NCBI GenBank assembly: GCA_002633005.1
Contig: NMRA01000353.1
Location: 195,625-259,624 of the forward strand
Direction: 5' to 3'
From: Phoronis australis
Lineage: Eukaryota > Animalia > Phoronida
Length of the DNA: 64,000 nt
Shown: positions 1 to 64,000 of the stretch, in pieces
How the letters are laid out: every line of letters begins with the position of its first letter
Position numbering within the stretch: the stretch's first letter is position 1
The notes under the pieces: model-generated
What the model was told of the DNA's origin: nothing
Seen by the model: only the letters and a program-made list of their open reading frames with translations
Database searches by the model: none
Made by a program: the position numbers and the translations under genes

Positions 1-174
1 AACAATAGAGATAATCAAGAACAAAATGTGCTGTAAATATCAATATGTGGTTGAGGCTCTTGATTATTGTCTACCTCGCATCAGCCTTGTCTAAAAGTTT
101 AAGCCAAATGAACTGATTATAATTATTCATTCAATATCAGTCCTGTTCAACAATATGCTGTATGTCTTTTCCAG

Positions 175-302
175 GAGTATTTCCTTAATAGTCTCTACAC
201 CAGCTGTATGTGCTGTTCCAGGGAGCGTCTCCCATATGCAGCAATTGAGAAGGAGATTAGAAACACACCTCAATGGCCTCCTGTTGGCAAGACGGATGTC
301 AA
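175..302 (+). CDS. Penultimate exon of an unidentified convergent gene
   Basis: tcttttccag|GAG...GTC AA|gtaatg. Open frame EYFLNSLYTSCMCCSRERLPYAAIEKEIRNTPQWPPVGKTDV; its phase 2 end matches the exon at 1621. Confidence 0.6.
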
Positions 303-780
303 GTAATGTTTTTTAGCTGACTAGTGCAACTATTGTTACAATTCAAGATAATGGCCAATGCTGTTAAGGGTTTTAGTCTAGTTACCCACACAATGTGGAA
401 CCCTTGAAATTACACGTAGTTGGAGTTTTGTTGCAAGGTTTTAGTTCCTTTTAGCACTTTTTGTCTTGGGATTGCTGAGCATGTGTTTCAATTGCGGCAT
501 TCTTGTCTCTCATGGTTGAGAAGTCTTGGTAACTTCATCGCTCAGTCATTTTAGCCAGAGTCACTGTGATTGAGGTGTAACTTTTACAGTCAGAGGACAC
601 TGTAAATTTAGTCTTCAAGAAATCATGGATGTTGCGAAGATTGAAAGTGTTTTGTGGAGTCTTATACAATAATGCAGTGCTATAGTAACTTGAATATGGT
701 GTAGTATAAAAAGAGCAAGACTGCTTAAATATGGGACAACCCTGTGTCAACCAGCATTGATCTGTGGTGTTTTAACACAG

Positions 781-1027
781 AATGATACAGGATTGTCTTC
801 ATTCTGTGGTTACATTACAACCCAATACAGGACTGTCTTGGTTCTGTGGTTACATTACAACCCAATACATGACTGTCTTGGTTCTGTGGTTACATTACAA
901 TCCAATACAGGACTGTCTTAGTTCTGTGGTTTCATTACAATCCAATACAGGACTGTCTTGGTTCTGTGGTTTCATTACAATCCAATACAGGACTGCCTTG
1001 GTATCCATGTTTACATTACAACCCAAT
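781..1027. repeat. Minisatellite, 40-bp unit, about 6 copies
   Basis: Unit caatacaggactgtcttggttctgtggttacattacaacc. Confidence 0.92.
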
Positions 1028-1408
1028 CAAAATTATAAAAGAGTTTAGTACAACACACTCCTTCTCCTGTTGCTGATGCCCCAAAAAGTTGAAAATATTC
1101 TCTTTTGAATGCTTGTGCTCTGTTAAGTACCCACCAAATTTGTTCAGTCAGTAGGCCTACATTGTAACTTGCGTCAAGGGTACGAGATGATTTTGTCCCT
1201 GGACATTCATCCATCTGATGCAGTCTCCAGGCAAAATTCATTCTATTTAACAGTTTATTTGGTCTGAGTTAACTGTTGGGTTAACACACACTCCCAAACA
1301 TTTTTTAAACACCCATTCTTGCAGTAACACCCATATTTGTGATATGTTCAATTGCAGTTGGCCTAGGAATTTAGCCGATGAGTGTGGTATGTTTGACCGA
1401 CAATGACT

Positions 1409-1542
1409 CGAGGGTAGCACTAGACAGTGTAGTCTTGAGGGTAGCACTAGACAGTGTAGTCTTGAGGGTAGCACTAGACAGTGTAGTCTTGAGGGTAGCA
1501 CTAGACAGTGTAGTCTTGAGGGTAGCACTAGACAGTGTAGTC
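1409..1542. repeat. Minisatellite, 27-bp unit, 5 copies
   Basis: Unit gagggtagcactagacagtgtagtctt. Confidence 0.92.
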
Positions 1543-1620
1543 GCGACGTTTTGAACAATAGAACGCTCATCACAGATACTCAATGCACTTCATGTTTAAC
1601 GAGTCACGTGCATTTTGCAG

Positions 1621-1729
1621 GTACATCCGCGAGGACAGTCGACATGGCCTGATGGCAACATCCAGCATGGAGGAGACTGTGTCAATACCGTGTACTGATA
1701 AGACGATAGAGGAGTCCAGTCGTTTGTGA
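1621..1729 (+). CDS. Terminal exon of the unidentified gene; C-terminus ...EESSRL* (PTS1-like)
   Basis: cattttgcag|G TAC ATC...AGT CGT TTG TGA. Encodes YIREDSRHGLMATSSMEETVSIPCTDKTIEESSRL. AATAAA follows at 2041 and 2064. Confidence 0.6.
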
Positions 1730-2082
1730 CCAGACCCACGCCAAACACACTAAGTTTTCCATGTGACAACCAATGCATTTATTGTGTGGTTATGTTTCTA
1801 GTTCTGTTCAAGGTGTACATAACTATGATGTATTTTTGGTGCAAGCTGGCACAAAGAATATTTTGTTAAGTACCTGTGTGACAAATATTTTCCATTTTGT
1901 CAGATGTAAATAGGAAATATTTCATGCTGAAGTTGTTATGCGTCTATATACTTCTTTAAGAAATCCACCCATTTTTATAGTTTGGGTCAGACGTGTTCAA
2001 GAAGTGTTTATTAAGTGGTTTAACTTGCATGTTCCTGAACAATAAAGAGTAGTAAATATATCAAATAAACACAGAAAAATCA

Positions 2083-2160
2083 GGAACCCCAACTGGGAAT
2101 CGAACCACAGGTCTCTAGATTGCCGGTCTAGTGCTCTCACCACTGAGCTACTGAGGATCC
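2083..2160 (-). other. tRNA-derived element (pseudo-tRNA or SINE head), Ala(GGC)-like
   Basis: A box TAGCTCAGTGG, B box GGTTCGATTCC, anticodon arm CTAGA-CCGGCAA-TCTAG and an imperfect T stem, followed by TTTTT. Confidence 0.65.
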
Positions 2161-4607
2161 GAAATCTGTGCAATTACTGTTTACAGCCAACTGTTAAGTC
2201 GTACGTCCCATGAGCGGCGTTTCACCTTTTTCACACGGAATTTAGACAATCAGCCATTTAAAGAGGTTAGACTGCAAGTTGCTTATTGGTATGTATTCGA
2301 GTCCTTATCTAATGGAATCATAATCTGAGATAACTTTTTATAAATTATGTTTTTAAAATCAATATAATTGATTTGTGGGCTATTTGTGATACTTTTGCTC
2401 AGGTTCAACTGAATATAGACATTCATACGAAGTTCTAGACTACGAGGTAAGAAAATGGACACTGTACAAAAGCAGTACTGTACTAAACGGGCACATATGA
2501 TGTTGATAGGATTTTACGTTTGCTGGAATCGCTCGGAATATTATGCCCTTACCTTGTTAAGCAATTTATACTTCATTGTTTTTTTTTACATCTTTTTAGT
2601 TTTGGTCAATCATGTTTATAAGTAAGGTCAGTTTCCTTTGATGCACTAATGTTTTTAAACATTATTAAAATAAATTAAGCATTAGTGGATGTAACAATTA
2701 CCTACATCTCAATGTGTAAATTATTCAACCAAATGACACGCGTTGAATAAATCTAGATGGGTTCATGAAACTGTATCTTGTTTACTAACATGAATTAGTA
2801 AAAAATAATGATTTTTTAATTCTCGACCCACATGCAGACATAAATAAAGGAGTTTGTGTAGTATTCGTTGCTCAAGTTAACAGAAATACAACTGACGAGA
2901 CAATTTATTGGCAAATAAGTTTACCAAGTCGTTCATGATCATAAGAGCTTCTCACTTTTATGAATACAAAATAATCAAATACTTCAATAACAACCAACCA
3001 TGTTGATTGACCTACTTGTGTTTTATCACCACTCAGACGAGCACTGATCTAGAAACTACTAAGTGCTTAACAACATGGGCGTTCTCATTAATGTCCTTTT
3101 CTCATCATCGCAATTATTTTCTTTTCAAATCAACAGCAGAATTCAGTTTTTTATTACTAATAACTTTTCATTTCTTCTGATTCGAGGTATGTGTTCCACA
3201 TGATTGGCACAATACTAAATCTGTCAACAATATACAAACACCTGTGAAAATGTGCAAATAATGAGAAAAGAACTGCAGCTCGCAAGAATGAATTTGAGAA
3301 AAGAATGATGTTGAAGAGAATGCTCTTGCTGCTCAGATTGTCTCCCCTGTTGTTACTTGGGTAAAGACAATGATGTAAAACCAAGACCATTTCTAAGGAT
3401 GATAACTATTAAGCGAAAGTATAACTTTAGAAGCTGTTCCCAGTAATACTTCAGTTATCAACACCGTTTCTCCAGAATTACAAAGGAACAGTCCAATAAC
3501 GCGAGAAGCCTAGCCAACAACTTTTCAGAGACTGACAATGTTGCGTCCTTCCGTATTAAGAACAAAACGAAAATTCACAATAAAGTGAAGTTGATCCCTA
3601 GGGGGTTTCTGACCATCACCAGCTTCAGGGTGAATCCAAAATATCACAAATTGTTTTGCTTCTCAAATAATTATTTCAAAAGAAATCAACCAACTTAAAA
3701 AAATATTTTTGATTCATTGTAGTTTTATTGCCCGTTTAAAATTGTACTTTAAAAGGGAATACAACATTGTTAAATCTTATCCTTAGTAAAAATACATATC
3801 CCTTGTTTAATATCTATGAGACACATTTTTTGGTATTAATTGCCGACTCCCTTGATGTGCATGTACTTTCCATTAATTCACATAAAAACAAATTAATAAC
3901 CTGACGAGGCCTGCGTCATGGTTCTGCATTCTCTTCAACTGAGCAAACACAAATGACCTGAAAAAAGTAGTTCAACAGCAAGCGGAATATTAGGTTTTCC
4001 CAATGGAAGTGACTGCATAGCCAAAATAATGTGGGCCAATTGCCAGGTCATCATCCCATTCACTTCCTACAGTCATGCGAAGAGAGAAGTAATTCTGCAT
4101 AGTGATACATAAAGGAAGTTCCATGAGATGGAACGATGCATACGTCCCAAGTCATATTTGCACAAAACTGTCGAAACCTCACGTGATTTTGTTCTGTGTG
4201 AGCAAGGCCACTAACTGACCAAGTTAATGGTCTCTGTCTGAGTTTTTTGCTTTCATAGTCGCTTACTGAGCAGTGGAAGCGAAATGGCAACTAAACAGCT
4301 GCTAGCTGCAATTAATGACACGGACACTGAGAAGTCAACTTCTCTGCAAATGTTAAACAGGCAATAAAATGGTAACTAATTTTATAAAATTTTATAGAAA
4401 TGTCATCCACTCACAGTAGTTTTGTTTTTCAAGTGTAGTAGTGATTACCTTAATAGAAATAATTATTCAAGAGACAGAAATAAGAGTTACGTGTTTGGGG
4501 ATCACCCTGCACCTTCTTACTACACAAGATTACTGAAATGTTTAAAAATATGTACCTAATAAATAAAACCTTTTCAACTACCAAAAAACCAGTAGCCCAT
4601 GAATCAA

Positions 4608-4831
4608 GAAGAATCAGGGAGATGAGGTTTACGAAGGGCCACCACTTGCTTTCATAGCAGTCAGAAGAATCAGGAAGATGAGGTTTGCGAAGGGCCACCA
4701 CTTGCTTTCATAGCAGTCAGAAGAATCAGGGAGATGAGGTTTGCGAAGGGCCACCACTTGCTTTCATAGCAGTCAGAAGAATCAGGGAGATGAGGTTTGC
4801 GAAGGGCCACCACTTGCTTTCATAGCAGTCA
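4608..4831. repeat. Minisatellite, 56-bp unit, 4 copies, just downstream of the RERE stop codon
   Basis: Unit gaagaatcagggagatgaggtttgcgaagggccaccacttgctttcatagcagtca. Confidence 0.92.
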
Positions 4832-4993
4832 AATCAATCAATACTATCAGCTACTTAAGTAGCATTGTTTCAAGCCTGGTCTTTTCAGCCAAGCTGCGCC
4901 ACCTAGAGACAACACTGATCTCTGGTTAACATTGCACAATCCATCTGTATATACATATTTACACGTGACGCTGACAACCATTCTAAGAGTTTG

Positions 4994-5080
4994 TCAGTGA
5001 GGCATATGACCCATGTGTCTTTCTCGTTCTAATACCAACTGTCTATGCAACGCCTCTTGATGTGCCATTTGGGCTTGTAG
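4994..5080 (-). CDS. RERE: RERE terminal coding exon 23
   Basis: Acceptor ctttctttcag, then [28 protein letters not shown], a typical atrophin C-terminus. Confidence 0.88.
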   Translation of the reverse strand, partial: LQAQMAHQEALHRQLVLERERHMGHMPH

Positions 5081-8000
5081 CTGAAAGAAAGTGAGTGATA
5101 CATGAGTAAGAAAGCAAGCCTACCACGTTTCCAATACAAGACACATTAACAACACTGGATTCAGAAGTACAGACCGTGACCATTTCTCTATTAAAACAAT
5201 ATAAAGAAATTGTCTCACTGTGACACCCATAATCACTGCATGGCATTAGTCAAGAAGCCACAGCCAACTTGCAAGCATGCATTGATATTTTGTGACAAAC
5301 AAACAAGAGTACCTGTTGCTGAATGACAGGATCAGAGTACCGTGCCAGTAAATCTGGAGGAATCTCTCTGTCACCACGCCCCATCAACAGGGGTCCAGGG
5401 TACGCCTGCGGTGGAAGTAGGTGGTGTGGTAGGGAAGAGGCGGCCGCGTTGGCTGCCATGGCTGCTGCCAGAGGGTCAGCTCCTACAATCACAAGCACAA
5501 ATGTCAAGTACAACATCAGCACAGAAACTGTCAAAATAGATTAGCAGAGACACCGTGAATATTAAATGGGGGTGTTACCAATGTTAGATAGCAATCAGCA
5601 CCATAGTGAAGTGATACCCTAAAGACACACTTCAGTTTATACATCACAATATGGGATACAAGTCTTATATGTTATCTGAACGTTAATTTCCAATCAATGA
5701 CAGCACTGAGCACGACACTTGTTAAAAGCCAATGTAATTTTAAGAAAAGTTATGACATAGGGGATTTCCAAAAAGTCATGATCCAATGACTTGGCCATGT
5801 TAGGTTCGGGACATTCACACGGGGCACACGCAATGTGCTGGACATAGACTTACGAGAGAATTGACAGGCCAGTGTGGCATGATTAGAGTGTGGATGACAG
5901 TCAGCTGTGAGCATGGATCGTACCAGACTGGCGTGTCTTAGCATATGCTGGTACTGTCCAGGGATATCTACAACAAATAAGAGCAAGTTGGTAACTCGTA
6001 GCTCCGTAGAGAGATCTTACCTGGCAAGAAAGGGGGAAGAAACGGCGAGGCGAAGGCAGACGAGGTCGGCGGCAGTACGGGCTCATGTAGTCCCGGCTGA
6101 TGCAGGTGAAGGTGTGTGTGTGCATGCGTGTGAGCGTGTGAATGCGCTGCCGCAGCACTAGGGATAAGACCAGCTGACAACTGGAGGCGTGCCACAGGGT
6201 CGCCTGCCAGAGCCATCCTCTCAGCGTGCAGCCTCTCTGCAGACAGCCTCTCTACAGAGCTGGAGAAGGCCGAGTCACCATGACCACCAGGGGGCATGCC
6301 TGTCAAATGGAGTGGAGCGCATAAGCAAGCAGTTGATGGACTGTGTGTTGGCCTTTCGTACATCTTAATTGGATTCAAGTTAAACAGAGACAAAATGGAG
6401 CAGTACCTCTTATTGCCAAAAAGGCCTGAAAAGATGCTTGGAAACATTTAACACACTTGTATACAAAAAGTGACTTCTTCACAAGTTGCACCCTTAAGGA
6501 GTCAAAATGAAACATCTTTTACAAACTCTGGGCTTAAAGGAAAACTTACGAAGTATAAGTGATTGACCACAGACAATGGTGTATGTATCCTGTTGCTACA
6601 CCGGCAATTATTTCACATTGTGAAAGTCATGAGCTGTTCATTGGTTGATTTTACTAGGCTATACAAACAATGCGCATAGATGACTGACAGTAATGAAGAG
6701 AAATGATAACAATTAAAACACCAATAAGACAGATCAGCCCGCGTTGTAAAGTAGCCTCTATACGATCCAATAACCAACAGTAAACAGCACACGTAATAAT
6801 TTACAGTTACAACAAGAGCTTGAGATAATTCGAAAATAAAAGCATCAATAAAAAATGAAGTGATGTGTTACAAATATAATGAAAAAAATTCTGACGTCTG
6901 GGACCCAATGTATCACAACAGGGTATTTTTCAGTGAAGCTCCACCATCTCCTTGATAGGGAACCAGGCAGTAACAGACAACTGCAATCAGTTCTCTGCAA
7001 AATTGAAGTGTCAAGACTGAAATCTGGCAAGTTCCATCTCAGATAAAATAATTTTGGAATTGCAGTTGGTTTTTAGACAGTTATATCTCAATGAATGATG
7101 CCACCAACTCTAGTGCGATCAAAGTCTCATTTCTCTTAGTCACAATGAAATGATCAAGTTCTAGGTGGGACACTAACCTATTCGTTCAAGCCTTTCACGT
7201 TCCCTGGCTAGAAGATCACTTGAGAGACTGCTGGGAGGGTAGACCCCAGGTAAGTGTGAAGAACTGTGGGGAAGACCAGGGCCAGCTTGAGCAGGTATGC
7301 CATAACGCCGTTGTAGCTCTAGAAACTGGGGATCCAAGGAGCCAACAGGGGGTACCCTGTCTAGACCTGTAACACCAAGTGACCGAGTGTTTGTACCGGC
7401 TTATACATTACTCGCACAGACTTGGCAAAATATCAACATCAAACAAGAGTCAACAACAGTTAGACCAACTGATGATAATGCCCAACTCGTCACAATATAT
7501 CAGCTCAAAGACTATTAAGAGAAGAGGACCAACAATACCACTTTGTTTCATCTCAATTTCTTTCATCTTTTCTCTCATCTCTATTTCTCGTAACTCTCGT
7601 TCCCTCATGTCTCGCTCGCGGGCATCACGTTCTCGTTTATCTCTCTCCAGCTCATACTCCAACCTAAAAACAAGAGAATGGATAAGTCACATTCCTATTG
7701 ATTCCTGACATTCACAGTTACATCCAAGTCATTTAACTACCCATACCATGTAGGGGAGGTTCTTAGTGCATGGAATTAAAAAAACTCATTCGACCTGATT
7801 TCAAGAGTCTGTAACGTTGTACACATAACTCTTCAAAGCATGATCTACAAAATCAATTATTTAGCTCTGCCTGGCCTAAAACTTTCTCTTAATAAAGTAT
7901 TTCTTCTTCAGTACATTCTGGAGTGTAAGAACACATTACTTACCTCTCCCTAGCCCCAGGTGGGTACATTCTGGAGTAGTGCATCAGGGGGTCCATTATA

Positions 8001-11000
8001 CCTGGAGAGGCGTGGTGCATAGACCGTGACATGTCATGAGCCAGAGCGTGAGGTCGAGCAAACTCCCCTGCAACATAATCACAAGGTGGCAGTGAGATCA
8101 CTGGCAATCTATGAGCACTATTTATCATACTTTGGCAACCAACAACAATATTAACATCCTTTTAACTAAATACCACGGCTTGTCGTGAATTCAACCAACA
8201 TACAAGAGAAGTGGTGTTATTTTACCATAACTAAAACGTTCCAGTAGGCGTTTAACTATAGTGTGATTGCATGTCCCAAAGTAACAGTCAACACTTGTTG
8301 CTTGCCATCAGATAATTTAACGATTGTCAGACAGTGAGTAAAGGTGCCACAGCTAAACAATTGATCAGCTGTTGGGATTGATTTGGATTGCAAATGATGT
8401 TCACTGGCACTGCAAAGATCCACATGCCAAGCCTAAGAAATATATTATCAACCCTTAACTTATGTTATAAAAGGGTAGGACACAGGTCTACCATGATTAT
8501 TCAGGCAGATAATTTTAGCACATCTTTTAAACAAGTTAACAACAAAAGATGCAGAAGCTTATTCTCTCATTGGTTGCCAAGTGAAAGTTTTTACTATCTT
8601 GAAAATACATTAATATCAAATTAATTTGGCATTAAGGTTCTTTCTGCAACTTGACACACAAGCAACATCGTTCCACCACCAGGGAGCACCAATTTATCCT
8701 CCACATTAATATGGGGACTAACCACAACAGCTTGTTTCTACTTGGGAAGTAACATCTACGTCTGCATACCTAATTGTCTTAAAGCTGGTGTATCTGGGTA
8801 GGAGGAGCGAGGTGTGTGTCTGTCTGCGTAATGGGACGACAACGAACTTGTCACTTGAGCATCAGCAGTAGTGTTCTCAGGTGTACGGGCCACCTTCTGC
8901 AACACAGTAGAGACAAGATGTTACAGGAAAATTTCCTAAATTTCACACAATGCAAATAGAATCATTTTACCCAAAGTTTTAGGCCATGCCTGTGATTTTA
9001 AAACAAATGGAAAGGTGTGATCATGAAAGACTTCACATTAAGCACACTTAATGTGAAGTCTTTCTTTCTTTTTCTTTTCAGGTGCATAACATATGTTGTT
9101 CCAGTATCTACAAAATGACGACGTTAGGACAACCTCCCTCCTTCAGTCTTACCTTCTCTTCCTTAATAACCACAGGAGGTGAGGCGATTCTCTTGGCCCG
9201 CTCTTCACGCTTCTTTGCCAGTTTGGAGTCAGGGACAGGCCTGAATGTCCAGTCACAGCGACAACATGAGTTCTCACCACGACTCCAGTGTTTAATGAAT
9301 CTGAAAGCAGCAGCAATTACACTAGATCAAATAATTTTCCCAATAGAAATGAGTAGGAACAAATTCAAGAGCACTCAATGTAATTAAGACAATACATTAT
9401 AGCCCAGTATCTACAGTATGATTATTTGTAATGCTTCTTCAACATGCAAGATATTTGTCTCTAATGAAGTATATATTCTAACCTAACAAGTACAACGTCC
9501 AGCACTTAACATGCTATTATAATGACTCATTAAAAACATGAATAACTACAATACTCCAATAACTGTAAATACTCAATTGTGGAAAAGAATGATTAAGACT
9601 CAACACTCTTGTAACATTAAACATGTTTTGCAGAAAATTTGACAACTTGTGCAAAATGTTCAGTTCCTCTCATTACAGTTGATGGGATAAAAACTTGAGG
9701 TTGTGGTTGATTCATGGATGTTTCGGAATATATACACCGATGACGACTCTCGTTGTTGTATACTTAAACATGTGATCAAAAGTTGCCCTATGTATTCATC
9801 CCCACTTACGAGGTTTTATTGCATGAGCTGATGACTTTTCAAAATGTATGTGTCAAGTTTCCACCCGAAGACCGATACTTGCCAAACTTCACTTACATTG
9901 CATTCTTACACCTGAATATTTCTTGGTCGACAACTTTTGGTGGGGGACTAGGACTACGGGGGACATGGGGTTCAGAAGACTCAGCTTCCTCGGGTGATTG
10001 GCAGGGTGAGGGTGGAGCTTCACTCTGTGGCTGAGCTGTGAGTGGAGGAGGTGGTGACAGCCGCTCTTCCTTGATGTGTAGCTGTGTCTGTGTTGGACTG
10101 GGTACACTGTATGAACCACTGCTGTTGTCGTCCTGCAAGTAGAGATATTGAAAATCAAACCTGAGACGAGATGCACAAACTCAGACATAAAACCATTGGT
10201 TTCTGAGTCACACGCAATCAACTGTTTTCTGTGGAGCAAATAATACTCGACGAGAAGAGTGTTATAAACACTATATATCTCAAAAAGTATTACCACTATT
10301 ATACACTAATCAGCTAGTGTATAAAACAGCACTACATCATATAAGACTGAATATTAGCTATTTAAAATCTGTGACGAATCAAGGAAATGACATGATAGTT
10401 ACAATATATCACCCATGAAATTCTTTCACTTGATGTAAGGTTACATGCTTTTTTCATTCCAATTTGGCCCAAGAATGATATCATACAGTAACGCTTTGCA
10501 CAATTCACTTGTAAAATGCTCTGCATTGCTAGTCACTCGAGAGATATTTGTGGCAAGAAATCTTGGCTTACGTAACAGCAACAGAGAATTTATCCCAATA
10601 ATTCAACAGCCTTGTTGTCCAAACCTTTTCAGAGGCGGCCATTTGCTAGTCTTGGCTAATAACCTCTTGACCTTAATCCCTAATGGCAAAACACTTGCCT
10701 TTTGCCCGTGTGATTTTACATCAAATGTACGGTACGAAAAGTACCAGACGCTTGACAAATATACTGCAACAGCACCCACCAAAGAGCCACATCATGCGAC
10801 ATGCGTAATACATCACCTGATTGTTCTCCACGTCTCCGTCATTGCCGTTCTCGTCCTCTTTACTGCTGTAACTACTGCTCTCAGCCGATGACTCCACAGG
10901 GCTCTCCACGCGCTCCTTCTTGATCACAACCGTGTCAGACACCTCCTCGTCAAGCGCACGTTTACTGGACTCACATGCAGTCTGCAACATAGTATCATAA

Positions 11001-14000
11001 GTCTGTAATTAGGTCACAACAATATTGTGGCTAGAGTTATATTGATTAAAAGCCCCTCCAAAAGATATCCATAAAGAAAAGTTGTCTACCACACAGAGCA
11101 CTTGTTAGTTGCTAAACTCTTTTCTAATGCTACGCAAAGTACGCAAATATACGGTAAACGTCCAAACCAAAACATGAGCGCTCATTCCCATACACAGAAT
11201 TTCATGCGTCATCATCATTTCACAGCGCCACATTTCCATACAGGTGGCGCTGTTACAAATGGCAATGAGTTGCCTTCAATTCAGCAACTGCAGGCGACGG
11301 TCTTCCCAGCAAAACTATGTCAGCCAAGTACAAACTTGTAATTACCTTTTCTGCTCCTTTCCTGTCCATGCTACAGTTGCTGCCAGTACTGATGACCCCA
11401 GGGGAGGTAACTCCAGGCATAGCACTGAGTGACAAGTCTTCACTCTCAGAATTACTCAGGGGGTCTTCATCCTTGTTCAACTGCCACAAAATAAGAACAT
11501 GTTTGACAGCTAAGAAACTGTAGATTTAATCTGTCATAATCTGAGTACACTCTCACACCACTGGTAGAGAGGATTACCTGTGGCAGACTGAACTTTATTC
11601 GATAGACCAAGCATCACCTATTAATCTACACACCAACTACTTAAAAATGTTAATAAAATGTTTTCAGATTACTTAAAGTCAATTAAGTGCCATAATAATC
11701 CAGCACGAAAGGTCTTATAAACAATGACTTCTGACTTTTGAAATAAAAACTGCAATTATTGTTCACAAACTTGGGAAAAATTCAATTTCTGAAGAGGTGT
11801 TTTTAACAAATTATGACTTATGTCCTTAATTTTTGAACAAATGAGACTAATTGGTCATCAAGAAATGTAATTTTTGACAGAGTGTAATTTTTGTGAAAAT
11901 GCTTTCATGCGATAAGATTTTCTTTACTTGATCAGAAATGTAACATCACGCATTTTGACAGGTGTGAGTATCTCCAACTAAAGAGAAATCCTTAATTGTT
12001 CTTTACTCAAGTCTCCTTTGCTCCAGTCCGCCATTCATCACAGCTAGGGGTCAGTTTTTTACTAAAGTCTCCTTTGCTCCAGTCTGCCATGCATCAGAGC
12101 TAGGGGTTAGTTTTTTACTAAAGTCTCCTTTGCTCCAGTCTGCCATGCATCAGAGCTAGGGGTCAGTTTTTTACTAAAGTCTCCTTTGCTCCAGTCTCCC
12201 ATGCATCAGAGCTAAGGGTCGGTTTCTAAGCTCCAGTCTGCCATGCATCACAGCTAGGGGGTCAGTTTCTAAGCTCCAGTCTGCCATGCATCACAGCTAG
12301 GGGGTCAGTTTCTAAGCTCCAGTCTGCCATGCATCATCACAGCTAGGGGGTCAGTTTCTAATAACAATGGTCCCACCTGCTGATTAGTTCGACGCCCATG
12401 CATGTTACAGCTCTCATTGGAATTATCTCCCTCTTGCACAGGTTTGAATAAAAATGGTGCCAGGTCCGCTTCGTCTATCTGCTGGTCATCGCCATACTTT
12501 TTGAAGAAGACTTTACAGTGCGAGCAGACGATCAACTTGTCCCTACCAACATGGTGCCATTCTTGACAATCTGAAAACATTTAACAAAGGAACAGTCATA
12601 CAACAATTCTGTCAACAAATGTCACAGAATGAGCTAAGAAAATTAAATTTCATAAGCAAGATCCAATAATATAAACATAATACACTAGATGACACAAAAG
12701 CTTCACCAGTTGAACAGTCGATTTGACATCACGTAACACTTTTAATTGCATTATGAGTGAAACTTTTTTTATCATCAATCCTGTTGCTCCAAAATATATG
12801 TATATCAGCATACTTTCATGTCTCTGTGTCAAAGAAAAACTATTTAGACACCAGAAAAGATATTAATTACCCAAAATAAGTTGAATGTGTGTTAAAGAAA
12901 AGATTAAACGCTTCAATGGTTCTTTGTGCATACTGGTGGTGCAAACACATAATCTACCTGTAGTAAAACACTTTTGACAAGTGAAGACGGGTAAATGTTT
13001 AGTGTCACTGTCCTCAGTCGACTCGTTTGAGGAAGCCTCACTGTTCGAACTCTCCACTGGAAAACAAACATTTTCCTAGATTGAAACAAACCATTAAACA
13101 AAGGAGCATCCATAGCTGGACAACATTCAAAGTCACAACCAATCATAGATGAGCTTATAACATAGCAATTTGTCACTTTACACCAATCATGAAGCCTGTT
13201 ATAATATAGCATGTAAATCTGTCACACTTATCACAAGACCACCCCTTTAATGCAAAAGAAAGTGTTGAAAATAGTTCCTTAAATAGTGCAAGTACAAAGA
13301 TCATTACAATGATGCAGACAGCTGAATGTGGCAAGCAGCAATGAGATACATTGAGACCAATCAGTGTACAGTGAGTTTATAGGGGCAGACAAGCAAGACA
13401 CAACAACCAGTCCTGCACAGTGAATTGTCACGGTAAAATGATAAACTACTCCATAAATTGATTTTGGATTGTTGAGTTATTAGACTCAATAACCAGTGAT
13501 CCCAACACATAACATTAAGATGTTATGCACAAAATAAAAGACAGCTCATAACAGACAAAACACACCACAACAATCACTTTAATTGCTACAAATAACCTCT
13601 TACTGAAAATGTGAATCTGGATACAGTGATTATGCAGTAACTGTGAATGTCCATGACTCTTCAAGCTGTCAGTTCATAATTATATACTTGGGAGATTCTT
13701 CAATTTAACATTTTCCAAATGTTATACACTCACACACCACCACTCAATCTGTCATCCCAGCTCCATTTACGATCACAAGTAAATCTCAGTCATCTCACTT
13801 CCACACGCGAACAGCGATTTATACAGGATTCCAAAACTGGGACTCCATATTTTCAAAAAAATTGACCGAACATAGGAGTTCCCACGAGCACTGGAGGTCT
13901 GTAGGTAGCGTTGTGGCTGCAGCGCCATGCAGTGGTGTATCCACCCATGTAATAACATAGAACAGTGAAGTGGAAAAAAGTGTCATTGATAAAACGCAGA

Positions 14001-17000
14001 CCATTTATATATTCAATGACTTTAAAATGGAAGTCTATATGGACATGTTTGAAACAGTATGCGAAAACATTTTACTCAAAAAAAATGTGACCTTCATACC
14101 AGAGATGCCAATGTGGAGAATGTCCAAAAACTAACACAGTTTTCAACAGCAATGTCCAGTCTTTCATGAAGCAGACAATCCAAAATAAAGTGTCTTGGTA
14201 AAGCGAGTTGCATTTCTATCATACATAATCTTGACAGTTGAGTCTGTTTTCTCTTAATCCCATGTCTGCACAACATTCATGGTCAATACCCTCGTAATGT
14301 TTGTCTGAATTCGACAACAAAAAGTCAGTACATCCAAAACTACATGACCAGAATTCTTCCAGAAATTGCATAACAAACGAGTCCACGGCTTCGTCCACTT
14401 TCTTGAATATCTAATTAGTTAGAGTAAATAAACCGATTCATGTGCGTTTCCATTTACTTGGACGGGAGAGCAAGTACAAACCAATATTTCTAGAAAGATA
14501 TCGACTGAATTGTAAAACGTTAGCAGTAAATTTCTTATTTCTGAAATGACTGATGGCCTATTTACTTGAGGGACGGCCGACCAGCCAATAATATTAAGAA
14601 AGCGGTCATCATTTCAAGCAACTTTTTTAATTCTGGCCATCCTGTCGAATAAAATTTTGGCCGTCTCAATGACGGCCAAGACGGCTGATGTATAAACACC
14701 TGCGTAACCACAAGTCAATCTCAGTTAACTCAATTCCACACATCATCACAAGTCAGTTTCAATCGTTTCACTTCTTGTGTCACATTAACACGACAACGAA
14801 ATGCTGTCAAATTCAACATTGAACAATTATCCTGGAAACACCTATCACAGCAAGTTTCAGTGCAAGATAATTTTCAGCTCATCAATACCGAGGTCATCGC
14901 CAGAGAAAAGCCCGTTGATGAAAACAACTGTTCAAGAAAGGTCAATACAACAACACCTGTACTCTGTGCATGCAGGAGCGGCTCTAAGTCTATCAGAAAT
15001 ACTTTATAGCAGAGATAGTTGAACCTTGCTGATGTCAGTCTCATACAGACAGACATCCACTGACACTCAATCGTCTCTGCAGGTTTTCCTACATCTCAAA
15101 ATTACTGTCACTGCCCTGCTTTACCTGAGCATGAAACCTCCCCTAACTAATACACACAACTAAATGGCCACCTTTCACATTTTAGAATACTTAGTGCTGA
15201 ACAGTGCAGTAATAAAACAAGCACTACTCCCCATTAAGTCAGTCTATCAGTTAGCTAAGCTAGATTTAGCATTTCAGTCTGTGAGCATTAAAAAAATTCA
15301 ATGGCTATATAGGAGTCGTAAACTACTGAACGGCTATAATATAAACACAAATTTCATTTAGGACTGGCTAATAAAAAACTAGCTTAAAGGGATTAAGAAC
15401 CATCATTTGATGATGAAAGTCTACCAAGAGCTGTTAACATGACCTAGAATACATGAATAATAGGGGTCGTTGAAATAAGGTAGGACGCCTGGTTGCAGAC
15501 TTTGATTGCACATCCATAACTGAAACTTCAATTCTGTATTTTTTGTAAAAAAAAAGTTGCAATGATTAGAAAATTAACTTAAGCACCACCTTCCAAGAGT
15601 ATAAGAGTATTTAATGACACGTTAATCAGCCAGTAAGCCCATACAACTACCCAAGTGAAGAAAAGCCGAATACTTACAGAATTCACTGGAAGCAGGACGC
15701 GAGGGGCGTGATTGTCTGCGCAGGACGCTCCGTCTGCCTTTACGATGAGGTCGTGACCCTGCTGCAGCTGGAGTCTTCTTCCAATAGTAGTAGAACTCCA
15801 CCAGCTCTGACTATAAGAAGACAACTGCTGGTTAAATAAGATAAATGACAGGACCACACCAACAACAGCTGTAGGTCGCCAATGTGACCGCCGATTGGGT
15901 TTGGCGACTGGGATTTTTGCCAGGTCGCCAAGTGTGATTTGGTGTTTAGCTAATCGTCAAGCACTGAACAATATCAACATCAAGTCGCCACAAAGTTGCC
16001 GCTGAGAATATCAAAGACAGACAATAATTCCTCTAAATTCATTTCAAAGTTCGTGTTGACTTCCAAACTTTTTTTGGTTGACAAACTTTTTTGTATGACG
16101 GATAGGAAACCGTGGAATTGAGGAAATGATTTGGACATCTGAGACTTTCAGGTTTGGCGACCACAGATTTCGTTTGGCGACCTGGGACTTTTGCCAGGTC
16201 ACCAAGTGCATCTTGGCATTTAGTTAAGCTTCGAGCTCTAAACAGTATTAACATTAACACGGTTTGATTTGGCCATCTGGAAAAATCCGAGGCCACCACA
16301 CAACACCACACCCAAGCATGTACTCAAAATACTTCAGGTAGTAAACAAATTGAAGTCAGAATGGTTGCACAAAAACTGTAAAAAACCTGATCTTGTTTCT
16401 CTGCCTCTGTAAGTGAGGGTCTGCTGGCAATATTGGGTCCCGTGCAGGACTACGCAAAAATTTTTCATCAATGCAAATAAGCCTTCCAGGTGATCTCAGA
16501 TACGTAGTAACTCGTTTATTTCATTTTCGGCAACTGTCAATGAGATTTGGCAACCTTAGTTCCCGTTCGGAGACCCGGAAATTTTGCCAGATCACAGTTG
16601 ACGTTACAACAAGTATCAAGACCCTCATGAACTATACTAATCAGCATGGTAGTATTCCTGGCAATAGCGATGGCAATAATACTGTACAATTTCTAATCTT
16701 CCACACATTAAAGTGGTGATAAACCCAACTTCCACCAAAAAAGTCAAGATTTGTTATGGAATTGAACTCAAATTGTTCTTTAATAAAGATTTGAAGTGAT
16801 TTCAAGGCTTCAAAGGAACCGACTAAATTGGTTATTGCTCGAGACCAGGCAGCACAATTTGGCTTGCTACGCTGTGACATCTCATGCAGTGAGCATGTCT
16901 TGACGTTTAACTATATACCACTTCTTTGCAAATCTAAGCATCATTTCTTATCTGAGAATATGTACTGTTTATTGAGGACAAAAGTAAAAGATACATCCTC

Positions 17001-20000
17001 TTAAGCAAAAAAAATTCTATTCCAGACAGTACTCACAAAAATAGAAACAAACATGGTAATGAACAATGGTGAAAGGGTCATCAAGATACAATGGTAATAA
17101 ATTACAATTAATTTTAAAATGGCAAAGCAGAAAATTTAAAGAGACGATGATTATAAGGTTAAAAACAGTATTTAAGAAAAAATATTTTAAATAAAGGAGA
17201 AAGTAATGTATAAATAATGTGGTGCTACCATGAAATCATATGAAAGACAATGTATCAAAGGTAATGATTAAGTCGAGCAAATGTGGTAAATGATCTAAAT
17301 CAAAAGTTTGATTCTTGGACGAAATGTACATTAATACAAACAGAATGTGAGCAATGTCTCAAGGGGACCTTTCATACCAATGGCGGAGCGCCATCTTGTG
17401 ATAACTTTGATGACTCACACAACAAACAGCAATAAATTCAGCATTTGCGAAATATCGAACCTCATTTGAAAAGTCCAACTATAACTTAGCAATTTACATC
17501 CATGCTATTTTGGTACTGGATTTAAGTCAATTTGGTGGTGGATTGAAGTTGATATGAAAAGGACTTGAAAGGTCTCAAAAATTTGCACACATTTTACCTA
17601 TAGTCACATGATGCGGTGATAATCTTTTTTATCACTGAGCGAGTAGACTAAAATCTGAACAAGGACACTTGTGAGAGTGGAGACTGACAATAATGGAGAG
17701 AGACTATCCATAAATCAAGCCTGTCACTCTTGTCCTATCTGCTCAAAAGAAGGGCACCACATGGATCATACTGTAGTTGTCTACTTAACACCACACAGTT
17801 TCACCTGCCTTAATGGATAACATAAACCTACACAGACTGAGCCATTGAATATCTTGAAAGACTAGGAGATATTTGTAGCAAGTTGTGCCATAGTTGAGAT
17901 TGATAAAGTAGCACACTTGAAGTTTATGTTGCACGTATGTGTTGTTTTGCAAAGCTGGCAAACCTATCACTATCCAATTCATTATTTAGTTCATTGCACC
18001 AACCATAAAAATGGATTTCACATCATTTCAGTCAATGACTCTTCCCACATTTCTAACTGTCACTATCAAATACCAAAAATAATAACCAAAACAATAATAA
18101 CTGCAAGCAACTATAACCGTACTGTTAACAGTGTAGTCACTCCTGTTGATAGTTGGACATATCTCATGCCAAAATGGAGAAAATTCAATGTTCACGTCAG
18201 TGCATATAGACCACCGTGGATTACACAATGTTCACGTCAGTGCATATAGACCACCGTGGATTACACAATGTTCACGTCAGTGCATATAGACCACCGTGGA
18301 TTACACAAAAACTACCTCAAAGTGGTTGCAGCAAATTAACATTGTAAGAACATCTTGAAGTTTCCAGTCACAAGTTGTCAATAATCAAATGACCTGTTAA
18401 ATTCAAAGAACTCATTTTCATTTAAGTTCACCTTCAGATTTGAATATTCCAGAAAATATGCTCCTATTGAAAGCAGAAAACATGACACTGACAATGTGTA
18501 CCAATCACAGGCTGAAGTAGGCTACGAATAGTTTATGGTAGATGTGCTTGTATGTAGGTTAGGTGTACCTTATGGTAGATATGCTTGTACGGAGGCTACT
18601 TAGTAGATGTAGCTTACGGTGTAGATGTGCTTGTTGTATGCGCCAGGTGCCTCAACTTGGAATCCTGCTTAATCTCAAGATCGCATATATACCTGAACTT
18701 GAAATACACAAGGAAAGTGGACAAGTTCACCAACATATTTACGTTCACCTTGGCTAAATTAGCACTACACTACATCAAATTACATGGCAAAAAATAATGT
18801 AAATTTTAACCAACTTTTTTCAACTATAGGCGATGTTGTTCACCAACAATAATCAATTTAATCTTCCATATATTCCTCCGATACTATGACACAAGTTACA
18901 ATATCAGAGAAAATGGCTGATTGTGAGGCTGATAATTACGAAAATTCTTTACACTGAACAAAAAATCACCTGCCTTAATGAATATTCAATTCCAAGTTCA
19001 CGCATTAGTGATCTTGAGATTAAGATGAATTCTGAGTTGAGGCAGAGCATATGCACCAGATGTGACCTAGCAATTATCTCTTGATTGGACTGCAGCTCTA
19101 CAATAATACACAGTACACAGCTACCACTCATACAGTAAAGTGAATATTGCAGTAAAGAGAATATATTGCAGACAAGACAAGGATATTCTGTCCTTGTAAA
19201 CACACAAGGGCCCACATGTACTTACCCAAAGCACTGCTGACTAGTGCCTCACTAACAATAGACCAGAATGGGACTGTAGTACCAAACAGACCTATCATAT
19301 TATACACAACAAGTCCATGACATTATCCACCTGACAAAAGCGCACAACTGTGACTCTTTACACAACTTTACATCAACTGGCTTTTCATAGAGGTCTATAG
19401 AGCCAGCTTTACTGTAAGTTACACACTGTGTCTGGGGAACCTTCAACAGTACTGGTTGAACTGACTCTTTAGGTTTTTAAAAATCAAAGTATAACTTTGA
19501 ACACACGGCTATTCCCAACCATTCTCTCGCATGCACAAGTCTATTTGCAGTCCAAACAAAATCTAGTCAAACAGCACAACACAACTTACTGTAACCATCA
19601 ACCACGAGTGGCTGTTTGCATGATTAAGCCAACAAACAGGAACACAAGTAATTAACAAAGTAAGCAGAACAGATGGAATCAATACCAAAATCTAAATGAA
19701 GATCTTGTCCACCTCAAGGCAAACACATTCTACAACTTGTGTGTGTTGATCTTCACAATAACCCTTGACACTGACAACAAGAAACAGCTCAGGCAAAACA
19801 AGATGGAGAATTTCATAAAATAAATCTATCATAAATTGACAGAATTAATACAACATCAGTTGAATTCCACATGGAGACAACCAAGTCTTTCTTACCACGC
19901 TATCTATAACCACTACAGGCGATATGTCTCTCCAGAACAAGGGTCAGAAATAACCTGGTTCACTGGGAAATCTGCAACCTTCACTTCACATGTCGGCCAT

Positions 20001-23000
20001 TTTGAAACCCAGTAAGCAGCCTGGTCAATTAGATTAGGGTGGCTGTAGTTTGTAATGATAATATGATTATTGATTTTCCCTGGCACACGATCACTGCTAA
20101 ATGATAGACATTACAAATATTAGCCTACTATGTACACAGGCAATCTCTTTGTGGCAGTGTTTGCATTAGATAGCCAAGTTCACATGCAACTGCTGTCACA
20201 TCCTATGTCAACATAAGCCTCGATAAAAAATTGCACACTCTCACAGATAGGCAAACCAGATACGGATAGCAAAAAGATTACCGAATGTTATTAAAGTAAA
20301 GCGCACTGATTTATACCGCAATTATCTGCTATTATTGTCCTCGAATAGCATAAATTATTGTTATCTTAAATTTAAATCACTGCCTCACCAGTAATAAAAT
20401 GGAACATTAAATCAAAGTGGACAATTGGCCAAAGCCACTCAGGCAAATCAAATAGTTACAAGAAGTGACGGATTTCATCAACCAGGTTCACAGGTAAAAA
20501 AGCAATAATCAACGCACAGCGATGCTATCGACGATAAAAAATCTTCAGTTTAGAAAACAATGTGGATAAAATGTAAAATTTCATACTCATCCAGTCAATG
20601 TTCGAAACAATAACTATTTTAGCACCATTTTCACCGTAGAGTTATTACTAATCAACATTTGATAAGAATTGCGTGTGTTAAGGTGTAGTAAGACTTTGGA
20701 AAATAGGGAAATGTCAATTTCGGAATTCATTTTGGTCCAAATTTAAGGCTTCCATAATTATCAGTCATGGCATCATCCTGTCAATGTTCCATTTGGCAAA
20801 CATAGACAGCAACTATCCTAGACCAACAAGGCAAAGTAATGTTACTAAGTATAGACTGTAGCCTGAACCAGGCATGCAGTGTACAGACACATGTATGAAG
20901 AACAGGGGAGGCTAACCAAAACAGTCACCATGTTTACTTTGGCAGGACTATAAATTATCAAAGTTAACTGGATAAATAAGCACACATCACCTCTAACACA
21001 TGCCTGAAGACACTAAAAACAACTGCGCAGACTCCAATACAAAAAGTAATGGTCAACACTTCTCTCAAAAGGTGGCTCCAATGATGAAGTTATCAAATTT
21101 TAAGTTACTGGCAGCAGTTCTCTGTAGATCTGTGTCAAGAATCTTAACAACACAGTAGAATTCAAATCAACATACATTTAGCACATTCATATAACAACAA
21201 GATGGCCCTTCAGTTTTGGCTAACATTCATACTAAAACAATTCTGCACTATGTCAATTCCCAAAAAATAATTAAGAAATCCTTATCTTGATGTAAAGGTG
21301 CCTGTACTGTTGGGAAGCATGACACCACCAGAGGGCAGTATCATCAGGGGTACCAGCAAGCATCAGCCATACCAACTCTACAGAGTTGTAGAAGCCTAAG
21401 TGTGCAAGACATTTATACGAATCTTACGAGTAACCCACCACACAGTCGTGGTAATTTGATGGCATGATCATAACAAAGAGTTCAAGAGAAAAAACTGAAA
21501 AATTCCACTGCATCAAATGGCTCATCCAAACCCGAGGTTAACTGTACATTGTAGATAGTACTAAATGCTGATCACAAATAAATCTATAACCATCTACCAA
21601 TGATGTACCTCTGGACAAACAGACACTGGTGTGACAGTTTATTCCTAGGTTTCTGAGGGAGTAAAACGTGTCTTAATTAACCTACTGTGAGGAAGGTAAC
21701 AAGAGGAGGTAATAGGTCATTCTTTTTTGCAGAATTCATGTAATAGTGATTTGTTTCTTAAACAAAGCTTAAACATTCACTAATACATGCCTACTAGCCA
21801 AAGTTAATGAAAATCTGTTGAGGACCTTTGAAGATACAGAAGTAAACATAAAAACAACAAGAGCAACGCAGAGCATTCAAAAGCGCCCACGAATGCACCA
21901 CAAACTGTCTGCTTCTAGAGTTGTTTATTTGTATCATAAAAATGGCCAATAGATGGCGCAAAATGTCCAATCCATCTGAAAATGGAACATGCCGTCATTT
22001 CTTTAATAGAAAGCTATTTACCAAATTTCAGAAATATCTGTCAAGGAACTTCAGAGAAACAAATGAACACGATAAAAAAAAATAAATAGCCACAAGGGGG
22101 CACAGAGTCCACCTGAAAGTTGTCATCGCCTATAGTTAGCTTCAGGAAGCACCACAGTATTCGAAGGCATCATCATCAACCGTCCTCATCACACTTAGAA
22201 CATATACTCCAATTTTCAATCCTCAGAATGGACATGAAAACAGTTAAAATGGCCACTAGGTGGGGCAAAATACCTCACATCCATTCGAAAATGGCAGGAT
22301 AGCAACTCAGTTGAGGACCTTTGAATATACAGAAAAACTAAAATTGCCACTAGGGGGTGTAACGGTAGTCCGATTCATGAGCAAGTCATCGTTGTTCGTT
22401 GTCAACACCATATAAATATACGTGCTATATTAAGTAAAAGATCCTATAAATGGTTCAGGAGATACAGCCATGGGCGCAAAAACAAAACTGTCACAAAGAA
22501 GCACCACAATATTCTAAGTCATCAGAAAATCGTCAGTCGCCTCAACACAGAAAGAAGTTCAACATATGTGCCAATTTTCAAAATCATCATCACCAGAGCG
22601 GTTTGGTTGATAGAAGGACGGACGCCAAAAAACTAAAAAAAAGTAACAACAGCAACGTGGAGCGTTGAAATGCACCCACGAATGCATTGCAAATGGTGTA
22701 CTTTTAGGGTTATTTATTTGTATCACAAAAATGGCCACTAGATGGCGCAAAAACATACAATCCATCCAAAAACAGGAACATGCCATATTTCATACAAATC
22801 TGTCAAGGAACTTCTGAGAAAACATAAAATGAAATTGCCACTAGTGGGCACAGTGTCCGTTGGATCCGCCTGAAAGTCGTCGTCGTCTGTTGTTATCTTC
22901 ATATAAATACACTTACTAAATTTAGTAAAGATCCTGCAGTGGGTTTAGGAGATACAACTATGGGCACAAAACAAAACTACAACTAGGAGGCACCACAGTA

Positions 23001-26000
23001 GTCAGTCACCATCATCAAAGGTTGTCTTCATACTGAGAACATATATGCCAATTTTCAAATGATTTGGTAGATAAAGGGGTGGACACCAAAAACAAGATTT
23101 GAAAACAGCAAAAAATGGCCACTAGGTGGTGCAAAATACCTCGATTCCATCCAAAAACAGAAAGATAGCGTCATCACACCAATAGATGCCTATATGTAAA
23201 ATTTCATGAAAATCTGTTGAGGACCTTTAAAGATACTGAGTTATACGTAAAAAACTAAAATTGCCACTAGGGGGCACAGCAGTAGTCAGATATGTCCAAA
23301 AGTCGTCGTCATCCGTAGTCAACATCATCTAAATACACTTGCTAAATTAAGTAAAGATCCTGCGAACGGTTTAGGAGATACGGCCATAGGCACAACAAAA
23401 ACAAAACTGTCACTAGGAGGTGTCACAGTACTTGAAATCGTCGGAAAATCATCGTCAACCGTCCTCTTTATAGTAAGCACATACATGCCAATTTTCACAA
23501 TCATCCTTTGAGTGGTTTGATTGATAGAGGGGTGGACGCAAAAAACAAACTCGAAAACAGTTAAAATGGCCTCTACGTGGAGCAAACTACGTCGAATCCA
23601 TCCGAAAATGGGAGGACAGCGTCATCTCACTAATAGGTGCCTACATATTAAATTTCATGAAAATCCGTTAAGGACTTTTAAAGATACAAAGGTAAACGTA
23701 AAAAAAATAAAATAACCACTAGGGGGCACACCGGTGGTCGGATATGTTCAAAAGTCATCATTATCCATCTTTAACATCATATAAATATATTTACTAAATT
23801 TCGTAAAGATCCAGAGAACAATTTAGAAGATAGAGCTATAGGTGCAAAAAAAATTGCCACTAGGAGGCGCCACAGTTGTCGAAATCGTCGGAAAATCATC
23901 GTCAACTGTCCTCTTCATAGTAAGCACATGTATGCCAATTTTCACAATCATCCTTTGAGCGGTTTGGTTGATAGAGGGATGGAAGCAAAAAACAGACTCG
24001 AAAACAGTAAAAATGGCCACTAGATGGCGCAAGCTACATCGAATCCATCCGAAAATGGGAGGATAGCGTCATCTCTCTAATAGGTGCCTACATACCAAAT
24101 TTCATGAAAATCCGTTCAGGACTTTTGAAGATACAAAGATAAGCATAAAAAAATAAAATTGCCACTAGGGGGCACACCGGTAGTGGGATCCGACTGAAAG
24201 TTCGCTCATGCCGTCCCATTCATGAATGAACCATATGTGCCATATTTCATGAACGTATGTCAAAGGGATTTGGAGATAGATCAGTGGACGCCAGACGGAC
24301 GCTGCCCGGACGGACGGAGATGATGGCATAATGCGTCCACATGTAAATATGTGGGCCCATAAAAATGGCCATTAGGTGGCGCAAAGTACCTCGAATCCAT
24401 CCAAAAACGGGAATATGGCATCATCCCACTACTAGATGCCTAACTGCCAAGTTTTATGAAAATCCGTTGAGGTCCACCAAAGATACAGAGGTAAGCGCAA
24501 AAAACTAAAATTGCCACTAGGGGCACACTGGTAGTCGGAGAGGTCCAAACTTCGTCGTCATCCGTTGTCAGCTTGATATGAACATTCCTGCCAACTCTCA
24601 TCAAGAACCTGAGAGGGTTTTAGGAGATACAGCAGCACTCGCCAGATGACGGGTGCCCAGACAGAGATAACGGCAATATGCAATCACATATAAATATGTG
24701 GGCGCATAAAAATTGCCACTAGTGGCACACCGGTAGTCGTATCCGTCCGAAAGTTCACTCGTGCTGTCCCATCCACAAAAGGAACATATGTCAAAATTTC
24801 ATGAACAAGCAACAAAGGGTTCTGAAGTAGCGGATGCCAAATGGACAGACAGACAGACAGGGATGACAGCATAAAAATGACGTGAAAGAGAAAACAATGA
24901 CCAGTAGTAGAACCAGTGACATTTTCTATACAATAGAGTGTCACAAGAAATGCGTTATGACTGACCATCCAAAACCAGTCTTGCAATTCACGTTTGCATT
25001 CTGATTAAAGTTTCATAAAGGTAAGGTTCCAATTACAACGTACTTTTAAAAGTAAACTAAAACATGAGAAACAAATGAAGAAAACATGTATTTGAAGATG
25101 ACAATAACTGATTTTGTATACGTAAAAATAGATCCTCTTTCCCCTTAAAATATACAATAGAAATAGCAGCACCAACTTTCAAAATATGAACAATATAAAC
25201 ACTTATTTGGAATGCCTGACAAATTCCCAGCAGTTACTCATTGAATATTCAATAAATCCGCCCAAGACAACAGACCCTAGTAAAGTCAAGAGAAAGTCAG
25301 TAATTGTAGACAAGTCTGTCCAGTGATGTGTAAGAACCACTTCACACTTCACTAAGTCTGCCTTCTACAATCAAGCTGACAATAGCAACTATACAAGGTC
25401 TGTTATTTCTATTGAAACCAGTTGAAGTGAAGGATGGCCTAACCTAGAATTATGCTCAGATATTTCTATAGCTTTCTGGGCTTAACTCCAATTATTGCAC
25501 ATTATATGTTTAGTATTAAACTTTAAGAACAACTTTGACTCATTGTCATTAATAACAGTTGCCATAAATAATTTTTGGGCAAAATAAACAAGAATAAAAT
25601 TCAAAGAGCTGAGTCAAATGACAATAAGTATCAGGGACTCCACAAGGCTATGAGCGTTCTCTGCCCCTCCAGGAGATGTGCAGACAACCCAAGAGGGGGA
25701 TACTTTGCAACCACATACTAAGTCCATGTACATGGCAAATACGGCAGAAGTTTGACCGACTAAAATGCAAGTGTTTTAAGCCAGGTAGATGAGTTGACTG
25801 CCACTAAGTAGTTTGTTTCCTCACAAATTGAACGGCTTTCAACCAAAAACTGCATACCTTCTATTTAAATACCAGCGTAATTTATCTTCAATTCATTTGC
25901 CTCACTTTAACTCGGCACGGGGGTAAAAAGTAGTCATTTCCTGTTTAGCTGTATTACTCTGAGATGCTCCACTTCACATAAGCTTACAAGAGTGATTACA

Positions 26001-29000
26001 ATCAATCCAAGTTGGAAACCACTTGATGGAATATCCCACTTATTATCATAATTTACGTGGAAACCGAGGGCATGACTTTCAGTCTGCACTGCACTTGAAC
26101 CTGGTAATTTCCATTATGAAAACCGACTGGAAAATGGTCTACCTTACAGGTAGTATACCCTTATTTCATTGTGCTTGCAGAAAAAAATGTAAGAATTTCA
26201 AATAAATTTAATTTCTTACAATTAACTGTTGATTTCTAGAAAAGAATCACAGCTTTGTGAAACAAACATGTTTACCTGCAATTGTTATCACTGGGTTAAC
26301 TTAGTGCAAAGTTAAGGGGAAAATGTTGAAACAAGGATTCGATTGCATGCCACAAGATTTCAGGGAAGTCCATTATAATGTGCAATGAGTTGGTAAAATC
26401 TTTGTCCAAACAAATTTTGTGGAAAGGAGCTGCTGAGATACTATCATTATGAGCCGAGATAGCATCATTATGTGCTGAGATAGTATCATTGTGTGCTGAG
26501 ATAGTATCATTGTGTGCTGAGATAGTATCATTGTGTGCTGAACCAGTATCATTGTGTGCTGAGATAGTATCATTATGAGACGAGATAGTATCATTATGTG
26601 CTGAGATAGTATCATTATGTGCTGAGATAGTATCATTATGAGCTGAGATAGTATCGTTATTGGCTGAAATAGTATCATTATGTGCTGAGATAGCATCATG
26701 ATGTGCTCCCATAGCCAGCATCAGGAATAAGCTGGTAAGAAGCCTACTTGACTAGCAGTGTTATAAAATGACCAGTTCCCGTAAATGTAGTCCACAACGC
26801 ATATGAATATTTCTTAGGTACAATTTCGTGTACACTATTTGTTTGATGATGATGAGGAAGAATAGTATTCAACTTCAACAACTCTTAGTACAGGCAATGA
26901 GATCAAGGTCAAGCTCAACGATTACTAAAACAATGAGCTGGGGGCTCCAAGTGATAAGGAAATTAATGTCTCTAAACCTGAACTGGAATACACTGTGATC
27001 ACCTTTATTACACAAAAGCTGTTTAAATTGTTGTCAATAAATTACCATCAAACAAGTTCATACTTTCCGTGGCTGGATTGGGAAATTTGCCGATAAACGT
27101 CAGTCATACTACAATGTCAAGTGCATGCCATGGAGTTTCTGGCAAGAAAAGCAAGGTCTCGCAAAATCACACGAATATGTTAAAGAGCTTACTAGCCTAA
27201 CTTAGCAAAATGGCAGTCGACGAAGTGATTGGTTAGTGAGGTTTGGAATGTTCCATTGTGGGGTTGAATTCCAATGTTTCTGTTTCATAGGTGAAAATTC
27301 TTGCTACAAGTGCAAGCTTACAATTTGCGGTCACCAGAACTAAGCGTTCAAAAATTCATATCCACAGCTGTCAAGTTCGCACTAATTGACAAAAAATGAT
27401 ACACATGAGCACTCACTTATTCCTGCTCATTATAGGATTAGCTCAGATGGTAATTCACTACAGCAGCCATCTTGCTCATAACCCAATAGCAAATAGTCAA
27501 AACTGACCAATTTACCTCAGAGTCCACTCAAAAAGAACTTCTTAAAGGACTTCTTAAAGAACTTGAAATAAAAATACTAACACCTAAACAGGAACATTTG
27601 AGTATTGCCACAAAACACCACAACACACAAAGTTTGAACATGTACGCTCCCTGGTATCATGACAGATGACAACAGTTAATTAACAGGGAAGCTATCTACC
27701 AGTGGTTCTAAACAACAAGACTACACCACTGTCCAAACTAACACAAACAGAAGTATGCCCAACTGGTAACAGCACATAACTTAACTTACCGTCTCTTTAT
27801 GAGACAGGAGTTCCCGCCGAATTTTGAAAAAATTCTTTCCGTACTGTCTCAGCCCTTTGACAAATCGTTTCTGAAACAAAAGAACAACAAAATAAACGAG
27901 TTTCCATAAAATGAAGACATTGCTTGCCACATCTAAAAACTTTCTTTAAAACTACAATTCTAAGCATCAACACTGTCACCATTTCCAAACAGCATTGTCC
28001 ATTTCCAAAAGTCGCTTTATATAATTCGATACATGTATTTATAACAAGTACTGCAAACTTCGATAGTATACCAAAAAATGACAACTTCCTTGTACAGTTG
28101 ACCATCGAAGACTCAAAACACGGTGTAAATGTCTGAAGAGGTTGACAAAAAAGTTGTGCATCAGCAGGGGGCAACTGTGGTGCAAGGCTCTCACGTGGTT
28201 AACCAATGCATGTATTTTCAAATAGAACCATTGCTTCACCAGTGCCACTCATCAAATTTAGAACTTGCATTGAACCAGCAAGACAGTACCTTGACTTGAC
28301 ATAACAATAGACTGGTAAAAAATTTAACATGGATTTTGCAAGTTTGACTTGGAAAATCATACAAGTCAACTGCATTCTACCTGAGTTTGAACTCAGTCGA
28401 CCTGGCTTTTGAGCAATTTTCAAACTGGGAAATGTAAAATGTTTACCATACTGATATGGTGCAAACCTTCAAGACTGGTGGGTGGTGAAAATTTTCAGAT
28501 CTTTGATATCATTGACAAATGGTACAATTCACGCAAGGTCTCTATTCATCACCATGGCGATATGAAGGATCAAGAAGACACTTCATTTTGGCTAATAAAA
28601 GGCGAAGGCAACCTTTTTACATGTCATTTTCAGCAAAAATAAGGTTCGTTGATTATCTCAAATCACAGCTTTTTGTAATTTAATTATCTGTTCTCCACTC
28701 TGGAGGTGACTTTTTGGGATGCAAGAATTTCGTGCCAATTACTTTTCATATAGTCTGACTGTGAGAGCTGTTGAGTCAGTCATTGATCTACCTCGGTTGT
28801 AGTAAATTCAGTCGTCGTTAGCTTTTGTTTACGAGTCAGTCAACATGCCACACTGTTGCTGTGTACCGGAATGTACTCATTATGGCCAAGAGTCTGTAAG
28901 CAGCCCTGCTGCGATGTTGACTAGTGGGAGTGAATACAGGCCCAGTTCGACACCACGTGAAGAGGACAGTTCGTCATTCAATGAACAGATCGGTGAGCCA

Positions 29001-32000
29001 AAGTTTGATAAGTTTATTGTGGACTTGTCTAAAGTATTGGAGCTAATTAGAAGGTGCCATGTGTGTGGCGAGAGAGTCACACGGCGGGATGTAAGCAATT
29101 TGTGTGCTTAGGTCACGATCCAGTGGGAGTGTCGCGGGACACTCGGGCAAGTGGGACAGTTGTTCCTCAGTCCGTGAGACGAGAATGAGTACATCCCGGT
29201 ACACAGCAACAGTGTGGCATGTTGACTGACTTGTAAACAAAAGCAAATGATGACCGAACTTATCAAAAACAAGATAGAACAATGACTAACTCGGCAGTTC
29301 TCACAGTCAGACTACATGAAAAGAAATTGGCGCAAAATTATTGCCTCCCAAAACATTATTTCCAGAGTAGAGGACGAGTAATTGTTTAAAATACAAAAAG
29401 CTGCAAATAAACTAAAAAAATATGTCTGGGATAATCAACGAACCTTATTTTTGCTAAAAAAGACATGAAAAATGGTTGCCTACGCCTTTAAAGCAAACTT
29501 GCAACCCACGATTATGCACTCATTTAGAATGAGTTTTAAATGTGATCTTCCTTCCTTGCTCAAGATGTAAAAAATTCAATAACACTGTAAAATTTTGTAG
29601 TTCAGGTGGCGATTCCGTCAACAGAATGGAACGAACTACAAGGTCGATTTTCAGTTGAATTTTGTGAAGTCAAGCAAAATATCACACCTAAAGTGTTCAC
29701 CAGAAGGTTTAGCAAGTAACAATCTGATGATTTGACGGGAAAAGGTGATGGACTTACTGTGCTGTTAAATAGAAATGCTGCAAAGAGATGACTGTTGTGA
29801 CGCACAATGCAAGTTGAAATATTTTCATTATTTATGTGCGAGTTTTATGGAGGTTATTGCTCAATATGTGGGATAAATAGCTCAAAACATGTCCTTGTCA
29901 GTTAGTTCCCATATCTGTACCCTGAGAGCGTTTTGAAGCAATTACCACCCTCAGGCGATACTTCCTCCAAATCCCAGCCAAATATCAGCCTCACCATGTA
30001 ATAATTTATTTATATCCTGACTTTTTTGGGTGACTTAGCTGACCTATTCTTGTTAATAGCTCAATATGTCTCCGCAGTTTGAGAACCAGTTTTCCCCCAG
30101 TAAATAACGGATTTCAAACTGGTTCTCAAAATGAGGAAACTTTATATCCGACTATTGCCCTGTTCTTTATATTTAGAAAATATACTATCGAGTGACTCCA
30201 CTACGCTGTCTATAACGAGCAAATCTATGGACTATACAAGAGTTGATTATTGTTCTTAGTAGCAAAAAAAACCTTCTAGTACCGAGCATAACAATGTTGT
30301 GGGACAAAAATGAAAACATGGCTATACACATTCATCATAAAAGGTAATTATTTTCAATATTAGACGCCAAGTTGGAGGCTAACACATGGACCGAGATCCC
30401 AGTCAGAGTTCTAGGTTTTTCATAACTATGGAACTCAAAATTGACTCAAAAACTGAATCTGAAGATTATGGAAATAAAATCAAAGTGAAACAGAACTTCT
30501 GCATTTCTCAACCTGAAATTCATTGTTTCAAGCTGAATTTTCAAATTTTGACCTTGAATTTCTTGGAGGTCGAAATTGTCGACTTGGTTATTTTCCATGT
30601 GTCAAAGGCAGAGCACTTACCCTCTCCTCAGAATTCCACTTCTTGTCCACACTCCTGGGAACTGGACACTTTACAAGGGCTTGTAAGGCCCTCCCTGTGT
30701 CGTAAGTGTTGTCATGGAGCTATAGAACAGAATGCCAAGTGATATTTAGACAACACGCCATGCTGATAAAAGACATATTCAAAACTGGCCATCAAACTGA
30801 AAATGCCAATTTTTAATACTATATTATACAATGGCTGGCTCCTTGAAAAGCAGCACAAGACAACAAGGCCATAATATTGTTTCAAAAGCAAACTCATCTC
30901 TGGAAGAGGTAGTTTTTAACACAATACATCTTAAATGTCAATTGTCATATAGTGTTTGATTGTACTTTATTTCTGTTTCTGTAGACGAAGGACGTTTATA
31001 TCCGAAAATTTCAGTTGATCCATTCTTGTTGTTTTATTTACCTATTGAAATTATATAAAAATTAAGATACTAATCATTTTGCTGGATGTAATTTTAACAT
31101 GGTTTGTGTCAAACCACATGTATTCACTTACACTATGCATGGCGTTCATAGTAGTTTCATCCATTGAGGCTGCAAGGCAGCCATCTTCAGGAGTTCCACC
31201 ATCACACATTCCCGCAAATGCTGCCATACTTCTGAAAATGGTACACATACAACAGTTGTCAGAGGCAGTGTGATGGCCATGAATACCCAGTCTAAATAGG
31301 GGCAACATCAACACAGCAGTGAGTGCGAACACGGCAGTGAGTGCGAACACGGCGGTGAGTGCGAACACGGTGGTGAGTGCAAACACGGCGGTGAGTGCGA
31401 ACACGGCGGTGAGTGCGAACACGGCGGTGAGTGCGTACACGGCGGTCCGCATCAGCACAGCAATGAGTATCAACACAATGACTATAACATGATCAACAAT
31501 AGTAACAAGTAAATGTATCAAAATTGCAGCACCAGTGAATATAAAGTACATAATGATGGTAACTATACACAAGTTGAGGATAGTGAAGATAGTGGTTTCT
31601 TTGCCTATAGCTTGCAAAAAACCTGTGGTGAATGAGGTGACTAGAGTCTACCACACTTTGGTCAATAGGGTCCACCACGCCTTGGCCACTAGGGTCCACC
31701 ACACCTTGGTCACTAGGGTCCACCACACCTAGGCTCTCATCTCCAAGTGCTACCTACTGTGTTCATATTTGGTTTGCATCCCAAGTGGGTTGTGACCTGC
31801 TGTTACAATTGCTAGCCATGTCTAATTTTATTTCTGCCTAAGGATGAGACATGGCCCGTCTCAAAATACAGCCGCCTTCTTAAGTACCACTGTAATGTCT
31901 CCTGAGCCACCATGGCAACTGAGCCACCATGGCAACTGAGCCACCATGGCAACTTCCCAAAGCAGTCAGGGAATGATGCAAAAATGCCAGTGTCCAATCA

Positions 32001-35000
32001 ACAACTCCAACTGATCAATGTAATAGATTTGCCCAACTGTTTGTTGGTTACTAACTAACCTGGCAGCCCGAAGAAACATCATGAGATCTCCATCAGCTAT
32101 CTTAGAGGGTCTCCATGCGATGGACTCCAATTTATATGGTGGATCAGGTATCTCTTGTGGCTTCAGTCCAGGACTGCATTCTGGCAACCGAGCCTATAAT
32201 CAAAGAACAACTGAAAGCTATTGTAAAAATTCTTCACTTTTGTCCCAATGACAAATTATGCGATTAAACCAACTTACCTTCAATAAGAATGACTTATTTT
32301 ATACATTCCCAGAATCCCCACCCCGAAGTTCTATCACCAGATATGGACATGCGCAAATGAGGACAGAGGTGGAGAAAAGCTGAGAGTTTATCACAATAAA
32401 AATGGTGGCACTCAAAAGCAAAGAATTATGCTTAAACTGAGTGACTCATAAAAATGCATGAAATCTTCCGGGAGGGAAAAACGTGTATTCTCTTGAAAAA
32501 CTAATCGGTTAACGACTAATTTGCACTTAACCACATCTTATGGTAGCAGTGGGGAAGGAATAAAATTATTTTCCTCCAGCTATGAAATTTTAGACACAAG
32601 CAATATTGACTGTCCAAAATTCAAAAATTACGATCACCGACAAACGATAACTCACTTCAATGTTACACACTATGAGAATGTGTAAAAATGATGCTTCAGT
32701 GACCGTTTTTGACAATTTTATGAACTGCCAAGTGTATTTCCGGACTTTGTTGAAACAAAATGCAATGTCTCGCATTTGAGAAACATGGTGACTGCCAAAA
32801 TCGCCAGTGTCCCAATCGTAGGAATCAATTCAATTCATGCTGAATTTTCCGTCTCAAATTTTAGAGACTGTCCCAGACTGCAGAATGTTTAGTGTACCAC
32901 ATTTTCATTATCAAAGCTTTGGACAATAATTCTGTTGTTCTTGGAACCGTTACACATGTTTGTTTGAGTACTACTAAGCTTCCTTAATTTAGAGCAAAAC
33001 TTATGTTCGTCAAATATCAAATCGAAAATTAGTTATGAAAATGTTCACTTCGTGGCATGAAATCAATTGTTATCAAACACATTTTTAAGCTTAATGGCAT
33101 AAAAGTATATTGAACACTAAACGTTTATTATAACCCAGGTACTTCTCATTTATCAATTCTAAAAACCCTTCACCAACTTGTTGGCTTCAGATGCCATTAT
33201 AACGACTGGCCACAGTAAAAGGACAGTCACAACTATCATTCAGTGAAAACCATGTCATGCTTCATGATATGCGGAAGCCTTAACACTTAACAAGAGCAAC
33301 ATGGAGCGTTGAAATGCATCCAGGAATGCATCGCAAATGGTGTGCTTGTATTTGTGAAAAAATGGCCCCTGTATGGTGCAAAAACGTACAATCCATCCAA
33401 AAACGAGAACATGTCATTGCTTCTTTAATAGAAAGCCATACACCAAATTTCATAGAAATCCGTCAAATAACTTCAGAGAAATAAAGGAAAACAGAATAAA
33501 ATGAAATTGCCACTAGGGGGCACACTGTTCATTGGATCCGCCTGAAAGTCGTCATTGTCTGTTGTTAGCTTCATGACTAATTAAATTTAATGAAGATCCT
33601 GGAGTGGGTTTAAGAGATACAGTTATGGGCGCAAAACAAAACAAAACTACCACAAGGAGGCGCCACAGCAGTCAAAGTTGTCATCCTCAACCAGCCTCTT
33701 CACACTGAGAACATGTATGCCAATTTTCAAAACCATCCTTAGAACGATTTCGTTGATAGAGGGGTAGACGCCAAAAAACAGACTCAAAAACAGCAATAAT
33801 GGCCACTAGGAGGCGCATAATACCTCGATTCCATCCGAAAACGGGAGGATAGCATCATCTCACCAATAGATACCCATATTCAAAATTTTAAAACTAAAAT
33901 TGCCACCAGGGGACACACCAGTAGTCAGAGGTATCCGAAAATCGTCGTTGTCCGAGGTCAACATCATATAAACACACTTGTTAAATTTAGTAAAGATCTT
34001 GCAAACGGTTAAGCAGATACAGCGATGAGTGCAAAAAACGAAATTGCCACTAGGAGGTGCCACAGTAGTCGAAGTCATCAGAAAATCATAATCACCTGTC
34101 CACTTCATAGTAAAAACACACATGTCAATTTTCACATTTATCGTGAAAGCGGTTTGGTTGATAGAGGGGTAGACGCCAAAAAACAGGCTCAAAAACAGTA
34201 AATATGGCCACTAGGTGGCACAAACTAAGTCAAATCCATCTGAAAACGGAAAGATAGCATCACCTCACTAACAGAAGTCTGTAAACCAAATTTTATGAAA
34301 ATACATTGAAGACTTTTGAAGATACAGACGTAAACGTAAAAAAATAAAATTGCCACTAGGTGACACACCAGTAGTCAGATTTGTACGAAAGTTGTCGTAG
34401 TCCGTTGTCATCATCATATAAATGCACTTGCTAAATTTAGTAAAGATCCGGTTCAGGAGATATGGCCATAACCACAAAAAAACAAAAAAGCCACTAGGAG
34501 GCGCTACAGTAGTGAAGTTGGCAAATCATCGTCAACCGTCCTCTTCATAATAAAAACATACATACCAATTTTCACAATCATGCTTAGAGCGGTTTGGTTG
34601 ATAGAGGGGTGGATGCTAAAAAAACAACTCAAAAACAGTAAAAATGGCCACTAAATGGCGCAAACTACATCAAATCCATCCGAAAACGGGAGGATACCAT
34701 CGTCTCACTAATAGATGCCTATATACCATATTTTATGAACATATGTCCAGGACCGTTGAAGATGCACTGATAAACGTAAAAAAATTAAATTGCCACAAGG
34801 GGGCACACTGGTAGTCGGATCCGTTCGAAAATTTGCTCATGCTGCCCCATCCATGAAAGGAACAGACGTGCAAAATTTCATGAACATACGTCAATCGGTT
34901 TTGGAGACAGAGCAGTGGACGCCGGACGGACGCTGCCCGGACGCCGCCCGGATGGACGGACAGAGATGACAGAATAATGCGTACACAAATAAATATGTGG

Positions 35001-38000
35001 GTGCATAAAAATGAAGTGATAGATCACAAACAACAATCACCCCACCTGGTGGCTGGGCCCAACCCTGATCTCTCCCTGTGTGGTCGCCAGCCTCTTGGTT
35101 TCAGGGTTGTAGCCAAGAACACAGAAGAAGGTGTTGGGTAATGGCTTGAAGTCTTTGGCAGCAAAAATATCCTTATAATGGATAACTGTGCAGTGTCCTC
35201 TGCAACAAACCAACAAGTGCATTATGGGAACATGCAGCGGAATAACAACAGGCTGTTTTGTGGCTCAACTAACTTAAGATGGATGTCTCAACAGTGGTGC
35301 ACCGCATATGCACTACAGCGGGTAAGTGACACGTTGGGTTCTGCAGTTAAACAAAACTTATAAGGATATGTATCCTATTGCGCAACTGTAGGAGCACGGA
35401 GAAGCTTTTAAAGACACATCACAATGACCACACTGACCAAATATGTTACAGCCATATGTAGCGTAAATAAGACAAAGTAGTTCAGTCATGAGAGTTGCTG
35501 ACACAGTACGTGCCCTATGTTACGGCCATATGTAGCTTAAATAAGACAAAGTAGTTCAGTCATGAAAGTTGCTGACATAGTACGTGCCCTATGTTACGGC
35601 CATATGTAGCTTAAATAAGACAAAGTAGTTCAGTCATGAGAGTTGCTGACATAGTACGTGCCCTAATCATAGAGTAATTTTCTTTGCTCGTAAAGTGTTA
35701 TATTTAGCTGTACATTTATCACATTTGATTTAAGCCAGAACAGAAGCACGAACTTTAAAATTGGTTCAGTTGAGCTCCAACTATTTTGATTTCTGGTCAC
35801 TCCCCCTCACAATGCATTTTGATGTGTACCTGTACAGTCTCTTCTCTACCTGTGTCGCTTGTTATGTGTTTGTAACTGTTTCCTTGAGAATGGCTTAATG
35901 AAATAAACCGAAACGTTGAATTGGATAGATATGTCGTTATTTACTTACGGGGTAATTTTAAGTTCGTGCAACTGTACATTTATCATGAACTCACACAGAG
36001 ATTGGAAAAATGCCCTACAACTAAGATTGCATTTGCCCTTGATTGAGAGGTGTAAATGAAAACATTGCATAAGTCTCTCTACTTGTGACAAGAAGTGATC
36101 AGAACACATCAAGTAGTTGACCTGACTGTCTAACAACACTCAAGTCAAACAACATTTAGGAATACAATTCAAAACTGGCCACTCTGACTATTGCATAAAT
36201 AAACTTAAAGCAAGATGTACCACCGGCACGAATTAATATTTCTCACTCAAGAAAGCTAGAAGATAGATTAGCGACAGGCTCAAGTACATCAATATTTCTC
36301 ATTAATAATAAAGTGTTTGCCAACTTATATTTGAAATTACCAGAAGGAAAGACATCAACATGGCAACTACCGAGTCAAAGTTTGACTAGATAGTAGCAGT
36401 ACATGACTTTAAAAGTTTTTGATTTCTACATTATTTAGAAAGCGTATATTACAGTGATTTTTATTATAAAGCTATTACATTAATAAGAGAACTGCTTCAT
36501 GTAAATAATAGACATTTGACAAGAAATTTAACAAAACCGTTGATATGTTAATCAAAGAAAGCAGTCCCCTAGACTTCTGTCTTGTCATGGACAAATAGTC
36601 TCAGGTCTCAAGGAGTGCTGGCCAAAATGATTCATTTGATGGGGCATTTCTGGTATTATAGCAAAGTCTTATCAATTTTGCACAAAAATAATTGCCAAAA
36701 TTGACCATTTCTCAACTGCTACTGACATTATTGTGTATGACCATAGTTTTTCAAAAAATATTGTTTGACGGTAGCCAACAAAACTTGAAAATAGTAAAGC
36801 ATTCACCTGATTTTTACTTACCTTTTAATAAATGAAAAAAAAAATAAAAGCTCACTGAAATGCCATACTGTGTCCTAAATTGAGGAATTGTTTATACACT
36901 GCTCTTAAGAAAAATTGTTCAGCACTCAGCTTCAAACAAATCGTAAATGGGACATACAATTGATAAAACCATATTATCCAGTAGTTGTAATAGTTGGTTA
37001 AATTTTTGAACATTAACAGGGTGACACAATTGACAAATATCCTACTCATATCATAGTTTGATGTTCAAATAAGGAATGACTTATCAACCACCACAGCTAT
37101 GTAAACACAGTAGTGGCTGGAACGTCATTAACCCAGGTGCAATGCTCAGACTATTGGAAAACAATCTTTCAGTAATGTTTTACAGAAAGAAAATCTTACT
37201 CAAGAGGAGACTGTAAAAGCATCCTGCTGCTGACGACGAGAGACTGATTTGTTATTGGTCAGGAAAATGACCCTCAACTGAAGAATGGTTCCGTAAAAAG
37301 TGGAAATGAACTAATCCCAAAATTCAATTTTTTAGAAGCTCAATGTCTTTGGACATGGTCCCACACACCTGAGCACGACCAAAAACTGAACCCCCACAAT
37401 GATATATCATTTTAAGGGCCTTTGTGAACATTCTTCTTTTGAAATTGGGGTGGAGTCGTGGAGATACCTGCCACCCCACATTACAGATCTGCCAGTGTAC
37501 CAACAGTGACAGTCGACTCACCTCAACAAGGATGCACGTACGCTGTCCACTGTATCAGAACTGAACAGTTCTCTCACCTTCACACGGGCATTCTTGATCA
37601 CAAGATCTAAACCAGAATCTGTATTGGAAACAAACAATGGTCAGAATTTATAGTTATGTCCATGCTGAAGTTCTCAAATACTGCACACATCCTTGCAGTA
37701 TGACTGGTCATTGGGTTATTAATGAGAAGTAACACTGACAATATCCAACAAGTAAGCACAGGTCTCGCATCAAATCTAGAAAACATTCCAAGTGATTAGA
37801 TTTCTGTTGAGACATGGTAGTTTTTGGATAATGAGATGATTATACTACATGAGTTACTTAGTTACCATAACTTTATCAGCTGTGGACAAGCCCAGATACC
37901 AGCTCTAATCCAAGTAAGGGTACAAACTGATACCAGTGTTAGAGCTGAGTAAGGGTACAAACTGAAGCGTGTTCAACAGAGTGAGTGCCCGCTAGCGTGT

Positions 38001-41000
38001 ACTCGCGAACACAAGGAACAGCTCCTGAACAGCTGTGAGCGCTCACTGTGCGATCCAGTATGGCGACTCTGAAGCAGATTGTGTTGAACGTATTAGCCGA
38101 TGAGCTTAACACTAACAGTCCTTCCTATGGCGTACTGAGCGATAAATATGATTAATCTTTGCCAATAATTATTAATATCGGCAGCCCAAGACAACAACCG
38201 TGAAGGCTTTGGAACGACAAGAATCGAAAATTACCTCGAAGAAACTGTTCCTCGCTACAGCGACCCGTAATTTAAGTCGCAGTTTCGGATGAGTTGGTCA
38301 ACTTTTGAGGTTAATTTTCGTGTTGCAGAACCATAATGGGTTCATATGTTGCCTTCGCAGGACGCCATCTTGGAAATCTAAGCGAACATGCTCTCGAGGT
38401 TGTTCGTGAGCGCTCGCGAGCGCTAACGTGAACACAGCTGTTCAGGACGAGGGCACTCAAATCGCTCGCGGGCGCTCACTCTATTGAACATGCTTTGGAT
38501 GCCAGTGTTAGAGCTGAGTAAGACATCCAGTTTTTGAAAGTGAAAATAGCCAAAAGTGAGTGAGTGCATTGACGATATGAAGGAAGGTTCTCCATAGGTC
38601 ATCTATGTCCAAAATTGTGCATGATGAACATTCTGATAAGAAAAATCTCAAAGTTGAACAAATGATAGGATCATTTAAGTTCACGTGCTGAGCACACAAG
38701 ATAAAATGATGTCTTTTGAGAAGTAAGTGGAAGTCTACAAATTCAATGTTATCTTCTCAGACTTGATCCATCTTTTTGGAACATAACTTTATAAGATAGA
38801 AATGGAGGTGTTATGGAAAAATCTCACCAATTTCAAACATAACAAAAATGATGTTTTCTTATTTTTAAGAGCTTTTTTAACGTGTTGTGAATGGCCACAA
38901 TTTTCCAAAACTAAATGGTAGCTGTACAATGAAACTTGAACATGGAATATCACTTCATTTTGTGCAGTACATGTTCAAAATAAAATTTCAATTGTCGGCC
39001 ATATTGTGCCTTAAATTCGTGAGACTTTACTATGAAAGTGATACATAATTATTGTTAGCCAGAATGTATACCATTCATAAAAAGGTCTTGCAAAGATTAA
39101 CTTTGTAAACCAGCCTGCAGTGGACTGATGCAACTAGATCTCCATCAGGATGTCACAGCTAACTAGGTTAACATAATTCAATAATATTCAATACACAAAT
39201 TAACAATACCAAGTCCTAGTGAAACTATATACTTTGTCTAGTAAAACACCAAAACAGAAGAGTAGTCCCATATAAACAGTCAAATACCCATTTAACAAGA
39301 TGTGTAATACCACCAATTTAAAACCTTTGAATATTAAGCAGGAGACCAAAAATTCAATAATTCTGAAGAATGAAACCAGCTGCTTAAACACAGGCACCAA
39401 AAGTAAACATCATATTTCTGCACCTCATTCACCCCGATTGACCTTCACAAGGCACACTGTGACAGTAAAGGCAAGGATAGTAAATAAAGAAAAAACCCGA
39501 ATAGAAGGGCTCAACTCAGTAAATTAAGTGGTTCCAATATCAGGGCGATGGTATTACAGATCTCATGCAAACATGACTTGTCTATCACTAATTACACATT
39601 CTTAACACTTGGCTCAGTCACCATAACTTGAGTTTCATGGATTCACAAACATTATAGTCAAAAGTACAACACAAAATTACTGTTTCAGTAGTTAAGTGAC
39701 TGAGTAAGGCATTTCAATCTTAACAAGAAGCAACATACGCCTCATGACTTATGTCTTGCCACACTCATAAATAACACATCAATTAAAGGTATATGTTATG
39801 TTGAGGTTAATGAGAAGACAAGCATTTTTAAGATTTGAAAGGCTTCACCAAATAAAAAGCGTTGTTCATCAAAATGATTGGACAAGAGATCCATTTTTAC
39901 ATGACCTGTTTTCTGATTAGCGTCATTCCCGACCACTGCGACTAGTTTGTAGTTGGCACATATTTTCGATTCAAGAGGTAACCCTACGTCAGGCAGGCTC
40001 CGTGGTACACTGCTGACTTTCCAACAAGACCTGACTTAAAAATTTCCAATAATTCTTAATGTTCACAGGAAGCTATGCACTAAAAGCCTTTTCTTGTTTG
40101 AGAGAATTAACGGTTAGGACACTAATCAGATTTATTTTTGGGAGTGATTTTGAATGAAATGGCCTTACCCAGCCTTCTTGATTGGCACAAACTCGCAAGT
40201 TGACTGAAGATACATCACATTTCAGATGAAATTGCCAGCAAAACTTATGCAAATCTGTCACAACACAGAACTGTTGCATATTACGTTTTTTTACACACTT
40301 TGCCATAAGGCCCCTTCATACTAACGTAACTCCGGTGGAGCGTTGATGTAATCTGTGAAATTAATTAAATCGTTCATATCAGCTTCGGTAGGTAACGGCA
40401 GTGTTCTCCACATGCCGTTACGTCATCAAAGCAAATTGTAAGCGACTCTGAAGTTATCGCAATAATCGCAAGGTAGCGCTGATGCATCTCGTGCGTGCTA
40501 TTTTTTAATGTGACAATTTGAGAACACTGACGTGTGCTAATTGACAAAAAACTTATTTGTAATACGATTGGTAATTTTTCGAACAAAATATAAGCCGCCA
40601 TTAGCGACACCAACGCCCTTAAACTGTTGACGATAGCAGTGGCCCCTGACGATAACTTCGATGAGACTGGAGTTGACCATAATTCACAGCCCGCTGTTAA
40701 ACCCACTTGTTTACTGCAAAGTTAACTGGCACTTTTAACTACATTCAGGACCAAAGTTAACCATTCATACTGACCAAAAGTCCCCAGGTTAGTATGAAAG
40801 AGCCTTTATACTAGGAGATACTGTAAGCAGGGGAGATTATAGTTTCAGACTAAGTGCAAAGGTCAGCCACTTGGTACCATAACAAGAGTCAGATGTATAA
40901 TGAAACTCTAAAGCCTGACCCTGCGGTCCCACACTTCAATAGTCAATGGGCTACAAAACTTATCTAATAGAACAGTAAAAAATTAAAAGCACATGCGAAC

Positions 41001-43850
41001 TGGTGTAGAGATCGCACAGCATCACTAATAGTGGTATCAACATAACCATCAACATCAATAGCCATATTTGAGGCACAGAAGATGGTGAATGTGTTCACTA
41101 TCAGGAAATACTATCAATTCAGTATCAGTGCCGAGGGCACCAATAGCGCCTTATCTGTTTCTTTTTGTGGTCAAGAGAACGGGTCTTTTCTGTTTGGAAT
41201 TTGAGGCCAATATCGAAACAAAGAGAATTATAGCACAATACTAATCTTCTCGGTGCTTATAAGCCCTACCAATGTCAATGTTTGTGACAATACCTAGCGT
41301 CCTTATCAACTTCGTGTACACTTTTTGAGACGTTTGTATCACGAGGATATTCCGAATGTATTCACAAAATCACATTTACTGACATGCAAATGAGCCTATC
41401 AATAGATAGTGTATTAGTAGTGGTTCTGTTGATAACACTATCAGTGGAAACCATATCAGCAAGCTATGTTCAGCCACCACTAGTTTCAGATCACTAAAAC
41501 AGCTTGATAATAAGAAATGTGTTCACACTAGTCAGAATTCTAAACTCAGAAGGATTTCACCGTAAGTTATGGTCACCTACAGGGATCATCAAACTGGATT
41601 TCAAAATCCAGGTCCCTATAAGTGACTATTGCCGAACATAGTTAAATAAGTGGACTGATTTTAAGTCCAAGTGCACCAAAACCTAAAGTGTGACTTTCCC
41701 TGTTAACCAAGCAGTGTTCTTTAATAGTGAACAGACAAAACAAACACAGAGCTAAAGGTCAGTTTGGATTGACATGGACCTCTACGCCATTTAAGTGGTC
41801 TTTGACCCTAAGTACTTGTGTTTATTGGTAAAGTAACCAAACAGAGATGAACTGGGGTCCTATTCACCAATCCTTAACCACAACTTAGCATCTTTAGTAT
41901 CTAGTTAGATCCTATTTACACCTTAAACAGTCACTACTCACATCAAATCAGCCAGACAGCCATGACCTAGACATACAAAACAAACAGTGTTTGTAACAAG
42001 GCCTCTGATTGGCTGCAGTACTTGCAATTGCCTTAACAATGACTGTCAAGTGTTTTTGCACTTAGGCATCCAAGTTGAAAACAGCCCTTTTGTGTACGTT
42101 CCAAGGCATGCCTGGCTATTTTCAACAAGTGTGCAAACTATCTCCAATATACATTGTGTAAATTGTTTATATTACAGACCAGGACTTAGGGAAAATACCA
42201 GACCATTACAGCAATATGCTTAGGGATTACATTTTCAACTTGATTAACTTCAGGACTAGGATATTCCATGACACTGTATGTGCTTCTGAACCTAAGTTGG
42301 GACCACAACCTGTCTGAGTCTACAGTAATAAGATCTGGTGCTTGTTCACTACACAAAAAAATTGCGAAAAATTAAGATCGTCAGGAAGTTTTTGTAAAAT
42401 ATCGCCATACATCACACCAGTGAAATTCTTGCCTCTACCGAACACAGGCTTGGCTACTAGTCAGCACCATAATTACGATTAACAAGTATTCTGTCTTGTG
42501 AGAATTGTTTAAAACAAATTTACTTGAACATTAATAACCAAACTGGTGTTGTCTTTTATTTTAAATTTCTGTTTTTTACATGGGTGCAGCCCGAAAATTA
42601 GGATACCCACCCCTACAGAGAAAAGGTCACTCTTTTATAGGGTATTGTTCCACGGACAGCACCGCTTTGCAGGGGTTAATTCCCTAAACATAACCCTTCA
42701 TACTCATACGGATTCTTAGACAGATAAAATTTTCATTAACCCGAAACTATACAAGAGATGCCACGTAGTCAAAATTGATTCACCATTTGCAAGAAGGTCG
42801 AAACCTTCTTTTGTGTGTGGTTGAAATAAAGGAAACTTTTGTAAAATTTCAAAATCACTAAGTCATTCTTTTGTAGGTAATTTTGTCTCAAAAGGCACCA
42901 TCAAAGGAAATGAATCAAAAAAGGCATCCCTTCGTAAGAACCTCCAAGTGAAAAAGTTACCTTTTGAGCAGCACGCAGATTGCATCGTGTACCTATTTTA
43001 TGAGTTAGTAGACTACTTACATGAGTAAGTACACCCTCGCACCACGCTATGGATAGAAGTTAGCCAAGCCAATAGTTAGTTCTAATAATTAATATTTTAG
43101 ACCTACTCGTAACGCTTTCATTCAAATTTCAGTTCCTATATCACTTAAAGTATTCCGAACCAAACTTTCCATATCGGCCATGACTTTGCCCACGAACATA
43201 TGAATGCATCGATGCCAACCGTAATGATACAGATGTAGTAGAACGCTTACATCTGACAAGAGTCCACCCACCTAAATAGAGTAGCTTTACGGCCTTCCTT
43301 GAATGGATTTTTGTTATTTTAGATGTTTTAAGAAAACCAAGTAGTCCCAACAGTACTTTAGCAACATAAGAAAACACGATTTGATCACTCAAACAATACC
43401 TTGTTCACACTGAAGCGGTTAAGGTTATAATCCTCGGTCCGAAAACTTTAAAACCATTATAACAAAAAAAATTCTCAATGCGAACTCGGTACTTGCAAAA
43501 GTTGTTACTCAATAAGTGGCATTGCTGGAAACAGTGGTGCACCGAGGCACGAACAGGGGTGAATGAGATGTAGACAACTTAAGTGATAAATGCAGGCAAA
43601 TCGAGAACACAGAACAAAATGCAAAAAAAATAGTTTTACTAAATAGGGGTCTGAATAGAACATGATAAAGATTCTCACAGTGATGTAGATGAATCTAAGT
43701 CATTTCTCACAGTGATGTAGATGAATCTAAGTCATTAAGCCTGAATATTCGTTTCATTTGACAATATTAATGGCATTGGTGACATACTCAAAACAAATCT
43801 TAGGCTTTCGCATAGACAAACATGTGCTAGTTTACAAACACACATGCACG

Positions 43851-43896
<46 letters not shown>

Positions 43897-46800
43897 GAGG
43901 TTCACTCACTATCAACTATTACTGACCAACTTCAGCTGAGTTGTTGGATATGATGACATCTCAGCTCAGTAACCAAGGTCTGATTCCTTAGGCAATCAAC
44001 TGGATTGAGTTGGCAGGTAGATTAATTAATGTTTACTACCAGCATAAATAATAAACGAAACTTACTGTTCTCAAAATGTCTGTCCTGCACCAAATGTTGG
44101 TAGACTGTGTCGGGCACCTCTGAGCTGCGGTAGTACCACTTGACTTGGCTGAACAGCGTATCTCGCTTGCTCTGCAAACAGTCAACCAATCAGTTGACAT
44201 CATCTATATTGATAACATACACCAGCACATGATAACTTCATCATTCATCATAATTAAAATTCAATCAGCTGAGACCCCGGTAAGAGCTACCATGGAAATG
44301 TTGGTTAAAAGTTAATGACATTTTTCACCTAAATGAAAACTGAAATTTGGACAACACATTTGGAAACCAATCCAAAAAAAGTTAAATCACTTTAAGATTA
44401 TGCAGGACCCTAGACACAGGCCAAGCCTGGTTAATTTCAGAACATCATATCTTAGAAATGTGCTTCATTCAAACCTTTCAGATATCACGCTTTACTCTTT
44501 ACTCTCCGAAACGTTGTGAGAAATTGTTTTTAAAATGTTCCACATTTGCATAAAGGGCTATCAAAATATAACACTTAAGATTTTTGTGAAAAAACTCAAG
44601 CTGCTTATGAAACTGATATTTTAGAAAACTGCAATAGCCTTTTAAAGATCCCATCTTGAACATTTGCATCAAATAAAATTTGATCTTGTTATTGATACTG
44701 TTGTTTTGCTATCAACATGCCTTTCTTTTTAATTAATAAGACATGGTCACATGACCTAATCAATGGCACATTGGTAAAAAAGTCAACAACAGCAACGCAG
44801 AGTGTTGAAATGCACCCACGAATGCACCGCAAACGAAGTGCTTCTAGGGTTGTTTATTTATTTCATAAAGATAGCCACCAGATGGCCAAAAAACGTCCAA
44901 TCCATCTGAAAATGGGAACATGTCATCGCTTCTTTAATAGAAAGCTATTTACCAAATTTCATAAAAACCTCTCAAGGAACTTCACAGAAACAAAGGAAAA
45001 CAGAAAAAATGAAATTGCCACAATGGGGCACAGCGTTCATTGGATCTGCCTGAAAGACATTGTCATCTGTTGTTAGCTTCATATAAATACAATTATTAAA
45101 TTTAATAAAGATCCTGCAAAAAAAGATCCTGCAGTGAATTTAGGAGATGCAGCTATGGGTGCAAAACAAAACGAAACTACCACTAGGAGGTGCCACAGTA
45201 GTCGAATTCATTATTGTCAACCGTTCTCTTGATACTGAGAACATATACGCCAATTTTCGAAATCATCCTCAGAATGGTTTGGTTGATCGAGGGGTGGACA
45301 TCAAAAAAACAAGACTCGAAAACAGGAAAAATGGCCACAAGGTGGCGCAAAGTACCTCGATTCCATCCGAAAACGGGAGGATAGCATCATCTCACTAATA
45401 GGTGCCTATATTCCAAATTTTATGAAAATACATTGAGGACCTTTGAAAATACAGAGGTAAACATAAAAAAAATAAATTGCCACTAGGATGCACACCGGTA
45501 GTCATATCCATCCGAAGGTCGTCGTCATCCATAGTCAACATCATATAAACACACTTGCAGAATTTAGTAAAGATCCTGCCAATGGTTTAGGAGATACAGC
45601 CATGGGCACAAAGAGACAAAACTGCCACTAGGAGGTACCACAGTAGTCGAAATTGTCGGAAAATCATTGTCAGCCGTCTTCTTAATACCAACAACAACAT
45701 AAATGCCAATTTCCAAAATTATCCTTTGAGCGGTTTGGTCGATAGAAGGGTGGATGCCAAAAAAAACTGATTCGAAAACAGCAAAAATGGCCACTAGGTG
45801 GCGCAAACTACGTCAAATGCATACGAAAACAGTTGGATAGCGTCATCTCACTGATAGATGCCTATATGCTGAATTTTATGAAAATACCTTGAGGACCTTT
45901 GAAGATATAAAGGCAAGCGTAAAAAATTAAAATTGCCAATAGGGGGCACACCGGTAGTCGAATCCGTCCAAAAGTTCGCTCATGCCGTCCAGGCCTTTAT
46001 GCAGCGTAAGTCCTGGGTACTAATCTGGACGCCCTGGCAAGGACGCTCAATGTATCATTTGGATGCCCACTGTCAATAGGAACCTTTCAATTTAGGACTC
46101 ACACATTGAATACTAGGAAGCCTCTGAAGGCTCACAGTGGGGGGGGGCTCTTTTTTCAAAGCAGGAAGAAATATAGCATTATTGCTATTTTGACACTTGA
46201 TTGACAGCACTGTAAAAGTCTTGGTCTACACACTTTTTTTAGTAAANGCTGGGGGTGGGGGGTTACACGTCAGAACCATGGACGCTCTAGAATATTGGGA
46301 ACCCCATTTTGGACACCCTATTTTCAAAATCCTTGATAAAGGCCTGATGCCGTCCCATCCATGATAGGAACATATGTGCAAAATTTCATGAATGTACGTC
46401 AAAGAGTTTTGGAGATACAGCAGCTGATGCTGGACGGACGGAAGCCAGACTGACGGATGGACGGAGATGACAGCATAATGCGGCCACATATAAATATGTG
46501 GGCGAATAAAAATCAATTTCAATAGGCTTTCTACATTCAGAAAATGTATAACTTTACTGAGTTGAAATTAATAGGTTTGCACGTATTTAGGTAAATGCAC
46601 ATCCTTGCATGAACCGTTCTAGTGATGCCCTACATCCTTGTGTCAAACTTCATCAAAATCCAACCTGAGGTTTTGAGATATTGAGTGGACACCCAGACAC
46701 ACGGATGCCAGGACAAAGTGGCGACAATATGTGACCACACCCAGACACACGGATGCCCGGACAAAGTGGCGACAATATGTGACCACATGCATGTATTTGT

Positions 46801-49800
46801 GGCTGCATAAAAAGGGTTTTATCAAAATCAACCAAGTGGTTATTTTACTATGAATGTACATTCCCTAAAAATGAAATTTTGACTTTGAAAAAGTGGTAAT
46901 GTAATAATAATAATAATAATAATGGCACATCAACACAAAACATATTTTTATAATCTCTGATATTTTTGTTTCAGAAAATGTATACTTTTAATAGTTGACA
47001 TAGCCCGCTTTTTGATATATGAGTTAGAATGTAAGTCACTTAACATGGCGCGAGACAACGTTAACAGGTTAAGAGTGACTTACTTTGTAGTGGTACATTT
47101 GGGTATTACAACCAAGATCACTGTGTGCAGGGTGATTTACTTTGTAGTGGTACATTTGGGTATTACAACGAAGATCACTGTGTGCAGGGTGATTTACTTT
47201 GGGTATCAACTGTGAAGCTGACGGTGTAAGAATGACTACCTTTCATTAAATTCAGGATGTCATGGAAATGAGCTGACACAGATCATCTCGCACCATGTCA
47301 ACTTCTTGGGTATCACAAGTCATCTTGTAAACACCATAAAAGGACAAAGGATCTCAGGAGGATACGACGATTCTTCACTTATTTCACACAAAAATATTAG
47401 CCAAAATTGTCATTCAATGCAAGTAGAAACTTTACTAAATGTTGTTTTATGACATCTGGACTCTACAAAGGTAACAACAGACTGAAGTGTACTCGTTCTT
47501 TGTTTTGGTTAAAAAACGTCACACAATAAAATGTTACTTGTCTACTACCATTGAGTGTAATTCACTCTACCTCTCGAACCTGTGTCAAAAAGGCCACTGC
47601 GGTGTCAACTTGCTCATTGTCAGTCATGTTTAAACACACTTGCACCAGATCAGCTATTATGTGTTAGTTGCTCTGTGACAACTTAACATGGGGCTTCAGT
47701 GTTAGGGGATCATCAGTTAGTTGGAATGCCATAATTCGGACTTGCAGTAGACAGGTGGATTTAACTGTGATGCATACACACATAGCTACGGAGGGAACGC
47801 TAAACTTCAGTGTCTATCAAAGTTTTATCAGCAGGGGTCACTCAGTGACAATAGTGAAGGTCAATACTGCGCCACTTTGTGATCACTTCGAGGACTATAG
47901 AGTAGCAATAACTTGGATGCCTATTCAGATGTTTACTAACTACCAAAGCAAATGGGAACATTCAGCTTAACTTCACAGTTTACCTTGAAGTTGGGCTAGT
48001 ATCACCTGGAAAAGGAGTTTTATGCAGACATGGAACTTGCACTTAATCTAATCTAATGATCATTTAGGATAGAACTGCTGTAACTTACCAGCCTGAATCC
48101 ATGAATGCTGCAGATACAGTAGGGCATGTCAGGTCTGTTAGTCTCCACAAAGGCAGTATCTGTAAACAAGTATTAGTTCATTAACATAAAGCCCTAGTGC
48201 AGTACAATCTTTGAAAACCATTGGTTCATGTTTTGTGGTGGAATTTTGTGTTTTGTTTTTTAACAAGATAAATTAACATTCTAAATTACACACAGAAGCA
48301 CAACAGGCCAAATGGAGTATAATGATTGCTTTAAGAAAAGGTGGATTCATTTGAGTTTGAAGTTTCCAACCCTGGTCTGATCTATTTACCACTGCTTAGG
48401 AGTTTAAAAGGGAAAGCAACTATATTTGTCTTTGTTTATCGTTACGTTAATGAACTCATGGCAGAGAATGAACATAGTTTTGCATGGGACGCAACATGGA
48501 TCAACCTAATTTCTGGTAAAAATGACCCCTTTGTGGACAGTAACCATCTCAGACTAAAACGAGAGTGGTTTAGCTACTGAAAAACAGCTAGGATTTTTGC
48601 AACTCATATGAGCCTAGCATAAAACTGAAAATAACACAAAACCCAACTTAATAATAACAATAAAATAAAAATAAAAATAAAAAGTAAAAAATAATAATAA
48701 TAATCGTAATAATAAGGCAATGGGATATTCATACTCATTTTACGCGACATAACATTTTTCTGAAGGTTAATGACAAACCTGCATATTAAGTCAACTATTT
48801 ACAAAAATATCTACTTGTACTACATAAAAATTCAGTGAAATTACACATTTTAAAACTGAAAAGAGTTTTGCTTTTGACTTTTTATCAATCTACAGTTAAT
48901 TGAGTCACGTGAATATGTCTTTGTAGTAAAATTCAGCAAATAAGAAAGGTAATTGATGGCAAAACAACAGCATTAAAACGGGACCAAATTTTATTTGTTG
49001 CAAATGTTGAAGATGAAATCTCAAAAATAATGTTACATTATAAAACAAAATCATAAAAGTCCTATTTTTGATAGCCCCTCATGCAAAAGGGGAAATTTCA
49101 ATAACAATTCCTAACACCATTTGAGAACAATGCACAGAGCATACCCTTGTATCTACAAGTGTCATATGAATCCAATTACTCATTTCTGAACCAAATTTGG
49201 GGATTTTTATAGGGTCCAGCATAACCTTAAGTGATTTAATCAATGCAGCAGACATAGACAAATGACAGCCCAGGAATTTCTTGCTATCCTTCTACAAGCA
49301 ATCCTCAACAACTAAGCAGTTACCGTAATCGTTCGGGTTAACGCCCATGCTCAGTTAACCGCCCACCCCCTACTTTAGGTGAATTTCGATTTAACCGCCC
49401 ACTGCTCGGTTAACCGCCCCCCTGCTATTTTTGAAGATTTCCAATTAACCGCCCACTGCTCGGTTAACCGCCCATCCCCTACTTTTGACGATTGGTGATT
49501 ACCGCCCTGTGNGATTGCTTTAAGAAAAGGTGGATTCATTTGAGTTTGAAGTTTCCAACCCTGGTCTGATCTATTTACCACTGCTTAGGAGTTTAAAAGG
49601 GAAAGCAACTATATTTGTCTTTGTTTATCGTTACGTTAATGAACTCATGGCAGAGAATGAACCTAGTTTTGCATGGGACGCAACATGGATCAACCTAATT
49701 TCTGGTAAAAATGACCCCTTTGTGGACAGTAACCATCTCAGACTAAAACGAGAGTGGTTTAGCCACTGAAAAACAGCTAGGATTTTTGCAACTCATATGA

Positions 49801-52398
49801 GCCTAGCATAACACTGAAAATAACACAAAACCCAACTTAATAATAACAATAAAATAAAAATAAAAATAAAAAGTAAAAAATAATAATAATAATCGTAATC
49901 ATAAGGCAATGGGATATTCATACTCATTTTACGTGACATAACATTTTTCTTAAGGTTAATGACAAACCTGCATATTAAGTCAACTATTTACAAAAATATC
50001 TACTTGTACTACATAAAAATTCAGTGAAATTACACATTTTAAAACTGAAAAGAGTTTTGCTTTTGACTTTTTATCAATCTACAGTTAATTGGGTCACGTG
50101 AATATGTCTTTGTAGTAAAATTCAGCAAATAAGAAAGGTAATTGATGGCAAAACAACAGCATTAAACACCATTTGAGAACAATGCACAGAGCATACCGTT
50201 GTATCTACAAGTGTCATATGAATCCAATTACTCATTTCTGAACCAAATTTGGGGATTTTTATAGGGTCCAGCATAACCTTAAGTGATTTAATCAATGCAG
50301 CAGACATAGACAAATGACAGCCCAGGAATTTCTTGGTATCCTTCTACAAGCAATCCTCAACAACTAAGCAGTTACTTAAATACATTAATCAATAAATGTT
50401 TAACAGGCCTCTACAGTTTGTGACTGTCAGAGACTGCTGTCATGTCTTACACCTGGGTGTTGCTGATGTGCTCAAGTAATTTTTTTTCAGTTTGGGACAC
50501 AAATTTCTCAACATAAATAACTTTCAAGAAATTTACTTAGCTTCTGGCATGGTTTTTAAGATGTCGTTACTACCAAACAACAATTGGTAAACTTTTGAGC
50601 ACTTGCAATGTATGTTAGCATCTGATAAATAGAAATATGGCAATTTTAGCAGTTATTTTTGTCCCAAATTGAAGAATTTCAAACCAGTGATGGACGAGTG
50701 AGTGAGACTTTTATAATGTTTAACAATATATGGTAGCCAACTGAGAGACATTGCAATACGATATATGTAACAACAAAGCAGTAATATTCCAATATCTTAT
50801 TTTTAATTTTGGAATCTGATTTCATTGAAAACTGGAAATGCCATAAAGAATGTGATTAATTGTTCATGAATTGTACACTACAGTCCACAATGCACAAACA
50901 TTTTGTAAGGATTAATCATTATCAACACCTATCTAAAACATTGCTATAAATATCAACTGTTCAAAGTCTTGATGGAAGTATGAGCAAGCATGGTTTATTA
51001 TATTGACCTGCTCAGTTCAAGCTCTGACAGTTCTGAGTGGCTTAAAACCCACACAGCCATATTCACCAGTTAAAGGACTGAGTAAACACTCTAATCGGGT
51101 TATTGTTGCCATCTTTCAAGCTATAGCTGGCCTCAGACAGAGAGATGGCATACTTCCAATACCTCTCAAAGCAATAATCTTGACACATGCGACATTTGAA
51201 AAACACCATGTATGAGACAAGCAGAGGTTATATCAAATAGCAGAGGAGTATAAGAAATGCTATACAACTATGGGTTCTGTAAATGAGGTTGGAAATAGCA
51301 GTGATTTTAATAGGGAAAGATATGCGATCATTAGCCATAGAAGGCCCTTTCATATTGACTTAACTCCAGTGTGAGCGGAGCGTCGATGTAAACAGCGCAG
51401 TTAACTGGACCATTCATACTGGCTTCGGTAATGAACATCGAAGTAAACGAGAGGTGACGCAGTCGTCATCGAAGTTATCGCAAAATATAAGCAGCTATTA
51501 GTGATGGCACTACCCTGTAATTGTTGATGATAACAGTGCCACCTGGCGATAACTTCGACTGGACCGAAGTTAACCGTTCATACTGTGTCGACGCTGCGCT
51601 GTTAAATCCACCTGTTAACTGTGATGTTAACTGGAGCTGTTAACTTCGATCCAGGACTGGAGTTAAGCCTTCATACTGACCCCGCAAATCCCCAAACCAT
51701 AAATGTGTCGACGTGAGTATGAAAGACTCTAGAGTGACACACTCATGATATTCTACAACTTACAGTGGCTTCAGTTAAGCTGCCAGTAACAAAATTCCCC
51801 AATTTGGGACACTGAAAAGTTAATTATTTTGCTCAAGATTGGTGCTTATCTCAAATTCTATAAATAGACAATATATAATATATGCTGTCCCAAATCTACG
51901 AATCACTGGAAAGATGGCAAAATTACACACTCTGTAGAATTAAAACACATTGTCCAAAATCACCCTTGTCCCAAATTCCAGAATAAACCAGAATCACAAA
52001 AATTCAACTTTTGCAGGAGTTACCATGTCCCAACCTCTAGAGACTAGACCAAATTCGAGAATATTTACCACATTTTTCCATAGTTCAGACATATGGCAAC
52101 ACCAACCACTGACGAATCTCATAGTTATTTTGTTTAAGAACATTCAACACATTTATTAATAAAAAAATTAAGAGTTACCTCCAATCTTGTACGTCACATT
52201 GTCCTTGGATGTGTATGACAGTATCTTCTGCTCTCTTCTCATCGGCTTCTTCAAACGCCCTCGCTTCCTTCCTGGCCCTTTGACCCCACCCATGAGTTTG
52301 GTGGCAGTAGACAGTGAGCAATGACCAGGGAGACTCTCCCCCTCTTTATAATGGGTGCTGGCCACGGGCTCTGGCACAAAATGGTACTCCTGCTCCAT
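4994..52398 (-). CDS. RERE: Arginine-glutamic acid dipeptide repeats protein / atrophin family corepressor (BAH-ELM2-SANT-GATA ZnF-atrophin); 23 coding exons, about 1090 aa
   Basis: Manual splicing: complement join(52179-52398, 48089-48159, 44066-44171, 37522-37618, 35046-35199, 32060-32193, 31132-31231, 30621-30719, 27790-27870, 15678-15810, 12958-13056, 12377-12570, 11346-11480, 10817-10981, 9897-10132, 9153-9300, 8770-8896, 7944-8067, 7539-7663, 7178-7366, 6021-6299, 5313-5482, 4994-5080) = 3273 nt. All introns are GT-AG and phases are consistent. The peptides [90 protein letters not shown] and [16 protein letters not shown] match RERE/atrophin as I recall it. Confidence 0.95.
5313..5482 (-). 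CDS. RERE: RERE exon 22
   Basis: Encodes [57 protein letters not shown]. Confidence 0.9.
6021..6299 (-). CDS. RERE: RERE exon 21 (His-rich atrophin motif)
   Basis: Encodes GMPPGG...[25 protein letters not shown]...[16 protein letters not shown]...FLPPFLP. Confidence 0.93.
7178..7366 (-). CDS. RERE: RERE exon 20
   Basis: Encodes [63 protein letters not shown]; cag/gttagt boundaries. Confidence 0.9.
7539..7663 (-). CDS. RERE: RERE exon 19 (RE dipeptide repeat)
   Basis: Encodes [41 protein letters not shown]. Confidence 0.92.
7944..8067 (-). CDS. RERE: RERE exon 18
   Basis: Encodes [42 protein letters not shown]. Confidence 0.92.
8770..8896 (-). CDS. RERE: RERE exon 17
   Basis: Encodes [42 protein letters not shown]; donor gtatg. 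Confidence 0.9.
9153..9300 (-). CDS. RERE: RERE exon 16 (atrophin conserved block)
   Basis: Encodes [49 protein letters not shown]; donor gtaaga. Confidence 0.92.
9897..10132 (-). CDS. RERE: RERE exon 15 (Pro/Ser-rich; start of the atrophin conserved block)
   Basis: Encodes [13 protein letters not shown]...IKEE...[21 protein letters not shown]. Confidence 0.9.
10817..10981 (-). CDS. RERE: RERE exon 14
   Basis: Encodes [28 protein letters not shown]...NDGDVENNQ; phase 0-0. Confidence 0.87.
11346..11480 (-). CDS. RERE: RERE exon 13 (low-complexity region)
   Basis: Encodes [45 protein letters not shown]; cag/gtaat boundaries, phase 0-0. Confidence 0.85.
12003..12361. repeat. Minisatellite with ~57-bp and ~41-bp unit variants, abutting the exon 12 donor
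   Basis: About 7 copies of the core gctccagtctgccatgcatcacagctaggggtcagttt. Confidence 0.9.
12377..12570 (-). CDS. RERE: RERE exon 12 (second half of the GATA-type zinc finger)
   Basis: Encodes [27 protein letters not shown]...[10 protein letters not shown]; completes C-x2-C-x18-C-x2-C. Confidence 0.93.
12958..13056 (-). CDS. RERE: RERE exon 11 (acidic linker, first half of the GATA-type zinc finger)
   Basis: Encodes [32 protein letters not shown]. Confidence 0.93.
13812..14702 (-). mobile_element. Possible decayed hAT element
   Basis: Imperfect ends CAGCGATTTATAC / GTATAAACACCTG, subterminal GACGGCC repeats and frameshifted traces resembling the hAT 'MN..T..RNRL' motif near 14220-14300. 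No TSD. Confidence 0.3.
15678..15810 (-). CDS. RERE: RERE exon 10 (SANT end)
   Basis: Encodes [44 protein letters not shown]; tag/gtaag boundaries. Confidence 0.94.
15865..16240. repeat. Repeat/MITE fragment with duplicated TGGCGAC...GGTCGCCA motifs
   Basis: tttggcgactgggatttttgccaggtcgccaagtg (15900) recurs at 16173. Confidence 0.45.
18186..18308. repeat. Minisatellite, 40-bp unit, 3 copies
   Basis: Unit caatgttcacgtcagtgcatatagaccaccgtggattaca. Confidence 0.9.
21770..24875. mobile_element. Cluster of three nested Helentron-associated (HINE / DINE-1 / pearl-like) non-autonomous elements with ~150-bp internal tandem repeats
   Basis: Left ends AACAAGAGCAAC at ~21856 and AACAACAGCAAC at ~22645. 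Right ends with (GACG/GACA)n followed by CATAAAA at ~24361, ~24707 and ~24875; the first two also carry the CACATAT..ATATGTG hairpin. Subterminal inverted repeat ATGCACCCAC / GTGGG(T/C)GCAT. Confidence 0.8.
26431..26708. repeat. Minisatellite, 21-bp unit, about 13 copies
   Basis: Unit tgctgagatagtatcattatg. Confidence 0.92.
27790..27870 (-). CDS. RERE: RERE exon 9 (SANT)
   Basis: Encodes [27 protein letters not shown]; cag/gtaag boundaries. Confidence 0.95.
28600..29487 (+). mobile_element. Internally deleted Kolobok-type DNA transposon
   Basis: Long imperfect TIRs of about 200 bp (AGGCGAAGGCAACC...GGTTGCCTACGCCT) flanked by TAAA and TTAA. Contains a THAP-like start and a zinc-finger remnant. 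Confidence 0.75.
28845..29183 (+). pseudogene. Transposase remnant (THAP-like N-terminus fused to a C2-CH motif, with an in-frame stop)
   Basis: [12 protein letters not shown]...[21 protein letters not shown]...[20 protein letters not shown]. Confidence 0.65.
30621..30719 (-). CDS. RERE: RERE exon 8 (ELM2 end / SANT start)
   Basis: Encodes [33 protein letters not shown]; tag/gtaagt boundaries. Confidence 0.95.
31132..31231 (-). CDS. RERE: RERE exon 7 (ELM2)
   Basis: Encodes [33 protein letters not shown]; cag/gtaagt boundaries. Confidence 0.95.
31310..31446. repeat. Minisatellite, 18-bp unit, about 7 copies
   Basis: Unit acacggcggtgagtgcga. Confidence 0.9.
31636..31730. repeat. Minisatellite, 24-bp unit, about 4 copies
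   Basis: Unit ggtcactagggtccaccacacctt. Confidence 0.85.
31902..31954. repeat. 17-bp tandem repeat, 3 copies
   Basis: Unit ctgagccaccatggcaa. Confidence 0.85.
32060..32193 (-). CDS. RERE: RERE exon 6 (ELM2)
   Basis: Encodes [45 protein letters not shown]; tag/gttag boundaries. Confidence 0.95.
33289..35007. mobile_element. HINE-like element of the same family, full length
   Basis: AACAAGAGCAACATGGAGCGTTG left end, about 11 internal monomers, GGACGGAC microsatellite and GTGGGTGCATAAAA right end. Confidence 0.82.
35046..35199 (-). CDS. RERE: RERE exon 5 (BAH end / ELM2 start)
   Basis: Encodes [51 protein letters not shown]. Confidence 0.95.
35443..35666. repeat. Minisatellite, ~74-bp unit, 3 copies
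   Basis: Unit tatgttacggccatatgtagcttaaataagacaaagtagttcagtcatgagagttgctgacatagtacgtgccc. Confidence 0.9.
37522..37618 (-). CDS. RERE: RERE exon 4 (BAH)
   Basis: Encodes [32 protein letters not shown]; cag/gtgag boundaries. Confidence 0.93.
37965..38495. mobile_element. CpG-rich MITE with long terminal inverted repeats
   Basis: AAGCGTGTTCAACAGAGTGAGTGCCCGC...GCGGGCGCTCACTCTATTGAACATGCTT. It interrupts a local repeat unit (ccagtgttagagctgagtaag occurs on both sides). Confidence 0.8.
40309..40804 (+). mobile_element. PIF/Harbinger-like (Tourist-type) MITE, copy 1
   Basis: TAA|GGCCCCTTCATACTAAC...GTTAGTATGAAAGAGCC. The interior is shared with the copies at 51343, 55143 and 56495. Confidence 0.75.
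43838..43893. repeat. (CA)n microsatellite
   Basis: Run of cacacaca. Confidence 0.95.
44066..44171 (-). CDS. RERE: RERE exon 3 (BAH)
   Basis: Encodes [35 protein letters not shown]; cag/gtaag boundaries. Confidence 0.95.
44785..46507. mobile_element. HINE-like element of the same family, interrupted by a hAT MITE
   Basis: AACAACAGCAACGCAGAGTGTTG...ATGCACCCAC left end, about 8 monomers, GACGG repeats and the CCACATAT-AA-ATATGTGG hairpin at the right end. Confidence 0.82.
45990..46346. mobile_element. Non-autonomous hAT MITE
   Basis: TIRs CAGGCCTTTAT...ATAAAGGCCTG with a perfect 8-bp TSD ATGCCGTC (45982-45989 and 46347-46354). Confidence 0.9.
46640..46812. mobile_element. Right-end fragment of a related HINE subfamily with a 48-bp internal duplication
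   Basis: gacacacggatgcc repeats, a CCACA...TGTGG hairpin and a GCATAAAAA terminus resembling the other HINE ends. Confidence 0.5.
48089..48159 (-). CDS. RERE: RERE exon 2 (BAH)
   Basis: cag|AT...CTG|gtaagt. Encodes [24 protein letters not shown], similar to vertebrate [24 protein letters not shown]. Confidence 0.92.
48324..50374. repeat. Near-identical ~0.9-1 kb duplication (48324-49322 / 49513-50374), probably allelic
   Basis: Direct repeat separated by a MITE end and a single n; the copies differ by SNPs and a ~137-bp indel. Confidence 0.85.
49323..49511. mobile_element. Left end of a Tc1/mariner-type MITE, truncated at an assembly join
   Basis: TA|CCGTAATCGTTCGGGTTAACGCCC terminus with internal TTAACCGCCC repeats. 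It is absent from the second copy of this region (empty TA at 50373-50374) and ends at the n at 49512. Confidence 0.7.
51343..51729 (+). mobile_element. Harbinger-like MITE, copy 2
   Basis: GGCCCTTTCATATTGAC...GTGAGTATGAAAGACTC; clearly similar to 56495-56973. Confidence 0.75.
52179..52398 (-). CDS. RERE: RERE coding exon 1 (start ATG; basic NLS-like [11 protein letters not shown]; start of BAH)
   Basis: ATG at 52398 with an in-frame TAA upstream. Encodes [10 protein letters not shown]...[13 protein letters not shown]. Donor G|gtaac, phase 1. The exon's acceptor is at 52499-52501. Confidence 0.85.
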
Positions 52399-53970
52399 CA
52401 CTGCCTTCAGCTCAGTCAGTATTTACCACAAGATATGTCAGCTATGTCAGCTTACTTCCTCCCTCAGTTATGGAGGAGGTGTCATTATTCACCATAGCCT
52501 GCAAGAGATGAGTCTTACTATCAGCAACACAATTCACAGAATAGCAGTAGCCAGATAGCACAGGGTGTGAAATACTGAGGCTTAAAAATCAACATCAGTT
52601 GACTATCTCACTGTAATATCACATAGGAACAGCATTAGGTAGACTATGTGACAGTGAGACACTAACTACCCTCAACTTATCCCTAAACCTATCTCAAAGT
52701 TGTACTGATAGGCCAACAGTAATGTAAGCACTCTAAAGCTAATGAGCTCTAGAGGCATGGGTCCCAGATGGTCAATTGATCGTTCCAAGCAGGCTGAGCC
52801 AACAGGAAGACTTGTAACTGTTAACAAATGACAGTTTCAGGGCAAGACAGTGTCACTCAATGCAACTGAAGACAGTTCATTTCCTCTTTACTTGGTATAT
52901 CCCAGTATCACTGACACAGTAAAAGTCACAACTTATTACATAATCACAATAATTCATTGCTTATCTTAAGTGTTTTTGTCAACTGTTTATGTAACAAATT
53001 GTCAGTTTTTGAAACACTATTGAGGTAAGTTCCTATGGATCCCAGACCTACATATTTACTTACTATTATATTCAAAGTCCACACAGTCATGTTTTAGGGC
53101 TTCAATCGCCAAGCTCGAGTCGAGTAAGAAATCAAAACACGCTGAACGTTCTCACTGACACTATGGGCTTGTTAAGAATGACGTCATATTGATGTTTTGT
53201 AGCTACTCAAATAGAATTGAAGAGTCAAATTTAAAAATAATAATTATGCGAGATTTTATGTAACACTTTAAATTATTAAGCACTTTGAAAATTATCACCA
53301 AGCAGTGGACCTGGTCAATTAAAATTAAATCTCAACTCATCAGCTACATACAGCAGATGCATACAATATGTGCATCTGTTGTCAGCGCAAACTAATTAAA
53401 ACTTATCATATAATTTTGCGAGTTCCAAGAGCTAAAATGCCCCTGCTGTTACCAGAATTGGAAAAACACCCAAGACCTGCAATTTTTTTCAATGTGATCT
53501 GACAGCATTTTTATTCTTATTTATAGGTCCAAGTCATGACAAAATAGTGGCAGACACACCGTAATTAAACATTCGTACAGAGACACTGACTCGTTCAACA
53601 CCAAGATTAATTCTTAGTGGAACCATAGCACCAAGGGAAGATGTACTAGAGATGGCACCCAGCCACAGCTGGTCACAGACCCCATTGTTGCATTGTCATT
53701 AAAAGTGTAATTCCACACTTATTTAGTACACAACATGGCCGACAAGTGAAATTCTTTTTTTTTTAATTTTCCACAAAAGTAAATATCAGTAACACTTTAG
53801 TTTATAACAAGCATGCATTGTAGTGTGTAGATATGATAATTAAACACATTTGCTGAAACTACCGTTATTTGCAAAACGGTAATCAGCCTTGCAAAAAGGA
53901 AAATGGGCCATCTTGGCGATTATTTTCGTGCAAACTAAGTGGAGAATTACTGTACGGTATGTGGCCAACA

Positions 53971-54398
53971 TTTCCATACCTTGGACTATGAGTAGTCACG
54001 ACTATGTTTCCATAACTTAGACTATGAGAGGTCACGACTGTTTCCATACCTTGGACTATGAGTAGTCACAACTATTGTTTTCATACCTTAGACTATGAGA
54101 AGTCACAACTATATCTCTATACCTTAGACTACAAGTAGTCACAACTATTGTTTCCATACCTTGGACAATGAGTAGTCACAACTATTGTTTTCATACCTTA
54201 GACTATGAGAAGTCACAACTATCTCTATACCTTAGACTACAAGTAGTCACAACTATTGTTTCCATACCTTGGACTATGAGTAGTCACAACTATTGTTTTC
54301 ATACCTTAGACTATGAGAAGTCACAACTATATCTCTATACCTTAGACTACAAGTAGTCACTATTGTTTCCATACCTTAGACTATGAGTAGTCACGACT
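53971..54398. repeat. Compound minisatellite with ~36-bp subunits in a ~110-bp higher-order unit
   Basis: Variants of ataccttagactatgagtagtcacaactattgtttcc. Confidence 0.9.
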
Positions 54399-54744
54399 AC
54401 CTTTCGACCCTTAATCTGTGATTTTTCAAGCGCATCTCAAATAAAGGCCACTTATTACTGAATAGATTCCAATAACAGTAAAAAATCTTTCAGCAATTAA
54501 AAAACCCACAAAACTTTTATAGGCAAGAGCCAACACACAACTTGTGTAACAGGCGATATAAGCTGCTTTAGAGTTAGTAGGGATTAGTTCGCGGTCAGAA
54601 CATATTCTTGATCAGCATGATAACCTACTGTACCAAATCTCACTTGACAGGACTAACATTCCACCACTTTAGAGCTTCATCGTACTAAACACAACATGTT
54701 ACTATGCTGTACAGATCCAACAACCAACTGCTACATCCATTCTT

Positions 54745-54848
54745 AGTTTGAGACATGTCTAAGTTAGAGACATGTCTAAGTTAGAGACATGTCTAAGTTT
54801 GAGACATGTCTAGGTTTGAGACAGATGTCTAAGTTTCAGTCTAAGTTT
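54745..54848. repeat. 17-bp tandem repeat with the palindromic core AGACATGTCT
   Basis: About 5 copies of gtt(t/a)gagacatgtctaa. Confidence 0.85.
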
Positions 54849-55142
54849 AAATTGTACAGTGAACAGTGAGTAGATATCAACAGCAACAACGCCGAGAGTG
54901 CGTGAAATGTTGGGAAGAACTACGCACTGCAGTGATAAGGGGAGATAATTTAGGAGGGTAGGGCAATAAAGTCTAGACCAAACCTTTCACAATGCACTTA
55001 AGTAATCAGACCAACTTTAGTCCGCTCGATAGTCTAGTCTTTTCGAGAGTACTAACTTTAGTATGTTACTAAATTTAGACTGGTCTAAATCACCTTTGGC
55101 ATCGGGTATAAACTTTCTGGGTCGAGAAAGAATGTTAAATCA

Positions 55143-55493
55143 ACGGTCAACTCCAGTCCCATCGAAGTTATCGCCAGGCCTCAGTTATCGTCAACAATCT
55201 AAGGGCAGTGTCGTTTCAAATAATTGATTACATCTTGCTCAAATAATCACCAATGGAATAAGACGTTTTACGTGAATTAGCACATGCAAATTTTCCCAAA
55301 TTGTCTCATTAAAACAATCTTAGCGTGCACGCGATGCATCGGTGCTACCTTATGATTACTTCGATGACAACAGCGTCACTACAGTTTACTTTGATGTCCG
55401 TTAACTACTGAAACCAGTATGAACAGTTCAGTTATCTTCGTAGTTAACGTTTTTGCTCCGCTCAGACCAGAGTGAAGTCAGTATGAAAGGGCC
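55143..55493 (-). mobile_element. Harbinger-like MITE, copy 3 (inverted, partial)
   Basis: Ends GTCAGTATGAAAGGGCC|TAA; the interior is the reverse complement of the other copies. Confidence 0.7.
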
Positions 55494-56494
55494 TAAAAAG
55501 TTTATGACGGTCAGACAGCGGAAATAATAGCTATGATTATTGTAATGTGTGAATCAAAGAGTTTATGATAGTGAGACACTATGAAAAATAGCCACGATTA
55601 TTATTGAGAATACTTGATATTCGAATAAACGTGCATTTTTACAAAAATGGGATCTAGTTACATACAATTAGCCATTTTATGCTCTAACCTATGGCTAAAG
55701 GTTGGAAAATCACAAGTCTTAAGTTATGGGGCCATGCTCTTAAGGTAATAACATTATTCAGACTTACTACATCCTAGATGGAGTCCCACTTCAGCATATA
55801 ACATGATTTTACTGCCATTCTCATATGAAATTTAGTGGAAGTAATCCTGTTATTTTTTCCGCTACAATTTCAATTGGAAATAAATTTGCATTGGGACATG
55901 ATTTACTCAGTATTCTAAATTTCAGTAAATTCGCCTGGATTCATACCAGGACATTTTATTCCTTGGTTACCACCGTTTGTTTGCTCAATTGCTTGTGGAA
56001 TTAATGCTGTTCATGTTTTCTTGAAATATTTCCGGAATTTCAAATACACTGGAACGGTTTTTATTAGTTAAATAAATCAAGATTATTCTAAAAATACAAG
56101 CACAAATTTATGATGTGTTATTAGTGGCTACTACCCTGGTTAAGTGATTACTTAGTTTTACAGTAACTTTAGATTACCCTGGCTGCAAGCCTGCCCTACT
56201 CAAGCTATAAAACCTTGCCTGTGTCAACACTTCACAACAGCTGGATGTCTGATTGGTTAAATGTTCATGTTTTGAATTCAAAAGATGTTTCTGTACAGTT
56301 TTGTAAAAGTATTTGAAAGAGGATACAGGAAAATACATGGCTACCAAAATAATAATTGCATATCTAAATTTATAAGAGCTGACAACCCTGCTACGAGTAA
56401 TTAAAATTTCAACAAGCATTGATTAATTACAATGGTAAAGAAGAAACTGTACAAGTACAAATTCCTTTAAACTTTTTTGTGACTGTAGACACAA

Positions 56495-56973
56495 GGCCCT
56501 TTCATATTGACTTAACTCCGGTCTGAGCGCGTCGATGTAAACAGCGCAGTTAACTGGACCGTTCATACTGGCTTCGGTAGTTAATGAGCATCGAAGTAAA
56601 GGGTTGGTGACGCTAACATCATCGAAGTTATCGCAAGGTAGCGCTGCACGCTAAGATTTTTTCAATGTGACAATTTGGGAACATTTAAATGTGCTACATC
56701 GATTGGTTATCATTAGAGCAAAAAATAAGTAGTTATTAGTGACGGCACTACTCTGTAACTGTTGCCGATAACAGTGGCACCTGGCGATAACTTCGATTGG
56801 ACCAGAGTTAAGCGTTCATACTGCACTGCAGCGTCAACACTGTGGTCTTAAATCCACCTGTTAACAGCGATGTTAAGTGGAGCTGTTAACTGCGATCCAG
56901 GACCGGAGTTAAGCGTTCATACTGACTGCAACTCCCCAAACCATCAACGCGTCGACGTTAGTATGAAAGGCCC
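56495..56973 (+). mobile_element. Harbinger-like MITE, copy 4
   Basis: GGCCCTTTCATATTGAC...GTTAGTATGAAAGGCCC|TAA. Confidence 0.78.
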
Positions 56974-57379
56974 TAAAAGCTCACTAAACACCATATTGTT
57001 TGCTCAATGAAACATAGTTATCATTTTAATATCAAACAACATGCAATGAGTACAATCCGAACAGCTCTTGTATCAAAAAACAATGTATAGTCTAGATGAA
57101 GCTTTAAAACAGTTTCTGCTTTCATCCACCATGTTCAAGAGCTAGAAACCACAAACATGGACATAGATGCAAATCCTTGATCCTTGAGAGCAAAAATTGC
57201 CCATGGCTCATCAGACAAATGTATGGTAATTCTTCCAATGTTTATGTAGAACACATCATGGCAAACAAGTGAAATCCAATTTTGTTAATTATATGTATCT
57301 TTAAACTGTGCTGATATAAATCACGGGTAGTGATGTCAGTGCAAGAATTTTAGTTTTTTATACACCATATGTTGGCCAC

Positions 57380-57458
57380 GTCATGTGACCAGGGCTCTAA
57401 CCTGGCACTTTGTGCTAACGGCACAGATGCTCTAGTCAACTGAGCTATTGGGACAACC
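57380..57458 (-). other. Degenerate tRNA-derived element / SINE head, Asn(GTT)-like
   Basis: TAGCTCAGTTGACTAGAGCA D arm, TGTG-CCGTTAG-CACA anticodon arm and a degenerate B box GGTTAGAGCCC. Confidence 0.5.
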
Positions 57459-58459
57459 CGTCGATCACAGGTATCAAATCGAACTCATCTTACTTGTACC
57501 ATATCAATACCTTGATTTATGGCACAGCAATATACATGTATAACCATCCCCAAATTTGGGTAAGATCCCACACTAGGAATACTACTGCCATAACTTATTG
57601 AAAATTCATTCCAGGGAATATCCCAATGAGACCGAACTGAATTTGAGATAGGATATCGCAGTAGTACTCTAACATATGTAGATAGTTATTTATCTCATAC
57701 ACGCTGAATAAGTTGAGCGCAATATAGCCATGTGATATTGTTTTCGGTATTGCACTCATGGGACTACTTCAACAGTGCCCTCTAACATGGAAACTCCAAA
57801 AGTAAGTAAATGTCGACTCAATGTCGTTAGCCGGCTCAATCATCAAACTTTCCCAAAATAATTTTTAAGTCCTAAATTTTAGCAGTATAACACTCATCAT
57901 GCAATCAGGTCCTAAACATAACATCTGGTACAAAACTGTCAAATGCATAACACTTCAGTCTCAGTTTTATTTGCTAAATATTGTATCATCTGCAACTCAG
58001 ACATCAATTCCTCGGTAACTAAAATGTTGAACATTGTTGTTATTTAATTATTTTCAGAAAAAGTTACAAGTTCAAGGCACAATTATCAATATTTCATCTT
58101 TGTTATCTCTTCCCAAGTAGTAAATCATTTAAAACTGTTTCTTTAACTATGAACTTGTAACCTATCGCGCAAGTATATACATACAGGATGTGATCCGCCA
58201 TGTGAACAATCTGGATGAACTATTTACAAAATCTGCCGAAAAATAATTTAAGAAACTAAGAGTTCGAAGTGTACGGGATAAATACAAAACAATTCTGATG
58301 TCATAGATGAAATAATATCCCGCGTATTGACCTCGACTTTCGGTTTTAGTCGATACGCCAAATAGTGTTTCGTTGGATATTATTTCACCTAAGCCACTCT
58401 CAGCACGTTTTGTGTATCACTATTTATCATAAAAATATAACATGAATTTATTTGCATAC

Positions 58460-58800
58460 CTGCGACATCATCTTTCATGCGCCTTGGCTTGTTGTTATGT
58501 GACTATATATGCCATGCGTACCCGAGCCGATTGAGCAAAAAGGTTATCTGTGATGTTGAATAACTAGGTTTCAATTCATACGGTAATAAATTTTCATTAA
58601 GAATTTTCACTTTGTGAAATGAATAAGTTAAAACAACGAACCAATCAACAATATTAAAAGTTCGTAGGAAACTTAGAAACAATACATCCGGGGGGGAATG
58701 TAGAGAATTGTAGTCAGTGAGCTGAATGTCAGCGGTGGGAAAATATTGCAGTGCTAGGAGCACGACGCAGTATAGTTTAATCTCTTTGTCACACAAATTT
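58460..58800 (-). other. Probable non-coding first exon (5' UTR) of RERE
   Basis: Strong minus-strand donor CAG|gtatgc at 58460/58459, next to a locally CpG/GC-richer segment. The first coding exon has an acceptor, so an upstream exon is needed. The 5' boundary is approximate. Confidence 0.4.
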
Positions 58801-59110
58801 CACCCATTCAAGCCAGGCAACTAATTAATGTGTTTGTCTTGCGCCACGGCGCAGTCCGGGCAGGCCAGGCAGTCGGGCTCTGCCAGGTAGTAGCTTATAA
58901 GAATGCTTCTGGCCGAGTGTGAATTATTCCGTTTACGTTAAACTCATTCTACTTGTATCGTACCATATGGCAACATAGCAAGTTTTTTTATGGAGTCATT
59001 TTGAAATCAAAAGGTATTCTGTTGTTCAATGTTGGTCGTCAGCAGGCCGGCCGTAATGGAAGTTGCTGTGCCCGTGTCTAAATTTATTTTCGATATTTTC
59101 GCAGGTTTAC
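58700..59110. promoter_or_regulatory. Putative CpG-rich promoter region of RERE, possibly bidirectional
   Basis: GC/CpG-rich runs (gcgccacggcgcagtccgggcaggccaggcagtcggg; gcaggccggccg) in an otherwise AT-rich, CpG-poor window, just upstream of the candidate first exon. Confidence 0.4.
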
Positions 59111-61210
59111 TTGTCGGGATATTTTAACTGCATAGCAATTTTATTTAATTATTTTGATATTGCACATTCATCGTTATGTTTATACTGTTCGTTTACCACT
59201 CAATTACACCCAATAAACTGAGAACGCTTAGCGCTAGTCGCCATAGTCGGCCTTGTTATTAAATCGACACAGGACTGTGACTAGTCCGCAATTATATGTA
59301 AGCATCTGAAACTATCTCTGTATGTATACGACATTTATGATTTGAACCATATTCCGATAAAATCACCGGCGACAGCATGCCTTCGCCATTCGCCAGTGCT
59401 GGTCTTGGTCTGAACTCGGTCATAGGCTGCAGGTCTGAGTCCGGCACAATAATTTCTTTCATAATTTATTTGCCATATTTTGTCAACAATTTCAATACAA
59501 ATTCTCCCTACTTTGATTTTTATTGAACTTAAGGTCCACTGTCGATTGTTTTATCCCGGATTGAAGGCTGGTAGCAGACACTGCTCCAGTCGAACAGCCA
59601 GCTTTTTTAAGCCTACGTTTATGAATTAATTGTACTTCCAGTTTCGCGGTTAGTTCAAAACGGCAGTGTCTTCTTCGGGTCGGAATCATGAGTGGCGAGT
59701 TTACTTAAACTTTCTTCGATTACGAATTGCACATTGGCTATGGGTTAGGTACTGCTTGGGTCCTTGTAACTTCTTCTAACCATTGAAAAAGGTTTAAAAC
59801 ATGTGTTACTATGACCAGTCAGTGGGCACAAGTAAAAACTTTCAAATGCATTTGAAAGTTTTTACTTGCCCGACAATACCTACCCCAAGTTTTAATGGAA
59901 TTTACCACCACTGTCGTGGACATTTACAAAATTTTTGGACAGAGGCGGTTCCCTACAAATCAGTGCAAACAAGGTGGCGTTATTACGAGTCCACTCTAAA
60001 CAGGGGGATTCTTATTTNNNNNNNNNNNNNNNNNNNNNNNNNNNNNNNNNNNNNNNNNNNNNNNNNNNNNNNNNTATTTTCCAAGTGCCCCCCCCCCCCC
60101 CTCACCCCGTCAACTCTACTGGCGACTTGCGTATCTTAGGTCTTTATGCCATGCCTTTATGGCTCTATAATGCGAAAGCTATTCGAAAAAACACAACACT
60201 GGGTAGAGAGAATCTCGCCAAGTTTGAGACGCAACACCGATGCAGAATTTATGGTACGAATAGCAGAACTTATGCAAGCTCACGATGTTCAACACGAACA
60301 ATGGAAATGGACCACGCATAGCCAGCGAATGGGATTAATGAGTTGGACACTGGCTAAAAATTTTATCTACTACGTTTGTTTGAATGGGATGAATTCGCAA
60401 AACGACGTCTTACCTGCGATCACTAACCTTATGTCCTGTAACTAACACAGATTTTAGACAAAGGATGCCACTGCTATTGTTATAGTTCACAAGATATCAT
60501 ATTAACACTCACTGACCAGACCACGTAAAACACTCACATGTGCTTAGAATGAGACATACTTGACAATAGATGTCGCCTTCAACCGAGGAAACGCAACGAT
60601 TCGGCATTTCACCAGGTGGCGAGACCGTCTAGTCCAATGAGTAGCTCATTGGTCTCGTTCTCGAGTCATTGAAGTACACACCAAAACCCACAAACAAAAC
60701 ACACACCAGTCGATCAGCTGACGAATTGGAACACATGCAAACATGTTACATATTGTATTACATTGTATTCGTTTCCGTAGGTTTAATATTCTCTTAACGT
60801 ATTTGGTGCATGTCTGGCATCTCAGACACCCTGCTGATGAATCACGGCAAAAATCGTGCACATCAAAATTTTAAGACAGTCATGCAAAAGAAGGAAGATT
60901 TATTTTTCATCAAACAATGTTTGACAGAAAATGTTGGAGTGGTGTTTCGGTGCCCGGGTGTCTTGGCTGATCCCCGGGATTCCTGCTTTAAAGGTCGGGG
61001 TTCTTCGTGTTTTTCGGGCTCAGTGCACGGCTAGCTGTTTTCAAGGAGCGGGACTCTGTTCGACTCTGGGATATCTCTTTTCATCGGCGTCCCTGTTTCG
61101 ATGGAACACCCTGTGTTAAGTGTTTTGTAATACATTTATTCTTTGTTAATAACGGTTTTGTTTAATAGTGCCAAGTCCAATGTGTTTTTCGTAAATGATA
61201 AGCTTGTTTG

Positions 61211-62053
61211 CAGGCCCGTAGGAAGGTAAAAATTATTGGGGGGCACCGACCGTGGTCGATACGTAACTTCTAATTTCGAAACCACTGCGTTACACTGGGG
61301 TGTATATATCAACGCTGTAAAATGAACTACTGCAACCACTAGGTACGTTTTGAATTATATGAAAAAAATATGTCTACTAGTAATAATAAGGTGTGTAACA
61401 GATCCTGTACTTTTAGAGTTAATTTTTTGTTAAGATTGCCTGGAAATTTTTGGAGCAACATACATGCCGCTCATACGATTACTCTTGCTGAACAGTAAGA
61501 ATGAAGGTGTGAAATAATTATAAATGTTTTTATTTACTCTTCAACATAAATCAGTGGACGTTGCCCTGCTGCACACAGGAACTCGGGCTGCAGTTAAGTC
61601 TAACGTGGTAAAAACCCCGAGTTGTGCCTTTCGCATTTCATTTCCTCGTACAAAATCGTTTGCCACATCCACCAAATTTAGCTTATCGCACATGTCTTTG
61701 TGAACATGGAGCAACATTAAATGGTTCAACCCCCCCTGTCCCATTGTGGAACGTAAATATGACTTAACACGCCTAAGAGCACTAAATGCTCGTTCGCTAC
61801 TGGCATTTGTTGCAGGCATCACTAACAGCAAGTTTGCTAGTTTAATTACATTTTCGATCAAGTGTTTTTGACCGGCTGATAATTTCTGCAAATGATCCAC
61901 AACACGAGACAATGTTACCTCTTGACTACCATCCTGTGCATAATTGGCCCCAAACGTAGCCAGGTGACAGCGCAGTGTTGAATCAAAATCATCTTCATAA
62001 AAATTATTTAAGTATTAAATTATTTTATGTAAGCTATACTGCCTCCGCCTCAT
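61211..62053 (-). mobile_element. hAT transposon 3' portion, truncated at an assembly join
   Basis: CAGGCCCGTAGGAAGG terminus at 61211, exactly where the two duplicate copies diverge (after cttgtttg). Contains a hAT transposase C-terminus. Confidence 0.8.
61541..62014 (-). pseudogene. hAT (ZMYM1-like) transposase C-terminal dimerisation domain fragment
   Basis: FYEDDFDSTLRCHL...LLLVMPATNASSERAFSALRRVKSYLRSTMGQGGLNHLMLLHVHKD; an in-frame stop lies upstream near 62020. Confidence 0.88.
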
Positions 62054-64000
62054 NAAAAGGTTTAAAAAACGTGTGCTACTATGACCAGCCAGTGGGTACA
62101 AGTGGGCACAAGTAAAAACTTTCAAATGCATTTGAAAGTTTTCTTGCCCGACAATACCTACTCCAAGTTTTAATGGAATTAACCACCACTGTCGTGGACA
62201 TTTACAAAATTTTTGGACAAAGGCGGTTCCCTACAAATCAGTGCAAACAAGGTGCCTTTATTACGAGTCCACTCTATACAGGGAGATTCTTATTTCCAAG
62301 TGCACCCCCTCCCCCCCCTCACCCCGTCAACTCTACTGGAGACTTGCGTATCTTAGGTCTTTACCCCATGCCTTTATGGCTCTATAATACGAAAGCTATT
62401 CGAAAAAACACAACACTGGGTAGAGAGAATCTCGCCAAGTTTGAGACGCAACACCGATGCAGAATTTATGGTACGAATCGCAGAACTAATGCAAGCTCAC
62501 GATGTTCAACACGAACAATGGAAATGGACCACGCATAGCCAGCGAATGGGATTAATGAGTTGGACACTGGCTAAAAAGTTTATCTACTACGTTTGTTTGA
62601 ATGAGGTGAATTCACAAAACGACGTCTTACCTGCGATCACTAACCTTATGTCCTGTAACTAACACAGATTTTAGACAAAGGATGCCACCGCTATTGTTAC
62701 AGTTCACAAGATATCATATAACACTCACTGACCAGACCATGTAAAACACTCACATGTGCTTAGAATGAGACATACTTGGCAATAGATGTCGCCTTCAACC
62801 GAGGAAACGCAACGATTCGGCATTTCACCAGGTGGCGAGACCGTCTAGTCCAATGAGTAGGTCATTGGTCTCGTTCTCGAGTCATTTCATAAAGTACACA
62901 CCAAAACCCATAAACAAAACACGCACCAGTAGATCAGCTAACGAATTGGAACACATGCAAACATGTTACATATTGTATTACATTGTATTCGTTTCCGTAG
63001 GTTTAATATTCTCTTAACGTATTTGGTGAATGTCTGGCATCTCAGACACCCTGATGAATTACAAAAACCGTGCACATCAAAATTTTAAGACAGTCATGCA
63101 CAAGAAGGAAGATTTATTTTTCATCAAACAATGTTTGACAGAAAGTGTGGGAGGGGTGTTTCGGTCCTCGGGTGTCTTGGCTGATGCCCGGGATTCCTGC
63201 TTTAAAGGTCGGGGTTCTTCGTGTTTTTCGGGCTCAGTGCACGGCTAGCTGTTTTGAAGGAGCGGGAGTCTGTTCGACTCTGGGATATCTCTTTTCATCG
63301 GCGTCCCTGTTTCGATGGAACACCCTGTGTTAAGTGTTTTGTAATACATTTATTGTTTGTTAATAACGGTTTTGTTTAATAGTGCCAAGTCCAATGTGTT
63401 TTTCGTAAAAGATAAGCTTGTTTGTGTTGGTAACGAATCTGCCGTAAAGACAAACTAGGCGGTCAAAATTTTACTTTCCATTTTCATGTTGTTTTTTGTG
63501 ATATTATATTTTGAATGCAAAAATATATTAAAAAACTGCCAGTAGCATTTCCACATTGACAACTATTAAAATTTTACTGCATGCTACAGACACTGACCGG
63601 TCCACAAGGACTAAGAGTAACGTCGTAAAACCGTTTTGTCAGGCTGACACGTTTTAACGTAAAACAGCTGACAAACTTAGAATTAGATGTATTGTGTGCG
63701 CGCAACCACGCCATGTTCAAAACACCACAGCGTCTACAGCGCCACTGATATGCGATATTCACTCAGGAACCAAACCGATGTCATTTTGCAGATAAAGACT
63801 TCAACTGCTTATGCTTGAAGTGCTCATGAACAGTTATTTTTAAATTTTCAAATCATATTTGAAAACACGTTGTGTCCATCCCTGGTAATGTCTTCCTGGA
63901 AGTATGAAAGAACCAGCAAGATGGCCTGTGGCTGCCTGTTTTGCATACACTAGGCGGGCGATAACTTTGTAAAAAAATGCTCACCCGTTATTTTCATTGA

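What the first reader, a model, noticed from the sequence alone, without database searches (positions are those of the whole stretch)
21856..46507. HINE-like family carries co-oriented arrays of CTCF-like motifs at ~150-bp spacing
Seen in the sequence: almost every internal monomer of the HINE-like elements (21.8-24.9, 33.3-35.0, 44.8-46.5 kb) has a motif in the same + orientation. Examples are CCACTAGATGGCGC (22735, 24017), CCACTAGGGGGCAC (23264, 23716, 24162, 33510), CCACTAGGAGGCGC (23857, 33803) and CCACTAGGTGGCGC (45791). I count about 35 exact or degenerate copies by eye. The motif is the most recognisable part of otherwise divergent monomers. Established: this is essentially the bilaterian CTCF core consensus CCAC(C/T)AG(G/A)(G/T)GGC(A/G)C; CTCF orientation controls cohesin loop anchoring in vertebrates; and transposons such as rodent B2 SINEs have spread single CTCF sites. 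Inference: this family may be a mobile multi-site insulator cassette that deposits 8-18 directional CTCF sites per locus, here in three introns of a developmental corepressor gene.
Basis: partly seen in the sequence, partly recalled or inferred. Interest (0 to 1): 0.85.

Follow-up and report, generated by a model that had tools for sequence, protein, structure and literature searches.

The report
Rolling-circle transposon carrying CTCF-motif arrays
A very abundant non-coding jumping element in an invertebrate carries 8-11 same-direction matches to the docking site of the genome-folding protein CTCF; the sites likely helped the element spread rather than serving the host as insulators, binding is untested, and RNA from the element comes almost entirely from one strand.

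Summary
The three loci hold 38 motif slots about 145 bp apart; 32 score p<1e-5 with a recalled CTCF matrix, all on the + strand, against 0.27 expected in shuffles. The carrier has HINE (non-autonomous Helentron) anatomy on the - strand, an A-B-C trimeric monomer array, probably thousands of copies, and sits in three different introns of RERE/Atrophin in a lophotrochozoan-like animal. Co-orientation and spacing follow from tandem duplication. The motif is the best-kept block between monomer types (12/14 against 40% elsewhere). In inserted copies, however, it gathers private mutations and CpG decay at flank rates (5.4% against 6.0%). Constraint therefore likely acted in the transposing lineage, not on these host copies, which argues against a maintained insulator cassette. 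Unexpected: in three RNA samples, reads on the family are 29-109:1 for one strand (control repeats 1.3-1.7:1) at ordinary per-copy level. This suggests that copies in genes are nearly all co-oriented with transcription. CTCF binding and the host's CTCF gene could not be tested. Verdict: a new variant of known kinds (HINE with central repeats; transposon-borne CTCF sites).

The parts
21856..22644 (-). E1a: truncated HINE unit (3' terminus at 21856; 5 motif slots, internal deletions, no 5' module)
22645..24364 (-). E1b: full-length HINE unit, 11 motif slots (19-mer starts 22732 to 24159 on +)
24365..24877 (-). E1c and E1d: two partial units joined head to tail (24365-24712 with a 5' module; 24713-24877), 3 motif slots
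21777..21854 (-). Monomer fragment (type A) abutting E1a
   Evidence: 76-78% to E2 monomers
33289..35011 (-). E2: full-length HINE unit, 11 motif slots; its 5' end lies about 35 bp inside the intron after RERE exon 35201-35046
44785..46512 (-). E3: full-length HINE unit, 8 motif slots
34965..35011 (-). 5' module (E2 example): T run, 10-bp subTIR ATGCACCCAC, inverted-repeat hairpin; CCGT-type microsatellite follows at about 34915-34960
   Evidence: hairpin z -1.5 to -2.5 in the four 5' modules folded
22645..22690 (-). 3' module (E1b example): 3' subTIR GTGGGTGCAT about 25 nt from the end, short palindrome, terminal CT(C/G)TTGTT
   Evidence: folding z only -0.2 to -1.3 in the four 3' modules
24014..24032 (+). 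Example CTCF-consensus site, monomer type A; 24.3 of 30.2 bits
   Evidence: recalled matrix
24159..24177 (+). Example CTCF-consensus site, monomer type B (no CpG in the core); 23.6 bits
23854..23872 (+). Example CTCF-consensus site, monomer type C; 23.4 bits
45990..46346 (.). Later insertion inside E3: terminal inverted repeat CAGGCCTTTAT, 8-bp target duplication ATGCCGTC (hAT-type MITE by recalled criteria)
   Evidence: joined form skipping 365 bp seen in other copies
4997..48172 (-). Host gene RERE/Atrophin, span of coding exons found by homology (a weaker match at 52239-52180 may be a further exon). E3 lies between exons 48172-48089 and 44171-44064, E2 between 35201-35046 and 32193-32059, E1 between 27873-27790 and 15810-15667

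Best explanation
The three loci are copies of a high-copy non-coding element with HINE (non-autonomous Helentron) anatomy whose ~145-bp central monomers each carry one CTCF-consensus site; the site was kept while the monomer types diverged but decays at background rate in the inserted copies, so it was likely a CTCF docking site selected for the element's own spread rather than a host-maintained insulator. Shown: anatomy, motif, conservation between monomer types, neutral-looking decay after insertion, CpG decay, strand-biased RNA. Inferred: mobilisation in trans by a Helentron Rep-helicase; CTCF as the binder; the benefit, most likely that CTCF keeps young copies accessible or unmethylated (the survival strategy proposed for CTCF-bearing SINEs in PMC3368268), so that copies with intact sites seed more daughters. 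Old copies are likely methylated and only partly occupied; type B sites have no CpG and would stay bindable. The RNA strand bias most likely means that copies inside genes are nearly all co-oriented with transcription, with their motifs on the template strand pointing back to the promoter. Whether insertion mechanism or selection causes this is open.
For: HINE anatomy: against the definitions in PMC4067079 and PMC7492417. Abundance: summed contig depth 6e4-7.5e5 on E2 against 28-35 in unique flanks; termini 2,800-6,100 times single-copy depth (the tool warns this is not a copy number). Motif. Between types A, B, C the 14-bp core is invariant at 12/14 against 51/126 elsewhere, best other window 9/14. 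Over six monomer types it is 10/14 against 29/119, window-corrected P=0.035. All three type consensuses keep 23-26 bits, and the six variable positions of the 19-mer are low-information (P=0.003). Among copies, shared variants are rarer in the core (8/312 against 144/2362, p=0.009) but singletons are not (17/312 against 141/2362, p=0.80); CpG in the core changes at 29% against 27% in flanks, with 6 damaging C>T and 4 tolerated G>A. Oyster HINE arrays lack the motif: 9 hits for six 9-mers in a 3.35-million-character supplement of about 7,150 arrays, cells cut at 400 characters. So it is not a generic HINE box. RNA: strand ratio 31, 29 and 109 on E3 in three samples, 32 on E2, against 1.3-1.7 pooled over nine control bins; RNA per 1000 DNA depth 4.6-5.8 against 6.3-8.8 in controls. 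RERE exon bins give 12.4:0, 2.3:0, 2.8:0 and 1.0:0 in the same direction. 624 reads leave the 5' terminus into mixed flanks (agreement 0.41).
Against: No binding data; the host CTCF gene was not seen (no genome held). The matrix was recalled and is vertebrate. The fit of the constraint to CTCF's own information profile is only suggestive: core-only test P=0.14; observed mutations are milder than neutral at P=0.03 (0.018 without CpG) but P=0.18 once recurrent changes are collapsed; the three-type result is about P=0.09 after a rough window correction. Other boxes are also conserved (best 9/14). Only 25 monomers from 3 loci enter the decay test, so weak host selection is not excluded. The CpG decay shows that copies do get methylated, which limits the protection idea to young copies. 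RNA: one study only; part of the signal comes from a few abundant transcripts (400-520 reads with one flank at 45434, agreement 0.96); single control bins range 0.2-5.7; the bin with exon 48172-48089 shows more reads on the opposite strand (0.7:2.2, 3.1:3.7, 1.9:4.1; it also has raised DNA depth, so a repeat may contribute).
Confidence: 0.5

Rival explanations
1. Passenger motif: the founder monomer captured or happened to contain a CTCF site; tandem amplification alone produced the array, and the apparent conservation is chance or a by-product of other constraints.
For: Orientation and spacing follow from tandem duplication; neutral decay in copies; conservation P only 0.035-0.09 after window correction; CTCF-motif tandem repeats arise often (unrelated 38-bp x18 array in L006).
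Against: The motif is the top block in both the 3-type and 6-type comparisons while flanks fall to 47-76% identity, and shared variants are depleted in it (p=0.009).
Confidence: 0.25
2. Host-exapted insulator or loop-anchor cassette: each insertion works as a multi-site directional boundary that the host maintains.
For: 8-11 strong sites per unit; 27 sites still score p<1e-6; type B lacks the methylation-sensitive CpG (PMC3431485); CTCF-bound tandem arrays can insulate (DXZ4, PMC5687341); strong orientation signal in RNA.
Against: No excess conservation after insertion. Thousands of copies of a boundary inside genes would be costly (inference). No orientation-dependent CTCF boundaries were found in echinoderms or squid. 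E3 tolerates a nested insertion and E1a deletions.
Confidence: 0.15
3. The conserved block is not a CTCF site but a hairpin (GCCAC-NNN-GTGGC) or a binding site for the Rep-helicase or another zinc-finger protein needed in transposition.
For: Type A is a perfect 5-bp inverted repeat; HUH transposases act on single-stranded DNA (PMC4778049); constraint acts in the transposing lineage.
Against: Types B, C and first-A break one of five pairs without compensation while keeping the CTCF score; oyster HINE arrays lack the block.
Confidence: 0.1

Closest known systems
Cg_HINE elements of Crassostrea gigas and DINE-1/HINE (PMC7492417: passages and both supplements searched, part 2 of file 1 read; PMC4067079: passages)
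   Same: T run, subTIR with nested inverted repeat, GTCY-type microsatellite, 140-180-bp central tandem repeats in fixed orientation, 3' subTIR and palindrome, no coding capacity, intronic copies.
   Different: Central monomers here form an A-B-C higher-order repeat and each carries a CTCF consensus; the oyster arrays do not. SubTIR is 10 bp against 11-15 bp. No sequence relationship was tested beyond motif counts.
Helitron-borne heat-shock-element clusters in Caenorhabditis (PMC6927752: abstract and passages)
   Same: A rolling-circle element spreads dense arrays of one transcription-factor site.
   Different: There binding and gene activation are shown by ChIP and RNA; here the factor is architectural and binding is untested.
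Transposon-spread CTCF sites: rodent B2 SINEs (PMC3368268, passages) and lamprey hAT and LTR repeats (PMC5504073, passages)
   Same: Mobile DNA multiplies CTCF motifs by the thousand; benefit to the element was proposed there.
   Different: Vertebrate, ChIP-proven, not described as phased multi-site arrays in the passages read; here a Helentron derivative in an invertebrate with 8-11 sites per copy.
DXZ4 macrosatellite (PMC5687341, passages)
   Same: Tandem array with CTCF sites in repeat units.
   Different: Single-locus, long-unit array with shown binding and domain function; not mobile.

Membership tests
HINE (non-autonomous Helentron) | Subterminal inverted repeats near both ends | tested here: met
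   5' ATGCACCCAC after the T run, 3' GTGGGTGCAT about 25 nt from the end; 10 bp, slightly shorter and nearer the end than the 12-15 bp and 38-60 bp in PMC4067079
HINE (non-autonomous Helentron) | Inverted repeat nested with the 5' subTIR, then microsatellite | tested here: met
   four 5' modules fold with z -1.5 to -2.5; CCGT/CTGT repeats follow
HINE (non-autonomous Helentron) | Short 3' palindrome | tested here: met
   visible 5-bp stem in E1b and E2, degraded in E1a and E3; folding not beyond shuffles
HINE (non-autonomous Helentron) | Central tandem repeats, no coding capacity | tested here: met
   longest stop-to-stop frame overlapping an element is 126 aa; these frames were not scanned against Pfam
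HINE (non-autonomous Helentron) | Insertion at TT with no target-site duplication | tested here: inconclusive
   T's at both ends and no duplication in the flanks of E2 and E3; no empty site among the joints shown
HINE (non-autonomous Helentron) | Autonomous Helentron partner with the same ends | not testable with these tools
   no genome held
CTCF binding site | Core motif match | tested here: met
   (matrix recalled)
CTCF binding site | Second (M2/upstream) module | tested here: inconclusive
   the 5' flank is an A tract that differs between types; no M2 matrix was available, so judged by eye against a recalled consensus: none seen
CTCF binding site | CTCF gene in the host and occupancy in vivo | not testable with these tools
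   CTCF is reported in molluscs, annelids and rotifers, absent in flatworms (PMC10658182); no ChIP or ATAC run was listed
Host-maintained insulator / loop anchor | Purifying selection on the motif at the inserted locus | tested here: not met
   singletons 5.4% against 6.0%, p=0.80; CpG decay equal; small sample
Host-maintained insulator / loop anchor | Insulation or enhancer blocking | not testable with these tools
   needs Micro-C or a reporter

The most novel reading that the evidence does not exclude
A rolling-circle element has seeded tens of thousands of phased CTCF sites through an invertebrate genome, and inside genes these arrays survive almost only in one orientation because a bound array is a polar obstacle to RNA polymerase II or cohesin. 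That would be orientation-dependent CTCF function in a spiralian, readable from thousands of natural insertions.
Probability: 0.12. Interest if true: 0.85.

Novelty: new variant of a known kind. Interest (0 to 1): 0.5.

Why it matters
Whether CTCF acts directionally outside vertebrates is open; spiralian data are very few (PMC10658182). A family that delivers 8-11 strong, identically oriented motifs at thousands of loci of different ages is a natural experiment for that question, and for the idea that CTCF binding is a survival strategy of transposons. The 30- to 100-fold strand bias of the family's RNA is unexplained. It would show either strand-specific target choice by a Helentron or strong orientation-specific selection in introns. 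If CTCF does not bind, the family still matters as a confounder: it would dominate CTCF motif scans in this genome.

Tried and rejected
No own genome is held, so genome-wide conservation, orientation counts, the CTCF gene and an autonomous partner could not be searched. Two-motif pattern scans for relatives: viral contigs 3 loci, metagenomes 0 then 3, prokaryote genomes 1. None of L004-L007 aligns to the window; L001-L003 were only inspected for motifs and are GC-rich, unlike the element. The run search listed no RNA holder; RNA runs came in by species label. No empty insertion site appeared among the joints shown (15 of more than 1,400 per call). A T-rich target as cause of the strand bias: rejected as sufficient, T-run skew in these introns is only 1.3-2.9x. 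Poly(A) signals: AATAAA is 11 on + against 3 on - in the elements, but introns show a similar skew (1.16 against 0.70 per kb), so this is at most a partial cause. An element-internal promoter: not favoured, since RNA per DNA depth is flat and no common start was found, but not excluded. The RERE tree places the window with Lineus and bivalves against arthropods (quick tree, 13 rows, SH-aLRT 100); it holds no deuterostome or annelid and only 12 of the 20 proteins found, so the phylum is not fixed. Three papers could not be read: a study of intragenic CTCF orientation, Heger 2012 and a CTCF-methylation structure paper. Earlier scan findings by sequence, by place and by two word sets gave nothing.
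Full report
Observation. The consensus with up to two mismatches occurs 45 times in the window against 1.71 expected. A CTCF matrix recalled from memory finds 32 sites at p<1e-5 inside 6.5 kb of elements, all on +, and 12 in the remaining 57.5 kb; 300 shuffles of the elements give 0.27 on average. There are 38 slots, median spacing 145 bp. Each site follows an A tract.

Anatomy. Read on the - strand, a full unit starts with a T run, a 10-bp subterminal repeat, a hairpin and a CCGT-type microsatellite. It continues through 8-11 monomers and ends with the second subterminal repeat, a short palindrome and CT(C/G)TTGTT. This is the HINE/DINE-1 layout of PMC4067079 (passages) and of the oyster Cg_HINEs (PMC7492417; passages and supplement table). 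The array is a higher-order repeat of three monomer types, A, B and C, with period 440-447 bp. The 21.8-24.9 kb locus is a composite: a truncated unit, a full unit and two partial units. E3 carries a later 357-bp insertion with an 8-bp target duplication. An empty site and an autonomous partner were not found; no genome is held.

Host and abundance. The exons around the elements encode RERE/Atrophin on the - strand, and the three loci lie in three different introns. The protein is closest to Lineus and bivalve proteins among those found (quick tree without deuterostomes or annelids), so the host is a bilaterian, probably a lophotrochozoan. CTCF orthologues are reported in molluscs, annelids and rotifers (PMC10658182, passages), and a CTCF motif is the top motif in annelid open chromatin (PMC7854359, passages). 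The host's own gene was not seen. Summed contig depth on the element is 6e4-7.5e5 against 28-35 on unique flanks, 2,800-6,100-fold at the termini. The tool warns that this is no copy number; I read it as thousands of copies.

Is the motif under constraint? Between monomer types, probably yes. The 14-bp core is invariant at 12 of 14 positions in A, B and C against 51 of 126 elsewhere, and at 10 of 14 against 29 of 119 over six types (window-corrected P=0.035; one of the four differences is a CpG-decay majority in the subset of C copies used). All types keep 23-26 of 30 bits. The variable positions are low-information ones (P=0.003 over 19 positions, but 0.14 within the core). A hairpin reading fits type A (5/5 pairs), but B, C and first-A lose one pair without compensation. 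Oyster HINE arrays do not carry the motif (9 hits for six 9-mers in 3.35 million characters, cells cut at 400), so it is not a general HINE box.

After insertion, apparently no. In 25 internal monomers aligned to their type consensus, variants shared by several copies are rarer in the core (2.6% against 6.1%, p=0.009), while private changes are not (5.4% against 6.0%, p=0.80). The CpG in the core decays like any other CpG (29% against 27%), with 6 damaging and 4 tolerated changes. Over 36 copies, mutations look slightly milder than neutral (P=0.03) but not once recurrent changes are collapsed (P=0.18). The simplest reading is constraint in the copying lineage and decay in resident copies. The sample is small.

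Mechanism. I infer that a Helentron Rep-helicase moves the element in trans and that CTCF binds intact, unmethylated monomers, which helps those copies to be copied again. Such a survival benefit was proposed for CTCF-bearing SINEs (PMC3368268, passages). CpG decay shows that older copies are methylated. In human cells methylation at two CpG positions of the motif tracks loss of binding (PMC3431485, passages); types A and C carry the distal one, type B neither, so B sites would stay bindable. With 145-bp spacing, full occupancy would leave too little room for a nucleosome between sites (inference), so a young array would be open or only partly occupied. The insulator reading borrows the vertebrate orientation rule, which was not found in echinoderms (PMC13317027, passages) or squid.

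An unexpected RNA result. In three RNA samples of one study, reads laid on the element at 80% identity or more come from one strand by 31:1, 29:1 and 109:1 on E3 and 32:1 on E2, against 1.3-1.7:1 pooled over nine control-repeat bins (one bin mixing a repeat with the element end was left out). RERE exon reads fall on the same side in four of four clean bin counts, so the RNA is the element's 5'-to-3' strand. RNA per DNA depth is flat along the element and no higher than for control repeats, no common start was found, and 624 reads leave the 5' end into mixed flanks. This fits passive read-through of copies that nearly all lie in the sense direction of their host genes, as all three loci here do. 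T-run skew (1.3-2.9x) and AATAAA skew are too small to explain it. Against: a few abundant transcripts contribute visibly, single control bins range from 0.2 to 5.7, one exon-containing bin goes the other way, and orientation could not be counted in an assembly. Candidate causes, all untested: insertion into the displaced non-template strand by a single-strand transposase; removal of copies whose A-rich strand is transcribed; a polar block by bound CTCF.

Relatives and literature. Pattern scans found no relative of the family. One metagenome contig, L006, holds an unrelated 38-bp, 18-copy CTCF-motif minisatellite. Unchecked notes from this scan describe CTCF-motif repeats in other animals, among them an annelid minisatellite and a foldback transposon, so CTCF-motif arrays recur. 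Helitrons carrying arrays of a factor's site are known from Caenorhabditis (PMC6927752), and transposon-spread CTCF sites from mammals and lamprey. Searches for CTCF with Helentron, Helitron, rolling-circle, satellite or minisatellite terms and for orientation bias of Helitrons or DINE-1 listed no paper whose title or abstract describes a CTCF-array HINE or this strand bias. I saw only the listings of those hits, apart from PMC5687341; the library lacks most subscription journals and bioRxiv supplements are closed.

Verdict. A real, well-defined new variant of known kinds. The HINE assignment is about 0.95 likely. That the motif is a CTCF site kept for the element's benefit is about 0.5, passenger 0.25, host insulator 0.15, hairpin or other protein 0.1. 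Interest 0.5, raised by the strand bias and by the value of the family as a test bed for CTCF directionality in invertebrates.

Noticed in passing
window 33289-35011 and 44785-46512 (RNA runs X5-X7): RNA reads on the family are 29-109:1 for one strand, against 1.3-1.7:1 for control repeats, at ordinary level per copy; suggests that copies in genes are nearly all co-oriented with transcription. Cause unexplained.
   Followed up: partly
L006:2176-2870: Unrelated 38-bp, 18-copy minisatellite in an AT-rich metagenome contig; every unit carries a CTCF-consensus site in the same orientation.
   Followed up: partly
window 40304-40790, 51341-51731, 55139-56975: A second repeat family with long inverted arms (55139-55494 against 56494-56819) carries a weaker CTCF-like site in some arms (8-16 bits at 40463, 51534, 56628, 56772).
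   Followed up: no
window 46560-46812: A second short HINE-like element directly beside E3, same orientation, different subTIR, with a 48-bp duplication of its 5' module and no CTCF motif.
   Followed up: partly
window 45990-46346: 357-bp insertion with terminal inverted repeats and an 8-bp target duplication nested in E3.
   Followed up: yes
window 8076, 8673, 17386, 21322, 47825: Isolated strong CTCF-like sites outside the elements (15-21 bits), in or near RERE introns; two others (6281, 7339) lie in coding exons.
   Followed up: no
window 28598-29489: Inverted-repeat element of about 890 bp (arms 78% alike) in a RERE intron.
   Followed up: no
window 59787-63424: Duplicated 1.1-kb segments (96% alike) around an hAT transposase C-terminal fragment at 61541-62014 (Pfam PF05699).
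   Followed up: no
window 48324-50375: Near-identical (99%) direct duplication of about 1.2 kb in a RERE intron; may be recent or an assembly effect.
   Followed up: no
L004 and L005: Two related metagenome contigs with dispersed short repeats containing a CCACTAGAAGGCAC word; origin unknown, no likeness to the window.
   Followed up: no
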